Virus record (IMG/VR): IMGVR_UViG_3300020148_000031
From: an uncultured virus (IMG/VR IMGVR_UViG_3300020148_000031)
Taxonomy: Duplodnaviria > Heunggongvirae > Uroviricota > Caudoviricetes
Direction: 5' to 3' (one strand)
DNA length: 64,000 nt
In this document: positions 1-64,000 of the stretch, in pieces
Layout: each line of letters begins with the position of its first letter
Position numbering within the stretch: the stretch's first letter is position 1
Program-made: the position numbers and the translations under genes
Notes under the pieces: generated by a model
Told to the model about the DNA's origin: nothing
The model's database searches: none
The model's input: only the letters and a program-made list of their open reading frames with translations

Positions 1-1326
1 TGAAAGGATAATTGATCCAATATAACTAGCAAATTCTGGTTCAGAATCAGAATTAAGGGAGAATAAAATAACTGTACCTGGTTTTTGAGTTAACTCGAAA
101 ATGTTAATATTCTGACCTTCAGGCCCTCGTTTTAACCATTCTCCATATTCAGAAGCAACAATAGTTCTTAGTTGCCCTTTTAATTCTTCTATTGCGCGTG
201 TAGTACCTGAAGTTTTTGAGCGGGAGGCCATGTCTATTTGTTCAGCAGACTTTTGAATAGGTGTACCCTCACAAGCGGCAGCTAATTCTGTTAAATTTGC
301 CCCATATAATGCACTAGCGAGTCTTAATATACCTCCACTTTCCCATTCAATATGAGGAGCTTTCTTTCGATCAGCATATTCTAACATTGAAAATAATACT
401 TGAAGAAGCTCTTGCATGTATCCTTTATATACTGCTGATGCAGTATCATATTCTCTCATACCTAGAATCATGTCAGCATTAGTTGTAGGTGATCCGCCTA
501 TAAGAGGGTCATAATAAGATTGCCCTTTACTTCCCTCAATATTATATTTTTCTTTTTTACCATTGACAAAATGATAAAAATCTCCACCATTTTCTTCTGT
601 CCATTTAGCGACTTTCGATGCTAACTCAGGTGATCTCTTAAAGTCAATAATAACAAGAGGTTTTCTACTTTCAATGTCGTTAAGAATCAGAGAAAGCATG
701 GTAAAAGTTTTACCAGAACCAGATGCTCCAACAATAAGTGTATGTTTTTGAGCTTCAGTATCATAACGATAAACAATGTTGTCTCTCTTATATGTTTCAT
801 CTAAACCAAGAGGCGCTTTTTCCTGAGATGAATACAAACCTTTTTTCAAATTCTCAATTTTTTTCTTTAATTTAAAAATTTCTAGAGGAGTTCGCTCATA
901 TTTAAATTGATATGTCCAAGTTCCTGGAAGCTGTAATCGATGAGGATTTTGCTTCATTTGGTAAACTTCCCAATGGGTAAGACCTAACCCTATGACCCCA
1001 CCAAGAGCTATATTAATGATAATAGCTAGAGGAAGAAGATTTGTCCAATTATCTTGAATTTCAGTAATATGTTGAATAACATCAAGACCTTTATCAAAAG
1101 GTTTTATTATTATCCAGGATATGACTAATATTACATCAATAAGAATTACAGTTGACCATATAACTGATAGTCTTTGTCTCTTTTTTACTAGTAATAGCCT
1201 AAAAAGTATTCCAATGAGAACAGCTGGAAGAAATAAAATCCCTAGAAGAATAAGTAATCCATTGTTTCTTCTACCGGAATCTTCGAAATTATTTTCGTTT
1301 TCTTCCATTTCTTTACTACTGAACAT
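1..1326 (-). CDS. VirD4/TraD-like type IV coupling protein (partial, runs off window start)
   Basis: Hand translation from ATG at 1326: N-terminal hydrophobic segments, then HTLIVGASGSGKT (Walker A) followed by LVIIDFK. Not in the ORF track because it is truncated by the window. Confidence 0.7.
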   Translation of the reverse strand, partial: MFSSKEMEENENNFEDSGRRNNGLLILLGILFLPAVLIGILFRLLLVKKRQRLSVIWSTVILIDVILVISWIIIKPFDKGLDVIQHITEIQDNWTNLLPLAIIINIALGGVIGLGLTHWEVYQMKQNPHRLQLPGTWTYQFKYERTPLEIFKLKKKIENLKKGLYSSQEKAPLGLDETYKRDNIVYRYDTEAQKHTLIVGASGSGKTFTMLSLILNDIESRKPLVIIDFKRSPELASKVAKWTEENGGDFYHFVNGKKEKYNIEGSKGQSYYDPLIGGSPTTNADMILGMREYDTASAVYKGYMQELLQVLFSMLEYADRKKAPHIEWESGGILRLASALYGANLTELAAACEGTPIQKSAEQIDMASRSKTSGTTRAIEELKGQLRTIVASEYGEWLKRGPEGQNINIFELTQKPGTVILFSLNSDSEPEFASYIGSIILS

Positions 1327-1387
1327 ATATTTCCCTAACTCTTTGAGAACTAATATTCAATATCAAAGATATTACAATAAAGAAAAC

Positions 1388-3364
1388 TTAATTAATTCCT
1401 TTCCTTAAATTTGAGAGCGGATCGAATCCATATTCTTCAACAAGTTGACTATAAATAGGCGGATCAAATTCCTCAAGCATCTTATTATATTCTTCAACAG
1501 CTTTAGAGTTATTTTTCATACTAAAGAATGCAAGATTATCTATTTCTTCAATAAATGTTAATCTCTTTTTAACTTTAGAGATAATATCAACAGCACTCTC
1601 ATCATCAATTAAGTTAAGGAGGGAAAGCATCTCTTCTAAAATCTCTTGCCTCTTTATATTAATTGAATCTCTTGATTCCTCAAGAGGCAAAATTAAATAA
1701 AAGTTGTTTTTTATTTCTTTTCGAGTATGAGAAAAACCATCAATATGTGTCTCTAGATTAATTCTTTCAGAAGTTTCTTCATAATCTTCATTCTCAATCA
1801 TAAACTTAATTCTCATCTCTTCAAGATTTTGAACAAGTTCAGAATAGATTGATGAGTAATATTCAATCTCTTCCTCAATAGGAACTAAAGTCTTTTCATA
1901 ATCATCATTAACTTTAGATAGATTAAGAAGGTCTTCCTTATAAGGGCTGTTAAGACTTTGTATAGAGTCTGTCAAAGATATACTTAATGATTCTTCCTCC
2001 CTTATACTTGAAATATCTTTAAGTTCTTCATCTTCTTGAATAATCTGTCTAGCTAGTTCCTTAGGGTCTAATACCTCTATTTCTTCTGTCTTTGAAGATT
2101 CTTCAAAAATTTGAATAACATCTGGTGCTGGCTCTTCATTTTTAAGAGTATAGGAAAATTCTTCTAACTTAGGAGTTTCTTCAATCTCATTCTCAGAGAA
2201 TGACGAATCTTGATTATTTATATTGAATAAATCTTGACTGAGACGAGGTTTTTCTGAGAAGAGAGGTTCAGTAATAAAATCTTTCTCTTCCTTGAATATA
2301 ATAGGTTCAATCTCGTTAGTATCATGCATTTCATCAACGAAAGAACTATCATCTTCATTTTCAGAATCTAATAGATTAATCATTTGTTCTATATTTTCAT
2401 CTTTATTAAGATGTTCTGGCCCACCGAGTAATGAAGTAGACAGGTATGAATTACTTTCGATGTTATCTTGTATTGAAGAAAATTCTTCAATTTCTTTATC
2501 AAATGACTCTTCCAGAGTTTCATCTTCATTAGAAACTGGAGTAATTTCAGGTAACATCATCATACTTGCAGGATTCTTTATACTAATGAAACCAGCAAGT
2601 TTAAGATTTAAGAGAGTTTGGAGAATTGATTGCCACAAGAAACCGCCGTGCAGGTCTTTTAACATGTAAAGATTTGCTTCATCTGAAGCTGCATAGAGAA
2701 TAAAAGTTTCTTCAGCTGTTTCTCCAGTAAAGTCTTGATTGATTGTTAGGATAATATCTTCATCATTAAAAGAATCAAGTTCTAACCTGTGAATAAGATC
2801 TTTTTCTTTTTCTATCATATTCATGACAGCAGGTTTTAAATTCTTTAAATGAAGGTTGAGAAAATCATATTTTTTAATTTTTTCGGAGATTTCTTTTTGA
2901 TGTATAACTTCTGTTTTTACGGGTGTTTCAGATGTAACAATTTTAGATAGATTAATAAGATTATCAACAGAAAGGTTCCAGTAAAATTCTTTAACAAAGT
3001 TTTCATTTTCTAGATTTTCATTAAGAACTTCTAAATATCTTGATCCGTCATTTTTATCAACATTATCAAGAATTGATTCTTTTAAGCTTTCATCTTGATT
3101 AGACCAAAATAATCTTTCATTAAAAGAAAATTTTACCTCTGGGTCTTCAACATAAATTATGTTACTGTCAGAAATATATACTTTTACTGCTCTTTCTGCT
3201 GAAAGAAGAAAAGTGACAATTTTAGTATCTTTCGACCCTAAATCTACTTCATTAGAGATAGCGTCAAAAAAATTTGAATATGATCTTTTCTGAGCAATAA
3301 TCTCTTCAACTGATTGCTCTTCAGACTTATCAGTTATTTTCTTTTTCTTCTTAAAGAGAGACAT
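1388..3364 (-). CDS. Hypothetical acidic protein, 658 aa
   Basis: Long ORF with an AGGA RBS; Glu/Asp-rich centre; no recognised motif. Confidence 0.6.
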   Translation of the reverse strand: MSLFKKKKKITDKSEEQSVEEIIAQKRSYSNFFDAISNEVDLGSKDTKIVTFLLSAERAVKVYISDSNIIYVEDPEVKFSFNERLFWSNQDESLKESILDNVDKNDGSRYLEVLNENLENENFVKEFYWNLSVDNLINLSKIVTSETPVKTEVIHQKEISEKIKKYDFLNLHLKNLKPAVMNMIEKEKDLIHRLELDSFNDEDIILTINQDFTGETAEETFILYAASDEANLYMLKDLHGGFLWQSILQTLLNLKLAGFISIKNPASMMMLPEITPVSNEDETLEESFDKEIEEFSSIQDNIESNSYLSTSLLGGPEHLNKDENIEQMINLLDSENEDDSSFVDEMHDTNEIEPIIFKEEKDFITEPLFSEKPRLSQDLFNINNQDSSFSENEIEETPKLEEFSYTLKNEEPAPDVIQIFEESSKTEEIEVLDPKELARQIIQEDEELKDISSIREEESLSISLTDSIQSLNSPYKEDLLNLSKVNDDYEKTLVPIEEEIEYYSSIYSELVQNLEEMRIKFMIENEDYEETSERINLETHIDGFSHTRKEIKNNFYLILPLEESRDSINIKRQEILEEMLSLLNLIDDESAVDIISKVKKRLTFIEEIDNLAFFSMKNNSKAVEEYNKMLEEFDPPIYSQLVEEYGFDPLSNLRKGIN

Positions 3365-3405
3365 ATAAAATCCTAACTATTATACCTTAGTGAAATATCA
3401 TTAAT

Positions 3406-5250
3406 TTAAGATTTCTTTAGAGCTTCTAGTTCTTCTTTTTCTTTATTTAATGCTGAGATAAAGAATGCTACATCTTCCTCATTTGAATTTTCAAGAATAT
3501 TAGAAATATTCATTTTTACTCTTAAGATTTCTTTTTCTTGTTCCATACCTTTCAAGGTATAAAATAAATGCATAAATTGCTCTTTTTGATCTTCCCTATC
3601 CATAAGGTGGATAAGAGGAAAGAAGTTTTTACTCATAATAGATTTCATTAATTCCGAATGAGTAAAGATTTCAGGTATGATTGGCCTATCAAATGTTACT
3701 TTAGTAACGATTTCTTTCACAAGAGGAACTAGATCCTTAGGAATAATATGAATGCTCTTTTTAAGAGCTTGTAAAAATTCAGAATCAAGTAAAGATAGAG
3801 AGATAAGACGAATAGCAATTTGGTAAGTCTCATTTTCTTTTATTTTCTTTACAAGTTCCGTTTGATCTATTTCTTCTAAATTTGGACGTGAACTTACACT
3901 AGAAGTTTCTTCTTTTGAAGAATGAGAATTCATATCGAATGGTTGAGCAGTTTCAATAACATTTTTTACTGTTTCTATGGTTACGAAAGCTTCAAGTGCG
4001 ACTTTCTTAGTGTATACCTCTCTAAGGGAGAGAGAATTAACAGATTTAAGAACCCGGGCAGCTTCGTCTAAAAATTTTGATCTTTCGATTTCTTTTTTTA
4101 AGTCATATTTTTTAGAAACTTGATCAATCATAAATTCTATGATATGTATTTCTTTTTCGGAAACAAATTTTACCAGACCTTCATTCCCATTTTGTAAGCG
4201 ATAATCACATGGATCTTGATCTTTTGGAAAAATCACTACATAAGCTTGAGAGTGAATCATTGGTATAGTTTGGAACACCTTTTCAGCAGCTTTTATACCC
4301 GCTTTGTCACCATCAAAACAAAATACTATTTTCCCAGATTCAGTTACTAGTCTTCTACAAATAAGACCTTGCTTTTCAGTAAAAGCTGTACCAGAACTAG
4401 CCACTACATTAGTTAAACCAGCCTCAACGAAACTTGCTACGTCAAATTGTCCTTCAGTAATATAAATAGTTTTTTCTTCAGAGGCTTTCTTTTTAGCGTT
4501 TGAAAGATTAAAAAGAATACTACTTTTGTCAAATAATGGACCATCTGAAGAATTTACATATTTCCCCCGACTGTCATTTTCATAAAGTTTTCTACCAGAA
4601 AAACCTACTGGTTTACCAGCAATATCTGTAATGATAAACATAAGTCTACCATTCCAAAAATCTGAATAAGAAATCTTCCCGTCTTTTTCAAAGCGAGAGA
4701 TTACGCCTGCTTGCATCATAATCTCTTCAGAATACCCTTTATTCTTTAATAAGTCATAAAGAGAACGTCTTTTTTCTGGAGCGTAACCATAAAACAGTTT
4801 TCGTTCGTTTAATTCACGTTCAATAACTTGTTGTCTAGCTGGATGCTCTTTATTTAGTTTTCGATACTCAGAAACATAATAATTAGCAGTTTCTTTCAAT
4901 ACTTCTTTTATAGAAGTGTAATCAATTCCGCTCTCTTCTGAACTAATTGAAAGAGTAATGCCCTTATCAGCGGCGAGCTTCTGTATAGCAGAATAAAAGT
5001 CAAGGTGTTCATATTCCTGAACAAAGGTTAACAAATCCCCGTTAGCGCCGCAGCCAAAGCATCTATAATTTTGGAAATATTCATTAACAATGAATGATGG
5101 AGTTTTCTCATTATGGAAAGGACATAAACCCTTCCACTTGTTTACACCATTTTGTTTTAACTGAATTCCAGCCTGACTAATATAATCAGCAATATTGTAT
5201 GCTGTCTTTATCTCTGTAACAGACGCTTTTAGAGAGTTTTTTTCATTCAT
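3406..5250 (-). CDS. dnaG: DNA primase DnaG
   Basis: CHC2 zinc finger CPFH...CFGC, TOPRIM motifs EGQFD and FDGD, and KYVNS motif. Confidence 0.95.
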   Translation of the reverse strand: MNEKNSLKASVTEIKTAYNIADYISQAGIQLKQNGVNKWKGLCPFHNEKTPSFIVNEYFQNYRCFGCGANGDLLTFVQEYEHLDFYSAIQKLAADKGITLSISSEESGIDYTSIKEVLKETANYYVSEYRKLNKEHPARQQVIERELNERKLFYGYAPEKRRSLYDLLKNKGYSEEIMMQAGVISRFEKDGKISYSDFWNGRLMFIITDIAGKPVGFSGRKLYENDSRGKYVNSSDGPLFDKSSILFNLSNAKKKASEEKTIYITEGQFDVASFVEAGLTNVVASSGTAFTEKQGLICRRLVTESGKIVFCFDGDKAGIKAAEKVFQTIPMIHSQAYVVIFPKDQDPCDYRLQNGNEGLVKFVSEKEIHIIEFMIDQVSKKYDLKKEIERSKFLDEAARVLKSVNSLSLREVYTKKVALEAFVTIETVKNVIETAQPFDMNSHSSKEETSSVSSRPNLEEIDQTELVKKIKENETYQIAIRLISLSLLDSEFLQALKKSIHIIPKDLVPLVKEIVTKVTFDRPIIPEIFTHSELMKSIMSKNFFPLIHLMDREDQKEQFMHLFYTLKGMEQEKEILRVKMNISNILENSNEEDVAFFISALNKEKEELEALKKS

Positions 5251-5290
5251 GAAGATATTATACCATTCAAATGTTTATAGATTTTGAAAA

Positions 5291-5542
5291 TTAAGCCCAA
5301 AGATCGTCATCTGAACCATCGGAATTGATGGCTCTAATTTTTTCAGGATTAAAACCTGACCAGGAATCATTTTCAGTAAAAATTACTGGAGCTTCTCTAA
5401 ACCCAGCCTGTTTGATTCTCATGAGAGCTTCTTTATCTTTAGTAATGTCTATTTCATCATAAGAAATATTTAAAGATTTAAATTCATTTTTTGTTTTTTC
5501 ACAATTTACACAATTTGGCTTAGTATAAATTAATACGGACAT
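5291..5542 (-). CDS. nrdH: Glutaredoxin-like NrdH
   Basis: YTKPNCVNC, APVI and WSGFNPEKI motifs. Confidence 0.9.
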   Translation of the reverse strand: MSVLIYTKPNCVNCEKTKNEFKSLNISYDEIDITKDKEALMRIKQAGFREAPVIFTENDSWSGFNPEKIRAINSDGSDDDLWA

Positions 5543-5544
5543 TT

Positions 5545-6093
5545 TTAACTCCTGTTAAGATTAAGGTTTTTAAGATAATAAACATATTCTTTTATAGAGT
5601 TTTCTACATCAGATGTAGCGCGATGCTTTTTAGACTTCTCAAATCCAGGTATGAAAGAATTCTTTTGTACTGTAAGTGAGATACTAGTTACATCAATCGA
5701 TCTATATGACAATAAGTTATAAGTTCTTGGTAAATGTAATTTCATAAACATTCTATCAAGAGTGACTGTGTTTCCACCTAAATATAAAAAATCTATGTTT
5801 GTAGAATATTCCCGAATCCACCGAGATAAAGAATAATCAATATCTTCTATATCGTAAGTATGAGAACTCCAAAGATCTTCCCATAGCCCAGATTTTTCAT
5901 GCATTTTCTTTATTTCATCTTCAGCGGATTCTATTATTTCAGATAAATTGTCTATTTTGGATAATCTATGGAAATAATCACTTATTTTCTCTCCAGACAT
6001 GTCAGTGATGCAAGAGGCTATTTCTAACAATTTGTCTGTTTCAGGAGAGGTTCCAGACATTTCTATATCAATCCAAGCTATTAATTCTGACAT
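5545..6093 (-). CDS. orn: Oligoribonuclease (DEDDh)
   Basis: WIDIEMSG, MHEKSGL, YRSIDVTSI and HRATSDV motifs. Confidence 0.85.
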   Translation of the reverse strand: MSELIAWIDIEMSGTSPETDKLLEIASCITDMSGEKISDYFHRLSKIDNLSEIIESAEDEIKKMHEKSGLWEDLWSSHTYDIEDIDYSLSRWIREYSTNIDFLYLGGNTVTLDRMFMKLHLPRTYNLLSYRSIDVTSISLTVQKNSFIPGFEKSKKHRATSDVENSIKEYVYYLKNLNLNRS

Positions 6094-6096
6094 GAA

Positions 6097-6375
6097 TTAT
6101 CTTTTTCTTTCAACAGATATTGCTAATCTTCCATCAGTAGTGATGAAACCTTCAGCTTCTTCAAAGACAGTAAAATTAAAATAATCAGAAAGTTTAGTAG
6201 CAATATATGTAAGATGTGGAGTTGATCTCTTCATTGATTCAGGTATTGAAATATTAAAAAACACTATTTCATAAAGTTTTACATTAGGAAATTGTCTTTT
6301 TTCTATATCGGATATAGATATTTCTTGTAAAATCTTTTCGATCACTCGATCAATTTTTACTATGTCTAACTCCAC
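6097..6375 (-). CDS. Hypothetical protein
   Basis: ORF with a GGAG RBS in an operon-like array. Confidence 0.5.
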   Translation of the reverse strand: MELDIVKIDRVIEKILQEISISDIEKRQFPNVKLYEIVFFNISIPESMKRSTPHLTYIATKLSDYFNFTVFEEAEGFITTDGRLAISVERKR

Positions 6376-6423
6376 ATTTACTCCAATGTTTTATTTGTTT
6401 TTAATATCGGTAATCATTCTTTG

Positions 6424-6726
6424 TTACTCTTTTAAATATAAAATAAAATCTTGAACTTTCTTTGGAGATAAATTTTCTTCAGAGGCAATAATCATGAAGT
6501 TAATAATTACTAATTCTTGGAAATCTCTAGAGTCTAGACCTTGCCTAATTTCAGACATTGTTTTTTCTATAGACTTTACAAAAGCTTGTTTAACTAATTG
6601 GTCTTCATTTACTCTCTCTTCATTAAGACGATGAGCTTCAACCTTAAGTATGTTTACTAGATCTTCTAATTTAGACATTGTTAAATCCTTTACAAAATAA
6701 ACAACCACCAAAGGGATAAGAAGCAA
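6424..6726 (-). CDS. Hypothetical protein (likely start at internal MSKLED)
   Basis: ORF; AAGGA RBS precedes the internal ATG. Confidence 0.5.
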   Translation of the reverse strand: MLLIPLVVVYFVKDLTMSKLEDLVNILKVEAHRLNEERVNEDQLVKQAFVKSIEKTMSEIRQGLDSRDFQELVIINFMIIASEENLSPKKVQDFILYLKE

Positions 6727-6804
6727 AAGCGTTCAAAATAGACTATTCTGCTAGATAACACTTGCTCAAATTCTTTGGTGGCTGTTTATTATACCGGTAT
6801 AAAA

Positions 6805-7371
6805 CTAATATCGCTTTGAGTTTTTTCTTTTAAAAATTTTAAGAAAAACATTAGTTCGTGAGAAAAGCATAAGAGAGTATAATATGCTACTTATAGACAC
6901 TAAGCTTATCACTGATACTGGATTAAATAAATATCCAAGTTTTGGAATCCATGCTATTATTTCCCCTATTACTTGATCATCAGTTATTGCTGGATCACTT
7001 ACATTATTAGAGTCACCTTTAGTAATGTATTCGGTTTCGCTTTTGCTTACAATTCTATGAGTAATAGGTCCGTCAGGGTGCCATGAGGCATTATAAGCAA
7101 TAATGTCACCTTCTTCCAACGATCCGTAGTGATCTTCAGAAAGTAGTATTAAATCTCCTCTTTCAAAAGTCGGGACCATTGAATTAGACACTACATACAT
7201 GATTCTCATTTGACCAGCTGCAACGAAAAGATTAACTATTACAATAGGAATAATAAAGAAAAGTGTGATTTGAAAAAGAACCCTTAATCTTTTCTCTATT
7301 TTAGATCTTTTGCGTAATGATCTTCTTGTTGGAAGTTTCTTTAAAAGAGAACTCCCCTTCTCTTTTTTCAT
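6805..7371 (-). CDS. Signal peptidase I, SipW/S26B-type
   Basis: TM segment, VSNSMVPTFERGD (catalytic Ser), ITHRIV (His), TKGDSN..D, and a C-terminal TM segment. Confidence 0.85.
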   Translation of the reverse strand: MKKEKGSSLLKKLPTRRSLRKRSKIEKRLRVLFQITLFFIIPIVIVNLFVAAGQMRIMYVVSNSMVPTFERGDLILLSEDHYGSLEEGDIIAYNASWHPDGPITHRIVSKSETEYITKGDSNNVSDPAITDDQVIGEIIAWIPKLGYLFNPVSVISLVSISSILYSLMLFSRTNVFLKIFKRKNSKRY

Positions 7372-7385
7372 AAAAAATCTCTTTC

Positions 7386-8570
7386 TTAAGCAGCAACCCT
7401 AGATTCTTTTAGGCCATCAAACCATGGCTGAACTCGAGTTTTAATATACTCATTCATTGTAACACCTGAGCCAGGAGAAACTTCATCATTTTTATTAATT
7501 CTGAAATCTCTGTATTCGTGATCATTAATAAGAACTCTCACATCAGCGAAATCTAATCCTGTACTATTTAAATAATACAGAGTTTGGGCACGATAACCAA
7601 TAGGGACTCCGTCTTTCCAATCACCAGGATTACCAGAAGTTTTAATTTCAAGGATTCCATTAATTTGCCCATCTTTTCTATCACTAATGAAACCATCCAT
7701 ATTTAAAGTTTGCCAAGGGCGATCAGGATGGGCATATTGTCTTTTACTTGTAAATACTTTATATCCGGGATGAGCTTTTGCATATTCACTTGCAATTCGT
7801 CGTTCCCAAACAGTACCTCTATATGCGGCTCCAGTTTTAAGTACACCAAAAAGATTTTGACGGCGGGCTACATCTTCCGGTGTAGGCATAGAGATTTTAG
7901 ACTTTTCGACATTATAAAAATTCTTCTTATCAAACCATGAAAGGCTTTCTTCACTTTTAAAATCCATTACTGCAATTGCACCTACATCAGAGCCGCCAAT
8001 AGAATTAAATCGTGCTTCTAGCCATTCTTTAGAATTAGATTCAAAACCAGTCACTGGTACAAGATTTCCAATATGTTCATTTTCGTCTAATTCTATAAGT
8101 GTATCATTATAGAACTTGCTATTTCCAAGTGCTTCTACTAGTTCAGCTGTTTTATTTCGATAAAGATCAAAATCTTTAGTAATTGCTCTGAAAGTTTTAG
8201 AGTCTACTTTATTAGTAGCGTCAATATTTTTAGGGTCACAATTTTCAAGTTGTAATGCTCTTTTTGATGAATACTTCATTCTTTCATCTAGAACCTTTTC
8301 AAAAGCTTGATAAATAGAAGGGTTAGAATCAACAATTTCTTCTAGTTCTGAATAACTTATTAATTCTAATTTTTCTGAAAGAATATTAATATCTAAATCT
8401 TTCTTATTTGTTACAAATAATGGAGATTCATTCTTTAAAATGTCTTCATATGCGGAGAGAGCTTCTTCCTTTGAAGAATAATGCGGTGCATTAACCCCAT
8501 ACGGACAATTCCCCCTTTTTGCTTTACAAAGCAGAGGACCCTTCTCAGGGTTAATATGAAATTTAGCCAT
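7386..8570 (-). CDS. HCCH-leader protein with YqaJ/lambda-exonuclease-like domain
   Basis: Leader FHINPEKGPLLCKAKRGNCPYG..PHY; C-terminal WLEARFNSIGGSD, G..WE, MDG, LEIKT and Q..YY motifs. Confidence 0.8.
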   Translation of the reverse strand: MAKFHINPEKGPLLCKAKRGNCPYGVNAPHYSSKEEALSAYEDILKNESPLFVTNKKDLDINILSEKLELISYSELEEIVDSNPSIYQAFEKVLDERMKYSSKRALQLENCDPKNIDATNKVDSKTFRAITKDFDLYRNKTAELVEALGNSKFYNDTLIELDENEHIGNLVPVTGFESNSKEWLEARFNSIGGSDVGAIAVMDFKSEESLSWFDKKNFYNVEKSKISMPTPEDVARRQNLFGVLKTGAAYRGTVWERRIASEYAKAHPGYKVFTSKRQYAHPDRPWQTLNMDGFISDRKDGQINGILEIKTSGNPGDWKDGVPIGYRAQTLYYLNSTGLDFADVRVLINDHEYRDFRINKNDEVSPGSGVTMNEYIKTRVQPWFDGLKESRVAA

Positions 8571-8634
8571 TTGTAAAATCCTTCTTTTTAGCGATTTTGT
8601 TTATTATTTTTCTAAAAAGAGTATTTTACTTATT

Positions 8635-9144
8635 TTATTTAATTAAATGAGAACAATATTGTTTTAAAAGACGTTCAATAAAAACAGCTTCTAAAGCTTC
8701 AGGTCCGTATTTTTCAAGCCATTCTGTTGTAAGGGAAAAAGCAAAATCAAACCAACTCTCAGGTAAAAATTCTTCTTCCCAGAAAAAACTAGAATTAAGC
8801 TTAATAAGACTTAAATCAATAAGAAATCCACTTTCTAATAAAATCATTCCAGACCCAACTTTAGGTGGTAATGCCCAACCTCTAAGAAATATCTTATCTT
8901 TTCTCTGTAGAGGTTTAAAATTAGTTTCTTTCTTTATTTCAATTTTATGAATTTTATTAAATGCATTCTTCCTAAGAATGAGAGAAGTTTTTCGGGTCAA
9001 ATTATCACATGCCGATAAATTCTCTCTAAAATAATCATCGATTGTTGTTAAATGATTCTTCTTTGGAGCGAACTCGCTGTAAAAGAATTCATCATTAATT
9101 GGATTACTACTATTTGTAATATTGTCTCTTTCTCTCTTATTCAT
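8635..9144 (-). CDS. Hypothetical protein
   Basis: 169-aa ORF with a GAGG RBS. Confidence 0.5.
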   Translation of the reverse strand: MNKRERDNITNSSNPINDEFFYSEFAPKKNHLTTIDDYFRENLSACDNLTRKTSLILRKNAFNKIHKIEIKKETNFKPLQRKDKIFLRGWALPPKVGSGMILLESGFLIDLSLIKLNSSFFWEEEFLPESWFDFAFSLTTEWLEKYGPEALEAVFIERLLKQYCSHLIK

Positions 9145-9164
9145 TATATTTCCTCTTACTTGCT

Positions 9165-9202
9165 AGGTATAGCGCAAGACAGAGGTTTCTTGCGCTATAC
9201 CT
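9165..9202. terminator. Stem-loop, probable terminator after thyX
   Basis: Perfect 15-bp inverted repeat aggtatagcgcaaga / tcttgcgctatacct. Confidence 0.65.
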
Positions 9203-9222
9203 TTATTAAATAATTTAATACT

Positions 9223-10305
9223 TTATCTTGGAACATCCTCAAAATTAAGAAGTCGTCTTAATTGACCCCAATCAGAGTTAAAGTTACCAGAAACTCCATC
9301 AGGAACATTTAAGAAATTAGTTTTAACATCATAATTCTTTAAAGAAATAGCAATATGCTCAAATGGGCTCAAATGCTTCATCTTCAAAAGACGATAACCT
9401 AACGCAGTTGTAGCAGTGCTTTTCTCGGCTTTTGATTTATCTTTATATGAAATTTGAGCGCATTCTGTAGCTGAAAGCATAAGAAGATCCTTTAATTCTT
9501 CAAAAGAAGCAGTTGAAGAAGGAATTAATTCGTCATCTATAAATGGAAGGTGAATCCAACTTACTGATGCTTCAGAAACTTCGAGAGCTTTCTTAACTAA
9601 GAAACTTATAGCTTGAATTTCGGGTTGTGCAGAACCTTCAGTTCTTAACTCTAAGAAGTTTTTCCAGAAGTTTGAAGTAACAAGAACTTCATGCCACATA
9701 TATGGTTCAAGAATTCTATTGACATTTTGTTTGTGAATTGATGAAGTTCCTTCTTTTAATTCTCCAGTGTTGTCATATACTTTATCATAATAAAGATCAA
9801 CCCATTTTTCCCATTCGGAAGCTATAGTTTTGTGATCAGCATATTTTTTATCAAAAAGTTCTCCTAAAAGAAGTGAAAGAGTATGAACAACTGCACTATC
9901 TCTAGCTTCTAGCCAATTAGAAATAGCTGCTTCTCGCCCTTCAGAAGTAACATATTCTCCTGACATTCCTTTTTGATTAACAGTAAAAAGGGGAATGTAA
10001 GGATTAGTCATTACATCTTCAATAGTGACACGAATTGAACGCGCTCGAGAAGATGCTGAATTGCGACTGAAGACACGATGCGTATTAAATTCAGGGAGAA
10101 TCACTCTTGGGAACCTTAAGATTAAACTTGTTAATCGAGAATCTTCAGAGCAACCCTGAGCTACAGTATCTGCTATAACAATAGCTTGGTAAGAGTCAAG
10201 AATTGGATCAGTATATGAAAGCTTTTTGTAAGCTTTCTTACGATAAGGAAGATTCACATCTTCAACAAGAATCGTAGTAAAATCAGGTTTTAAAGGTTCA
10301 GACAC
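9223..10305 (-). CDS. thyX: Flavin-dependent thymidylate synthase (phage-type)
   Basis: EFNTHRVFSRNSASSRA, HKQNVNRILEP, AQPEI and HLSPFEH motifs. Confidence 0.85.
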   Translation of the reverse strand: MSEPLKPDFTTILVEDVNLPYRKKAYKKLSYTDPILDSYQAIVIADTVAQGCSEDSRLTSLILRFPRVILPEFNTHRVFSRNSASSRARSIRVTIEDVMTNPYIPLFTVNQKGMSGEYVTSEGREAAISNWLEARDSAVVHTLSLLLGELFDKKYADHKTIASEWEKWVDLYYDKVYDNTGELKEGTSSIHKQNVNRILEPYMWHEVLVTSNFWKNFLELRTEGSAQPEIQAISFLVKKALEVSEASVSWIHLPFIDDELIPSSTASFEELKDLLMLSATECAQISYKDKSKAEKSTATTALGYRLLKMKHLSPFEHIAISLKNYDVKTNFLNVPDGVSGNFNSDWGQLRRLLNFEDVPR

Positions 10306-10432
10306 AAATATCTCTCTTTCTCATATTTTTAGATTATTAATACTATTTTAACTTCTCACGTTCTATAAATTGCGCTAAAGCTAATTAACTTTTTTTATTT
10401 TTCAGAAAATAATATCAATTTAGGAAAAGAGA

Positions 10433-10468
10433 AAGGGTGGTGCTACTTTAACGAGTAGCACCACCCTT
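10433..10468 (-). terminator. Intrinsic terminator after the rIIB-like gene
   Basis: 15-bp stem aagggtggtgctact / agtagcaccaccctt followed by a T-rich tract on the minus strand. Confidence 0.75.
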
Positions 10469-10503
10469 GAGGAATCAATCTATTATTTTTAACAGATCAA
10501 AAT

Positions 10504-11919
10504 TTAAACTGCAGGTTCAGCTTTAACAATCTTAGAGATAACAAAAGTTCTGAAATCATCAGCTTCATGATCAAAAGCATTGAATAATTCTTCACCTTTA
10601 ACAGACTGTTTTGGTGTAATAATGCGAGGCTTATTCTCACTGTTTCCATAAACAATAGAAACCTTAGTTCCATTAACAAAGGCAGATTCAAGAACATCTT
10701 GAACGTTTACATTATCTTTAACAATATCCACAGGCTTTTTTACCTCTGGAATATTGACAACACGAGAAACAGTATTATCAGAAAGATATTGAATTCGATC
10801 AGTTCTGAAAGATCTGTATTCTCCATCACTTAACAAGTCATTACCATCAATAAGCCACTTGTCCCATTGGTCAAGACGAACGATTCTTTCTTTCCCATTG
10901 TAACTGAAACGAATATTCTTATCCTTAGCAGCATGATCAAGAAGATCTTGAAGACTTGAAGGAGAGTATTCCCCCTCATCAAGATACTCGTTAACTTCAT
11001 CATCATCGAAATCATAATCATCTGAACCATAACGTGAAGAATAATAACTTTCATCATATTCAACCTCAGTTGATTCAAGAACCACATAACGGCAAGCGCG
11101 AAGTTTCTGAGCGTTACATTCAGTAGGAACAGAAACAACATCACGAGGATTCACTTTTACCGTGAGAAGAATTCCTTGAGCAAAGCCGTTAGCGTAACTA
11201 TAAGTACCAACATGAAGACCAGTTGAACAACCAACATGTGGGTCATTCTGAACAGATCCACGAGGCATTTCTACAGTGGCTCCGATAGGGTTAGGGATAT
11301 TTCCTTCATGAAGTTCTCCATTAACAACAGCAATACCCCTGTTAATTGAATGAGGTACTGAGCCAATAACTCTACAACCCTTATATCCAATGAAACAACC
11401 ATCGTCAGTTAATGTAAGGCCTTTACCATAAAGGTTTTGTGACATGATCCAGCTAAAGAGCTGTTCACGAACAAAAGCATCAGTATTTGAATAAAGGTTT
11501 TCAACAAATTTAGCGAATGCAGTCCAGCGAGCAGCATCTTTAGGGGTGTTTGATTCATTGAGCATTTTAAGGATGTGAGCTTCAAGAGCAGCATCAATAG
11601 GCTCAAGATCAACAAAAATCTTTCCGCCTTGAATTGCCATTCGTCCATCAAGAATATTATCAATCTTGACAAGTTTCTCATTAACCGTATCTACAAGATT
11701 AACATACTTATGAAGTAAAGCAGCGGCTTCATTATGAGTAACTTCAGAAGCCTTAATCTTTTCGACTACTTCAGAAGCACGTGACCAATTAGGATGATCA
11801 TCTGAGATTGAAAGTGAAGACACCTCCTCGCCTTCGCGTACAACAAAATTAATGCTCTTCTTACCTGAAAGAACATCATTAGGGATTGTTAATTCTAACA
11901 GTTCCATTTTCTTCCTCAT
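10504..11919 (-). CDS. rIIB: rIIB-like protein with two C-terminal WYL-like domains
   Basis: LTDDGCFIGYKG, VEMPR, CSTGLHVG..YA and VKVNPRDVVSVP..KLRACRY motifs; adjacent to rIIA-like gene. Confidence 0.8.
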   Translation of the reverse strand: MRKKMELLELTIPNDVLSGKKSINFVVREGEEVSSLSISDDHPNWSRASEVVEKIKASEVTHNEAAALLHKYVNLVDTVNEKLVKIDNILDGRMAIQGGKIFVDLEPIDAALEAHILKMLNESNTPKDAARWTAFAKFVENLYSNTDAFVREQLFSWIMSQNLYGKGLTLTDDGCFIGYKGCRVIGSVPHSINRGIAVVNGELHEGNIPNPIGATVEMPRGSVQNDPHVGCSTGLHVGTYSYANGFAQGILLTVKVNPRDVVSVPTECNAQKLRACRYVVLESTEVEYDESYYSSRYGSDDYDFDDDEVNEYLDEGEYSPSSLQDLLDHAAKDKNIRFSYNGKERIVRLDQWDKWLIDGNDLLSDGEYRSFRTDRIQYLSDNTVSRVVNIPEVKKPVDIVKDNVNVQDVLESAFVNGTKVSIVYGNSENKPRIITPKQSVKGEELFNAFDHEADDFRTFVISKIVKAEPAV

Positions 11920-11937
11920 TTCTCTTTTACTACTTAG

Positions 11938-14460
11938 TTATTTTACCACATTTTCAGCATTATAATCTTCGTTAAGAAGATTAACAAAACTTCGTATCGC
12001 TTCTTTTACAAGAGCGGAGTCTTTATCAATTTTAGATTTATCACGCATAAAACTCATTAAATTATAAAGAACTGAAGACTCAAAGTTTAAGTAATAATTC
12101 CTGTCAATTTTTTCAACTCTATTGTTAAAAACTTCAAAAGGCTTCTTGTATTCAGGGGTTAAGTAACTAGCATATTTTAACCTTAACTCGTAATTATTCC
12201 TACTAGAGAACGTGCTACTCTTTCTGTTCGAAAGATCAATAGTTTTAATAAAATTCTTTAGATCATTATTTTCAATTTGATCAAGACCAGAGTACCTCAA
12301 AAGTTCAATGAAGTTAAAAATATTTTGACGACTTGAATCCTGCATATTATCGAAAATGTTCTTAAAGATTTCCTGGGTTGTGATATCTTTTAGTTCAGAA
12401 TCAAGAATGATAGAATCATACACTTTCGTTTTTCTGATTTCTCTAAAAGACACACTATTCCTATTAAAGTCTGAAGAAATAATGATGTTATCATAGTTTT
12501 TAATAGCATTAAAATGAGCAGCCATTAATTGTTGAGAATAACCTATTTCAACATAGATATCTTTATCAGAAAGATCAATTCCAGAATTAATAGCTCCGTA
12601 GAGAGCTCTAACGTCAGAATTTGAGTTACCTGAAGATAGGAAAATAAAACTTTCATTCTTCATAATATCTTCGATTGTTACTTTAACTCTACCAAAAATT
12701 ATAAATTTTATTCCATCTTTGATAGTTTCTGGAGTAATTGAACCTTTTGGTACATGGACAAGATTCAGTGGTTCTGTAATTTTAATAGAAGGCTTAGATG
12801 AAGAGGTTTTATTGTTCTTACGCCAATCATTCATTTCAGAAATGAACTCATCAGCAGTCTTAATAACAACATTATCAGAGATAAGTGAAATATATTCTTT
12901 CTCACTCTTTGTAAGTCGTTTCTTATCAACTAAGAGTAAAATAAAAGAATTAATGCTATCTTTATTTTTAATAACAGACTTGTGATATGAGACTCTTGAA
13001 TGATTCTTTTTATTCACTCCAGTGATTACGTAGACATTCCTAGAATTATTATTTTTAGAGTTATTGACGTGGAAAAATTCTGCAAAAGAAAATTTATAAT
13101 AATTCTTGGTATCGAAAAAGTCAGAATTATGAAGACCGCTCACTTCAGTAATAGCAGGAACAGGACCTCTACTCCTATCATAATGTCTGTAAACTTCTGA
13201 CTTTTGAATAGTGGAGTACTTTTTAGAACGAGAATCATTTTTTATACCAAAGATGATTGATTCAGGGTTATTTTTTACATTTAAGTATGAAGTAATCGGA
13301 TTAAACCCATTTGAAAGAGTAAAATCTTTTTCTTCAAATGAGAACTTTGAACAAAGAATGAATTTTTTCTCATTAAGATCACTTCTTCTTATAACATTAT
13401 TTGCTACAATAAGAAGATCGTTGAGGATTCTTGCTGATTTTTTACTATCTTCATCAGAAGTAATTACTTCAATACTCTTTTGAACAACAAAGTCTCTAAT
13501 ATCTTCGGCAATATTAGTCTTAAGATTTTTCATGAAAGTATCAAATCGAGCATTCTTAGTAATTGAATCACGACCGCTAGAAAAATCAAGAACACCAGGT
13601 TTAAGTTCAATGTAGAGTCGCGCTCTATTGTAATAGTTCTCCAGCGGGCTCATGTAAAACCAACCAGATAGAATAAAACCAAATGATGGGATATACTGAC
13701 TGTTTGAAGAATTGCTAATAAGAGTAACAGCATCTTCTTTCTTCATAAAAATTCGACCAGTAGTTCCGGAATCTTCATCAAGAACAACCTCACCTAAAAG
13801 GTAAAGGGTATTAGAATAATCATAAATTTGACCGTCAATTTCAATAAGAGAGTCAAGTGAATAGTGACGATAAGAGTTAAGAGCTTCATCAAATCGAACC
13901 TTGTCTCCCATACGAACAGGAATAGTAACAAGAGTACCATTTGGCTTCTTAGTAGGGACAGATGAAAGAATCTTCGTAAAGTTTCCATTTTCCTTACGAG
14001 AAAGCTTGAAGAGTGTAGTAATTCCATCGCGAGTAGTCTCAACGGTGAATTCAGTGCAATATGAGAGAGGAGCCTTTGCTCCAAGACCATACGCACCAAT
14101 CTGAGTAAAATCGTTACCCTTAGTGCTTGCACCATATTGTGAATAAATCTTCTTAACAGTATCAAGGGACATTCCGACTCCCCAGTCCTGCACAATGAAT
14201 GACGGGTTAAGAAGAGTAGGAGTAGTTACCTTAATAGTCTTGCGTTCATCCTCTGGAACTAGAGCAGTAGCATCAAGAGCATTCGAAACAACCTCGCGGA
14301 CAGTTGCTGAAATAGGATCAGTATACATGTCAGTCAATCGAGAAATGATATGAGTCATTGCCTCAAGATTGACACCCATTGCAACTTCTTCAGAAGTTGT
14401 GTTAAAAATAATATTTTCAGTTTCGACCTGAGAGGAATTATTAGTCTTAGAGAGTGACAT
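11938..14460 (-). CDS. rIIA: rIIA-like protein (GHKL/HATPase N-terminus)
   Basis: MYTDP..VREVVSNALDA, VQDWGVGMS, YGASTK and IGAYGLGAKAP motifs. Confidence 0.8.
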   Translation of the reverse strand: MSLSKTNNSSQVETENIIFNTTSEEVAMGVNLEAMTHIISRLTDMYTDPISATVREVVSNALDATALVPEDERKTIKVTTPTLLNPSFIVQDWGVGMSLDTVKKIYSQYGASTKGNDFTQIGAYGLGAKAPLSYCTEFTVETTRDGITTLFKLSRKENGNFTKILSSVPTKKPNGTLVTIPVRMGDKVRFDEALNSYRHYSLDSLIEIDGQIYDYSNTLYLLGEVVLDEDSGTTGRIFMKKEDAVTLISNSSNSQYIPSFGFILSGWFYMSPLENYYNRARLYIELKPGVLDFSSGRDSITKNARFDTFMKNLKTNIAEDIRDFVVQKSIEVITSDEDSKKSARILNDLLIVANNVIRRSDLNEKKFILCSKFSFEEKDFTLSNGFNPITSYLNVKNNPESIIFGIKNDSRSKKYSTIQKSEVYRHYDRSRGPVPAITEVSGLHNSDFFDTKNYYKFSFAEFFHVNNSKNNNSRNVYVITGVNKKNHSRVSYHKSVIKNKDSINSFILLLVDKKRLTKSEKEYISLISDNVVIKTADEFISEMNDWRKNNKTSSSKPSIKITEPLNLVHVPKGSITPETIKDGIKFIIFGRVKVTIEDIMKNESFIFLSSGNSNSDVRALYGAINSGIDLSDKDIYVEIGYSQQLMAAHFNAIKNYDNIIISSDFNRNSVSFREIRKTKVYDSIILDSELKDITTQEIFKNIFDNMQDSSRQNIFNFIELLRYSGLDQIENNDLKNFIKTIDLSNRKSSTFSSRNNYELRLKYASYLTPEYKKPFEVFNNRVEKIDRNYYLNFESSVLYNLMSFMRDKSKIDKDSALVKEAIRSFVNLLNEDYNAENVVK

Positions 14461-14517
14461 ACTTTACCCTTCGTTGAATTCGTAATAATGATACTCTATC
14501 GTAAAAGAGAACAAAAG

Positions 14518-16284
14518 TCAATACTTTCTAGAAGCTTTTTTAATGCGATCACCTTGATATCTTAGATTCTTTTCTTCAACAAGGTATTTTTCAACTACAT
14601 CAACTTTTCCTTTTTCTATCATAGGGAAAACTACGTCTTCTGAATTCTTATTTTCATTTAGATTATTAAGTGGTTGTATTGGAGATTTATTTGCATTTAA
14701 TACCCATAAATCTTTTTTAGTAAGAGCGTCTTTAAAAGTGTGGTCTTCCCTAGAGTAAATTATTGATGGATGAACATCATCAGTATCTTCAATAACAAGA
14801 GAACCCCAAGTTTTTCTAAGTAGATTAGTCATAATACGATGATTCCACTCTTCAGGGACAACATATGTTGATGATAATCCGGTTTTCTGTCTATCATAAA
14901 CCTCAATAAGATTAATTTTTCTAAGCAATCTTAAGGCTGCGGAAACTCTTGACTTGTTCATCTCTAAATTATTTTCAAGAAAGTCATACGAAAGAACTAA
15001 ACGTTGGGCTCCAACGTTTGTTAAAGGTTGAATAACATTTTCAAATATTGAAAAAGCGTCTTTTACTTGTTGTGAATCATTAGTAAGTTTTCTTTGATTT
15101 TTCCTTAATTCTAAAATAACTTTCTCGGGGTCTAAAACCCTTGGGTTCACCTTACGGCGAAACTCTTTATTTCTTCTACTAATTATTCTATTCTTTACCT
15201 TGTATGAATTCTTTAAAGATATTTTCGCAAGATCATCTGCAATCTTTGATTCTTTTTCTGGATCTTTAAAACCACAATAAGGTCCATGATAAATATCTTC
15301 AGGTGTAAAATTCTCAATATCTCTAAGAAGAGTATCAAAAGAAATTTCTCTATTAGAAAAAGAATCTTTGTTAATAGAAAGATCTTCACATACTTTTGCT
15401 ATTGCGAAACTAGTATAACAACAATGCAGTGATGCTTTAACAAAAGCTCTTTTAGAGTGATAACTTGAATATGAAAGAGATTCTAACTTTTTCTTTAATA
15501 ATTCAAGATTCTTCCTATCAGGAACATCATTCTTAAGATTCCGTTCAACTTCTAGAAGTTGATTCTTCTCTCTTAACCTTTCTAGTTTTCTCTTATTCTT
15601 TTTCCTATTTTTAAATTCTACAACCTCTTGTAATTTTTGAACTGCTTGTGAAGTCATCATGATAGGAGCGGGGATATCATACCCTTTTTTGAAACCTACA
15701 GTCTCGTCAGCAATCCAATAATTCTCATGAAGAGATTCAGTTGAAAGTTCCCTTTTATGAACTTTACTACCTGGGCCAACAACATATCCGTTAGCAAGAC
15801 CACTTCTTACATCAGCATCAAGTAGAATCTTTTTCCCAGAAATTTCAGAAAATGCTTCACTATAACCTCTTAAAGAAGCACGAGGTAATGATTTTGCTAG
15901 TGAACTATCAACACTCCATGGATACTTGATGTAGACATGCAAGCCTCCAGTTTGAGTAACAACACCTAGAGATTTATAAAAATCTATATCTAAAAATTCA
16001 CTGAAGAAGTCTATTTGTTCTTTAACACTCGCCGCGCCTTTTCTGTGAAGATCGAAGTCGAAGATTAGTAATCTTTTTACTGGAATAATTCCGAAATTAC
16101 CCTTTCTGGGAATCTCTTGAAGTCGATTCTCCCTCTTATCAGAATATGCTCCGAATGGCATTTTAGAGTTAGAATAAAGTTTTAAATATTCAGCATCTTC
16201 TCCGAGAACTTGTTGTAATCTATCTCTATAATCTATCTCTGGGAGATCAAGAAAAAGATCAGGATCTTCCATGAAAGAATACAT
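14518..16284 (-). CDS. Bifunctional primase-polymerase domain plus C-terminal winged helix (Rep-like)
   Basis: NFGI..LLIFDFD, TQTGGLHVY and DVR...GYVVGPGS motifs; HTH-like LSYDFLENNLEMNKSRVSAALRLL. Confidence 0.65.
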   Translation of the reverse strand: MYSFMEDPDLFLDLPEIDYRDRLQQVLGEDAEYLKLYSNSKMPFGAYSDKRENRLQEIPRKGNFGIIPVKRLLIFDFDLHRKGAASVKEQIDFFSEFLDIDFYKSLGVVTQTGGLHVYIKYPWSVDSSLAKSLPRASLRGYSEAFSEISGKKILLDADVRSGLANGYVVGPGSKVHKRELSTESLHENYWIADETVGFKKGYDIPAPIMMTSQAVQKLQEVVEFKNRKKNKRKLERLREKNQLLEVERNLKNDVPDRKNLELLKKKLESLSYSSYHSKRAFVKASLHCCYTSFAIAKVCEDLSINKDSFSNREISFDTLLRDIENFTPEDIYHGPYCGFKDPEKESKIADDLAKISLKNSYKVKNRIISRRNKEFRRKVNPRVLDPEKVILELRKNQRKLTNDSQQVKDAFSIFENVIQPLTNVGAQRLVLSYDFLENNLEMNKSRVSAALRLLRKINLIEVYDRQKTGLSSTYVVPEEWNHRIMTNLLRKTWGSLVIEDTDDVHPSIIYSREDHTFKDALTKKDLWVLNANKSPIQPLNNLNENKNSEDVVFPMIEKGKVDVVEKYLVEEKNLRYQGDRIKKASRKY

Positions 16285-16343
16285 TTTAAGAGCTCCAAGT
16301 GTGAGGTTGTGAGACCTATCTTAACAAGAAGACCACTAATAAG

Positions 16344-16408
16344 TAGTTAGTTACTAACTATTTATAAAACTATTTATAAAGAATTTAAAAAACAAGCTTA
16401 TAAATAGT
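16344..16408. repeat. Palindrome plus three ACTATTTATAA copies upstream of prim-pol gene
   Basis: tagttagt-t-actaacta palindrome; tandem 12-mers at 16357-16368 and 16369-16380; inverted copy at 16398-16408. Confidence 0.5.
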
Positions 16409-16431
16409 ACCATGCTAAGTAAAGTCGGCAG

Positions 16432-17256
16432 TTAAGATTCAGCCTTTTGCTTTTCTACATAGAGGCTCTTATGAGAGGGGACGCTAGAGATAATTTCTGG
16501 AGGAAGATCAAGATCTATTCCAGTAATAATCATTCCTTTAATGTCTGTAATGCTTCCCCATTTTCTGAAATTCAAGTGATCAATGTAATAAAGGGGATTC
16601 TCTGGCTTCCCAAGTAACAACCGACCACGTTCAGTGTTAAGATTATAAGATCCATGAATCTGATCAAAAGGCATTGGTTCTAGAGCAGTAATCCACGATG
16701 GGTAAAGTTCCATGAAAGTATCAGCCCAAATAGGATTAGCGGAATAATTAGGAGGATTTCCTAATCTAAAAGAGGGGCCTTGATAAAGCGTTCGGGAGTA
16801 TTTTTCATTGAGTCTATCAGCAGCTTCTTCAGCTGTATCTGGTCTTCCAATAAGAACCCATTCTCCATAAGTAAGACCACCATGAGTGACAAGCCTTCCG
16901 CTTGAAGAACTAGCCGTCATCATACTTGGAGTATCGCCTAACCACGCGTCTCTTAAAATCTTCCTAGAGTTTTGATTAGTCCATTCTTCGGGATTATTAA
17001 GAGCAGCTATTTCGTTTGAACCAACAATCTGCACCCAATTTTCATCAGTAGCTCTATACATCAAAGTGTTACTAAGTATTGCTTCATTAGCGCCTTGCGT
17101 TTCTTTATCAGCTACGAATGGGTTACACCCAATAAGGTTTCCTAATTGAAAAATGTAATCTGATTGGTTACATACTTTTAAAACATCTTTCTTTAAAACC
17201 TTATATTGACCATTAAGGCTTGGAATAAAAGCTGTTCTGTCATATTCTACAGACAA
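16432..17256 (-). CDS. Calcineurin-like metallophosphoesterase fold, degenerate active site
   Basis: Motif spacing FIPSLNG / LGNLIG / VGSNE / VTHGG / QIHG matches DxHG / GDxxD / GNHE / HGG / GH, with substitutions. Confidence 0.55.
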   Translation of the reverse strand: MSVEYDRTAFIPSLNGQYKVLKKDVLKVCNQSDYIFQLGNLIGCNPFVADKETQGANEAILSNTLMYRATDENWVQIVGSNEIAALNNPEEWTNQNSRKILRDAWLGDTPSMMTASSSSGRLVTHGGLTYGEWVLIGRPDTAEEAADRLNEKYSRTLYQGPSFRLGNPPNYSANPIWADTFMELYPSWITALEPMPFDQIHGSYNLNTERGRLLLGKPENPLYYIDHLNFRKWGSITDIKGMIITGIDLDLPPEIISSVPSHKSLYVEKQKAES

Positions 17257-17264
17257 TTAAGGTC

Positions 17265-18479
17265 CTATCCTAAAAGTTTAAATAATTTCCCTACAAGAGA
17301 TCCGCTTTTTTCTTCAGCATCTCTATCATAAAGTTCGTTATCTATTTCTCTTTTATTATTTTTCTCGGATTTGATTCTTTCTTCGTGTTCTTTGAAGACT
17401 TTTTGAGTTTCAGAAATAAAATTGAAAGCAAATTCACTTTTTTCTTTTACTAATTCTGGAGTTTGCGAAAGCATGACATTTTGGGTAAAGTTTTTTACAA
17501 TATCTCGCGCTTGTTCAGGGCTAGAAATAACAGTTTTCTTCCTTGGTTCATCGCGGGTGTTTGTCATAATGCTGTATTCTCCATCTTCAACATTAATCGA
17601 CCACCAATTTGATGAAACCCCCGCTTCGCTATCCCAAAGTCTTATTTTTGTTTCTGGTTTTTCTGGGTAATATGGAGACAATCTTAAGCGTTCTTTAATA
17701 TGTTTTGGCCTGAAAGTAGAGTCATAATTTTGATTCACAATAATCTTTTGATCTTCATTTTTGAAGAATGAAAGACCCATTTCTTTTACTTTTTTAGCTG
17801 AATGGTTTTCATTTTCAACGGAATGTATAGTCGAAATGATTTTATCGCTCATATATTCTTGATTAAATTGTGTATTCTTCTCATCTGGGAACATTTTAGA
17901 AGCACCTAATCGAGCAAATTCATGAATTTTTAATTCCATTACTCTTCTATCGTGTTCATTTCTAAGTCTGAATTTTAATTCTTGCTCTGGCTTGTATTTA
18001 TCAGAAGGGTGAGATAATGTAACAGTCCATACCGGAATAACTTCTAAAGCAGCGTCAGACGTTTCAAAACTTCTTGCAAGTTTCATTGTAACGGCTTTTG
18101 ATGGATCAAGACCTAATGATTTTGGAGATAAGAAACTAAAATCCCTTGAGTAATTAACAAAAGTTAATTCACCTACAGAATTTTCTTTATTTTCAATTTC
18201 TTTAACAAGATGTCTATTTGCTACAACATCCCCTCTTTCAGCTCTTACTTTAAGTGAAGTTGTATTAAAAGGATCAAGGAATTTTTCTTTTTGTGCAAAA
18301 TAATCATCTTTTAATTTTTTATTATGAAAAGCAATATAATCTTGCCTAAAAGTTCCTTCGCTCTTTGTAGAAAAGTGGTCTGATTCTGCATATGGACATT
18401 TCCCAGTTCTAGCCTTACATGGTTTAGGTCCAGATTCAGTGATATGAAATTTTTGAGACATTGAATACATACACTCCAA
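17265..18479 (-). CDS. HCCH-leader protein, unknown cargo (likely start 18461 or 18470)
   Basis: KFHITESGPKPCKARTGKCPYAESDHF leader. Confidence 0.75.
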   Translation of the reverse strand: MECMYSMSQKFHITESGPKPCKARTGKCPYAESDHFSTKSEGTFRQDYIAFHNKKLKDDYFAQKEKFLDPFNTTSLKVRAERGDVVANRHLVKEIENKENSVGELTFVNYSRDFSFLSPKSLGLDPSKAVTMKLARSFETSDAALEVIPVWTVTLSHPSDKYKPEQELKFRLRNEHDRRVMELKIHEFARLGASKMFPDEKNTQFNQEYMSDKIISTIHSVENENHSAKKVKEMGLSFFKNEDQKIIVNQNYDSTFRPKHIKERLRLSPYYPEKPETKIRLWDSEAGVSSNWWSINVEDGEYSIMTNTRDEPRKKTVISSPEQARDIVKNFTQNVMLSQTPELVKEKSEFAFNFISETQKVFKEHEERIKSEKNNKREIDNELYDRDAEEKSGSLVGKLFKLLG

Positions 18480-18627
18480 TTAGCGCCGGATAATAGTTAT
18501 ATTAATACAACTATCAAAATGAGATTTCATAACGTTTTCTAAATAATAAGTAGAACACTTTAGTTTCGGCGCTAAGAGGTTTAAAGTTAATTAGTGTCGA
18601 GTGACAAACAAAAGGTGTCTAAATTGC

Positions 18628-18945
18628 TTAGAAAGCGGTTTGAGTTTTTAAGACCTTTCCAAAAAGTGCTCCCGCTACAAAAGTGTTTAAATGAAAAAGA
18701 CGAATATGCTCAAGATTTTTCCCAATTGCATCAAGGGCCTCCTTAGGAATTAATTTTTGATACTCGTCCTTGTATTCCTCTTCATCAAGAAATGGCTTTT
18801 CCATACCTATAGAGAATCCAGTTTTATATACAACTGATGCTAGATCAAAGAAACTTAAAACAGATTCCGAATTTTCGGACATGTGTAAAAGATGCGAGTA
18901 TTCAAATAAAAATTCTAATTGACAAATATCTAATTCTTCGTTCAT
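18628..18945 (-). CDS. Hypothetical protein
   Basis: ORF overlapping the upstream stop (ATGA coupling). Confidence 0.5.
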   Translation of the reverse strand: MNEELDICQLEFLFEYSHLLHMSENSESVLSFFDLASVVYKTGFSIGMEKPFLDEEEYKDEYQKLIPKEALDAIGKNLEHIRLFHLNTFVAGALFGKVLKTQTAF

Positions 18946-20003
18946 TCTAAATCCTTCATAAAAGTTAAAGCATAAGACAATGGGATAGTTTTATAAATAT
19001 CATTTTCTAGTTCCCCACTTAGAGCTTTAAGGAAAGAGAATAATTTAGTAAGTGTAAAAACTTTATTTTCTTTACTTAATTCGTAAATAAGAGTTTCAGT
19101 TTCTTCATTAGAGAAAAAAGTATTAATGAGAATAAGAGCAATTTCTTTTGATTCATTTGGAATAATTTCATTCAATTCTAAAATAACTTGACCTTTTCCA
19201 CTTTTGCAATTGAAGAATAACTCTTTATAAAGAGTATTAGTCTTTAAAAATTGCCTTATGTGTATTAAGAGGAATGAATTTATTTCTGGTGAATAATACT
19301 CTTTCAATGGATAATTAAGAATCTCTTTAGGGATTCTAAGAATTTCAAAAAGAGGAGTTGATGAAAACAAGCGCAAAGAATCATCAGATATTAAGAAATA
19401 AGCTAAAAGATTAGAGTCGCATTCTCTAGATAATTTAATTATCCCTAATTTAATAAAATCATTGAAGATAATATTAGTATCGCTATAAGTGATAAAAGCC
19501 ATAATAGTAAAATATTTTTTAATAATTGACGAAAAAGAAACTTCATCTTCTTTAATGTAATAAATAATACGTTTGCTATAACTAATAGCTGCTCTTAATA
19601 TGGAGTCTAGATCATCTTTATCAAAATGATTAAAATTTGTATTTTTAATGATGAATAATAATATATCTTTATATTCGTCAACTTCGAAAAGTAAATTACT
19701 TATGATAAAAGTGTTTATAGATAGGTTATGTCCGAAATCGTTAATCCAAATTGTAAGATAATCCAGAGTTTCTTCATATTCTATTGTAGAAAATATTTTT
19801 TTAATAAAAATAATAAAGTCTAAATTATTATTTAAAAAGAATTCATTATATTCTTTTGGGACTAAATATGATTCAGATGAGTTTTCACTTTTATAAGAAA
19901 TTATTTGTTTCTTTTTGTCATAAGTAAAAGAAATCTTTTTCTTATTCATGTCTACAACTTTAAATTGATCAAAAATAATCAATTCTTGATTTTTAAAAAA
20001 CAT
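18942..20003 (-). CDS. Hypothetical protein (very AT-rich)
   Basis: 353-aa ORF. Confidence 0.5.
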   Translation of the reverse strand: MFFKNQELIIFDQFKVVDMNKKKISFTYDKKKQIISYKSENSSESYLVPKEYNEFFLNNNLDFIIFIKKIFSTIEYEETLDYLTIWINDFGHNLSINTFIISNLLFEVDEYKDILLFIIKNTNFNHFDKDDLDSILRAAISYSKRIIYYIKEDEVSFSSIIKKYFTIMAFITYSDTNIIFNDFIKLGIIKLSRECDSNLLAYFLISDDSLRLFSSTPLFEILRIPKEILNYPLKEYYSPEINSFLLIHIRQFLKTNTLYKELFFNCKSGKGQVILELNEIIPNESKEIALILINTFFSNEETETLIYELSKENKVFTLTKLFSFLKALSGELENDIYKTIPLSYALTFMKDLE

Positions 20004-20017
20004 GAAAAAGCCCTATC

Positions 20018-20482
20018 TTATAATAAACTCCTTACATTCATTAATATTTTACCTAAGCGATTTTCTCCAACACCATTACTGACGCCCCAGATCCTGTCAC
20101 CCCAAGTATTACCTTCAATAAGTAAAGAGTCTCCAGTGAGTTTTAATTTTAAGCCGAGTTCTTTGTTCTGAAAATATTTATTTTTCTGTATTTTGAACAT
20201 AACATCAGAACTATTTTTTGACCAAGTATTAATATCAATAGATATCTTTCGACCTAAGCGTTTCGCTATGACTGGATTTTTATTTTTAATAATATCTTCT
20301 ATATAAAGATCTTTCTCCTCCATAGAAAGATTAGATACTACGATTTTAGCTGCCTGGAAAGAATGTTCTGCTGTTGGAAAAGTCCACATTTTATGATTCA
20401 GCCGAAGAGATATATCTGAAAAGTAAAAATTACTTAAAAAATAATATTCTCCTTTGAATGAATCAATGACTTTAGAGCTCAT
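20018..20482 (-). CDS. NADAR/YbiA family protein
   Basis: FLSNFY, FPTAEHSFQAAK, EGNTWGDRIWG and GENRLGKILMNVR motifs. Confidence 0.9.
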   Translation of the reverse strand: MSSKVIDSFKGEYYFLSNFYFSDISLRLNHKMWTFPTAEHSFQAAKIVVSNLSMEEKDLYIEDIIKNKNPVIAKRLGRKISIDINTWSKNSSDVMFKIQKNKYFQNKELGLKLKLTGDSLLIEGNTWGDRIWGVSNGVGENRLGKILMNVRSLL

Positions 20483-22209
20483 AAAGAGTTTTGTCTTTCT
20501 TCTTTATAAGAACTAGCTATACTTCGCAATTCTCTAGCGTGGATTCGACCAGTATCACTGTCTTCAAGTCCCGATAGCATTCTTGTAAGTTCTGAAATTT
20601 TTTCATCATCGTTTAACTCGTCAACTCTTGTTGATACATTATTATCATCGACAGTCTTTAGAACCTTTAAATGATGATCAGAAAACGCTGCCACTTGAGG
20701 TAAATGAGTAACCACAATAACTTGAGCCTTTTGAGATAATAAGGCAAGCCTTTTCCCAATTTCAATAGCAGTTTGTCCACCTACCCCACTATCTACCTCA
20801 TCAAAAATAAAAGTAGGCGTGACTTCTGGGTTAGCCAGAACAACTTCAAGGGCTAACATAATGCGTGATAATTCTCCACCACTAGCAGATTTAGATATAG
20901 AACGCGGATCTTGATCAGGATATGCAAGCATAAAGTTTATTTCGTCTTTTCCATCGCTAGATACCGGGACTTCTTTTACTTCAATAATGAAAGTATTCCC
21001 TGTCATTGATAATCCAGAAAGTTCTGCATTAACAAGTGTAGATAATTCTAACGCTTTTTCTTTTCTCAAGGCTGATAATTCTTTAGCTTTCTCATGCAAT
21101 AATTCTTCAGCTTTTCTCAATTCTCTCTCAAGATCTTCAATAGGGTAATCATACTGACTTAATTCTTGAATTCTTACTTCAGCTTTTTCTCTTTGAGAAA
21201 TGACTTCTTTTAAATCTCCACCGTTGCGTTTAACGAAAGCCTTTAATTTAGCAACTCTTTCTTGAGCATCATAGAGCCTTTCAAGGCTTTCTGAATCAAG
21301 AGAATTCTTGTACTCTTCAATTGAATCCTGGAAAACATATAATGCATCAAGAGCAGTATTAGCCTGAGAGGTTAACTTTTCTATTTCTGAATCATAATTT
21401 TCAATTTTTGAAAGTATTCTTTTAATCATTTCGATTGATTGTGTAGAGCTTATAAATGAATCATCTTCTGGTTCTAGGATAAGAGAAACCTCTTGAATAG
21501 AATTTTTAATTTCGTCAATATTAGAAAGTGTAGATATTAAAGTCTCTAGTTCTTTAATTTCATTGTCCTCTGGAGCTAAATCATCGAATTCTTTAATGAA
21601 AAATTCAAGGATCTCCTTTTCTTTAATTCTAGCAAAAGAGTTTTCCTTAATATCTTTAATAAGATTAGTTATTCTTCTTACCTCTTTATATTTTTCGGAA
21701 CACTCTTTTTTAAGTTGTGAAGCTTTAATCCCAGCAAAGGAATCTAAAGCAACTTTTTGCTCTTGTGAGCTCTTGAGCCTATTTTGATCACTTTGACCGT
21801 GAATATTGATTAATTGTGACGAAATGGAAGCTAGAGTTCCCGAGGGAACCCTTTTCCCACCAAGGACAGAAAGAGATTTCCCGTCAGAATTAACAGATCT
21901 GTTGATAAAGAGTTGACCATCTTCAAGTTCTGCACCAGTATCTTTAATCTCTTCAATGAGTTTAGAATTTTTAACCTTCCAGACTCCTTCTACAGATAAA
22001 GTGTCACCTTTAGACCCAATAGATGATGAATCTGAACGCTTACCCATGAGAAGGTGTAACCCGGATAACACCATTGTTTTTCCGGCACCAGTTTCACCAG
22101 TAATAACTGTTAATCCACTAGAAAACGGTAAGACTGCTTTATCGATGATACCTAAATTCTTAATTGAGATTTCTTCTAACATACGCGCTTCTCTTTTCCT
22201 TACATTCAT
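20479..22209 (-). CDS. recN: DNA repair protein RecN (likely start 22182, MLEEI)
   Basis: TGETGAGKT, IHGQ, ASGGELSRIMLAL, FDEVDSGVGG and VTHLPQVAA motifs. Confidence 0.95.
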   Translation of the reverse strand: MNVRKREARMLEEISIKNLGIIDKAVLPFSSGLTVITGETGAGKTMVLSGLHLLMGKRSDSSSIGSKGDTLSVEGVWKVKNSKLIEEIKDTGAELEDGQLFINRSVNSDGKSLSVLGGKRVPSGTLASISSQLINIHGQSDQNRLKSSQEQKVALDSFAGIKASQLKKECSEKYKEVRRITNLIKDIKENSFARIKEKEILEFFIKEFDDLAPEDNEIKELETLISTLSNIDEIKNSIQEVSLILEPEDDSFISSTQSIEMIKRILSKIENYDSEIEKLTSQANTALDALYVFQDSIEEYKNSLDSESLERLYDAQERVAKLKAFVKRNGGDLKEVISQREKAEVRIQELSQYDYPIEDLERELRKAEELLHEKAKELSALRKEKALELSTLVNAELSGLSMTGNTFIIEVKEVPVSSDGKDEINFMLAYPDQDPRSISKSASGGELSRIMLALEVVLANPEVTPTFIFDEVDSGVGGQTAIEIGKRLALLSQKAQVIVVTHLPQVAAFSDHHLKVLKTVDDNNVSTRVDELNDDEKISELTRMLSGLEDSDTGRIHARELRSIASSYKEERQNSL

Positions 22210-22275
22210 TACTTATTCTACCAAAATATGAACACTTTTATTTAGATAATTAATATGTACCTAAAGGAGACTCTA

Positions 22276-23478
22276 ATGAAATTTCATATTAATCCTAGAA
22301 CAGGTAACCCTTCAGCCTGTAAAGCTAATAAAGGAAATTGTCCGTTTGGCGGCGCTGATGAACATTTTAGTGATAAGAATCTCGCTCAGAAATATTTCGA
22401 GAATGTGCTCAAATTAGAGTATGAGGAAGACATAAAAAGAGTAATGGAATCTCATTTAGAGGACTCGCCTCTTTTAGAAGACTATCCAAATATTTTTACA
22501 TATAGTCTTTTTGCGATGGAAAAATATAACAATAATAATTGGACTGAAAGAGAGCGTGAAGATCTTGCGAGAGTCTTTGTTATCGAGGATATGATTTCTA
22601 AGAAAGATGTTAGAGGTGCTGAAGAGATTCTTAGTCAATTTGGAATTGAAGAAACTAATGAAGACTGGCAAAAAAGAACAAGAAGTGAGAATCTTTATGA
22701 AATCGGTGAAAAAATAATACAATCTTATTATAATTCTCTTATAGTAGATAAAGCAGTTAACCCTCGACAGCCCATTAAAGGTTTAAGTAACTTACGAAAA
22801 TCGCAATTAGAGATTCTTCGTGAACTTAATGAATTTTCCGATGGAACATATATGTTCCATAAAGATATAGAACGATATTTTGATCTTACTCTTAATAAAT
22901 TGTCAGATAACAGAGTTTTTGAGCCTTATACTAAAAGAGATAAATCTGAAATCACCCGACCTAAAGATCTTTTATTACGCGCTCTTTCAAATAAAGAATC
23001 TGAAAATTTTTATAATCCTCTTTATTTAGCTTTAGGGTTCCCTGAAAAAGAACTTAAAGCCTCTTTTGATAAATATAATGTTGAGAATGTAAACGTTTCT
23101 TATTTTAAGAATGGTAGAGAGAACGGGCTTGTTTATACAGTTCGAGAACCAAATGGGAATACCCGATCTTTTAGTGTTTATGAGCATAGAAATAGTGACT
23201 CTATCATTATTAATGGGAAAACTAATTGGGACGGTGAGAGTCTCCCTTACGCTGAGGATTCTAAAAATGCTTTCTTTGCAGAGTTTAGATTTGATGATCA
23301 TGAGCAAGTTGCTGATGCTCTCATATTCTATTTGAAGAATGCTCAATCCGGAGAATTACAAGATGACGAATATCTCGTTTCTAATGCTCAAAAGCTAGAT
23401 TGGAAAGCAATCCTTTCAGAGCAACTACCAGGATTTAAAGACTGGATTGAAAAGTATGAAGATAAAAAGAAAGAATAA
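22276..23478 (+). CDS. HCCH-leader protein, unknown cargo
   Basis: MKFHINPRTGNPSACKANKGNCPFGGADEHF; AAGGAG RBS before ATG 22276. Confidence 0.8.
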   Translation: MKFHINPRTGNPSACKANKGNCPFGGADEHFSDKNLAQKYFENVLKLEYEEDIKRVMESHLEDSPLLEDYPNIFTYSLFAMEKYNNNNWTEREREDLARVFVIEDMISKKDVRGAEEILSQFGIEETNEDWQKRTRSENLYEIGEKIIQSYYNSLIVDKAVNPRQPIKGLSNLRKSQLEILRELNEFSDGTYMFHKDIERYFDLTLNKLSDNRVFEPYTKRDKSEITRPKDLLLRALSNKESENFYNPLYLALGFPEKELKASFDKYNVENVNVSYFKNGRENGLVYTVREPNGNTRSFSVYEHRNSDSIIINGKTNWDGESLPYAEDSKNAFFAEFRFDDHEQVADALIFYLKNAQSGELQDDEYLVSNAQKLDWKAILSEQLPGFKDWIEKYEDKKKE

Positions 23479-23553
23479 AGTCACCTATATTTTATATATT
23501 TTTTAAAGGAAAAATAGATATAATGTTCATGTAATAAAGAGAACGGATTCTCC

Positions 23554-24333
23554 ATGAACGTAGAGTTTTTAGCAAGTACATATGATTTACCTTTAAAAGA
23601 AACAGCAGAAGCATTAGAAAAAATTAAGAATCGTGAAGTATTCTTTTTGACAGTTTCTGGAAAGTTCGGCGCGGGTAAAGATTCTGTAGCTCCAGATGTA
23701 ATGAAGTCTTTAACTAAAGGTGAAGTGAAGCATACATTTTTTGCTAAGCATTTAAAAGACGAAGTGAATTCTGTTATTGAATTAATGAAAGCTTCTGATG
23801 ATTATGAAAAAGTATGTAATCAAATAATACTTCAGCAAAAATCTCTACCAGAACCAACTAAAGAAATTATTAAAGTCTTATGGGATGATGTTAAAAGTGG
23901 GGTTGTCCAAAAATCAACTGATAGAACTAAGTCTACACGTTTTGCCTTACAACAATGGGGTACGGAAGTGCGGCGAGCCGTAGATCCTAATTACTGGGTA
24001 AAGAAATCTATAAATGATGCAATAGTGAACCTCTCACAGGGTATTTCAATTTATGTTACTGATGCTCGTTTCCCTAATGAGATGGATGCGGCTAACAATA
24101 TTAATGGTCTTTCGATTAGACTTCTTGTTTCGGAAGAAGAACAAAGAAAAAGAATTTTCGGACGTGATGGAATTACATTAACTGAAGAGGCTCTTCGTCA
24201 CCCCTCTGAAACATCTTTAGATTCTTATACTAAATTTACAAGTATTATCAATACGGATATCTATACTGAGAAACAAGTCATTGAGAAATCTATTCAGGAT
24301 ATTAAATACTTTATTGAAAGCAGGACAATATGA
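23554..24333 (+). CDS. Deoxynucleoside monophosphate kinase
   Basis: SGKFGAGKD, FAKHLKD, LQQWGTEVRR, TDARFPNE and HPSE motifs. Confidence 0.85.
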   Translation: MNVEFLASTYDLPLKETAEALEKIKNREVFFLTVSGKFGAGKDSVAPDVMKSLTKGEVKHTFFAKHLKDEVNSVIELMKASDDYEKVCNQIILQQKSLPEPTKEIIKVLWDDVKSGVVQKSTDRTKSTRFALQQWGTEVRRAVDPNYWVKKSINDAIVNLSQGISIYVTDARFPNEMDAANNINGLSIRLLVSEEEQRKRIFGRDGITLTEEALRHPSETSLDSYTKFTSIINTDIYTEKQVIEKSIQDIKYFIESRTI

Positions 24334-24899
24334 GTAATGGAATCATTTTAGGAATTGATCTTGATGAGGTAGTATTCTCTTATATTAAAGGGTTGCGTTT
24401 AGCTATGAAATCTGCTGGACTTGAAGTGAAAGAAGAGGAGCCGGAATTTTATTCACTTTACGCTTCTGGATGGTTCAAGTCTGAGGAAGAGTTTAAAGAA
24501 TTCCACGGTGGTATTGTAGATAAGGGTCTTTATGAAAATCTAGAATTAATCCCTGGAGCAAGAAAAACCTTGTGGGATCTTTCAAATAGAGGTTATAGGT
24601 TAGATATTATTACCAGTAGATTTGTGAATCCTGGTCAACATTCTAAAGTAGTAACACAAACAATTAATGCATTAGAATCTAACAAAATCCCTTTTAATAA
24701 CCTTTCTTTTCTAGGTGGTAAATCAATATACAAGCCTGATGTTTTCCTTGATGATTCTCCAAAGAATATTGAGAGCATTAGGGCTTCGGGAACAAAAGCT
24801 GTAATTTTTGATTTTAGATATAACCGGTATTTAGATGGATTAAGAGTAAAAACGTGGGAGGAATTCTCGGACTTTTTAGGAGAAGAATATGGATTTTGA
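24330..24899 (+). CDS. HAD 5'(3')-deoxyribonucleotidase (NT5C-like)
   Basis: IDLDEV, ITSR, FLDDSPKN and YNR motifs. Confidence 0.8.
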   Translation: MSNGIILGIDLDEVVFSYIKGLRLAMKSAGLEVKEEEPEFYSLYASGWFKSEEEFKEFHGGIVDKGLYENLELIPGARKTLWDLSNRGYRLDIITSRFVNPGQHSKVVTQTINALESNKIPFNNLSFLGGKSIYKPDVFLDDSPKNIESIRASGTKAVIFDFRYNRYLDGLRVKTWEEFSDFLGEEYGF

Positions 24900-25416
24900 G
24901 ACAAGACTTAAAATAATGAAGAAAGACGAACTACTTAATAGATTCTTTTCCCCAGCACCAAAAAATATGATTAATCTCTTTGCTGTTAATTCAATTCTTC
25001 CAGTTTTTATTATAGTAGTTCTAGCATATATTTTTTATCCTAATATTTTGCTTATCTCGATTTTTATATTATTAGCTCTTGTTATTCAAAGGGTCACTTA
25101 TTTAGAAATAAAGAAATTTTATTTGAAAAAGAATTCTATTATTGAGAAGAATAATTTACTTGTTGATGAGGTTTTTGAAAGTTTAAAAACTAAGAAAACC
25201 TTAGAAAAAGAATATATTTTACTTTCCGTAATCAATTCTGTTAATTTTGATAGAGTTAATCTCTATAATTTGAGAGAGATAAATCATGAAAATTTTGTTA
25301 AGTTTTTGAAAAATATTTTTACTGAAGCTAACGAATCTCTCGATTGCACTAGAGGACATTATTCTCTTTGTCGCCATAAATTTCCAGAGCTTATTGAAAA
25401 AGAGGCTTCAAAATAG
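24889..25416 (+). CDS. Hypothetical membrane protein
   Basis: Two hydrophobic segments near the N-terminus. Confidence 0.5.
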   Translation: MDFETRLKIMKKDELLNRFFSPAPKNMINLFAVNSILPVFIIVVLAYIFYPNILLISIFILLALVIQRVTYLEIKKFYLKKNSIIEKNNLLVDEVFESLKTKKTLEKEYILLSVINSVNFDRVNLYNLREINHENFVKFLKNIFTEANESLDCTRGHYSLCRHKFPELIEKEASK

Positions 25417-25427
25417 AAGCCTCTTTT
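25398..25427. terminator. Bidirectional terminator between convergent genes
   Basis: aaaagaggcttc-aaaata-gaagcctctttt. Confidence 0.65.
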
Positions 25428-25441
25428 ACAAGTGTTGTTAA

Positions 25442-26230
25442 TTAAAACATATACGAACGTTTTCCACCCTCAGAATATTTTTGAATAAAATGTAAAATTT
25501 TCTCATTTTCTATGTCTTCTAGAACATTAGAAACTTGACTTGTTGAGCGTGATTCTCCAGTCTTTAACCTTGAATAAATGTTCTCTCTTAGAGTATCAGC
25601 ATACATAGCTGTTGCTTCAGGTATACTTACCTTATTTTCTCCAGCTATTGATTCTACTCTTTTCCAAATCGCAAATTCAGCCCTAGAGTCCATAAGTCTC
25701 TTATAATCAAAACTGGATATATTTTCCCCACTGGTAATTTTTTCCGAAAACTCAGCAGTGTTCTTGTCAAAATTAATTTTTGCTATTCTAAGTTCTTCAA
25801 TAGAACTAATAGCGTAAGACATATCCTTGCGCGCTTTTACTGCACTCTCAGTACTTTCGCTTCTGACGATATTAATGTTTTCTGGGTTTTCTCTAGAATA
25901 AGCTTTAGGATTTTTCCCGTCAAAGGATACATAAATATTCTTCTTTGCGCTTTTTATTTCTTCTACAACACCTTTACCTGGAACTACATCTCCAACCCTT
26001 AATTGATGTGGAAGAACCTCAAGTTTAACTTCAGTTGTGTCTCCAATTTTATTTTCTAAATCAGTTATTGTAATGCTGTTAAGAGTGTCATAGGCATTAC
26101 GACGTTCATACTCTGTACGTGCTACTGCCTCATTTGGGAAATGATCAGAAGCTCCACCAAAAGGGCACTCACCTACTGTGGCAGTACATTTTCCAACATT
26201 ACCTTCGCCATTAATATGAAATCTGGCCAT
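25442..26230 (-). CDS. HCCH-leader protein, unknown cargo
   Basis: MARFHINGEGNVGKCTATVGECPFGGASDHF leader. Confidence 0.8.
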   Translation of the reverse strand: MARFHINGEGNVGKCTATVGECPFGGASDHFPNEAVARTEYERRNAYDTLNSITITDLENKIGDTTEVKLEVLPHQLRVGDVVPGKGVVEEIKSAKKNIYVSFDGKNPKAYSRENPENINIVRSESTESAVKARKDMSYAISSIEELRIAKINFDKNTAEFSEKITSGENISSFDYKRLMDSRAEFAIWKRVESIAGENKVSIPEATAMYADTLRENIYSRLKTGESRSTSQVSNVLEDIENEKILHFIQKYSEGGKRSYMF

Positions 26231-26314
26231 TGTATACTCCTTGATAAATCAAATGTATTTTTATTTCTAACTCTTTTCTAGATCTGATATTGTTTTAATA
26301 AAGGAGTAACATAT

Positions 26315-27103
26315 ATGACAACATTAGAGGGCCCAGTAAAGAGACATTTAATGGGAAAGCTTCCTACTCATTCGAGTACAGTATCTCTTCATAAAAATTT
26401 CGTCGGACTCACTTCTGATTCTATAAAAGCAATTCTATTCAATGGAGAATATATTTCAGAAGAGGGTAAGCCCACTAAAAAAGCATTGCAAGAAGAGTTA
26501 CTTGATGTATGCGAAAGAAACATTATTTGGAATTTAGATAAAGTACAGAAACTATTCCTTACTCAAGGTATTACTCTTGAAAGAAAATATGTTAATCAGG
26601 ATCTTCCTGAAATGAGGAGTGAGCCCACATGGGCTAACCTTGGAACAATTTCAACATACTTTTCCACTACTTCGAATCAAGTAGGTAAATGGCTTGATGA
26701 ATTAGAGTTAAGAGACGAAGACGGAATGGCAAGCGAAAGTTCGCTAAAAAATGGTTTAGCAACAACAGTAGAAATGCATGTTGAAGGGAAGAAAACTAGA
26801 AAAATCACTCATTGGAATCTTCATTTAATTCTTGAAGAATTAATGGAAAGTGGACATCCTCTTGATTTTGATTATGAGAAGTCCCTTATTGGTACTGGGA
26901 AAAACAGTGATGTTAAAGTATCGTCTATTGATGATCGAGCTAGAGAGTTCGCTAAAGAGTTCGCTCGTCTTTATAAAGACCCTGAACGAAGAAAAGAATG
27001 TCCAATATTAGTGAGAAAAACCGCTTCTGGTGTCATTTTAAAAGCTGAAGAATTATTAAAAATGCCGGGTTTTATTAGTAAGAAACAATACTTGAGGCAT
27101 TAA
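26315..27103 (+). CDS. Hypothetical protein, possible HTH
   Basis: AAGGAG RBS; NLGTISTYFSTTSNQVGKWLDELEL is HTH-like. Confidence 0.55.
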   Translation: MTTLEGPVKRHLMGKLPTHSSTVSLHKNFVGLTSDSIKAILFNGEYISEEGKPTKKALQEELLDVCERNIIWNLDKVQKLFLTQGITLERKYVNQDLPEMRSEPTWANLGTISTYFSTTSNQVGKWLDELELRDEDGMASESSLKNGLATTVEMHVEGKKTRKITHWNLHLILEELMESGHPLDFDYEKSLIGTGKNSDVKVSSIDDRAREFAKEFARLYKDPERRKECPILVRKTASGVILKAEELLKMPGFISKKQYLRH

Positions 27104-27299
27104 AATATCCTTCTAAGTTTAATCGTATAATCAACAGATTTCCCAGAATTTTTACCCCAAGAATAAGAAATATCTTTTAAAATCTCTGTAACTTCATATT
27201 TTCCTTTTGGTAGCAATAATTCCATCTCTCGTTATGGACAAGGTTTGTCTTGGCTTTACATTGAGAGTAATTTCCTGTTTTTGGATTGATATAATATAT
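27100..27299 (-). pseudogene. Degraded HCCH-leader gene joined to an ADP-ribosyltransferase-like C-terminal fragment
   Basis: Hand translation: YYINPKTGNYSQCKAK, frameshift, then KPCP*-REMELLLPKGKYEVTEI...TIKLRRIF*. Confidence 0.6.
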
Positions 27300-27364
27300 A
27301 GGAAATTTTATTTTTCTATATATTTTAGAGATATATTTGCTACATAAAAATAAAGGAGCTTCTG

Positions 27365-27730
27365 GTGATAGTTTTATTTGATGATAACAGAATTTTTAAA
27401 AATAATGTTGATTGCGTCATATTAAGAAACAATAAAGAAGCAAAAGAGTGGATGAAAACTCTTGAAAAAGATCAAATTATAGATCAATTATGGCTAGATC
27501 ATGATCTAGGTGTAGTGAATGGGAAAATAGAAACAACAATACCATTCGTTAATAAACTTGAAAAACTTTTCATCAAAGAAAATCCGCTTGCTATTAAAGA
27601 GGTTATTGTGCATACTACTAATATTGTTGGTGGAGAAAGAATCATGAAGTCTCTCAAGCCTTTGTATAAAACTATTAGAGTTCCAGCTAGTGATTATTTA
27701 AAAGTTGATTGGCCAATTAGAATACTTTGA
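27365..27730 (+). CDS. Cyclic-phosphate-processing receiver-like domain protein
   Basis: LFDDNR, LWLDHDLG and VHTTN motifs. Confidence 0.7.
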   Translation: MIVLFDDNRIFKNNVDCVILRNNKEAKEWMKTLEKDQIIDQLWLDHDLGVVNGKIETTIPFVNKLEKLFIKENPLAIKEVIVHTTNIVGGERIMKSLKPLYKTIRVPASDYLKVDWPIRIL

Positions 27731-27736
27731 AATAGG

Positions 27737-27838
27737 TTATTGCATAGAGTTATTTCTATCTTCATCTGAATATGAAGCATCAGTAACTCCAGATCGAACA
27801 ACCACTAAAACAATAGCTGTATAGTCTTTATTTACCAT
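27737..27838 (-). pseudogene. Internally deleted remnant of a vWA-domain gene
   Basis: GGAGG RBS then MVNKDYTAIVLVVVRSG (cf. vWA hhhDxSGS start) joined directly to a short C-terminus; 33 aa. Confidence 0.4.
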
Positions 27839-27853
27839 ATTTTCCCTCCGATG

Positions 27854-28624
27854 TTAAATATCGGACTCCTCTGGGTTCTTCTCATCAGGTTGCTTGAGGG
27901 GAGGGAAAATATTAAGAGTGTTACCAGCCCTGTAAAGATCAGACTTTCGACCTCCATCGACTTGGCTTGAACGTCGTCCCCCAACGGGAACAATAAGATC
28001 AGGTACAGACTGAATCTTCCTGCGGAAATTTGACGGAGTAAGGGTAACACCCCAGACAATTTCATAAACATGTCGAAGCTCAGAAAGGGTAAAAACTTCA
28101 TCCTCTAAGAACAAGTGAGCGATAGGAGCGTATTCGATTTTAGCTCGAACTCTTGAGAGCCCGTCAGCGATAATCACTCGGTGATCAAAAGCAAGATCAA
28201 AGTCGTCTGAAAGAACATCTTCAACAGGGAAGAAGTGAGCGCTCTCAGCATCATCTCCAGCCTTTGGATTCTTTACCTTTGGAACAAGAGCAACATAAGC
28301 AGTGCTTACAATATAACCCCTCTTGTCACGATGAGGATTACCATATGTCTTAAGCTGTTCGAGGTATCCTTCTTCAAGGGTAAGACCGGTTTCCTCAAAT
28401 AGCTCGCGAGCGGCAGCATCATCAAGGCTTTCGTTAATGTTAACAAACCCTCCGGGAAGACCCCACTTCCCCTTCTCTGGGTGACCACCACGCTTGATAA
28501 GAAGAATTGAAAGCTTGTCATTGCGAATAGTAAAGATTGAAAGATCAACAGTTACACCTACACCGGGATAATCCTTGAGATTATATCCGGCAAGGAATTC
28601 TTCCTCAGTCTGTTCGATAGTCAT
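27854..28624 (-). CDS. nrtR: NrtR-type Nudix hydrolase / wHTH regulator
   Basis: Intact Nudix box GGFVNINESLDDAAARELFEETGL, LAFDH, and wHTH FTLSELRHVYE...NFRRKI. Confidence 0.85.
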   Translation of the reverse strand: MTIEQTEEEFLAGYNLKDYPGVGVTVDLSIFTIRNDKLSILLIKRGGHPEKGKWGLPGGFVNINESLDDAAARELFEETGLTLEEGYLEQLKTYGNPHRDKRGYIVSTAYVALVPKVKNPKAGDDAESAHFFPVEDVLSDDFDLAFDHRVIIADGLSRVRAKIEYAPIAHLFLEDEVFTLSELRHVYEIVWGVTLTPSNFRRKIQSVPDLIVPVGGRRSSQVDGGRKSDLYRAGNTLNIFPPLKQPDEKNPEESDI

Positions 28625-28633
28625 TTTTTCTCC

Positions 28634-29224
28634 TTAAGCAGCGTAAAAATTTACTTTGATGTTATGTGCAGGGAACTCTTGAATAAGAGTTCGGCGCACA
28701 TTTTCTGGGTTGATTCCAGCAATAAAGCGAGAGTCAATAGAAACATTGAACCCCTCCTTTGCGGCGTCAAGTGCTGTTTGGCGTACACAATAGTCAGTGG
28801 CAAGTCCAATGACTGTTACGTCAGTTACGCCAGAATCTTTAAGAAGATCAGAAAGTTTTTCGCTTGTGCTTGCGTCAAAACCTTCAAATCCAGAATAAGC
28901 AGCTTCGTACATACCTTTACGAATGACAAAATTTACTTTTCCTTCAAGTGCGGAGTCAAGAGGCTTGACAATATTTGACCCAAATTGACCAGCTACACAA
29001 TGTACTGGCCAAGAGTTAATAAAGTCTGGTTCTTCGGCAAAATGGTCACCTGGATCAATATGCCAATCCTGAGTTGTCACTACATAATCAAACTTTTCAA
29101 GGTAAGAATTGTGGTTAATTTCTTCGGCAAGCTTGTTTGCAATGGCTTGTCCACCATCCACTGCAAGAGATCCGCCTTCAACGAAATCGTTTTGAATGTC
29201 AACGATAATAAGTGCGTTAGCCAT
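28634..29224 (-). CDS. pncA: Nicotinamidase
   Basis: VDIQNDF, QDWH, WPVHC, KG..AYSGF and GLATDYCV motifs. Confidence 0.95.
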   Translation of the reverse strand: MANALIIVDIQNDFVEGGSLAVDGGQAIANKLAEEINHNSYLEKFDYVVTTQDWHIDPGDHFAEEPDFINSWPVHCVAGQFGSNIVKPLDSALEGKVNFVIRKGMYEAAYSGFEGFDASTSEKLSDLLKDSGVTDVTVIGLATDYCVRQTALDAAKEGFNVSIDSRFIAGINPENVRRTLIQEFPAHNIKVNFYAA

Positions 29225-29290
29225 TTTGTCCTCCTGACCTTTATTTATACTATATATTATATCAACTTAAAAATCAAATTGATACTTAAG

Positions 29291-29569
29291 TTATCTGGTG
29301 ATTGGAACTACACGTTCACGACCGAAAGAGAGAGTGGTAAGTTTAGGGCCAATAGGGTATTGCCTACGCTTCCACTCTGCTACATTAACTTTACGAACTA
29401 TTGAATCAGCAATATCTCCATAAGTCTTTCGAAGAGTCTCAACTTCTGCCCGGCCTTCAATATGATCTTTCAACAGAGAGTCAAGAACTTCATATTTTGG
29501 AAGCGACTCTTGATCAACAGCTTTACACACAGAAAGCTCCCCTCTTTTAGTCATATGATATGTAAACAT
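29291..29569 (-). CDS. Protein with truncated HCCH leader (possible pseudogene)
   Basis: TYHMTKRGELSVCKA, then lacks the CP..H half; strong GGAGG RBS. Confidence 0.5.
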   Translation of the reverse strand: MFTYHMTKRGELSVCKAVDQESLPKYEVLDSLLKDHIEGRAEVETLRKTYGDIADSIVRKVNVAEWKRRQYPIGPKLTTLSFGRERVVPITR

Positions 29570-29704
29570 ACTCCTCCCTTATCAGTCATCAAAAAGAGAA
29601 TGACGATATTCATGTTATATCGAGTTCTGTGAAAGGCTTAAAATGAGAAAGATTATCTAATGGAGTTGTTTAGATAATTATTCATAATAAGGAGAAAACA
29701 GAAA

Positions 29705-30706
29705 ATGACTTTTCACATTAATGACAACGGCGATCCAGGTAAATGTTCAGCGCAGAAGGGGAATTGTCCATTCGGCGCTACGGAAGCACACTTCGATACT
29801 GCTCAAGAAGCCAGAGGAGCCTATGAAGCTCAACAAGAATCTTTTCTTTTGAGGAGTCTCAGTAAGAAAGAACAAAAAAATAAACTAGATACTAAGAAAA
29901 TAAAATTCAACAGTGATAGTCCAGGAAAACAAGAATACCTTTACGCTTTCGCTCAAGTAAGGCGCCGACTTGAAGAGAGCGGCGATGATGAATACGCCTC
30001 CTATGTTGATGGAGTCAGAAACCTTGTTCGTGCCGAGCACGTGAATCGACTTAACACAATTATTCAGAACGACCCTGAATTAATCAACGAAGTAAAGGAA
30101 ATAGCTAGGAAACGATATGACTACAATAGGTCCCCCGAGGGTATTCAGGAAAAACTCATTGACAATAATTTTAAAGCTGGAGAGAGAGCCGCGAACTCTA
30201 AAATCGGAATTCCTACCGGAGGCATGGCGAGGAAAATGGCAATCCATGAAACAAATCCGTTAAAACTTTCTAAGCTCGCCGGCCTTGTCAACGATAAAGC
30301 AAGGAACACTAATAAAATTAAATTATTTTCCAGGCCTATTTTAGCGGAAGACGATTGGAGCATCGCTAGAAAAGAACTAGCAGCTAACTCAAACGTTCCA
30401 ACGAAGATATTGGATAAATGGACTTACACGGGGAGTCTTCACGAGGGTTTATCGAGAAACACAAACATTTCACAGTCGGCACTAAGGGAGATCTATTTAC
30501 ATAACAGAGGATTAGTGCAACACACTAATCGCGCTGTTGCTGAAGCTGAGAACAATGAACAATTCAAAATTACTGTTAATGTTCTCAAAAATCCCAAGTG
30601 CACCGATGAGCTTATGAAAGAAATAGAGTTCGGAGATAATTTCTGGACTGAAGAGCAACGTGATGAGATTAAAAAACTAATTGAAAAGAAAAGAAGCTTA
30701 ATCTAA
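29705..30706 (+). CDS. HCCH-leader protein with LRV/helical-repeat-like C-terminus
   Basis: MTFHINDNGDPGKCSAQKGNCPFGATEAHF leader; LAANSNVP, LSRNTNIS and LKNPKCT repeats. Confidence 0.8.
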   Translation: MTFHINDNGDPGKCSAQKGNCPFGATEAHFDTAQEARGAYEAQQESFLLRSLSKKEQKNKLDTKKIKFNSDSPGKQEYLYAFAQVRRRLEESGDDEYASYVDGVRNLVRAEHVNRLNTIIQNDPELINEVKEIARKRYDYNRSPEGIQEKLIDNNFKAGERAANSKIGIPTGGMARKMAIHETNPLKLSKLAGLVNDKARNTNKIKLFSRPILAEDDWSIARKELAANSNVPTKILDKWTYTGSLHEGLSRNTNISQSALREIYLHNRGLVQHTNRAVAEAENNEQFKITVNVLKNPKCTDELMKEIEFGDNFWTEEQRDEIKKLIEKKRSLI

Positions 30707-30719
30707 GAAAACTAGCGCT

Positions 30720-30974
30720 CTAAAGTTCTGCAATTGTGCGAAGTCTATCCAAACCGTCCTCATAATTCTTAGCGAGATGAATAGCGGCAATAAGACCTGG
30801 GAAACCCATTGATAGCTTCATTTGATTCCACTGATCTGCACGAACAGAAGCATTAATCAGATCATTAGTGAAGCCGCCCGGCTGGATTCCCTCACCAGAG
30901 AAATGAAATAGAACGTGCAGGGCGTCTTCTTTAGTAATATTGTCAACATCTAGTCAAAGTCAATCTTTAGTCAT
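30720..30974 (-). pseudogene. Small phage-like gene with two early in-frame TGA codons
   Basis: ATG ACT AAA GAT TGA CTT TGA, then 77 open codons including PGGFTNDLINASVRADQWNQMKLSMGFP. Confidence 0.45.
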
Positions 30975-31167
30975 GCCAGTGGTTCCTTTGATTAATAGTA
31001 AGATTAACTTTCCATTCCCCTCTTTCTTTATTAAGGGTAGCGAAACATTCATCGCTAATTTTCATACGCAATGAAGTAACCTCTTCAGGAAGATCTTTGA
31101 CCTTTTCGAAGTTTTGCAATAAGGTAGAAAGAGCTTCAATAGAGATAGATGCTGTAGCTGTTGTCAT
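30967..31167 (-). CDS. Hypothetical protein
   Basis: 66-aa ORF directly after pncB. Confidence 0.45.
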   Translation of the reverse strand: MTTATASISIEALSTLLQNFEKVKDLPEEVTSLRMKISDECFATLNKERGEWKVNLTINQRNHWHD

Positions 31168-31169
31168 TA

Positions 31170-32480
31170 TTAAAATCCTTTCATAGTAGTTTCGAACTGA
31201 GAATTTCCTGCCGTAATGAATTTTGCTTCATCAGGAAGAGATTTGAGAGCTTCAATATGATTTTCTTTTACCTCTTCGAGAGTAGGAATATAAACATAAT
31301 CGTAAGCAGTATCAATATAAACAACAGATACATTATGAGAGTTCTTTGGGAGCCTTTCTTCAACAAGTTCTGATTCAAGAACATAAAAATCATCAATAAT
31401 GATTCCTTCATCATTGTAAGTTCTAAATGGAACTTTACGTCCACCGATAGACTTTTTTCGGCTAGAATTCTTGAATACTGGCTTTGTCACTCCGTTGTCT
31501 TCGCGTTCGATAAGCTTGTATACCATTCCAGCAGTTGGATGACCAGAACCAGTAACCACTCGTGTTCCCGCACCAATTACATCAACAGGAGTTCCACGAT
31601 CAAGAAGTTCAGCAATAGTGTACTCGTCGATATCGCTTGAAAGAACAATTTTAGTGTTAACGGCTCCAAGAGAATCAAGAAGTTTGCGAGCGTTAACCGT
31701 CTCCTCGTGAAGATCACCAGAGTCGATCCGAATCCCGCCAAGTTCAGTTCCAGCAACTTCAATAGCGTTTTTAATACCCTGGGGAATGTCATAGGTGTCA
31801 ACGAGAAGAGTAGTGTTAACTCCCAAAGCTTCTACCTGTGCTTTAAATGCGTCCTTTTCGTCTTCAAATGCGAGCGTGAAAGCATGTGCTGAAGTGCCAG
31901 TAGTAGGAACTCCATACTTGATACCCGCTTCCAGGTTAGATGTTGCAGTAAATCCGGAGCAAATTGCTGCACGAGCTGAGTCAACAGCCGCGATTTCATG
32001 AGTTCGGCGGGACCCCATTTCGATGATAGGGAGCCCTCGCGCTGCAACTACCATTCGGCTCGCCGCACTTGCGACAGCTGAATCATGATTAAGGATTGAG
32101 AGAAGAACAGTTTCGAGAAGAACAGAATCAGCAAAAGTCCCAGTAACTGTCAGAAGAGGAGAGTTGGGGAAGTAAACGTCACCTTCACGATATCCAACAA
32201 TTTTTCCTTCAAACTTGTAATCCTTAAGAAAACTGATTGTTGCATCGTTGATAATTGGGTCGTTCTTCAAATATTCAATTTGCTCGTCAGAAAAATGAAA
32301 GTTAAGGACAGCTTCAATAGCGCGCGCAGTTCCTGACACTACACCATAACGTCGGCCTTGAGGAAGCCTTCTGGCAAAGAGCTCAAAAGACACTTTTTCG
32401 TGAGCCTTACCAGCTTGAAGTGCAGCCTGAAGCATAGTGAGTTCATATTTGTCAGTGAGAAATGCGGTGCTGTTCGTCAT
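31170..32480 (-). CDS. pncB: Nicotinate phosphoribosyltransferase
   Basis: TDKYELTM, EMGSRR, GTSAHA, LVDTYD, IRIDSGD and GMVYKL motifs. Confidence 0.95.
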   Translation of the reverse strand: MTNSTAFLTDKYELTMLQAALQAGKAHEKVSFELFARRLPQGRRYGVVSGTARAIEAVLNFHFSDEQIEYLKNDPIINDATISFLKDYKFEGKIVGYREGDVYFPNSPLLTVTGTFADSVLLETVLLSILNHDSAVASAASRMVVAARGLPIIEMGSRRTHEIAAVDSARAAICSGFTATSNLEAGIKYGVPTTGTSAHAFTLAFEDEKDAFKAQVEALGVNTTLLVDTYDIPQGIKNAIEVAGTELGGIRIDSGDLHEETVNARKLLDSLGAVNTKIVLSSDIDEYTIAELLDRGTPVDVIGAGTRVVTGSGHPTAGMVYKLIEREDNGVTKPVFKNSSRKKSIGGRKVPFRTYNDEGIIIDDFYVLESELVEERLPKNSHNVSVVYIDTAYDYVYIPTLEEVKENHIEALKSLPDEAKFITAGNSQFETTMKGF

Positions 32481-32610
32481 TTTTCGCTCCCTTTTGTGTT
32501 CACTAATATAATATCAAAATTAAGTATCAAAGTGAACACTAAGAGCAAGTATTTTTGTGATTTTTATTAAAAAACTCCAGTTTTTGTAAAAATATACAAG
32601 ATTATTATGG

Positions 32611-32967
32611 TTAATTTGTAGGTGGGTCAAAATCAAAAAGCCCTCTATACGCAATATCTAGACCCTCTTTCAAACTTTTCTTATATTCAGCCTCAAAAGC
32701 TTGAAGAGAGGTTATCTTTTCAACTAATTTTCTCTCATCATCTTTCAAGTTTTGCAAAGTCTCATCAACTTTTCTATGAGCATCATTATACATTTCATTT
32801 GACTTATTTGTTGCTTCAGAAATAATTGATTCAGCTTTAAATTGAGCATCTTGAAGTATTTTTTCTGACTCAATTTTAGCATTAGCTATTGTTTCGTCAG
32901 AAACTTTTTGAGCCATTGATAATATATATGTAGCTTGCTCGGCCCCATTAGGAATATTTTCAGCCAT
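32611..32967 (-). CDS. DivIVA/Wag31-like coiled-coil fragment
   Basis: ILSMAQKVSDE..A..E...I...A and LQAFEAEYKKSLK resemble the actinobacterial DivIVA C-terminal coil. Confidence 0.6.
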   Translation of the reverse strand: MAENIPNGAEQATYILSMAQKVSDETIANAKIESEKILQDAQFKAESIISEATNKSNEMYNDAHRKVDETLQNLKDDERKLVEKITSLQAFEAEYKKSLKEGLDIAYRGLFDFDPPTN

Positions 32968-33022
32968 TAAAGCCCCTCACCCGTATAAGACAACATTAAT
33001 ATCAAAAGTTAGAAAAAGAATA

Positions 33023-33832
33023 ATGATGTACCATATCAACCCAAAGACTGGGAATCCAGGAATTTGTAAAGCTTCTGAAGGTCAATGTCCCTTTAGTTCT
33101 AAAGAAGAACATTTCCAATCTAAAGAAGAAGCAAGAGCGTTCTATGAAGAGTCTAAAAAGTCTTCAATTACGTTAATAAAATACCCTAGAACGCCCCATC
33201 TCCCATTCTCAGAGGGAGCCACAAATGATGATAAATATCTCTCTAAAGAAGCATTAGAGCATTTAAAAAGCCTTCCTGAGCTTGTAGTAACTGAAAAGAT
33301 GGACGGTGGAAATCTTACATTTTATAAAAATCATTTTCATGGAAGGTCTCTAGATAGCGGAACTCACTCTTGGGATAGTTTCTCACGATCGGTGTGGGCC
33401 AAAATGAGACATGAAATTCCAGAAGGTTGGAGAATCTCAGGTGAATCTCTTTATGCGAAACGCTCTGTAGGTTATGAAAACCTTCCGGGCCCCTATCTAG
33501 TTTTTGGAATTTGGAATCAAGACAATGTTTTACTCTCTTGGAAAGAAACAGAAGAATGGTGTGACTTATTAAATCTCCCTCATGTTCCAGTCCTTTATAA
33601 AGGTGGAGATTTTAATTCTGCTATTAAAGTATGGAAAGAAAGTCTTAATGAAAAAGTGAGCGAAGGTTTTGTTCTTAGAAACTCGGATTCATTCAAGTAT
33701 TCTGACTTTGACATGAATATTGCTAAATATGTACGAAAAAATCATGTCCAAACTTCAGCTGATTGGAGACATAGAGATGACTTTGAAGTGAATACTTTTA
33801 GTAAGATTGAATCTGAACAAAATGAGGTTTAA
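33023..33832 (+). CDS. HCCH-leader protein with RNA ligase domain
   Basis: Leader YHINPKTGNPGICKASEGQCPF...EHF; KYPRTPHLP, TEKMDG (KxDG), EGFVLR and KYVR motifs. Confidence 0.85.
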   Translation: MMYHINPKTGNPGICKASEGQCPFSSKEEHFQSKEEARAFYEESKKSSITLIKYPRTPHLPFSEGATNDDKYLSKEALEHLKSLPELVVTEKMDGGNLTFYKNHFHGRSLDSGTHSWDSFSRSVWAKMRHEIPEGWRISGESLYAKRSVGYENLPGPYLVFGIWNQDNVLLSWKETEEWCDLLNLPHVPVLYKGGDFNSAIKVWKESLNEKVSEGFVLRNSDSFKYSDFDMNIAKYVRKNHVQTSADWRHRDDFEVNTFSKIESEQNEV

Positions 33833-35018
33833 ATATAGAATATCTACCTAAAAGTGGTTTTCTTTCCTCTATTACGCCGATACCGGCGATTCTTCCTCCA
33901 ACAGTGAAAACACTCGTATATGTATAGCGTTTTTTATTATCATTAGAATCTATAAAAACTTGCGGAGCTTGTAATTCTCCATACACTAATTTTCCATATT
34001 GAGAGAGATCTTTAGGTTTATCTCCCCAAGAAGAATAAAGAGAGTTATGAATAACTGCATTTCTATTCTTTAAAGTCCACTGATGAGGAGTTGCTACTGT
34101 AAAAGTATCCCCAAATTGCTCATATTCTCCATAATTGTGTGGAAGAATTATGTCACTATCGGGATATAACTCTGAAAGAGCTGGCAAAACTGTTCTATGA
34201 CCTGCTATTATTTTCCATGCTGGTTCTAACATAAGCTCTAGTCTATTAGAATTAATAACGGCATCCATACCAATAGGCATTCTGAATAATGAATCCCAGC
34301 CCATCTGCTTATAAAGAGCAAGAATTGGATTACCTCTTGTATCTTCCCATAAACCTTTAATCGAGTTCCAGCGAATGTCTTTTGCTCTTACTGCTGCTGT
34401 CTGCCAACCTGCAATTGACGCCACACCTTGAATAAAAGCGGCAGTAGTCCAATCTTCGTTTCTAAGGTCGGGAGCATTTGTAATGTGAAGAACTCCGTAT
34501 TTTGATTGTTCTCGCAAAGCTTTAAATGCTTTAATAGTAAGGTCGGAAATAACATTAACTTGAGATACTTGATTAGTTTTTACTTCATATTTCATTTTGT
34601 CATTAAGCCACACTCTTTGACTTTGTGAAGCTTCAATCATGTATCTTGGAGCTTCGCTCTCAATATTAATTAGTCTGAAGTCGTTATTACCAAGATAGGC
34701 AAAATCGTAGCGGGTAAATAACTCTACGTGTTCTTCTTCAAAAGATCGTCTTGCTAAATTAAATACCGGGGTCGGGATATTAAGATTCCCCATGTTACCT
34801 AAAAGAATATATCGTGTGGCTTCTCTTACCATAGGAATAACTTCTTTAGTTTTAGAAATTAATGATTCAACTTCTGAAGGACTAAATGAATAAACGCTTG
34901 ATTCATCCCAATAATCAGCCTTATTACCGTTACTAAGATCTTGTGATGCAATGAGGAGCCCAGACGCTCTTAATCTTCTCTTTAATTCGGAACGTGGTTC
35001 AATTTCCAGTCTTTCCAT
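33798..35018 (-). CDS. Glutathionylspermidine synthase family (ATP-grasp), divergent
   Basis: YWDE..Y.F, RYDF, LYK..W, EPAWK and FKPHFV motifs; canonical EYNADTP reads NIESEAP. Confidence 0.7.
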   Translation of the reverse strand: MERLEIEPRSELKRRLRASGLLIASQDLSNGNKADYWDESSVYSFSPSEVESLISKTKEVIPMVREATRYILLGNMGNLNIPTPVFNLARRSFEEEHVELFTRYDFAYLGNNDFRLINIESEAPRYMIEASQSQRVWLNDKMKYEVKTNQVSQVNVISDLTIKAFKALREQSKYGVLHITNAPDLRNEDWTTAAFIQGVASIAGWQTAAVRAKDIRWNSIKGLWEDTRGNPILALYKQMGWDSLFRMPIGMDAVINSNRLELMLEPAWKIIAGHRTVLPALSELYPDSDIILPHNYGEYEQFGDTFTVATPHQWTLKNRNAVIHNSLYSSWGDKPKDLSQYGKLVYGELQAPQVFIDSNDNKKRYTYTSVFTVGGRIAGIGVIEERKPLLGRYSIFKPHFVQIQSY

Positions 35019-35099
35019 TAGAGAACCTTTCTTTAAGAGTGACTCTCTTAAGCAGCCAACTCATTGAATTTTACCAACAAGTTGATTGCTTTTAAGAGT

Positions 35100-35516
35100 T
35101 TATATTTTAAATGTAATAAAGAATCCGCTCGAAGGTTTAATATGATTAATAATATCGTCTTTTGCAGGGATGCTTTCATATACTGGAGTTACTGAATAGA
35201 AGAAATCATTTTCTGGAGAATCAGAATTAGAATCAGGATTTGATTTAAGTACATCAATATAAGGTTTTAAAGCTTTAACATTTGCATTTTCAGCAAGTGC
35301 AATAAGTGCACCCTCGAGGTCTTTTATTTGATCTTTATTCAAATAATCGGAGACTCTTTTTTGAGCGTCTTTTTCAAATTTTGCTTTATTTTCAATATAT
35401 TCAAAAGCCTGTTCTTTGCTTTCGAAATGTTCGTTTTCTCCCCCTAAAGGACACGCTTTAACAGTAGCGTGACAAGGCGCAGGAGCGCCTGAACTACTAA
35501 TATGGTATTTAGCCAT
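35100..35516 (-). CDS. HCCH-leader protein, short cargo
   Basis: MAKYHISSSGAPAPCHATVKACPLGGENEHF leader. Confidence 0.75.
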   Translation of the reverse strand: MAKYHISSSGAPAPCHATVKACPLGGENEHFESKEQAFEYIENKAKFEKDAQKRVSDYLNKDQIKDLEGALIALAENANVKALKPYIDVLKSNPDSNSDSPENDFFYSVTPVYESIPAKDDIINHIKPSSGFFITFKI

Positions 35517-35762
35517 GTAAGAACCTCCTCAAACATGTTTGATGTGAATATTTTCTTATCTAACTAGAGTTAATTATTTATATTAATAATAGTGAGAAAA
35601 TATATTTTCTTAAAATGGGAATATAAAGAATAATTTTGATATTATACGTTATAGAATGATTAAACTAATTATTCTTGAACCCAAAGCGGGGAACAGTGGC
35701 TTCCTCGCTTTAAGAAGTTTTAAAGGTAGCTGAGGTTCTCCTATTTTTAAATGGAGGCAATT

Positions 35763-35909
35763 ATGCTAAAATTAATTCGTGATTTCTTTGATGTATTAGT
35801 TAATGGTGATAAGAAAGATCCAATGTATAACTTCAGACATTATCCACAACGAATTCAAGATGAAATATTAGCCGCAATGGAAGCGCAAAACCTCACTGAC
35901 ATTCGCTAA
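35763..35909 (+). CDS. Small protein, 48 aa (MLKLIRDFFDVLVNG...)
   Basis: GGAGG RBS; hand-translated; below the ORF-track cutoff. Confidence 0.5.
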   Translation: MLKLIRDFFDVLVNGDKKDPMYNFRHYPQRIQDEILAAMEAQNLTDIR

Positions 35910-36529
35910 TAAATCTTAAGTGTGTCTTGGCCTTTAGACATATGATGAATGTCTCCTTCAATAAACCCAAGGGTGATATGAAAGTCTATTGAGCCAAGAC
36001 CCAAAACTTCTCTCCTCCAACGTTCAAGTTTTGGAGATTCAGCAATAGCGTACCACGCTTCTTTACCTTCATGAGAAATATTACCTATTCCTTTAATAAT
36101 GATTTCGCCAGTAGGAAGATCATTTAAAGAAATATTTTTCTTCTTTAATTCTCTTACCTCATTAGGTTTAATAACAGTCATATGAAAGTGATATCCACCG
36201 TCTCTATTAACTTTATTCTCTTCGATAAGAGTAAACTTTTCTTTCCCTAACTCTTTTTCTAGTTCACTAAGGTAAGATACGAGTAAACGGTCAGATACTG
36301 CGGCTCCAAAGTAGCTTCCACCTTTCATGGGGGCAACTTTACCAACAGTTGTAATGTCTGTTAGTCTGCGTTTTCTGCTTTTTAAAGTACGAAAGGTAGT
36401 GTTTTGAGAATGGAAAGCATCCTCGGCTTCATCAATACTTTCGAAATGATTTCCACCTATAGGGCAAGACCTGACGTTAGCTTTGCATTCTTTAGGTCCA
36501 TCGTCGGTAATATGAAATTTTTTCATCAT
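35906..36529 (-). CDS. HCCH-leader protein with 2H phosphoesterase domain
   Basis: Leader FHITDDGPKECKANVRSCPIGGNHF; two HxT motifs (FHMTV and FHITLG). Confidence 0.8.
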   Translation of the reverse strand: MMKKFHITDDGPKECKANVRSCPIGGNHFESIDEAEDAFHSQNTTFRTLKSRKRRLTDITTVGKVAPMKGGSYFGAAVSDRLLVSYLSELEKELGKEKFTLIEENKVNRDGGYHFHMTVIKPNEVRELKKKNISLNDLPTGEIIIKGIGNISHEGKEAWYAIAESPKLERWRREVLGLGSIDFHITLGFIEGDIHHMSKGQDTLKIY

Positions 36530-37671
36530 TACTTCCTCCTACATTCTGGACCAATATTTCCACCATTTTTCAGTGGTTTTCCACATCGAATACAATAACC
36601 GCTTCCATAAATAGTATTCAATTCTGGTTCTTTATAAAATTCTTTATCTTTGACAACACCTGGAGTGTGTTCATTCACTCTAGAAACCATAATTCCCATG
36701 CTCTCATACATGCGTACAGAACCCTCACGATCATCAATACTGTGAACAAAGACAAAGCCCTCATCCTTTAATTTATCTAGTTCTTCTTTCTTGAATTCAT
36801 AATCTTTTCGGAAATCACCAGATCTTTTAGCAATAAGTTTTGACGCTTTAATGCCACTCTTATCAATAAAATTAATAAGCTCTTGCGCATACTGATCATC
36901 GCGACCAGTAAGAACAACAATATTAAGATCATCATTATCTCTCATTGCATTGGCAAGATCAAGTACCTTTTTATTCACTTTAGAATTCTCAATAGATCTG
37001 AAGAAGTATGGATAATTTCTTTTCTTATCTGGATTACCAAAAGCAATATCTGATTCTCTAGCGTTTGAAGCAAGAGTACCATCAACATCAACAAGAACTA
37101 TTGCTTTTCCCTTGAATGGGTTCTTTTGCTCAAGAGACTTATTAAAGTCATGTATTTTTTGTCTACCATCAGTAATTTTTGGAATGCTGAAAGCAGTTGT
37201 TTCACCTAAGACAAAATCATTTAAAGTTCCATTTGTATATGCGGATTTTGCCATATTTTCAATAACAAATTCTGGAACCAGCCTACCGCCAGATTCACCA
37301 CGCTTTCTATTTCGTTCTTTAGCAACTTCAATGGGAATGTCAAAAGCCACTTGTTGAATTTCAGAACCGTTTTCTCTAGCTTTTTTAATAAGGTTTGGAA
37401 GAAATCTTGGATTAAGGTTAGTGTCATCACTAATGACGGTTTTCCCAGCTCTTAACCCATCTCTTATAAGTTTGTCTTGAACCTGCGTAACTTGAGATTC
37501 TTTTTTAGGGTCAGGTGACCCTTTATGGTATTTTTCACCAAAAAGAGTTGTTCGAATATCATCACGATTAACCCTTATTACATTCTTTGGGTCTTTCTCT
37601 ACTTCTTTTTCAGCCCATGTGGATTTTCCAGAACCTGGAAGCCCGTGAGTAATAATAAGCTTTCCTGACAT
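36529..37671 (-). CDS. Polynucleotide 5'-kinase/3'-phosphatase (T4 PseT-like) with C-terminal zinc finger
   Basis: GLPGSGKST, RDDIR, HAD motifs DVDGT / TGR / DDR, and CIRC...GPEC. Confidence 0.85.
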   Translation of the reverse strand: MSGKLIITHGLPGSGKSTWAEKEVEKDPKNVIRVNRDDIRTTLFGEKYHKGSPDPKKESQVTQVQDKLIRDGLRAGKTVISDDTNLNPRFLPNLIKKARENGSEIQQVAFDIPIEVAKERNRKRGESGGRLVPEFVIENMAKSAYTNGTLNDFVLGETTAFSIPKITDGRQKIHDFNKSLEQKNPFKGKAIVLVDVDGTLASNARESDIAFGNPDKKRNYPYFFRSIENSKVNKKVLDLANAMRDNDDLNIVVLTGRDDQYAQELINFIDKSGIKASKLIAKRSGDFRKDYEFKKEELDKLKDEGFVFVHSIDDREGSVRMYESMGIMVSRVNEHTPGVVKDKEFYKEPELNTIYGSGYCIRCGKPLKNGGNIGPECRRK

Positions 37672-37719
37672 AATTTACCTCTTTGGTTTAAATGTAAAAC
37701 TACAAACTTTTCTATACGA

Positions 37720-38511
37720 TTAGATTATCATATCTGCATATATTCCGTAATGGTCGCTAAGCGGTGGGTTTATCTCAGAACCAAAACGTTCAAAATTTAT
37801 ATTACCACCTGCGGAGCCAAAATTCCATTGATAAGTTTTTAAATAATCTATTCTTCTTATAGGGAGGAATTCTGGTTTATCTAAACCAAATTTTTTAGCC
37901 GTTTTAGAACCCCAATAACCACGATAATCAGAGGTTTGCCATTTATCCGTCTCTTTGAAAGTCTGGTAAAAGTCTGTCCAAAATGTAGAACTGAAGCCTT
38001 TAGGGTTTACTTCTTTACCGCTTAAGAATCTATTAGTGACTGAATCATCATCAGAATTAAAATCTCCACCTAAAAGAATAATTCTATTTTCACAATCTTT
38101 TTCTTTAGCAAAATTTGAGAAATCTATAGCAGCTGAAAATCTTTCACCTTCATTATTACCACCCCACGGCAAATGAGCTGAAATTGCTATTAACTCTTTA
38201 CCATTGGGAAGATCTATATGAACTACTCGATTTGAACCGAAAGTTTCTATTGAGTATTCTTCTTTTATAGCGAAGCGACTAATAATTGCAGTTCTATTAG
38301 AAAACTTTTCATTATAAGGTTCTGAATAACTAATATTTTTTAATTCAGACTCTTCAGAATATGTTTGGAAAAGCTTAATGTCAACAATTTCTTGTAATAA
38401 AACAATGTCAAATTTAAGTTTTTTAATATACTTCATAAGATTTTCATAACGATATGAAGACCCATCGATAGAATTTAGAATATTGATTTGTGCAACGCGA
38501 ATAGTTTTCAT
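37720..38511 (-). CDS. Endonuclease/exonuclease/phosphatase (EEP) family
   Basis: NI, LQE, HL, GDFNS, RIDY and SDHY motifs. Confidence 0.85.
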   Translation of the reverse strand: MKTIRVAQINILNSIDGSSYRYENLMKYIKKLKFDIVLLQEIVDIKLFQTYSEESELKNISYSEPYNEKFSNRTAIISRFAIKEEYSIETFGSNRVVHIDLPNGKELIAISAHLPWGGNNEGERFSAAIDFSNFAKEKDCENRIILLGGDFNSDDDSVTNRFLSGKEVNPKGFSSTFWTDFYQTFKETDKWQTSDYRGYWGSKTAKKFGLDKPEFLPIRRIDYLKTYQWNFGSAGGNINFERFGSEINPPLSDHYGIYADMII

Positions 38512-39299
38512 TAATACCCTTTATTTATTATGTATCTAGCTTCTTCTTGAATATTTCTAAAAAGTGCATCTTTGTCTAAATTGGAATTTAAAAATTCCGT
38601 ATATAAAGAATAAAAATTCTCTTTAAGAATTTCAGTAAACTTTGGATCAAAATTCTTGTCACCTTCATTAAGCATTTTCTCAGCAAGTATGAGAGATCTA
38701 ATTGCAATTTTCAAGCTTTTTTCAGATCTCTCTTTAGTTTTCACTGAGTTAAAACTATTAGTAATATCCTCATAAGATTTAGCAACAGATCTTTCATAAT
38801 AAATATATGGATTATAACGGATATTATTAAAAATACTCTCATATTTATTTTCAATGACAATATTTTTTGATTTTAAAATATCAATGTCCATAGGAGATAC
38901 TTCGTATATTCTAGATAAAAAAGCATCATGTGAAAATACTGTAAGGTCTATATTTTTATTTATTAGTAAGGTTTCACCAGGGCCTTTAAATTCGGCAATT
39001 AAATGTATGTCTTGATCGCTTTTAGAATGATTAAGGTTATACATTTTGCTTCCAGTATAAAGAAATCCTACAAGTTCTGAATCACTAAAAGAAGTCTGTT
39101 TTAGTAAGTTTTCTGCTTCTTGTTTAGATAATTTTTCTTTATTAATTGTTTTAATGAGATTAGATGAATTTTCGTCTTCGAAGAATCGTCTTGCAGAGAT
39201 TACTGATGAGAAATGTTTATCAAAACCGCCAAAGGGACACGTATTTTTCTTGGCCGAACAACTTTTGATTTCGCCCGTATTATTAATATGATAAAGCAT
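38511..39299 (-). CDS. HCCH-leader protein with Pol-beta-type nucleotidyltransferase domain
   Basis: Leader YHINNTGEIKSCSAKKNTCPFGGFDKHF; GSKMYNLNHSKSDQD (GS...DxD). Confidence 0.75.
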   Translation of the reverse strand: MLYHINNTGEIKSCSAKKNTCPFGGFDKHFSSVISARRFFEDENSSNLIKTINKEKLSKQEAENLLKQTSFSDSELVGFLYTGSKMYNLNHSKSDQDIHLIAEFKGPGETLLINKNIDLTVFSHDAFLSRIYEVSPMDIDILKSKNIVIENKYESIFNNIRYNPYIYYERSVAKSYEDITNSFNSVKTKERSEKSLKIAIRSLILAEKMLNEGDKNFDPKFTEILKENFYSLYTEFLNSNLDKDALFRNIQEEARYIINKGY

Positions 39300-39329
39300 T
39301 TTTTCCTAAAAGTTGTAGTGTTTTATTTT

Positions 39330-39545
39330 CTAAATAGATATTGGCTCTTCGACCTTTTCGTCTCCAGAAATAGTAGGATTATATTTTTTAACTCCATCGG
39401 TAGAATTATCTTTAAATTCCCAAGAGTTAGTCATTTCGAAAGAAATATCTTCTAATTTATCTTCATAATGTATGATTAGACGTAAAGCTTCATTAAGGGC
39501 ATCAACAGTCATCATGAATTTTACAAATTTTCTGAAACCTTTCAT
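39330..39545 (-). CDS. Hypothetical protein
   Basis: 71-aa ORF with a GAGGA RBS. Confidence 0.45.
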   Translation of the reverse strand: MKGFRKFVKFMMTVDALNEALRLIIHYEDKLEDISFEMTNSWEFKDNSTDGVKKYNPTISGDEKVEEPISI

Positions 39546-39598
39546 TAGATCCTCATTTCTTCATAATTTATTGTAACAAGATTAGTTAATATATTAAT

Positions 39599-40276
39599 AT
39601 GATTACTAACTCTACTCTTGGTGTTATCGGCGGTTATGGTTCTTTAGCAAGTTTAGAATTTCAAAAAATTCTCTTGACTTCTCATTTACACAAAGTCTCT
39701 AAAGACAGCGACTTCCCATCATATATACTCTTAAATGTTACGCAAGGAGACATTATTGATTTAGATGGAACTGCCGTTAACGAGCTAGAATTATTTGAAT
39801 TTTTAAAAGAGCATAAAAACACTCTTAAAAATACAAATGAAGTTATTATTCTTTGTAATTCATTTTATTATTATCTTGAAAGTTTTGAAAAAATACTTGA
39901 GAAAAATATTGTTTCTCTTCCAGATCTAGTAGAATACTCTATATCTTATTTTGATTTTAAAAGACCTCTTATTGTTGGATCTGAATTTACAAAAGAATAT
40001 AATTTATATTCTTCTAGCTTATATGAACCAGTTTTTTACACTAATAAAAATATGATCAGTGAGTCAGTTAAGGGAATTATAGAGGATAAATATGTTGATG
40101 ATATTCTTCTTAAAGCTAAAGAGGAAAACGTTGATTCAATTGTCCTTGCTTGCACTGATTTGACTTTTTATAGAGATATTTTAAGAAAGAAAACCCCTCT
40201 TGAAATTATTGATTCTGTAGAAGTTGCTGCAAGTTATTTTACCCAAAAAGGAGAGCTTAATGAAAGTAACAAATGA
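39599..40276 (+). CDS. Aspartate/glutamate racemase family
   Basis: LGVIGGYG, LCNS and LACTDL (two Cys), IIDS. Confidence 0.7.
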   Translation: MITNSTLGVIGGYGSLASLEFQKILLTSHLHKVSKDSDFPSYILLNVTQGDIIDLDGTAVNELELFEFLKEHKNTLKNTNEVIILCNSFYYYLESFEKILEKNIVSLPDLVEYSISYFDFKRPLIVGSEFTKEYNLYSSSLYEPVFYTNKNMISESVKGIIEDKYVDDILLKAKEENVDSIVLACTDLTFYRDILRKKTPLEIIDSVEVAASYFTQKGELNESNK

Positions 40277-41222
40277 TCCAGTTTCTATGAATGAAAATCT
40301 TTATTCTATTCTGAAAGAGTATAGAGATTTAAGAAATTTTAAAACTCTATATTGGATTGAAAAGAAAATTAACCTTATTAACGATTATTTTAGAGTCAAT
40401 AAATTATCAGGAGCAGTTTTAGGTGTTTCAGGGGGGATTGATTCTGCTATAGCGCTGGGACTTCTTGTTCATGCCGCGCAAAAAGAAAACTCTCCCATTA
40501 AAATGATTAAGCCCATTCTTATACCTGCGAGAGAATATGTAGGAGCTACTAATCAAGATGACTCAATTTCCCGCGGTTTAGATTTATGCTCTACTTTTAA
40601 TGTTAAACCAGCTCTATTTAAAAATCTTACTAAAATATCCCAACTTATATCTGAAGAATTAGAGTCAATTTTAGATCTTCCAACGTCACCATGGACCAAT
40701 GGACAGCTTGTTGCTTATGCTCGGACACCGATACTTTATAACTCATCTTCCATACTTACAGATAATGGATATCCGTCTCTTGTTATTGGAACTATAAATC
40801 TATCAGAAGGCGGATATCTTGGTTATGTTGGTAAAGCATCTGACGGAATGGTTGACTTACAAATAATTTCTGATCTTTACAAATCGGAAGTATACAAAGT
40901 AGCGGTAGCACTTGGAGTCCCTAACAGCATTATTAATGTTACTCCATCAGGAGATATGTTTGATGGAAGAAGTGATGAAGAAGTTTTTGGTGCAACATAT
41001 GATGCTGTAGAGCTCTACCATTTGTGGTTACAAAATGGGTCTGATCCGTCTTTACTTATTGATGAAAACTTTATAAAAATTAAAGAAAACTTAGAAAAAC
41101 TTCATATGTATAACCAACATAAATATACATATTCTTCTCCTTCTATACATTTAGATATTTTGAATGCACATATTCCTGGTGGTTGGAATAATAAAAAATG
41201 GAGGTCTGAAAATGGCGACTAA
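40260..41222 (+). CDS. nadE: NH3-dependent NAD+ synthetase
   Basis: GVSGGIDSA, GT.N.SE...GY, DLYKSEVY and PSGD..DEE..G..YD motifs; AAGGAG RBS before ATG 40260. Confidence 0.9.
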   Translation: MKVTNDPVSMNENLYSILKEYRDLRNFKTLYWIEKKINLINDYFRVNKLSGAVLGVSGGIDSAIALGLLVHAAQKENSPIKMIKPILIPAREYVGATNQDDSISRGLDLCSTFNVKPALFKNLTKISQLISEELESILDLPTSPWTNGQLVAYARTPILYNSSSILTDNGYPSLVIGTINLSEGGYLGYVGKASDGMVDLQIISDLYKSEVYKVAVALGVPNSIINVTPSGDMFDGRSDEEVFGATYDAVELYHLWLQNGSDPSLLIDENFIKIKENLEKLHMYNQHKYTYSSPSIHLDILNAHIPGGWNNKKWRSENGD

Positions 41223-41955
41223 ATTTGTTAATCAAGTATATTTTGAAATCCCCTTCGAAGAAAACCATAAAGTAGAACTAGAAAATATTCATGAGTTAGA
41301 CAAGAACGCTTTTCTTGTCAAAGATTTAGTGACAGAATCTGAAAGAAAAGTTATACTTGAAAATCTCGAGAACTCTAATTGGCTTCCAGTTTCTGTTACT
41401 GGAATGTCTGGGAATTATACTCCTGGAGATCCTATTGGTTCGTGGCGGGCTTCTAATTTTACTAAAGAATATTCTGAAGCTCTTTGGGAAAGAATAAAAA
41501 ACCATCTTCCAAAAGTGAGAGTATTTGATGATTCAGATAATACTGACTGGGATGATCATGAAGTATGGGAGCCAATCGGAGTGTCCCCACTTTTGCGTTT
41601 CATTAAATATAATGAGGACGGTTGGCTAGTTGTTCATTATGATTCTCCCTATATTGAGTCAGAAGATGTAAGAACTCTTCAAAGTCTAGTTATCTATTTA
41701 CAACATGATGATGATATTGCTGGAGGATCAACACGTTTTATTGATGATCCGCAATGGAACATTCCAGTAAAAGATAGAGATCTAAGTGATCAAATGCGCG
41801 CAGCAGAAGAGCACGAAGTGAAAGTAAAGCTCTCTCCAAATAATGGAAGTGCTATTATATTTGATCATCGATTACTTCATGATGCTGAAATTGTTAAGGG
41901 GCAAGGTTCTAAAATCATTATTAGAACTGACATTATGTACAGAAAAGTTAAATAG
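41212..41955 (+). CDS. 2OG-Fe(II) oxygenase
   Basis: LRFIKY..HYD (HxD), GGSTRF, FDH..LHDA and IIRTD motifs. Confidence 0.8.
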   Translation: MATKFVNQVYFEIPFEENHKVELENIHELDKNAFLVKDLVTESERKVILENLENSNWLPVSVTGMSGNYTPGDPIGSWRASNFTKEYSEALWERIKNHLPKVRVFDDSDNTDWDDHEVWEPIGVSPLLRFIKYNEDGWLVVHYDSPYIESEDVRTLQSLVIYLQHDDDIAGGSTRFIDDPQWNIPVKDRDLSDQMRAAEEHEVKVKLSPNNGSAIIFDHRLLHDAEIVKGQGSKIIIRTDIMYRKVK

Positions 41956-43454
41956 TGAATATTGACGAGCTTTACTTAGATCTTTTAGTTGCTTCAAGAA
42001 GTTTAGAAGCATTAGATGAAGCAGGGTACTTCTCCTCCGGGAGAGTTAATGATCAATCACTACTTTATTATATGACCCCCATTCATCTTATTAAAGAAGC
42101 TAAAGAAAAAGACGTATCTGTTTTATTCTATACTGGTTGTTTTGCTCCTATACATGAGGGCCATGTTAATGTCATGAGAATAGCTAAAGAAACTATAGAA
42201 GAAAGAACAGGTGAAAAAGTGGTTGCTGGTTTCTTTTCGCCCGACCATGATGATTATGTTCTTGAGAAAGTAAAAAACCCTCTTTATTCTTCAGAAAACA
42301 GAATAGAGATACTTAATAAATTTATTTCTGATGAAGATTGGTTAGAAGTAGACCCATGGGCATCCCGTTATTCGGGAGTAAATTTAAACTTTACTGAACT
42401 TTATCTGCGTTTTGTAGATTATGTAAAAGAGTTCGCTTCCGAGAAGAATGTAAAAGTATATTATGTCTTTGGCGGAGATAACTATTTGTTCGCTAATGCT
42501 TTTGTTAAAAGAGGTCATGCTGTTTGTGTCTTGAGGCCGGAAACAAATGTTGACTTTTCTAAAATATTTGATTCAGCATTAGAAAGGGTTCTTTTTAGCT
42601 CTAAGGAAAGCTCTCCGCATTCATCAACAGAGATAAGACGGCAGATAGAAGATGAACTGAAAATAGAGTCTAGAGAAAAAGAGGGAATGACATATTATCT
42701 CAGAGATGATTTAGAGTTTTCTTTACACCCCCAACTTTTAAAAGAAGCAAAAAACGTTTCTTCGCAAATAAAAGAACTTGTAACCGAGAATATACCTTCA
42801 TATTTAAATGTAGAAGTGCACTCAGCTATAGAGCAAAAAGTTGAAACAGATTTACAAACAATATCTTTAGATACTATTTTTGAGGGAGATTACAAATTAA
42901 ACCTTTCAAGGGTATTCTACCCATCTTCATTCCAGGAATACTCTAAAGAATTTACGCATCGTCCAGGGTCTGAAGAGTTCAAACAACAATTAAAAAAGAT
43001 TCCTGAGGGCTCTTACACTCTTGTTGATGATGATATCAGCACTGGCAGTACTATGAATTATGCTGAAGAATTACTTTCTACTAGAGGCATATCTATTAAA
43101 AAGCGCGAAAGCCTTATTAAATCGCATGAGAAACTTTACGATGTAGTAGACATGAGAGATTTTATTCTAGGTTCTAAAAATGGTGGATTAACTGTAAAGC
43201 TTGGTGAGAAAATTACTAGAGTTCCTTACATGTTTCCTTTTGTCAATCCAGTAACAAGAGCAAAAATTGAACCATCTAGAGCTAGAGACTTTTCAAGAGA
43301 TATGTGGCTCATCAATTTTCATTTATTCTTAGATACTGATCTTACATTGTACGATCTAATAGAAGAACAAGATTTTAGAATGTTCGGAGTTACTTATAAT
43401 ATGAAGGTTTCGGATTTTTGTCTTTTCATGGCAAGTATATTAAAACCTCTCTGA
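41955..43454 (+). CDS. NadD/NMNAT-like adenylyltransferase fused to a PRTase-like domain
   Basis: GCFAPIHEGH, FGGD and SSTEIR motifs; C-terminal LVDDDISTGST PRPP-binding-type motif. Confidence 0.7.
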   Translation: MNIDELYLDLLVASRSLEALDEAGYFSSGRVNDQSLLYYMTPIHLIKEAKEKDVSVLFYTGCFAPIHEGHVNVMRIAKETIEERTGEKVVAGFFSPDHDDYVLEKVKNPLYSSENRIEILNKFISDEDWLEVDPWASRYSGVNLNFTELYLRFVDYVKEFASEKNVKVYYVFGGDNYLFANAFVKRGHAVCVLRPETNVDFSKIFDSALERVLFSSKESSPHSSTEIRRQIEDELKIESREKEGMTYYLRDDLEFSLHPQLLKEAKNVSSQIKELVTENIPSYLNVEVHSAIEQKVETDLQTISLDTIFEGDYKLNLSRVFYPSSFQEYSKEFTHRPGSEEFKQQLKKIPEGSYTLVDDDISTGSTMNYAEELLSTRGISIKKRESLIKSHEKLYDVVDMRDFILGSKNGGLTVKLGEKITRVPYMFPFVNPVTRAKIEPSRARDFSRDMWLINFHLFLDTDLTLYDLIEEQDFRMFGVTYNMKVSDFCLFMASILKPL

Positions 43455-44750
43455 AATAGGTGGAACTTCTGTATCTTTATCCCAACCAAAATTCCAAGCG
43501 TCTTCTCTTGCTTTTTCGAATCCACTCACTCTCTCTTCAAGTCTTAACATTTGATTAGCATCTTCTTCTTTTCTCTTTTCGATATCTTTTATTCTATATG
43601 AAAGAGAGTTAATAACACTTTTAAGTATGTTTTCTTGTCGTTGTAGTTCCTCAGTAAGCCTATTCTCTCTCTTAATAATTCTAGTTTCAAGTTTCTTATA
43701 TCGACCTTTTCCTACGGTCACTTGATGAGTTAAACTTGGTCTGTCACCTAACAAGTACTCTTTAAGTTCACCGTCGGGTAATTTTTCAGCCTGAGATATT
43801 GAAGTTTTTACTTTTTCAACTTCTTTGTAAGCATCAGAAACTTTCAACAAATCATCATTTATGGTTCTAATAAGATTTTCGTACATTGCACGATTCTTTC
43901 GAAGAAAATCTTTCTCCTCGTCTTCAAGCGGGGTTCCTGACTCGAATTTTGACAAAATTGAAGAGTATTCAATGTCTTTCTTTCGTGCAATTTCAAGAGA
44001 TTCAATATCTTTTGTTCTTGTTAATTTTAAATTTAGATATTCTCTAAAAGCCGGATTGTCACTTTTTAAAACACCCCAAGGAGTGATTTTTTCTTCTTGC
44101 AAACTTTCAACAAGAGCTTTTTGTCGCTCCCACGAGTCTATATTCTTGAGATTTTCTACAAAATCATCAATTTCTTTTTGGGATTTATTGATTTTAAAGT
44201 AAAAAGAGGCATAAGTTGTATCAAAGTCATCGTCTTCTGAGTAAAGGAATAGTGGGTGCTCTTCCATTTCCTCATTATTCATTGCTAAACAACCCGGTTC
44301 ATGGGCATTATCAATACCGTTATCACAATAACACTCTCTGTTACCTCCCCCTTGTCTGGTAACGTAACAAAGAACATTGTCTTCTCCCCTTTTCTCGATC
44401 TCAACACCTCTATCACGAATAGGAGAAACAGTTTTTCCATCAACTTCGATGAGTGACGAATATCGAGTATTGTCATAATTAAGAACTAAATCACCTTCGG
44501 ACACTTTAATAAAGGTGTCTAATTTTGAGAGTAATTCTGTTCTTTCGTTGTCTGAAAGAACATTAATATATGGAGAAACATTATATTTTTCAAGCATATA
44601 ACGAGGAAAGTCTGTCTCGTATTTCTTCATGATTTCATCTTTTGATGATCCATGGATAACAAAATTTTCATCCTGAGCTAGAGGGCATCTCCCTTGTTCA
44701 GCTTTGCAAATTCTTGGTGTTCCATCAACACTAATATGATAAGTTGTCAT
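43440..44750 (-). CDS. HCCH-leader protein, unknown cargo with coiled coil
   Basis: MTTYHISVDGTPRICKAEQGRCPL...IHG leader; internal TRQGGGNRECYC..H..C. Confidence 0.75.
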   Translation of the reverse strand: MTTYHISVDGTPRICKAEQGRCPLAQDENFVIHGSSKDEIMKKYETDFPRYMLEKYNVSPYINVLSDNERTELLSKLDTFIKVSEGDLVLNYDNTRYSSLIEVDGKTVSPIRDRGVEIEKRGEDNVLCYVTRQGGGNRECYCDNGIDNAHEPGCLAMNNEEMEEHPLFLYSEDDDFDTTYASFYFKINKSQKEIDDFVENLKNIDSWERQKALVESLQEEKITPWGVLKSDNPAFREYLNLKLTRTKDIESLEIARKKDIEYSSILSKFESGTPLEDEEKDFLRKNRAMYENLIRTINDDLLKVSDAYKEVEKVKTSISQAEKLPDGELKEYLLGDRPSLTHQVTVGKGRYKKLETRIIKRENRLTEELQRQENILKSVINSLSYRIKDIEKRKEEDANQMLRLEERVSGFEKAREDAWNFGWDKDTEVPPISERF

Positions 44751-44758
44751 ATTTATTC

Positions 44759-45343
44759 CTAAAATAATAATTTAGAGTTGTCTCTTATAAAAGTCTCACT
44801 CAAAAAAGATGTAATTCTTTTCTTTACCTTATCTAATGAACTATCAAAAACTTGATGCGTTTTAAATCCATATTGATTAAATTCTGCTTCGTTTATCTCT
44901 GAAATAAAAATATTTTCATCAGTATTATAACCCTTCCAGTCCTCATAAAACTTTTCTTGTGACCAAATACCTTTAACGTCCAGTATTCTTCCATCTTCTA
45001 GAAGAATTCCTACATGATGCCCAATTTTATAAGATTGACCCTCCCTATTAATTCCTTTATAGTAGACAGCTATCATAGGTCTTTTGAATTCTTTGGATAA
45101 AGATAAAGCGAGAACATCACAATCTCCTCGGCTGAAGTCATTTATCTCTTTCTCGTCTATAAAAAAGAAATCAACATTATCTTTTTTTATTAAACTAGTG
45201 TAAAACAAATCAACTTTTTTTAATAATTCATGCCTATCAGACGAATGAATACTTTCGCCTCCAAATGGGCAATTATCTTCTTTTGCAAAACATTGACCTA
45301 ATGCAGATGTTTTGGGATTAAAATGAAACTTTTTATAAGTCAT
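44759..45343 (-). CDS. HCCH-leader protein with possible papain/transglutaminase-like domain
   Basis: KFHFNPKTSALGQCFAKEDNCPFGGESIH leader; GDCDVLAL...HHVGI...ILDVKG gives Cys-His-Asp order. Confidence 0.6.
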   Translation of the reverse strand: MTYKKFHFNPKTSALGQCFAKEDNCPFGGESIHSSDRHELLKKVDLFYTSLIKKDNVDFFFIDEKEINDFSRGDCDVLALSLSKEFKRPMIAVYYKGINREGQSYKIGHHVGILLEDGRILDVKGIWSQEKFYEDWKGYNTDENIFISEINEAEFNQYGFKTHQVFDSSLDKVKKRITSFLSETFIRDNSKLLF

Positions 45344-45432
45344 AAGCAAGAACCTCACCCTTCTTATTTACTCCTACTTGTCCGCGATCTATCCAATGCT
45401 CCCACTCTGGAAAAAGGAGGCAGAGTGTAGAT

Positions 45433-46209
45433 TTAACCAAAAGATTTTACTAGACTTTCAGTAGTGTCTCTCATTGCTGGGAGAACATTCCAAAAACTCT
45501 TCATGATTTCTTGAGTCCTTTTTTCTTTCGTTCTTCCATCAACAAATGTTGTTATTTCTGGTCTTTGCTCTTTTACGAGCAAGCGTCCGTAAAGGAACCC
45601 TTCAGGAAGAATTTCAAATTCGGTACCCTCAAGCATTTCAAGGCGCTTACGAGTCGGAATCTTTTCAATGATTCTATGACCATGAACTTCAGTAGCAGCC
45701 ATAGTAATTGCATTCTTTCGTGCGTCCATTCTACGCCAATCCATGTAGGACTGGACTTCTTCAAAGGAATCAACAGTAAAAACCCTCGCGTCAAAAAGCG
45801 GTAAACCATCAGTCTTCAATGCTCTTTCAAATCCAAGGCTAGCTGCGCTTGAAGAAATTGTAAGGAATTTTTCGACTCTTCCACTAAATGGAAATTCACG
45901 ATTTTTATTAAAGCGGTCTGTAAAAACAATGCTAATCTCATCTGATTGAACGTATCCAAATAGAGCAAATGGAAAAACATTCTCGAGAACGAATTTTGCT
46001 GTCGAATCCATAGCGCCCATAAATTCTTTATCGAAAGGCTTTTTAAATCTTCGAGTAAAAGTATGGAAAGACTTTCCATCAAGTCTAATAATAGCTATTT
46101 TGTCATTTTCAAGCTGGTGAAGGTACGCAGACTCCTTTGATTTGAAGTATAAGTTATCTTCAGTAATTTTTGCCATTTTAATCACATCCTTTGTATATAA
46201 AATTATCAT
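45433..46209 (-). CDS. thg1: tRNA(His) guanylyltransferase Thg1-like
   Basis: RLDGKSFHTFT, YVQSDEIS, FDAR and WRR.D..KN motifs. Confidence 0.9.
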   Translation of the reverse strand: MIILYTKDVIKMAKITEDNLYFKSKESAYLHQLENDKIAIIRLDGKSFHTFTRRFKKPFDKEFMGAMDSTAKFVLENVFPFALFGYVQSDEISIVFTDRFNKNREFPFSGRVEKFLTISSSAASLGFERALKTDGLPLFDARVFTVDSFEEVQSYMDWRRMDARKNAITMAATEVHGHRIIEKIPTRKRLEMLEGTEFEILPEGFLYGRLLVKEQRPEITTFVDGRTKEKRTQEIMKSFWNVLPAMRDTTESLVKSFG

Positions 46210-46360
46210 ATAGCAAATAAAAAGTCAATGTTGATTTCCTCTTGGAATATGTTAAGATAGTGATATTAATGGAAAAGGAGAAGTAATATGGATCTTTATT
46301 TTTACTCTTTTCATATGTAAGGTACTTAAACAGTTAAGTCCTTAACCATATGGAGGAAAA

Positions 46361-46993
46361 ATGTCTAAAACTGATAAAGATGTCCCTGAATGGGTTTCTT
46401 TAAAAAGAGCTGTCGAAGACGGTAAATACAAAATGATTCACAATTGTCAAAGAGTTTACGCTATTAGAACTGCTCCGTTTGTGAAAAACCCACCTAATCT
46501 CAGGACAGTATTTTTGGCCGGTGAAGTAAAAGAAATGCAAGAGTTCGAAAAAGCTGTTGTAGATATTAAGAACTTCTCACATTTCAAAAAAGAGGTTCAC
46601 CCCACTGTCACAAAGCTTAAATTTGATGGAGTTTGGGGGTATGATATCACCCCCAAGACTATTGAATACACTGTTTATGTCTTCCCAGACCCTAAATACA
46701 TCGATCATCTTCTCACTTGCACTCCTATTGAGTTTTACGATTTTGAAACTGGAGTAGACACTAGAACTGGATTTATAGCAAGGTGTTTCCCAAGCTTTCT
46801 TAATAGAAAGAGTGGTGAATACTCGCAAGATCGACACCACCGCTGTTTAAAGAACAGGGTTAAAAGATCGTTAGTTCGAGACAATCTTCGTGAAATGAAA
46901 GATCGTTATAATTACGGTAGTGAAATTGAGGATGTTGATGACAATGACACAGTGGCTTATTATGAAAATGATGAGAAAATCTGGTGTTGTTAA
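46361..46993 (+). CDS. Hypothetical protein (MSKTDKDVPEW...)
   Basis: GGAGG RBS; basic C-terminal R..VRD.LR motif. Confidence 0.6.
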   Translation: MSKTDKDVPEWVSLKRAVEDGKYKMIHNCQRVYAIRTAPFVKNPPNLRTVFLAGEVKEMQEFEKAVVDIKNFSHFKKEVHPTVTKLKFDGVWGYDITPKTIEYTVYVFPDPKYIDHLLTCTPIEFYDFETGVDTRTGFIARCFPSFLNRKSGEYSQDRHHRCLKNRVKRSLVRDNLREMKDRYNYGSEIEDVDDNDTVAYYENDEKIWCC

Positions 46994-47019
46994 GCATTAT
47001 TAATAGAAATGAGAATAAA

Positions 47020-47481
47020 ATGTCTGTAATTGAAAGATTGGAGAAAGAAAAAGTTTCTGCAATGAAAAGTAAGATTACTTTGAAGGATGATGCTTCAGAA
47101 TTAAGATTAGCAGTTGTGCGCTCAGCGCTTGCTGCATTGATTGCAGCAGAAACTTCAGGCAAAATCCGAAAAGAACTTTCTGATGAAGAAGCAATTTCTG
47201 TTTTGCGTAAGGCAATCAAGCAGCGTAGAGAATCTGCGGAAATCTATCGTAGTTCATCTGCTATCGAACGTGCAGATAGAGAAGATGCGGAGGCTGACAT
47301 TCTTGAAGAGTTCGTACCTAAAGTATTGGCTGAGGAAGATACTCGCCTGCTTGTAAGTAAGCTTATTAAAGAGAATTCTTTAGAAGGCGTTCAGAGTATG
47401 GGTAAACTCATGTCTTTGATTAAAGATCGCACTGACCTTGACAAGTCAATTGTTTCTAAGGTTGCTCGTGAATTACTCTGA
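47020..47481 (+). CDS. GatB/YqeY domain protein
   Basis: AMKS...LAVVRS, KQRRESAEIY, E.EADILEEFVP and MGKLM motifs. Confidence 0.85.
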   Translation: MSVIERLEKEKVSAMKSKITLKDDASELRLAVVRSALAALIAAETSGKIRKELSDEEAISVLRKAIKQRRESAEIYRSSSAIERADREDAEADILEEFVPKVLAEEDTRLLVSKLIKENSLEGVQSMGKLMSLIKDRTDLDKSIVSKVARELL

Positions 47482-47830
47482 TATCGAAGATCGTTTTTAT
47501 TCTGAGGAAGAACTCATCAGAATTCTAAATATTAGCCCCGAGCTTGTTGATCTACTGATCGAAAGTTATATGGTGATTGGTTGTCGTCGAGGGAATGAGA
47601 CTCTCTTTCCAGCAATTTGTCTTTTTAATAAAAAGTTAAACGCTAGAGTCTCATCCCTCGTGCAGCATTTTGTGGGATCTCCACTAGAAGGTTGGGAGAT
47701 ATATAGGTGGATGACTGAGCCTAATGATTTACTTGATGGGCTTACTCCATATGAATATATTATGCTTTATAATATTGACGATAAGATTGAGCTTATTGCA
47801 AGTATGGAATCTTCATTGTATTCTATATAA
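47438..47830 (+). CDS. Rv2175c-like / MbcA-Xre C-terminal domain protein (likely GTG start 47468)
   Basis: N-terminal HTH-like segment, FPAICL, and WMTEPNDLLDGLTP. Confidence 0.55.
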   Translation: MTSQLFLRLLVNYSDIEDRFYSEEELIRILNISPELVDLLIESYMVIGCRRGNETLFPAICLFNKKLNARVSSLVQHFVGSPLEGWEIYRWMTEPNDLLDGLTPYEYIMLYNIDDKIELIASMESSLYSI

Positions 47831-47909
47831 ATTACAAAAATGTTATTTATGTAGTTTTCGTTATCTATATTGATAAAATATTTTTACAATTAAAAAATGG
47901 AGATATTTT

Positions 47910-48374
47910 ATGCAGACGTTTCTTCCCTACCCAAGTTTTAGGGAATCAGCTCTGTCATTAGATATCCAAAGATTAGGAAAGCAAAGAGTCGAAGGAATGC
48001 AAATACTTTCGGCTCTTTTAAGCAAAAAATATGATAACGAATTAGAATCTGTTGTTAATTTTAATCCTAAAGGGTGGACTCATCATCCAGCGACTCTCAT
48101 GTGGAAGAATCATGAGGGGTCGCTTTACTTATATGTTAAAGAAATATGTAAAGTGTGGATTGAAGATCATGGATTTAAAGATACTATTTCCTGGAAGATT
48201 GATAAGATTATCAAAGATTCTAAATTGAATTATTCTGACCCTATTTGGTTAGGTGATGAAAAATTGCACCTTTCGCATAAAAGTAATTTATTAAGAAAAG
48301 ATTTTGCTTATTATTCTAAAATTTGGACAGGAGTCTCCCCAAATCTACCGTATGTATGGCCAGTAAGTAATTAA
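47910..48374 (+). CDS. MSMEG_6728-like / pyrimidine-dimer glycosylase-like protein
   Basis: MQTFLPY..F..SA..LD..RLGKQRVE..Q, HPA..MW, SHKSNLLRKD and YVWP motifs. Confidence 0.85.
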   Translation: MQTFLPYPSFRESALSLDIQRLGKQRVEGMQILSALLSKKYDNELESVVNFNPKGWTHHPATLMWKNHEGSLYLYVKEICKVWIEDHGFKDTISWKIDKIIKDSKLNYSDPIWLGDEKLHLSHKSNLLRKDFAYYSKIWTGVSPNLPYVWPVSN

Positions 48375-48443
48375 TACTCATGAAATCAAGAATGCGCGCA
48401 AGATAAATAGTAAACTAATACTTACAAGGAAAAAGATTAACAA

Positions 48444-48728
48444 ATGAATATTATAGGTGAAATTTTCACTAATGAAGATATTAAAAACTGTGACTTAATA
48501 GCTAAAGAATATTTAGATCTGGATGAAAATACTCTTTCATTAAACAGACAATCTCTTAAAGAGATATATTCTTGTTATTATAGTGAGCCAGACGAAGATG
48601 GAAATGCTCTTATTGTGTGTAAAGATGGTTCGTTTTTACATGCTAATAAATTAATATCTCTAGAATTACATATTGAAGCTTTTAAAAGAGGGATACGTTC
48701 ATCAAAGAAAGTTTTAACAAATAAATAA
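48444..48728 (+). CDS. Hypothetical protein
   Basis: 94-aa ORF with an AAGGA RBS. Confidence 0.5.
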   Translation: MNIIGEIFTNEDIKNCDLIAKEYLDLDENTLSLNRQSLKEIYSCYYSEPDEDGNALIVCKDGSFLHANKLISLELHIEAFKRGIRSSKKVLTNK

Positions 48729-48842
48729 TTTTATAAATTTTTAGAGCTTTATATGATATTTAGTCATTATTACATCAACTTATTTGATTTTATAGAAACC
48801 TTATGATAAGATTTCTGTATCAATTTATAAAAGGGAAAGAAA

Positions 48843-49004
48843 ATGGCTAAGTCTGATTATAAGGTTGCGAACCTTGAACGCTGGAAAGCAATGCACGCGC
48901 TTCGCAGCTCTAATGCAGCTCAGCCTCACGTTCCTAAGAACTTGAAGGGTACACGTTCTTCAAAGAAGAAGAACGCTATTAATAAGTCTATTCGCGGAGA
49001 ATAA
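48843..49004 (+). CDS. Small basic protein, 53 aa
   Basis: Hand translation MAKSDYKVANLERWKAMHALRSSNAAQPHVPKNLKGTRSSKKKNAINKSIRGE; AAGGG RBS. Confidence 0.6.
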   Translation: MAKSDYKVANLERWKAMHALRSSNAAQPHVPKNLKGTRSSKKKNAINKSIRGE

Positions 49005-49005
49005 G

Positions 49006-49944
49006 CTAACCACTAATAATTCTTGTAAGATTCTGCTTAGCGTATGCTAATTGATCTTTAACTGAATTAATTTTATCTTTTTCTAAACCTAAATCAAGTC
49101 TGTCAAGACCATCAACAAAGAAGTTGATAAGAGGTAAATATTTTGCAGCTTGTCTTCTAATTCTAGTTTCATTTTCGGGAGTAATCTTCATATGATGTAA
49201 CCCAGCAGCATTATCAATGAAATCACTAAGTTTAGTCAAGAATGGCTTTGGGGAGTCTTTAAGATTCTTAGTAACATGATCAAAATAAATCTTTCGTTTT
49301 TGCTCTGGAGTAAGTTCTGTAGAAACAGAAATAGGGATATGTTCATTAGTGACCGCCATTACGATTGAAAGAACTTCGCTTCCATATGTATTTTTAATGT
49401 ATCTCTTTAAGAGTTCTCTTGATTGATTCTCATCTAAATTATTCTTAGTAGAGTATTTAGCAAAGCGTTGAGATCCATCTTCAACAGTATCATGAAGTAT
49501 CGTTGCAATGATAGTGTTTTGATCTTTTACTCCAAGACGAATAAGTCTTAATGCGTTTCGTAATGGGTGCTCAATATAAGGAGTCTTATCATACTTGTCT
49601 CTACCTAATCTTGTTTGATGTGCATGGAGAAGACTCGCAAGTTCCATAGCGGAGTCAATCGTTTCAAGGTCAAAGTTTAGCTTTTTTGCTTCATGTCTTA
49701 AAGTTTGACTTAATTGAGCACTATCGAGTTCTTTAAGAGGAACTCGAGACATTACAGTCGCTGAAAAATCTATTTTAGGGGTAGTGATAAGGGTAGTAAA
49801 TAACTCTGCACTCATATAAGACTCGTAAGTCTTCATGGCTTCCTCTTTAGTTTCACCATGAATAAATGGACAATTTTTAATTTTCGCTTTACAAATTCCA
49901 TATTCACCAGTTCTTGGATTGATATGATAAAGAGTTTTGCTCAT
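49006..49944 (-). CDS. HCCH-leader protein with HD domain (Mesh1/SpoT-hydrolase-like)
   Basis: Leader YHINPRTGEYGICKAKIKNCPFIHG; AS..HAHQTR, PYIEHP, LHDTVED and KLSDFIDN motifs. Confidence 0.85.
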   Translation of the reverse strand: MSKTLYHINPRTGEYGICKAKIKNCPFIHGETKEEAMKTYESYMSAELFTTLITTPKIDFSATVMSRVPLKELDSAQLSQTLRHEAKKLNFDLETIDSAMELASLLHAHQTRLGRDKYDKTPYIEHPLRNALRLIRLGVKDQNTIIATILHDTVEDGSQRFAKYSTKNNLDENQSRELLKRYIKNTYGSEVLSIVMAVTNEHIPISVSTELTPEQKRKIYFDHVTKNLKDSPKPFLTKLSDFIDNAAGLHHMKITPENETRIRRQAAKYLPLINFFVDGLDRLDLGLEKDKINSVKDQLAYAKQNLTRIISG

Positions 49945-50071
49945 CGCGTTCTCCCTTATAAATTTTATTATCTTTCTAAACTGTGGTAACTGTTTACCTA
50001 GTAAAAATGTTTTATAGCTGTGTATCTCATCAAAAACAGATTTTACGAAGGTCTTTCATCGAAAACAGAAA

Positions 50072-50117
50072 AAGTATCAGCTATAGTAACAATATAACGT
50101 TACTATAGCTGATACTT
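50072..50117. terminator. Long hairpin downstream of IF3-C gene
   Basis: Perfect 19-bp stem aagtatcagctatagtaac / gttactatagctgatactt; T-tract follows on the minus strand. Confidence 0.7.
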
Positions 50118-50158
50118 ATAGATCTGTTAGTGAGATAGTAGATCTTCAGTGGTCTACC

Positions 50159-50410
50159 TTATTTAGGGTTTAATGTCAGACCAAGATTAGTAACTGACGC
50201 TTCTTTAGCAAGTTTACCATAATCCTGTAAATACTGATTATAAACGTCATTCAAAAACTCAACAGCGCGCTCAGGGTGACCTTTTTGACGACCCTTTAAA
50301 GTGACAACAACTCGAACTTGTTGTCTTTTAGTAAGAAACTCTTGAGCTTGTTTCATTTTACGCTCAAGATCAGCCTTTCCAATTTGTAACGTACATTGTA
50401 TAGTTTTAAT
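50159..50410 (-). CDS. infC: Translation initiation factor IF3, C-terminal domain only, ATT start
   Basis: IKTIQCTLQIGKADLERKMKQAQEFL...VRVVVTLKGRQKGHPE; SD AAGGGGAG 5 nt before ATT at 50410. Confidence 0.75.
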   Translation of the reverse strand: MKTIQCTLQIGKADLERKMKQAQEFLTKRQQVRVVVTLKGRQKGHPERAVEFLNDVYNQYLQDYGKLAKEASVTNLGLTLNPK

Positions 50411-50508
50411 GATAACTCCCCTTAATAGAAATTATTAATTTATAAAGATATTCTACCAACAAAGAACACCTTTCTTTCAGTTTAAGCAAAAATGTATCTC
50501 TCTATAAA

Positions 50509-51291
50509 TCAATTAAAGTTTACTGTAGAATACCAAGTCGTCCCATCAGAGGTTTGCGCCATTCCAGCTCCCATACTTTTATAATTAGGGTAAAGAATAT
50601 TCATACAATGTCCGTAAGATTTCATCCACTGTTCGGTTGCGGTTGCTGCAGCTGACGCTTGAGATAAACCGGCACTTGAATATGAAAATGCTACATTCTC
50701 TCCACCAGGAGGATTAGGGTTGTGAGACATTCCATCACCTGGAGTTGGGGTTGCTTCATCAGCCGCTACTTGTTGTTGTGCCCACCAAATGGCAGTTGAT
50801 TCCAAACTAGAATTCCACGTAAGTTGAGAAAGACCAAATTTGGCTCTTTCAGCATTAGTAGCAGTGAGATAATCTTGCGCATTAGAGGCCGAGGCGATAG
50901 CAGTTGGAGAAGTTGAGCAATATTCTTGAACTTGTTGTGAAATTGTTTTAGTTGGAGCTGCTGGTGGAGTAGTTTGAGTAGATGTTGATGCTGGAGGTGT
51001 AGTTTGAGTAGAATTATTAGAGTTATTAGAAGAATTATTTGTACTAGAGTTATTGTTAGTTGGTGCTTCTGAAGTTTCCGGAGTAGGAGGAACTGAGGCC
51101 TCTGGAGTAATGCTTGCTTCCGGGCTTTCAGTGATAATAGCTGAAGGTGACGGGTTTTCCGAGGGAGCTATTATTTGGGTTTTCTCTACTACAGGATCGA
51201 AAGTAATAGTAGACCCTATTTTAGAATCCGATGTTGCACATGAAACTAACAATAAACTAGCAACAATTGTGGGTATAAAAATCTTTTTCAC
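50509..51291 (-). CDS. CAP/SCP-domain lipoprotein
   Basis: Lipobox LLVSC, Pro/Thr/Asn linker, and TNAERA, MSH, GENVA and WMKSYGHCMNIL motifs. Confidence 0.85.
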   Translation of the reverse strand: MKKIFIPTIVASLLLVSCATSDSKIGSTITFDPVVEKTQIIAPSENPSPSAIITESPEASITPEASVPPTPETSEAPTNNNSSTNNSSNNSNNSTQTTPPASTSTQTTPPAAPTKTISQQVQEYCSTSPTAIASASNAQDYLTATNAERAKFGLSQLTWNSSLESTAIWWAQQQVAADEATPTPGDGMSHNPNPPGGENVAFSYSSAGLSQASAAATATEQWMKSYGHCMNILYPNYKSMGAGMAQTSDGTTWYSTVNFN

Positions 51292-51392
51292 AAGAAAACT
51301 CCCTAATATAAAAATATCTAATCAAATATCAGTAAATTTAAAGGAGAGTTTTAAGAAGATTAAGGAGCTCTTCGTTTATTTTTCTTTCATTG

Positions 51393-51632
51393 TTAAACCT
51401 TACAAGAGTAAAATTGTTCAAATGAGAATGTGCGTTTTCCGCATTTTGGACAACCTTGACCGCTTAAGTGTTTAGAGACATTTTGCATAAACAATCCATG
51501 TTTTTTACATTCTATCTCTATCTTTTCTCTTTTAGAGCTATACGTCTTTTTAGGGTGAGAATATTTATTCTGATGAACTTTTTGAGCTTCTTTTACAAAA
51601 ATGCTATAAAGGTTATCCTTAGAATCTATCAT
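51393..51632 (-). pseudogene. Zinc-ribbon fragment of homing-endonuclease-type gene
   Basis: F...A..VH..KY, IECKKHG.F.Q....HLSGQGCPKC; no nuclease domain follows. Confidence 0.5.
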
Positions 51633-51690
51633 AATGTGTGAATACCTTGATGATAGAAAACTTTATCTTCTATCTTCAATGTATTTTATT

Positions 51691-52242
51691 TTAGATTTCT
51701 TGATTGAAAAGCTCTAAAAGGTGTAACAATGCCTCCCTATTACCGAGACTATCGTTGACAGGGTTATGATCGTGTGGTGTAATTCTCCACTGCTTCCACT
51801 TTGTAGCATTCCGCCAGCTACCTTGACCAGACCCCATCATTGCACCGGCATAAATGTCACCAATGCGTCGTCCAGAATGCCCAAATGGGTTCTGAATTCC
51901 TACGCTGTCAAAATAGAAAGAAATCCATTGGAAGTCATATGCGGGGTTGTCACTGACAAAAACAGGGCGCGCGTCAAAAGACTTGATCCAACTTGAAAAA
52001 GCTTGCATTACGCTATGTCGATTATACTCAACAGCACCCTCCGCAATAATAGAAACTGCGGGATTAGATGGGTCAGGAGTTGCATCATAAAGAACTCCGT
52101 GAAAAGACTTACCGGTCTTCACCTCGACTGCTCCAAATTCGGTCATTAAGCCGGTAGCAGGCGATGGCCCTCTTGATGCCTCAACATCAACAATAATCAT
52201 TATAGTATTCATGTAAATAATTTTAACAAGAATAAAATGCAC
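51691..52242 (-). CDS. DEDDh 3'-5' exonuclease
   Basis: VDVEA, SDNPAYD, NPFGHS and HDHNPVND motifs. Confidence 0.75.
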   Translation of the reverse strand: MHFILVKIIYMNTIMIIVDVEASRGPSPATGLMTEFGAVEVKTGKSFHGVLYDATPDPSNPAVSIIAEGAVEYNRHSVMQAFSSWIKSFDARPVFVSDNPAYDFQWISFYFDSVGIQNPFGHSGRRIGDIYAGAMMGSGQGSWRNATKWKQWRITPHDHNPVNDSLGNREALLHLLELFNQEI

Positions 52243-52267
52243 TTCTTCTTCCTCATAAGGATACCTA

Positions 52268-52307
52268 CCAGCAAGGGCTCTACAGGTGTATGTAGAGCCC
52301 TTGCTGG
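52268..52307. terminator. Hairpin after ftsH
   Basis: 17-bp stem ccagcaagggctctaca / tgtagagcccttgctgg. Confidence 0.7.
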
Positions 52308-52352
52308 ATTATAGTGATAAATTTTATTATTTTTATAAAATTTATTTCTAAA

Positions 52353-54149
52353 TTATTTTTTGAAAACTTTTACTTTCTTTAATATCTCTTGTAATTCTTC
52401 ACCATCGAGGGTTTCTGATGAAAGTAAAGAATCCTTAAGAAGTTCTAAAACCTTATTATTTTCTCGAAGAATAGTGATCGCTTTTTGAAGAGCATCGCTT
52501 ATAAGGGTCTCGACTTCAGAATATACTTTTTCTGAAACGTTCGTTCCAAGCTCGAGAGCTTTCTTGTCGAGATAGTATAATTGAGATCCCATTCCGTAAT
52601 ATGTAATAGCTTCTATTGCAAGAGACGTTGCAGCCTTTATATCTCCACCCGCTCCTTGAGTGAACCCATCTTTACCGTATTTAATAATTTCTGCGGCACG
52701 ACCACCCATACTCGCAGCTAATTGCGCTTGGAATTCATTTTTAGTAAAGTAATTATTTTCGCTATTATCAAAACGTGTGTGACCTCCAGATTGACCACGT
52801 GGAATGATAGTGACGTATGATGGTTTCATGGCAGACTCAATCGCTTGAGCAACGATAGCGTGGCCTGCTTCATGATAAGCGGTAACTGATTTATCATAAT
52901 CAGTCATGACGGCTGACTTCCGCTCTTTACCAACATGAAGAGTCACTGCAGATTCAATAAGATCTCTTTCTTCAACAATTTCAGCATTTCTTTTTGTTGC
53001 AATAAGACAGGCCTCATCGACTATGAGAGATAATTGAGCTCCACTGAATCCAATAGTTTGCTTTGATACTCTATCCCAGTTAATATCTTGGCTGAAGGGA
53101 CGGTTTTTAGAGTGAATTTTTAGAATTTCAGCGCGCCCTTTACTATCAGGAAGAGGGACATTGACTACTTTGTGAAGCCTTCTTGATAGAGCTGGGTCGA
53201 GTGATTCTGGAAGGTTAGTGGCACCAATAACAATAATGTCATTCTTTTCAAATCCATCAATTTCTGTAAGAAGAGTAGTAAGAGTAGAGTCCATTTCTCT
53301 AGTTACAGCGTCAGCGCGCCCTTGATTTCTTTGTCTACCGATAGCGTCAATTTCATCAATAAAAATAACGGCTTTCCCTGATTTCTTTGCTTTTTTAAAG
53401 AGCTCTCGAACTCTCTTTGGTCCGACTCCAGCAAACATCTCAACGAAGTCAGCTCCAGTTGTTTGGAAGAATGGAACATTAGCTTCTCCCGCAATAGCTC
53501 TAGCAAGAAGTGTTTTACCTGTTCCTGGAGGTCCAACTAAAAGAACCCCACTCGGCGGTTTAGCTGTTAAACGCTTGTAAGGTTCTGGGTTCTGAAGGTA
53601 ATCAACAATTTCTTTCATATCTTCAACAGCTTCATCAACACCAGCAACATCTTTAAGTCTTGTTTTTGGGCGTTCAAGAACAGTTTGTTCTTTCTTAAGG
53701 TTACCGAGCCCGCCCATGATGAATAGAAGGAAAACAACAATAATGATTACTGGAGCAATTGCTAGTATAAGATTGGAAATGAAACTAGGAGTCTCTATTG
53801 GGTTAATTTTTGTTTTAACATCAGAATTCTCAAGAGTATCAATAAGTTTTTCTTCATAACCTTTAATGTAAACACTCGAGTATTCTTTACCGTCAACATC
53901 CTTAAAAGAGAGTGTGTACGAACTTTGATCAATAGTTACTTCTTCTACTTTATCAGAAGTGATGATTTCTATTGCTTCAGTATAATCGACTTTTTCTATT
54001 TCTGGAGCGGTAAACCTCATCACAAGGAGAGTAGAAATAGCGATTAAACCTACTATTAATATGAGAGAAAGTCTTTTATTTCTGTTTGTTTTTAAATCTT
54101 TAAAGAATTTGCCGAAGGCTTTTTTGAAAGAATTCAATGGAATAACCAT
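52353..54149 (-). CDS. ftsH: ATP-dependent zinc metalloprotease FtsH
   Basis: Two TM segments, [18 protein letters not shown] and HEAGH motifs. Confidence 0.95.
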
Positions 54150-54195
54150 CCTTTAGTATTTTGATACACATGAATTTTATCAAACTTTCGACTTT

Positions 54196-55167
54196 TTATT
54201 TACCTTCTTTTATCCTTCTTCTCATCGCATAGTGTACGTCTCGATCAACCTCCACTTTAAGAGCATTCTTAACATCAATTAGAGGTGTATTGGGATTTCC
54301 TGCCGCTCTGAAACGAATTCTTGCATCGTTAGACTTTAATAATATTTTTAAATCTTCAGGTTTAGCATTCTCATTATAAGCATAGCCCATTTTGTTTTCG
54401 CTTGAGCCGCTAGTCATAATCCACTTTTTATTTTTATCAGTGAGATTAGGGTTTTCACCAGCGGCAAGAGGTATAGGAGAGGAACTATGATTAAGTAAAG
54501 AAAATTGTTGTGAATCATTTGTCACTACTTTAGCTAGTTCGTAATGGGCACTGTGTGATTTTTCAGACTTTAAAATATCATCAATCTGATTTTTTAAAAG
54601 ATTGTTCCCAATATGAAGAACAATGAGATGGTTCATTTTTGGATCTTGAGAATCTATAATAGAATCTAACACTCGATTTCCCTCTAAAGCTTTAATTAGA
54701 ATAGCTTTTTCTTTAAGGTCAGAATGAAGCACGGAAGCGATTTGCCCAATTGACATTCCATCTGGATTCTTTAATTGTTTTTCAAAATTCTCTTGATTAA
54801 TAAGTTGAGGGAGAGTTTCGCTCATGTATTCTTTGAATTCTTTATGTTTTATCAAAGCAGAATAATATTCACTAGAACGAGAGACAGTATCTGTTCTGTT
54901 AGCTAAACTAGCAAACTGTTTCGAAGTAAGTGATCCATTTCTAAGGGGGAACAAAGGGTCTCCTCCAAAGCGATCTAGATCAAGATTGTTGTCAACAATT
55001 GATTTGAACGTATCAGAGTAATCATTTTCTAGTTTTTTAGAGTTTTTAAAATTAGCTTCTTCTAAAGAAACAGCGTCGATGTGTTGTTCTTCAGAAGCAA
55101 AAGGACATTTTCCTTTAACTGCTTTACATTTACTTACGACCCCGTTATTGTCAACATGAAATTTCAT
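54196..55167 (-). CDS. HCCH-leader protein with LRV/helical repeats
   Basis: MKFHVDNNGVVSKCKAVKGKCPFASEEQH leader; AGENPNL, AYNENAK and AAGNPNTP repeats. Confidence 0.8.
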   Translation of the reverse strand: MKFHVDNNGVVSKCKAVKGKCPFASEEQHIDAVSLEEANFKNSKKLENDYSDTFKSIVDNNLDLDRFGGDPLFPLRNGSLTSKQFASLANRTDTVSRSSEYYSALIKHKEFKEYMSETLPQLINQENFEKQLKNPDGMSIGQIASVLHSDLKEKAILIKALEGNRVLDSIIDSQDPKMNHLIVLHIGNNLLKNQIDDILKSEKSHSAHYELAKVVTNDSQQFSLLNHSSSPIPLAAGENPNLTDKNKKWIMTSGSSENKMGYAYNENAKPEDLKILLKSNDARIRFRAAGNPNTPLIDVKNALKVEVDRDVHYAMRRRIKEGK

Positions 55168-55280
55168 AAAATCCTCCAAAGTTAATACATTATTATCTAT
55201 ATAATACTAAACGCTTCTTCTATTTTTAACTTTTCTCGATACAAGTCAGCACATCGCAATTTATTTTCTCTTTTTTCAAT

Positions 55281-56425
55281 CTAAGAATATGGAGCATTAT
55301 TAAGTTTTAGTTGATCTATTTCATAATAGAGCTCTAAATAATTTTTCTTTATGGAGAAATATTTTCCCATTGATTGATTCCAAGGGTTTCTCATGGAAGA
55401 CATAATCGGAGCTGGTAAATCTTTCATTTTTTCAAATTCTATTTTGTCTTTAGAGCTCATTTTATAATTAAAAGGTTTTTGTACTGTTATTGAAAGTTTA
55501 GACTCAAGTTCAGAATTTCTTTCTTCTTTCTCGCGAAGACTGTTTAATATATCTTGAGAATTAAGATTGTTTAAATATGGATAATACTCTTTTATATCTT
55601 TAATTGTTATATTTTTATTCTCTAAAAAATGATGTGTTGCTAGAGGTGAGAGTGTTCCAGATTTTAAATTTTCTATCTCTGTATTAATAAGACTTAAGGC
55701 TGTCAATCTGTCAGAATAGCTCACTAATTGCCCTTTAGAAAAAATACTTTTCTTTATGTAGTTGCTAGTGTTTCTCTCGTTACATTTTGTTAAGAATACT
55801 TTATGAAATTCATTAGTGACTGAGTTGAAATCTCTATTAAGAGAGTAATCATAAATAAGCGCAGGAGCTTTATTTAACACTTCCCTTGCTATCTCTTCAG
55901 TTGTAAGAGGATGCAGGGCTAGAGAGTGAAGAGAATAATGTGAGTCCGAATCCTTTTCCATATGATAGAAATGATTAAAGAATTCTTGGTCATTAATTTT
56001 TGCAAATAATTCTGGTATATCTTGTTTTTTAATCTTAGTAAAGATTGGTATCGCATTTCTAAAGGAAGTTCTATATCTTTAGAAAATTCGAAGAATAGTT
56101 TCCCTTCTATTGTATAAGGAGTTTCGGGGAAAGAGCTTTGAGTAATCTTCAAAAACTCCTGAACATAAAGTTCTTTCGGATTGAGATTATTATAAATGTA
56201 TTCAATATACAATTCAGAGTATTTTCCCTCTTCAATAAGGGATCTATGAAACGAATCCTTGCTAAAGCTAGATATCTCTGAATGAAAATCTTTCATTATT
56301 TTCTCATAAGCAGTTTGTGCTTCTTCTTTCGAATGATAGTGATTTTCAATCCCTCCGAAGGGACATGGTCCTTTGCTTGCTTTGCAGGGTGCTATAACAC
56401 CCGAGCTATTGACATGATATGGCAC
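55281..56425 (-). pseudogene. HCCH-leader gene split by a -1 frameshift (ORFs 55919-56425 and 55281-55961); paralogue of 57213-58484
   Basis: Leader YHVNSSGVIAPCKASKGPCPFGGIENHY; in-frame A AAA AAC at 56024-56030; the downstream frame aligns with the 57213 protein. Confidence 0.7.
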
Positions 56426-56542
56426 CCGAACTACATTAATGTAATAAGTTTATTATCTAAACAATTTCTTTATCAAGAAATAATAACGAGGTGAGAAATA
56501 AAACTTTTTAGATAAGAAACAAAGTTTTGATAAGGAGAGAAA

Positions 56543-57151
56543 ATGCCTAAGTATCATTTAAATAAATATGGAGAACCAGCCCGTTGTGAAGCTGTAAAAA
56601 TAGCGTGTCCATTAGGTGGAGCAGATGCCCATTTTGATGGAGATTTTAAAGACTCTATTGTTTGGGCCGAAAAAAAGAATGCGGAAAATCTAGCATTAAA
56701 AACTGTTCCGCAAGCAATAACTAATGACTCTATACAACATTCTGACTCTTGGTATGAGGATAAAGAAAGGATACAAGACGCATTGAAGATATTTCAACAC
56801 AATATGAAAACATCTAAAATTAAAAAGCCAGAAAAACATTATTCAACTAATGCTGGTAAACTTAATATTACTAATTATGATGGTTCTGGTGCAAACTATA
56901 TCACTCCAGGTGAGGATAGTTTTGTTGTTCTTACTTACCCTGACGGAAAAGGAGCCCGCGTAATTTCAAGCTATGGAGAGTTTTATCAAGACCCACAGTC
57001 CGCTATAGGAAAATACGTTGTCCAATACAAACAATATTCTGGAAACAATGACGTGCAAAAAGATTTAGTGGTTGTTGGGTACATGTCGCGGGACGGGAAA
57101 AGATATGGATATATTCCTAATCGTCAAGTTGCTTTCTTTGTTTATAAGTAA
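56543..57151 (+). CDS. HCCH-leader protein, unknown cargo
   Basis: MPKYHLNKYGEPARCEAVKIACPLGGADAHF leader. Confidence 0.8.
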   Translation: MPKYHLNKYGEPARCEAVKIACPLGGADAHFDGDFKDSIVWAEKKNAENLALKTVPQAITNDSIQHSDSWYEDKERIQDALKIFQHNMKTSKIKKPEKHYSTNAGKLNITNYDGSGANYITPGEDSFVVLTYPDGKGARVISSYGEFYQDPQSAIGKYVVQYKQYSGNNDVQKDLVVVGYMSRDGKRYGYIPNRQVAFFVYK

Positions 57152-57161
57152 TGTAAAATGA

Positions 57162-57208
57162 TACTATTAAGCCTCCATGACATATACAATCATGGAGGCT
57201 TAATAGTA
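57162..57208. terminator. Hairpin between convergent genes
   Basis: 19-bp stem tactattaagcctccatga / tcatggaggcttaatagta. Confidence 0.7.
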
Positions 57209-57212
57209 AGAG

Positions 57213-58484
57213 TTATATACTCAAGGCCTTTTGAATCAAAAGACTATCTCTATATTTCCTGCTTAGATCTAAAACAAGACTTATTTGATTTCTTCCAATA
57301 TCTCCATTATAGTTCTCTAAAGATTCAGTCATTTCTTTAGTAGAATATTTCTTACCTGTAAGATATGACCATCTATTATTAAAATCATAAGGGTTTTCAG
57401 GGGTTCTTTGTTTCATCAACCTGTTATATTCTTGTTCTTCTTTTTCAGTGAGACCTTCAGTTTCATAAGGTGTAGGAATTCTTGGATTCAAAATAGTCTT
57501 TACTTTTTGAGGGACTGCTTTATCATTTTTTAATTTGTTGTATAAAACACCTTTAGAGTGCACTTGGATTCTTTCTTTGTTCTCTTTTAAATCAGAATAT
57601 GTCATGTTTTCGTTAACGACTAAATTAGTTGAATCTTCATATTCCCATAATCTATCATCTCTCGTATTCTTCTTTACAAGATTTAATGCGAAATCTTTAT
57701 CTGAGTAGCGAATAGAAATATGTCTAATTTCTCTAATAGAATTATTACTAACAAGAGGACTTATAGATTGAGGATCTTCCGTGTATCGTTTCATAAATCT
57801 AGTGCTGTATTCCTTTAATAATTCTTTATTTTTACCTGGATTTGCCCATTCATATTCTTCAATTAGAGAAGGGTCATTATCGAGTATTTGTCGAGTGATT
57901 TTTTCGGGAGTAGAGCTATTTTCTAATAAAACTTTTTCTAATGAACGATATTGATGGTATTTATCGTAAATTCTCTCAATAGCATCTTCACTTTTTATAT
58001 ATTGAGCAACACTCAAAAGATTAGTTAATTCGAGGTTTTTGATAATTTCATCTTTAACTTTCCCAGAAATATCGTCTCTTTCAAGTAAATATTCCTGTGC
58101 GTCAATTTGTGAATATCTAGCTTCAGAAAAGGAGTCTTTATTTACTGGAGCTGTCACAATTGCAAACATTTCATCTATTTCTTCAGAAGTAAAGTTTCTC
58201 AAATATACAGAAAGACCAGAATCACCATTATCTTCTTTTTCCCATTGTGAGGCTAAATTATCTTTTAATGCTTGATGTTCTCTTAACGCTTGATGCTCTC
58301 TTTCAGCATTATCTTTATTGATTTTTTCAAAGATTCTTTTTTCGGGTCGCATTTGGACTTCATATGCTAATCTAGCGTCATGTTCGTCCTCATAATGATC
58401 ATCGGCACCCCCGAAAGGGCAATGGCCTTTAGTGGCTGAACATTTACCTGGTTCGCCTTTAGCATTAATATGATAAATTGCCAT
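57213..58484 (-). CDS. HCCH-leader protein, helical cargo
   Basis: MAIYHINAKGEPGKCSATKGHCPFGGADDHY leader. Confidence 0.8.
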   Translation of the reverse strand: MAIYHINAKGEPGKCSATKGHCPFGGADDHYEDEHDARLAYEVQMRPEKRIFEKINKDNAEREHQALREHQALKDNLASQWEKEDNGDSGLSVYLRNFTSEEIDEMFAIVTAPVNKDSFSEARYSQIDAQEYLLERDDISGKVKDEIIKNLELTNLLSVAQYIKSEDAIERIYDKYHQYRSLEKVLLENSSTPEKITRQILDNDPSLIEEYEWANPGKNKELLKEYSTRFMKRYTEDPQSISPLVSNNSIREIRHISIRYSDKDFALNLVKKNTRDDRLWEYEDSTNLVVNENMTYSDLKENKERIQVHSKGVLYNKLKNDKAVPQKVKTILNPRIPTPYETEGLTEKEEQEYNRLMKQRTPENPYDFNNRWSYLTGKKYSTKEMTESLENYNGDIGRNQISLVLDLSRKYRDSLLIQKALSI

Positions 58485-59043
58485 AATTTTATCCTTTAAT
58501 TTTTATTTTGAAATTTAAAAATCACCTAGAAGCGTCCATTCTGGTTCATCATCTTCTGGTTCATTTCTCACTACTAAACACACGAAAGATTTGTTAACCT
58601 CTTCCTGGTCGATTACTTCTACAAGTTTAGAATCTTTATTTATATCGTATAGAGTCTTAGCTGAGAAAACCTCTCCAGAATATACATCAGAAATTTCTTT
58701 TATGTCAGGATCGAAATCAACACTAGTTGGTATTTTCGAGTCTTCTGAAATTGACCACATTTCCGGATTTTCTTGATCATCTGGGTACGCAACTATAACA
58801 TTAAAAGGTGTTTCTCTCTTAGGAAAATATAAAATTGCATATTCATCTGTTTTTATGACTGGTTGATATTTTTTAGAAGATCCAGTCCATTGATCGTAAA
58901 TTCTTATTGAAGTTGGCTTAGGAAAAGTTTCTTGTGAAGATTCAAAGGCAATAGCTGCTTCTTGAAAAGTATTAAAATGTTTCTCTGGACCCCCGAAAGG
59001 GCAATTACCTTTAGTGGCTGAACATTTACCTGGTTCGCCTTTA
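58407..59043. repeat. 55-bp near-identical direct repeat (58407-58461 and 58989-59043) encoding the leader core
   Basis: acccccgaaagggcaat[gg/ta]cctttagtggctgaacatttacctggttcgccttta; 53 of 55 bases identical. Confidence 0.9.
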
Positions 59044-59069
59044 TCGTTGATATGAAATTTTGTCATCAT
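58515..59069 (-). CDS. HCCH-leader protein; cargo paralogous to 60670-61164
   Basis: KFHINDKGEPGKCSATKGNCPFGGPEKHF leader; QPVI, IPTS.DF and LVEV.DQ shared with the 60670 protein. Confidence 0.8.
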   Translation of the reverse strand: MMTKFHINDKGEPGKCSATKGNCPFGGPEKHFNTFQEAAIAFESSQETFPKPTSIRIYDQWTGSSKKYQPVIKTDEYAILYFPKRETPFNVIVAYPDDQENPEMWSISEDSKIPTSVDFDPDIKEISDVYSGEVFSAKTLYDINKDSKLVEVIDQEEVNKSFVCLVVRNEPEDDEPEWTLLGDF

Positions 59070-59096
59070 AAACCTCCGATAATTTTTCTAAAAAGA

Positions 59097-59717
59097 TTAG
59101 TAAAGAGCTCTCGTTTTGTTTTCTTTGCCTAATAAATCATCATCTTTAAAAGAGAAATTAGGTATCCAAAGTACAGCCTCACCTTTTTCAAGGGATTCTT
59201 TTACATTAAGAACGCGCTGGTTAGAGCTGCCCGTAAACGAGCCTTGAAAAGTCTTCAAAGTCTTCATAAAAGGTCCATCAACAAGAACATCAATAAGAGA
59301 TAATAATTCTTTCTTATCATCAGAATCTTTTAATAATTGTTCAAAAGTATATCCAGACCACGACCAAATGTCTTTTTCAGGGAGTTCGTTTCTTATTCTT
59401 CTCACAAGGGGTATGAGAGTGGGTGTATTAAGGAACGGTTCTCCGCCTAATAAAGTAAGACCTTGAACATGAGGAAGAGCTAGATCTGACATGATTTTTT
59501 CTTCTAATTCTTCAGTATAAGGTATTCCATTTCTGAAAGACCATGTTGCTTTATTAAAGCAGTCTTGACAAGCAAAAAGACAGCCTGACACATAGAGCGA
59601 ACAGCGAACTCCTTCACCGTCAACTACAGTAAATGCTTTATAATCGGAAATGTAACCTTTTGAAAGCTTTAAACCATCCCAATTTTTAGGAGTTCTAAAT
59701 AAAGAGTCTTCAGACAT
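59097..59717 (-). CDS. nrdG: Anaerobic ribonucleotide reductase activating protein
   Basis: VDGEGVRCSLYVSGCLFACQDCFN (CxxxCxxC), LLGGEP, DVLVDGPF and GSSNQR motifs. Confidence 0.95.
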   Translation of the reverse strand: MSEDSLFRTPKNWDGLKLSKGYISDYKAFTVVDGEGVRCSLYVSGCLFACQDCFNKATWSFRNGIPYTEELEEKIMSDLALPHVQGLTLLGGEPFLNTPTLIPLVRRIRNELPEKDIWSWSGYTFEQLLKDSDDKKELLSLIDVLVDGPFMKTLKTFQGSFTGSSNQRVLNVKESLEKGEAVLWIPNFSFKDDDLLGKENKTRALY

Positions 59718-59889
59718 TTTTTCCCTTCAATACAGTACTATTGTATCAAAATTTAATTTGATAAAGAATTAAATAGTTTTTCGTCAAGTTCCCTATCCTC
59801 TTTTTTCTTGTAGGGGAACTTTTTAATCTTTTCTTTAAGAACCACAAATAAGATTTCTTTATCATTTCTGCTGAAAGATAATATGGAAT

Positions 59890-59979
59890 CTATCTGTTTT
59901 TACTAACATGTGAATATGCTTGTTGCGCGCGCCAAATTCCCTCATTTCCAGTTTTAGTGTTAACGTGATAAGAGTTCAT
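59890..59979 (-). pseudogene. Degraded HCCH-leader remnant
   Basis: MNSYHVNTKTGNEGIWRAQQAYSHVSKNR*: both Cys replaced (W, Y), stop after 29 aa. Confidence 0.55.
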
Positions 59980-60027
59980 AATTGCCCATCTTATAAAATA
60001 AATATATATTTTTTCTAATGAAAAATA

Positions 60028-60249
60028 TTATTTTAAAAGAACAATAGTAGCTTCTGTAGCCTCAATAGCCTTCCATTGTTTTCCGAAAAGATAAACAGTA
60101 TCACCTAAAGAAAAATTTGACTGCATATCAAGTTTATCTTGTCTTTCTAAAAGTAAAAACTTGTTTTCCGGTCTTTTAAAGACTGTTGCTCTTTTCTCGT
60201 TTTCTGTCACTGTTTCGTTGAAATTTAATACTAAAGTATTCACAATCAT
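60028..60249 (-). CDS. Hypothetical protein
   Basis: 73-aa ORF with an AAGG RBS. Confidence 0.4.
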   Translation of the reverse strand: MIVNTLVLNFNETVTENEKRATVFKRPENKFLLLERQDKLDMQSNFSLGDTVYLFGKQWKAIEATEATIVLLK

Positions 60250-60310
60250 CCTTCTTTTATTTTTTGCATGTACTTATCTAAATAGGCTTTTATGTAATGC
60301 TATTACATTT

Positions 60311-60686
60311 CTATTTATTCTTTAAAAGTAAATCTTCTAATTTTTCTTTTGCTACTCTTGAAGAAAACGGAGCTTCAGAAAAAGATAAATATTCTAAGTC
60401 TTCTTTAGAGCAAAGAGGATTATTTACAAAACCGTCAGAATAATCACGATTGTAAGGGTTTTTAATAGAGCGTCTGATAATTGATGATGATTCCTCATCT
60501 AAAATCTCATTGCTGGCAATACAACTTTTTACTACTAAAGATTTATGATAAAGTAAAGAAGACATTATTTCCGTTTCTTTAGTAAATTCATCAATTTTAG
60601 AAAGATAAGATTCTTCTCCCGAAAGGGCGCGCTTTATATTTTGCTGAACATTTAGAGATATTACCCTCTTTATTCATTTGAAACAA
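60311..60686 (-). pseudogene. Degraded HCCH-leader gene with LRV-like C-terminal fragment
   Basis: 60565-60686 translates (L)FQMNKEGNISKCSAKYKARPFG, then shifts frame; 60311-60565 encodes IASNE and FVNNPLCSKEDLEYL repeats. Confidence 0.55.
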
Positions 60687-61164
60687 ACCACCTTTGGTTA
60701 TTTAATCTAGCAAAAAGAATCATTGAGAAACCCTCATTGTCTTGGTCTTTTACTTCTATCAGTCTTAACCCCTTATCAATTTGTTTGATGAGAGAAGAAG
60801 AATACACTGTTTCTGAAACAGTGTCAATAGAAATGAAATCTTCCGAAAACTCATCGCTCGTAGGGATCCTTATTGAGTCTATTTTCTCGTAGAAATCATC
60901 AAAATCATTCTTTCTTACAAGAGAATATTTTGAACCATTTAAAAGTACAGAATAATTCTTACTCGATAATACTGGTTGCGTAGTAATAAAATCTTGAGAT
61001 GTTTTTACCTTTATAGATGGGTAAAGTCTCGATTTTTGTGATTTTTCATAGAACGCTCGCGCTTCTTCTTTTGAAGAGAAATGGTTTTCTATAGAGTCAA
61101 AAGGACATTGTATTTTTGCATGACATTTATTAATCTCACCGGTCTCAAAATTTATATGAAACAT
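60670..61164 (-). CDS. HCCH-leader protein; cargo paralogous to 58515-59069
   Basis: MFHINFETGEINKCHAKIQCPFDSIENHFSSKEEARAFYE leader. Confidence 0.8.
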   Translation of the reverse strand: MFHINFETGEINKCHAKIQCPFDSIENHFSSKEEARAFYEKSQKSRLYPSIKVKTSQDFITTQPVLSSKNYSVLLNGSKYSLVRKNDFDDFYEKIDSIRIPTSDEFSEDFISIDTVSETVYSSSLIKQIDKGLRLIEVKDQDNEGFSMILFARLNNQRWFVSNE

Positions 61165-61197
61165 TCATTTCTCCTTTGTCTATATAAATTCGAAGAA

Positions 61198-63642
61198 TTA
61201 TTCAAAATTTACTTGAACAGGTATGCTAGAATTAGTCGTAGAATTATTACCGAGTTGACCATGAGAGTTAACACCCCAAGCATAGATTTTACCTTCGGAA
61301 TCAAGAGCGAGGGAGTGATTATTTAACGCTGCTATTGCGGTTATTGTCTTGACAGCGAGTACCCCGCTAGTGCTAACTTGAACAGGTATGCTAGAACTAG
61401 TCGTAGAATTATTACCGAATTGACCACCAGCGTTATTACCCCAAGCATAGATTTTACCACCAGAATCAAGAGCGAAGGAATGATTAATTCCCGCTGCTAT
61501 TGCGGTTATTGTCTTGCCAGCGAGTACGCCGCTAGTGTTAACTTGAATAGGTATTCTAGCCTCAGTTGTAGAATTATTACCGAGTCGACCGGAATTGTTA
61601 GAACCCCAAGCATAGACTTTACCGTCAGAATCAAGAGCGAGGGAATGACTACTTCCTGCGGAGATTGCGATTATTGTCTTTCCAGCGAGTACGCCGCTAG
61701 TGTAAACTTGAACAGGTATGCTAGAATCAGTTGTAGAATTATTACCGAGTTTACCAGAAGTGTTATTACCCCAAGCGTAGACTTTACCGTTAGAATCAAG
61801 AGCGAGGGAATGAGTAAATCCCGCTGCTATTGTGGTTATTGTTTTACCAGCGAGTACGCCGCTAGTGTTAACTTGAACAGGTACGCTAGAATCAGTCGTA
61901 GAATTATTACCGAGTTGACCATTACCGTTAAGACCCCAAGTATATACTTTACCGTCAGAATCAATGGCAAGAGAATGAACACCGCCCGCTGCTATTGCAG
62001 TTATTGTTTTGCCAGCGAGTACCCCGCTAGTGTCAACTTGAACAGGTATGTTAGAATTAGTTGTAGAATTATTACCGAGTTGACCAGAAGCGTTACTACC
62101 CCAAGCATAGATTTTACCTTCGGAATCAAGAGCGAGAGAATGAGTATTTCCCGCTGCTATTGCGGTTATTGTCTTGCCAGCGAGTACCCCGCTAGTGTCA
62201 ACTTGAACAGGTATGCTAGAACTAGTCGTAGAATTATTACCGAGTTGACCAGTACCGTTAAAACCCCAAGCATAGACTTTACCTTCGGAATCAATGGCAA
62301 GAGAATGATTACTTCCCGCTGCTACCGAAACAATATTTGTAATATCTGGAAGGTCATTCACGGTCTTTTCAATTACTGGTGAGTAACCGGAAGAATTGTA
62401 GGCCGATACGCTTGCTTTAACTGTTGTTGCTGTTACTCCAGTCGGTCTGGAAATGTTTGTTGACATTACTGATGAACTAACAGTGGTTTCTTCTGTAAAG
62501 ACAATATTATTGCTAGAGTCGTACCCAGTGAGGGTTATTTTGTAGCCTTGGTGGTTAGAGTTGGATGTGTCAGTCCATGATATGTCGTAAGAGTGATTAT
62601 TGTTAAGTATGTTTGGTGTTAGTTCTACATTGTCAACGGAATCAGGTATAAGGATGATCGGTTGAACGGGACTTTCTTTCTTATCGCTACTTCCAAATCG
62701 ATTAAGTGCTTCTACTCGAGCTATCGCGTATTTAACATTAGAACCATTAGTGCTAGTTATAGTAGTTGAAAGGGTATCGCCAACAGTTTTACTAATAGAG
62801 CCAATATAATTTGGGTCAGTGTTATTCATCTGAATCACAATAGTTCCAAGGCTCGTACCTCCACTTGAAGGGTCGGCAGAGTATTCGTCAACTGTTACTT
62901 GGTACCCAGTAATAGATGGGTCGTTAGGGTCTTCCCAGCTAATATCATAAACTAGGTTATCTTCACTATAAGAATAGGAAAGAGTTGCCTCAGGGGTAAC
63001 CTGTGGAAGTAGAGCTCTCACTTGGTTAAGAGAGAAGTTAACAGAATTAAGAGGTATGTTTGTTTGCATGTTTTCGGTTGCAGTATCTTTGAACCACAAT
63101 CGCAACTCAACAGTTACATCAGTAACACTAGCAGGAGTAATCTCTAAATTATTAGCAGTTAAACCATCAGGAATAGGGTCATCAGTATAATTTGAGCTTG
63201 AAAATAGAATTGAAGAATCATTATCAATATTAGTCCAATCGCCATTATTAATACGATAGTCCACTTCTATTTCATTTGGAACGACTTCGTTCTGAATTTG
63301 AACAATCATGTCGGCTAAAGCGTGTTCACCTTCAAGAGCCACTTGAACATCGTAAGTACCGATAACAGTATCTCCCGGAACTATTCTAAAATCACTAATG
63401 TCAGAAATTTTTCCCGCTGTAGTGACTTTATCTTCAGAATCAAGAGAGCCTTTACTTCCGTCTTTTAGAGATACATCTTCCCAACCGTTGTTAATGACAT
63501 TAAGGTCAAGGTTACCAGAGAATACTTCTCCGCTATCGGCTGTTGAAGAAACATTCCATAATGCAAAAGTTCCGGCGGCTGCGGCAGCAATGAGAAGTCC
63601 GGAAACAATTGCTCCTGCGCTTTTTAAAGTATTCTTTTGCAT
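61198..63642 (-). CDS. Exported protein: SipW-type/alternate signal peptide, Fn3-like region, 7 RCC1 repeats
   Basis: N-terminal ..AAAAAGTFALWN...SGNLDL; seven HSLAxDSxGKxYAWGxNxxGQLG repeats. Confidence 0.85.
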   Translation of the reverse strand: MQKNTLKSAGAIVSGLLIAAAAAGTFALWNVSSTADSGEVFSGNLDLNVINNGWEDVSLKDGSKGSLDSEDKVTTAGKISDISDFRIVPGDTVIGTYDVQVALEGEHALADMIVQIQNEVVPNEIEVDYRINNGDWTNIDNDSSILFSSSNYTDDPIPDGLTANNLEITPASVTDVTVELRLWFKDTATENMQTNIPLNSVNFSLNQVRALLPQVTPEATLSYSYSEDNLVYDISWEDPNDPSITGYQVTVDEYSADPSSGGTSLGTIVIQMNNTDPNYIGSISKTVGDTLSTTITSTNGSNVKYAIARVEALNRFGSSDKKESPVQPIILIPDSVDNVELTPNILNNNHSYDISWTDTSNSNHQGYKITLTGYDSSNNIVFTEETTVSSSVMSTNISRPTGVTATTVKASVSAYNSSGYSPVIEKTVNDLPDITNIVSVAAGSNHSLAIDSEGKVYAWGFNGTGQLGNNSTTSSSIPVQVDTSGVLAGKTITAIAAGNTHSLALDSEGKIYAWGSNASGQLGNNSTTNSNIPVQVDTSGVLAGKTITAIAAGGVHSLAIDSDGKVYTWGLNGNGQLGNNSTTDSSVPVQVNTSGVLAGKTITTIAAGFTHSLALDSNGKVYAWGNNTSGKLGNNSTTDSSIPVQVYTSGVLAGKTIIAISAGSSHSLALDSDGKVYAWGSNNSGRLGNNSTTEARIPIQVNTSGVLAGKTITAIAAGINHSFALDSGGKIYAWGNNAGGQFGNNSTTSSSIPVQVSTSGVLAVKTITAIAALNNHSLALDSEGKIYAWGVNSHGQLGNNSTTNSSIPVQVNFE
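61201..62340 (-). repeat. Seven ~165-bp coding tandem repeats (RCC1 blades)
   Basis: Recurrent gtagaattattaccga and ccagcgagtac(c/g)ccgctagtg at 165-bp period. Confidence 0.9.
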
Positions 63643-63765
63643 TTTAAAACCTCATGATTAAAACCTAATGATAGATGAATATTCTTAATATAATATCAGA
63701 AATTTACGTGAGTTTTGTAAAAAAATACTTAGAAAGGAAGAGATATATCGATGATATATAATATT

Positions 63766-64000
63766 ATGAATAAACTCTATTCTTTACACTGCAAAAGATG
63801 TAAAAAAGAATTCCTATCTAAATACAAGAATAAGAAGTATTGTCATGATTATTATGAGACAAGTTGTTCAGAATGTTCTTCTCTTTTTAAGGCCAGATGT
63901 ATTCAAGAAAGAAAATTTTGTTCCGATAGATGTAACAACATTTCAAAAAAGAGAAAATCGTCTTATTCCCCAAAAAGAGGCTCTATAAAAGAATGTAAAT
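63766..64000 (+). CDS. Cys-rich zinc-finger repeat protein (partial; HNH-associated type)
   Basis: Hand translation MNKLYSLHCKRCKKEF...KYC...CSECSSLF...RKFCSDRC; open to window end. Confidence 0.55.
   Translation, partial: MNKLYSLHCKRCKKEFLSKYKNKKYCHDYYETSCSECSSLFKARCIQERKFCSDRCNNISKKRKSSYSPKRGSIKECK

Follow-up and report, generated by a model that had tools for sequence, protein, structure and literature searches.

In the dockerin-cohesin system, a small metal-binding module docks dozens of enzymes of one genome on a common partner; dockerins are extracellular calcium-binding modules, usually placed at the C-terminus. DNA ligase III and PARP1 carry N-terminal zinc fingers that act as break sensors. 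In phages, the T4 capsid targeting sequences and the propeptides of ejection proteins in the giant phages SPN3US and phiKZ are portable N-terminal signals common to unrelated proteins within a single phage. As described in part of PMC5694885, these signals are peptides of 10–20 residues or propeptides of 20–127 residues, and the SPN3US protease cleaves at an A-x-E motif. MuF-fused effectors and polyvalent proteins, according to a passage of Iyer et al. (2017, PMC5512222), join a constant N-terminal domain to varied enzymatic domains, including 2H and nucleotidyltransferase (NTase) domains, and are predicted to be delivered with DNA. Finally, a section of Iyer et al. (2021, PMC7824862) reports a lineage-specific zinc-ribbon expansion of ~35 copies in the giant Bacillus phage G and there reads this module as a transcription factor or DNA-binding protein, not as an enzyme tag.

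Here we describe a different module, designated HCCH, that opens 18 genes in a 64,000-nt stretch of viral DNA, hereafter the window. The window lies in a 436,884-bp contig (~437-kb genome) that carries phage-type genes, including rIIA/rIIB, DnaG primase, ThyX, an NrdG-like gene, NAD salvage and RNA repair. Because rIIA/rIIB, DnaG, ThyX and the NrdG-like gene are present, the window belongs to a huge bacteriophage and not to a conjugative element. The 18 leaders served to train an HMM, which was run over the six frames of the whole window. The scan yielded exactly 18 full copies (49.7–72.6 bits; E 6e-15 to 8e-22), four on the plus strand and 14 on the minus strand, and no copy outside 7386–61164 (Table 1). 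A sharp score gap separated them from everything else in the window (≤19.9 bits). The motif opens each of the 18 translations, with an onset 1–6 residues past the likeliest start codon in every copy; starts were corrected to ATG at 18461 (the gene at 17265), 22276, 45343 and 55167. In the leader alignment, H3, C13, A15, C20, P21 and H28 are invariant, and the leaders are 23–49% identical to the first copy. The invariant Ala and Pro are each encoded by all four synonymous codons; therefore, conservation acts at the protein level. By contrast with the leaders, the bodies were similar in only 1 of 153 pairs.

These data bear out the first-pass annotation, which had described 18 such leaders, always N-terminal, on both strands and followed by largely non-homologous bodies. 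It had also placed decayed copies at 27100, 29291, 59890 and 60565. The HMM scan did find four (5.2–19.9 bits), near these positions but not exactly on them; the candidate at 60565 is the N-terminus of ORF 60311–60565, in which just Y-H...C-x-A was recognized by eye.

Table 1. Module genes, decayed module copies and other genes of the window discussed in the text.
Feature	Coordinates	Strand	Module (bits)	Body and remarks	Upstream motif
Module gene 1	7386..8570	−	63.7	YqaJ/RecE-like exonuclease, 394 aa; PF09588 YqaJ, E 1.4e-14, residues 182–339; phrog_434 RecE-like exonuclease	TTTAGAAAA, 46 nt upstream of ATG
Module gene 2	17265..18461	−	49.7	350-aa body, no Pfam, PHROG or NCBIfam match; ATG at 18461	TTTAGAAAA, 82 nt upstream
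Module gene 3	22276..23478	+	72.3	No known function; C-terminal part matches phrog_6319 and phrog_11149 (both function-unknown families)	TTTAGATAA, 35 nt upstream
Module gene 4	25442..26230	−	64.5	No Pfam or PHROG family match; 262 aa	GTTAGAAAT, 40 nt upstream
Module gene 5	29705..30706	+	71.2	Probably helical-repeat body (by eye only); 333 aa	TTTAGATAA, 36 nt upstream
Module gene 6	33023..33832	+	70.8	RNA ligase, PF09414, E 1.4e-27; 269 aa	
Module gene 7	35100..35516	−	62.9	89-aa family-less body	GTTAGATAA, 47 nt upstream
Module gene 8	35906..36529	−	52.3	2H phosphoesterase, PF22547 2H-SAK, E 1.1e-17; start adjoins stop of PNKP gene	None of its own
Module gene 9	38511..39299	−	66.6	Nucleotidyltransferase-like, phrog_388, E 4.6e-6	TTTAGAAAA, 35 nt upstream
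Module gene 10	43440..44750	−	52.6	Longer loop before last His; family-less body, Cys-rich and coiled-coil-like by eye; 436 aa	
Module gene 11	44759..45343	−	54.9	Family-less; 194 aa from ATG 45343	
Module gene 12	49006..49944	−	53.4	Short loop; HD phosphohydrolase, PF13328 HD_4, E 6.5e-7; TIGR00691 spoT_relA region, E 9.9e-12, far under family cutoff	TTTAGAAAG, 36 nt upstream
Module gene 13	54196..55167	−	56.1	Family-less; 323 aa	TATAGATAA, 34 nt upstream
Module gene 14	55919..56425	−	70.9	Family-less; 168 aa, GTG start	TTTAGATAA, 36 nt upstream
Module gene 15	56543..57151	+	57.1	Family-less; 202 aa	TTTAGATAA, 36 nt upstream
Module gene 16	57213..58484	−	71.4	Family-less; 423 aa; no tblastn match in GenBank phages	
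Module gene 17	58515..59069	−	72.6	Family-less; 184 aa; sole body with a paralogue (gene 18, E 4.5e-5)	TTTAGAAAA, 23 nt upstream
Module gene 18	60670..61164	−	62.8	Family-less; 164 aa	
Decayed copy	27246..27296	−	15.3	HMM positions 2–17 (first half); intergenic	TATAGAAAA at 27320, 24 nt upstream
Decayed copy	29513..29563	−	13.1	N-terminus of ORF 29291–29569; remainder resembles C-terminal end of NAD synthetase (phrog_36784, residues 18–91 vs profile 514–589 of 594)	
Decayed copy	59932..59970	−	5.2	E ~1, weak; first β-hairpin only; SYHVNTKTGNEG by eye	
Decayed copy	60615..60677	−	19.9	E 3.2e-5; just upstream of ORF 60311–60565; ARPFG, second Cys substituted	
PNKP	36529..37671			Untagged	
FtsH homologue	52353..54149				
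Partial ATPase	1..1326			Weak FtsK/HerA/TrwB-type P-loop matches; best PDB match IcmO/DotL, E 0.0064, P-loop region only	

The module had no match in Pfam, NCBIfam, PHROGs or the PDB. A metagenomic protein search at E ≤ 1e-3 matched 4,838 representative clusters, of which 1,050 remained at E ≤ 1e-10; judged from these matches, the module appears to open thousands of genes across related, uncultivated huge phages. It is not mostly internal elsewhere: in 259 of the 263 proteins fetched, it starts no more than 10 residues from the N-terminus. In two fetched proteins the module is C-terminal, and two-module proteins, P0122 and P0125, have modules joined by a coiled-coil-like spacer. Free-standing modules are rare (one short protein, in a search of 24–77 aa, versus 267 longer ones). 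The bodies of 240 fetched proteins form 135 clusters, and they diverge whereas the module is strongly conserved across phages of 30–60% GC.

According to AlphaFold models of 95 leaders (pLDDT 80.3), strands span residues 2–4 and 10–12 and a helix spans residues 32–44. A full-length model had the same leader fold, followed by a linker with pLDDT <50 at residues 52–58 and then a confident body. The predicted domain comprises ~44 residues that would fold autonomously into a β-hairpin, a Cys-Pro-Phe-Gly-Gly loop and one helix. A single zinc ion is most likely coordinated by the four invariant residues His, Cys, Cys and His. The module has a median pI of 6.05, with charges of ~+1.6 in the N-terminal half and ~−2.7 in the C-terminal half; that it is not basic argues against direct, non-specific binding of nucleic acid. 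In sitting N-terminally on enzymes of nucleic-acid ends, the putative zinc module may be likened to the fingers of DNA ligase III and PARP1, but it is near-neutral to acidic, and no sequence or fold match with those fingers was found. Phage G likewise has a small zinc module repeated many times within one giant genome, but that genome contained no match to the HCCH profile.

The module genes also share an upstream sequence, the compact element GTTAGAnA, located ~33 nt before the ATG. In the window, TTAGA[TA]A occurred within 90 nt upstream of 13 of the 18 module genes versus 5 of 48 others (p 2e-6). In 20 related loci of 46–60% GC, TTAGA[AGT]A preceded 35 of 64 module genes versus 8 of 172 other ORFs (p 8e-17), and at least four of those eight carry degenerate or C-terminal modules. 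The distance from element to ATG peaks at 32–36 nt, with a Shine-Dalgarno site in between. TTTAGAWAA sites were in mild excess in the window (17 versus 10.2 ± 3.1 expected); the signal is the placement of the sites, not their number. Neighbouring genes have σ70-like extended −10 boxes instead. These patterns suggest that GTTAGAnA is a promoter-like element marking a regulon of module genes. The late promoters of SPO1, given in part of PMC3601020 as CGTTAGA(N17-19)GATATT and read with gp34/gp33, have the heptamer (C)GTTAGA in common with it. However, the module-gene element lacks a second box at fixed spacing, and the Shine-Dalgarno site 8–25 nt after it puts the element at the −10 place rather than at −35.

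Comparison of homologues indicates that the module is optional and was probably gained or lost on orthologous enzymes. For the RNA ligase of module gene 6, the module is missing from 118 of the 120 best homologues, and the module-less homologues include some on huge contigs whose other proteins carry it; two ligase homologues have a different small Cys/His knuckle in the same N-terminal place. The PNKP is untagged in the window but tagged in a related phage (L024:6130-7344), and the 2H phosphoesterase is tagged in the window but untagged in L024. Thus, the first-pass statement that housekeeping genes lack the module held in the window but not for the PNKP of L024. In PHROG profiles from cultured phages, the alignment begins only past the module.

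Recognizable bodies in the window are the YqaJ exonuclease, RNA ligase, 2H, HD and NTase enzymes. Those elsewhere are an SF2 helicase, CCA/polyA NTase, Rnl1, YqaJ + RNase T, PNKP, zeta/AAA_33 kinase, GmrSD_C and a Topo-type Zn ribbon. By family assignment, every body in this annotatable minority appears to be a polynucleotide end-processing or repair enzyme. Any argument from these enzymes rests on a minority, since no known family could be assigned to 13 of the 18 window bodies or to 140 of 150 fetched bodies (the other 10 matched Pfam at E ≤ 1e-5). Several family-less bodies look helical-repeat by eye.

The first-pass interpretation, a tag routing many different proteins to one machine for delivery into a new host cell, is partly supported. 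The findings are consistent with a tag directing many proteins to a single partner, because the module is portable, N-terminal, attached to unrelated bodies, almost never alone, gained and lost, and accompanied by a shared element. We tentatively propose, with somewhat less than even confidence, that the module is a portable docking tag by which co-regulated phage proteins are held to a single common macromolecular partner, most likely at a site of nucleic-acid transactions. A flexible linker would join the tag to mutually unrelated bodies. The tag would contribute nothing to catalysis, as orthologous enzymes work without it, and the module genes would form a regulon under the single GTTAGAnA element. 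In the infected cell, the partner would be polynucleotide ends that are broken or processed or, with greater probability, a protein hub attached to such ends; a nucleic-acid-linked partner is favoured because of the apparent activities of all recognizable bodies. Against docking to a substrate or hub, such a domain does not predict the near-exclusive N-terminal placement.

That placement is also the one of the T4 capsid targeting sequences and giant-phage propeptides, and the prohead is, beside a nucleic-acid-linked hub, a candidate receptor. The module may dock proteins into the assembling prohead for ejection with the DNA into the next host, a reading that we consider doubtful but worth weighing. 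A prohead protease might then remove the tag, and GTTAGAnA would be a late-type single-element promoter timing synthesis to head assembly; its dissimilarity to the neighbours' boxes suggests a separate temporal class. A tag that is almost never alone and is optional on orthologues is as expected of a sorting signal, and giant phages package dozens of proteins, as described in parts of PMC7411985 and PMC13282480. A-x-E, the SPN3US cleavage motif, closes the module helix in 55 of 95 copies, and a Glu-ending motif that follows the signal in many copies is a further point in common with the T4 and giant-phage signals. However, A-x-E is present in only 5 of the 18 window copies, and helix packing would account for it just as well. 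The T4 and giant-phage signals also lack conserved metal ligands (PMC5694885), whereas the module is a folded 44-residue His/Cys domain conserved across many phages; no capsid-targeting signal is known to be a folded zinc domain. Around module genes, the window, seven related loci and an 89-kb viral contig (G001) showed no structural gene. The patchy tagging of pathway partners, with the 2H enzyme and ligase but not PNKP tagged in the window and the reverse for PNKP and 2H in L024, would be odd for an entry kit, and the two C-terminal modules also argue against sorting. The logic of a constant N-terminal domain with diverse bodies is that of MuF-fused effectors and polyvalent proteins (PMC5512222). 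Nevertheless, the window proteins gave no match to a MuF, portal or zincin peptidase domain, each tagged protein has one small tag and one body rather than a multi-domain chain, and the neighbours of module genes are replication and repair genes rather than head genes.

Self-assembly is improbable. In this case, modules would bind each other or a dedicated phage scaffold to form a multi-enzyme body, much as dockerins, to which the HCCH module may be compared as a small metal-binding module on many enzymes. P0122 and P0125 would then be bivalent linkers, and conservation of the module over diverging bodies would be expected. However, no candidate scaffold gene, cohesin-like partner or, in the window, repeat protein with cohesin-like copies was found, and the module matched no dockerin family at E ≤ 10.

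Still another role, which we regard as very improbable, is control of protein lifetime or activity, through recognition by a phage AAA+ protease or as a zinc/redox switch. Placement at the N-terminus would be apt for a degradation signal, and proteases are at hand: the FtsH homologue in the window, ClpP in related locus L031 and a Lon-like protease in G001. This evidence is purely circumstantial, as such proteases are common in huge phages with or without the module and have no specific link to module genes.

Finally, the conjugative route of the first-pass annotation, in which a VirD4-like coupling protein would be the binding partner of the module, is scarcely credible: the supposed VirD4-like ATPase has weak matches confined to the P-loop region (Table 1), the HerA-like ATPase adjoining module genes in related locus L006 is not its orthologue, the context is that of a phage, no T4SS family (VirB/Tra, relaxase or pilus) was found among 50 other ORFs of the window, the module has no match in the 72,556 plasmids of PLSDB and the known signals of this type for coupling proteins lie at the C-terminus.

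Overall, 18 otherwise unrelated genes that have one domain and a mostly shared upstream signal in common point to an undescribed protein tag.

An HMM of the leaders, run on the six-frame translation of the window, gave 18 copies of the His-Cys-Cys-His module at 49.7-72.6 bits; everything else scored ≤19.9 bits. All 18 ORFs to which the first-pass annotation had assigned the leader motif were confirmed, and their alignment has invariant H3, C13, A15, C20, P21 and H28. The four decayed copies reported with them were recovered in substance: the next four HMM hits are truncated or mutated matches that lie close to, not exactly at, the proposed positions (see table). The anatomy was also as described, with the module starting 1-6 residues past the likeliest start codon in 18/18 window copies, both strands in use (4 copies on +, 14 on −) and non-homologous bodies, of which 1 in 153 pairs had detectable similarity. 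All four synonymous codons occur at the invariant Ala and Pro, so conservation acts on the protein and not on the DNA.

Features of the window and of two related metagenome loci (L006, L009); boxes marked "by eye" were assigned by inspection
Feature	Coordinates	Strand	Remark
Partial ATPase	1-1326		PADLOC family mad8, E 8.1e-10
Extended -10 box, TGnTAtAAT	upstream of 3406-5250		by eye
rIIB	10504-11919		
rIIA	11938-14460		
RNA-repair toolkit, dispersed	20018-20482, 27365-27730, 33023-38511, 45433-46209		RNA ligase, PNKP-2H operon, EEP nuclease coupled to tagged NTase, Thg1-like enzyme, cREC, NADAR
SMC/AAA_15-type ATPase	20479-22209		best PADLOC family mad3, E 1.6e-28
Decayed module	27246-27296	-	HMM hit
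NAD salvage	27854-32480, 40224-43454		Nudix/NrtR-like, isochorismatase-type nicotinamidase, NAPRTase, NAD synthase, cytidylyltransferase-like (NMNAT-type) protein
Extended -10 box, TGnTAtAAT	upstream of 28634-29224		by eye
ORF with decayed module	29291-29569		92 aa; stretch like last 75 residues of NAD synthetase (phrog_36784)
Decayed module	29513-29563	-	HMM hit
Extended -10 box, TGnTAtAAT	upstream of 31170-32480		by eye
2H body	35906-36529		PF22547 2H-SAK
PNKP-2H operon junction	36529		start and stop meet
FtsH homologue	52353-54149		full-length, membrane-side domain; unusual in phage; TGnTAtAAT box upstream by eye
Extended -10 box, TGnTAtAAT	upstream of 59097-59717		by eye
Decayed module	59932-59970	-	HMM hit
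Decayed module	60615-60677	-	HMM hit
RCC1-repeat protein	61198-63642		814 aa, seven RCC1 repeats + SUKH-3-like stretch; unusual in phage; TGnTAtAAT box upstream by eye
C-terminal module gene	L006:1370-2323		upstream word retained
Array of small module genes	L009:573-6227		up to eight genes

The 92-aa ORF that joins a decayed module to a NAD synthetase-like stretch could be what is left of a NadE that formerly carried the tag.

In searches of reference libraries, the leaders matched no characterised domain. The Pfam-A search at E≤10 returned just three rows, all below threshold (E 0.017-0.021); neither NCBIfam nor PHROGs had a match across the module, and a PDB profile search returned 0 hits at E≤10. 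Predicted alone (AlphaFold, 95 leaders), the leader has a pLDDT of 80.3, with a hairpin at 2-4/10-12 and a helix at 32-44. Foldseek found no hit for this fold at E≤0.001, and the best score of the leader in the ESM Atlas, 0.80, was below the meaningful level. An exhaustive VIA-align comparison placed it nearest to Kunitz-type domains (best Z 3.6, rmsd 5.9 over 52 residues); this likeness is probably just the common hairpin-plus-helix arrangement. The H-x-N and later His of the module resemble the catalytic His-Asn-His pattern of HNH, or beta-beta-alpha-metal, nucleases only superficially. No HNH family appeared in the Pfam search at E≤10, and the two invariant Cys would suit a structural metal site better than that pattern. 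Among the SAK RNA repair proteins, the likeness is confined to one body, the 2H protein of the table; the module itself is in no SAK model. We found no description of the module in the literature, but the SAK-defining paper (Burroughs and Aravind 2016) may contain one. The zinc passages of the jumbo-phage and polyvalent-protein surveys from the Aravind laboratory do not mention it.

With a cutoff of E≤1e-3 the profile matches 4,838 cluster representatives (clustering at 50% identity), and with E≤1e-10 it matches 1,050; the hit list includes at least one high-ranking false positive, the cysteine-repeat protein P0121. Beyond the window the module is not mostly internal. It lies ≤10 residues from the N-terminus in 259 of 263 fetched metagenomic module proteins; in two it begins at residues 11-30, and in two others (P0173 and P0195) it is C-terminal. 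Four of the 263 have two copies, and the proteins P0122 and P0125 are approximately two modules flanking a coiled-coil-like spacer, with little else. The module hardly ever stands alone, the 24-77 aa size class giving 1 hit and the longer class 267.

The module was not detected in 50,697 GenBank phage records, including by tblastn of the protein encoded at 57213. A module protein searched by tblastn against 72,556 plasmids returned rows at chance level only (E≥0.3). The zinc-ribbon expansion of Bacillus phage G was dropped as an instance of the module, phage G having no match. Scanning with a degenerate pattern picked out a single IMG/VR locus, a single 1.5-kb contig in a set of 185,579 reference genomes, and 32 loci among metagenome contigs. 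Most of the metagenome loci are multi-copy, three derive from one 727-kb contig, and their G+C content ranges from 30% to 60%. In a BFVD fold search with the full-length model, the top eleven rows were eleven different proteins of one uncultivated virus, five of them short alignments (52-70 columns, 26-48% identity). These rows fit a module common to many proteins of that virus; the output does not give match positions within the proteins. Overall, the module is an unrecorded domain family, thousands of members strong and confined to uncultivated huge phages, "undescribed" here excepting the SAK-defining paper of 2016.

Small module genes (~160-190 aa) form tandem arrays in L009 (eight copies in 6.3 kb) and in two further metagenome loci, L013 and L003. 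The array genes share a longer conserved leader after GTTAGATATT, with TTCGA...TTCGA and CTTAAGGA, and the arrays look like recent tandem duplication.

The window belongs to a huge phage, because it encodes rIIA and rIIB, a DnaG primase, nucleotide genes (ThyX, an NrdG-like activase and a dNMP kinase), a full NAD salvage set and RNA-repair genes (PNKP, a Thg1-like enzyme, cREC and NADAR), and the contig on which its proteins are recorded is 436,884 bp long. Glutaredoxin, FtsH and an RCC1-repeat protein are also encoded. The G+C content of the window is 28-41%, and three runs labelled ant metagenome contain its DNA. A megablast search of 20 kb of the window against GenBank phages gave no match, and queries of IMG/VR with rIIA and single proteins found no relatives. 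The NAD salvage set is in line with a 2024 paper whose subject is NAD-encoding gut jumbo phages (PMC11662467). The mad3- and mad8-matching proteins are defence-like ATPases within a phage.

The module has a similar context elsewhere. Seven related loci and G001, an 89-kb viral contig, carry huge-phage replication, nucleotide and RNA-repair genes, such as those for Pol III alpha, clamp loader, RNR, aminoacyl-tRNA synthetases, IF3, ClpP, a rIIA-like protein, DnaB, UvsX and SSB. CheckV rates G001, the IMG/VR record to which locus L001 belongs, 31% complete. Five of its six module genes are packed into the last 13 kb, and its replication genes are interspersed with many HNH or homing-endonuclease genes.

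Module genes are further distinguished by an upstream element. In the window, TTTAGA(T/A)AA lies 34-36 nt ahead of the ATG in many of them, and TTAGA[TA]A occurs ≤90 nt upstream of 13/18 module genes versus 5/48 other genes (Fisher p 2e-6). The word itself is mildly over-represented (17 sites versus 10.2 ± 3.1 expected); the signal is the placement of the sites, not their number. In related loci of 46-60% G+C, where such a word is rare by chance, it mostly reads GTTAGA(A/G/T)A upstream of module genes. Across 20 non-redundant loci, each of at least 5 kb, it precedes 35/64 module genes versus 8/172 other ORFs (p 8e-17), and at least four of the eight other ORFs that have it encode degenerate or C-terminal modules.

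The element is present in 54 of the 92 module genes that have enough upstream sequence, and its distance to the ATG peaks at 32-36 nt. Because a Shine-Dalgarno site lies between element and ATG and no second conserved box follows the element (information ≤0.36 bit at +7 to +42, counts not thinned by padding), it appears to sit like a single -10-type promoter element. PMC3601020 gives the late promoters of phage SPO1 as CGTTAGA(N17-19)GATATT, with CGTTAGA as the -35 box. The heptamer of the element is identical to that box but the arrangement differs: a GATATT-like second box is missing 17-19 nt downstream, and the SPO1-type late-promoter arrangement was dropped. Untagged window genes often carry, by eye, sigma-70-like extended -10 boxes in place of the word (see table), which suggests two promoter classes interleaved in one region. 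The decayed module at 27246-27296 retains the word 24 nt upstream, and fits the birth and death of whole promoter-plus-tag genes. When the whole 89 kb of G001 was annotated for structural genes behind the element, replication and repair genes only were found; the window and the seven related loci likewise showed no structural genes.

The bodies are diverse. Modelled at full length, protein P0008 from the largest body cluster shows the module folded as it is alone, then linker residues 52-58 with pLDDT <50 and a confident body; Foldseek of this model against the PDB gave nothing at E≤0.001. The 240 fetched bodies form 135 clusters. A Pfam family was absent from 140 of 150 fetched bodies and any PHROG match was limited to 8 of the 150, with 0 structural PHROGs; PHROG profiles, which derive from cultured phages, align solely downstream of the module. 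Unlike MuF-fused or polyvalent phage effectors, the 18 window and 150 fetched proteins have no MuF, portal or zincin peptidase domain, and in PADLOC no module protein matched a defence-system family. The recognisable bodies are YqaJ exonuclease, RNA ligase, 2H, HD and NTase in the window, and SF2 helicase, CCA/polyA polymerase, Rnl1, YqaJ+RNase T, PNKP, zeta/AAA_33-type kinase, GmrSD_C and a topoisomerase-type zinc ribbon elsewhere. By sequence, all of these are polynucleotide enzymes.

Tagging is optional. Of the 120 best-matching homologues of the RNA ligase in the window, just two bear the module, one of them being the window protein itself. The remainder are mostly 210-229 aa long and 56-68% identical over the ligase body, and some module-free homologues are on huge contigs bearing the module on other proteins. 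PNKP lacks the tag in the window and has it in the related locus L024, while 2H is tagged in the window and untagged in L024. Two ligase homologues, P0289 and P0293, carry another small N-terminal Cys/His knuckle, VLQxDGxYCYTxNCxxHTPxQH, at the place of the module; this knuckle was found neither in the window nor in any fetched locus.

The reading first proposed, a portable zinc tag by which many different proteins reach a single partner, suits this anatomy of an optional, co-regulated, tethered N-terminal domain best. We rate the module as a kind of shared targeting or adaptor domain, the domain family and its shared upstream element being new. It would be a docking tag on a co-regulated gene set, because a small constant domain is tethered nearly always at the same end, hardly ever stands alone, is gained and lost on self-sufficient enzymes and has its own regulatory word. 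The four invariant ligands and a CPFGG knuckle would hold one structural zinc. Small N-terminal zinc modules on polynucleotide-end enzymes usually serve in docking at nucleic-acid sites. Since the recognisable bodies also act on polynucleotide ends, the favoured receptor would lie where nucleic-acid transactions take place in the infected cell. It would more probably be a protein hub than bare nucleic acid, since the module is close to neutral (median pI 6.05).

The main rival, the capsid branch of the first-pass annotation, is that the tag sorts proteins into the prohead; we consider it unlikely. Like a T4-type capsid targeting sequence or an ejection-protein propeptide, the module is an N-terminal signal on unrelated proteins. 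Its near-exclusive placement at that end (259/263 fetched, 18/18 window copies), the apparently separate promoter class of its genes and its restriction to huge phages all fit sorting, for which PMC5694885 describes precedents in T4 and giant phages. However, pathway partners are tagged patchily, and the cleavage signal is weak. Known prohead proteases cut after Glu in A-x-E, S/A/G-x-E or L/I-x-E; A-x-E stands at the end of the module helix in 55/95 copies, but in 5/18 window copies, and was dropped as a sign of processing. Moreover, we know of no folded metal domain that serves as a prohead-sorting signal, which counts against this rival.

Lesser rivals are that the tag drives self-assembly or proteolytic control. 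Type IV secretion, the conjugation branch of the original proposal, fails and is effectively excluded by context, the phage setting being clear, with no VirB/Tra or relaxase family among the 50 other window ORFs and a partial ATPase at the window's start that is a generic FtsK/HerA-type P-loop protein (best solved relative IcmO/DotL, E 0.0064). A HerA-like ATPase as recurrent partner of the module was also dropped, the ATPases of the window and of L006 being unrelated.

The finding is real and more general than a sequence-only reading could see, the domain being tied to a conserved cis-element. Of the protein domain families that reference libraries still lack, it is one of the larger. Since it went undetected in cultured phages, in plasmids and in all but one scanned reference genome, it is a marker for an entire lineage of huge phages without cultivated members. 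Such genes can already be annotated with the HMM and the GTTAGAnA word, which also serve to recognise fragments of the lineage in metagenomes. Were the partner identified, a tag of 44 residues able to direct any protein to a given site, possibly the capsid, would be of direct use in phage engineering.

A doubtful prospect is that protein sorting in the huge phages of this lineage has a system of its own, in which a zinc-folded tag and a single-element promoter load a changeable kit into the prohead, to enter the next host with the DNA as a pre-made counter-defence set. If so, the kit would comprise RNA-repair, nuclease and binding proteins from dozens of co-switched genes per genome, and the phage would re-stock it just by tagging and untagging genes, since orthologues gain and lose the tag. 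Together, one tag and one promoter-like word define at least 18 genes within 54 kb as a set, and this rule of genome organisation can be tested. It gives a way into the many unknown genes that huge phages carry: the tagged proteins should meet at one place.
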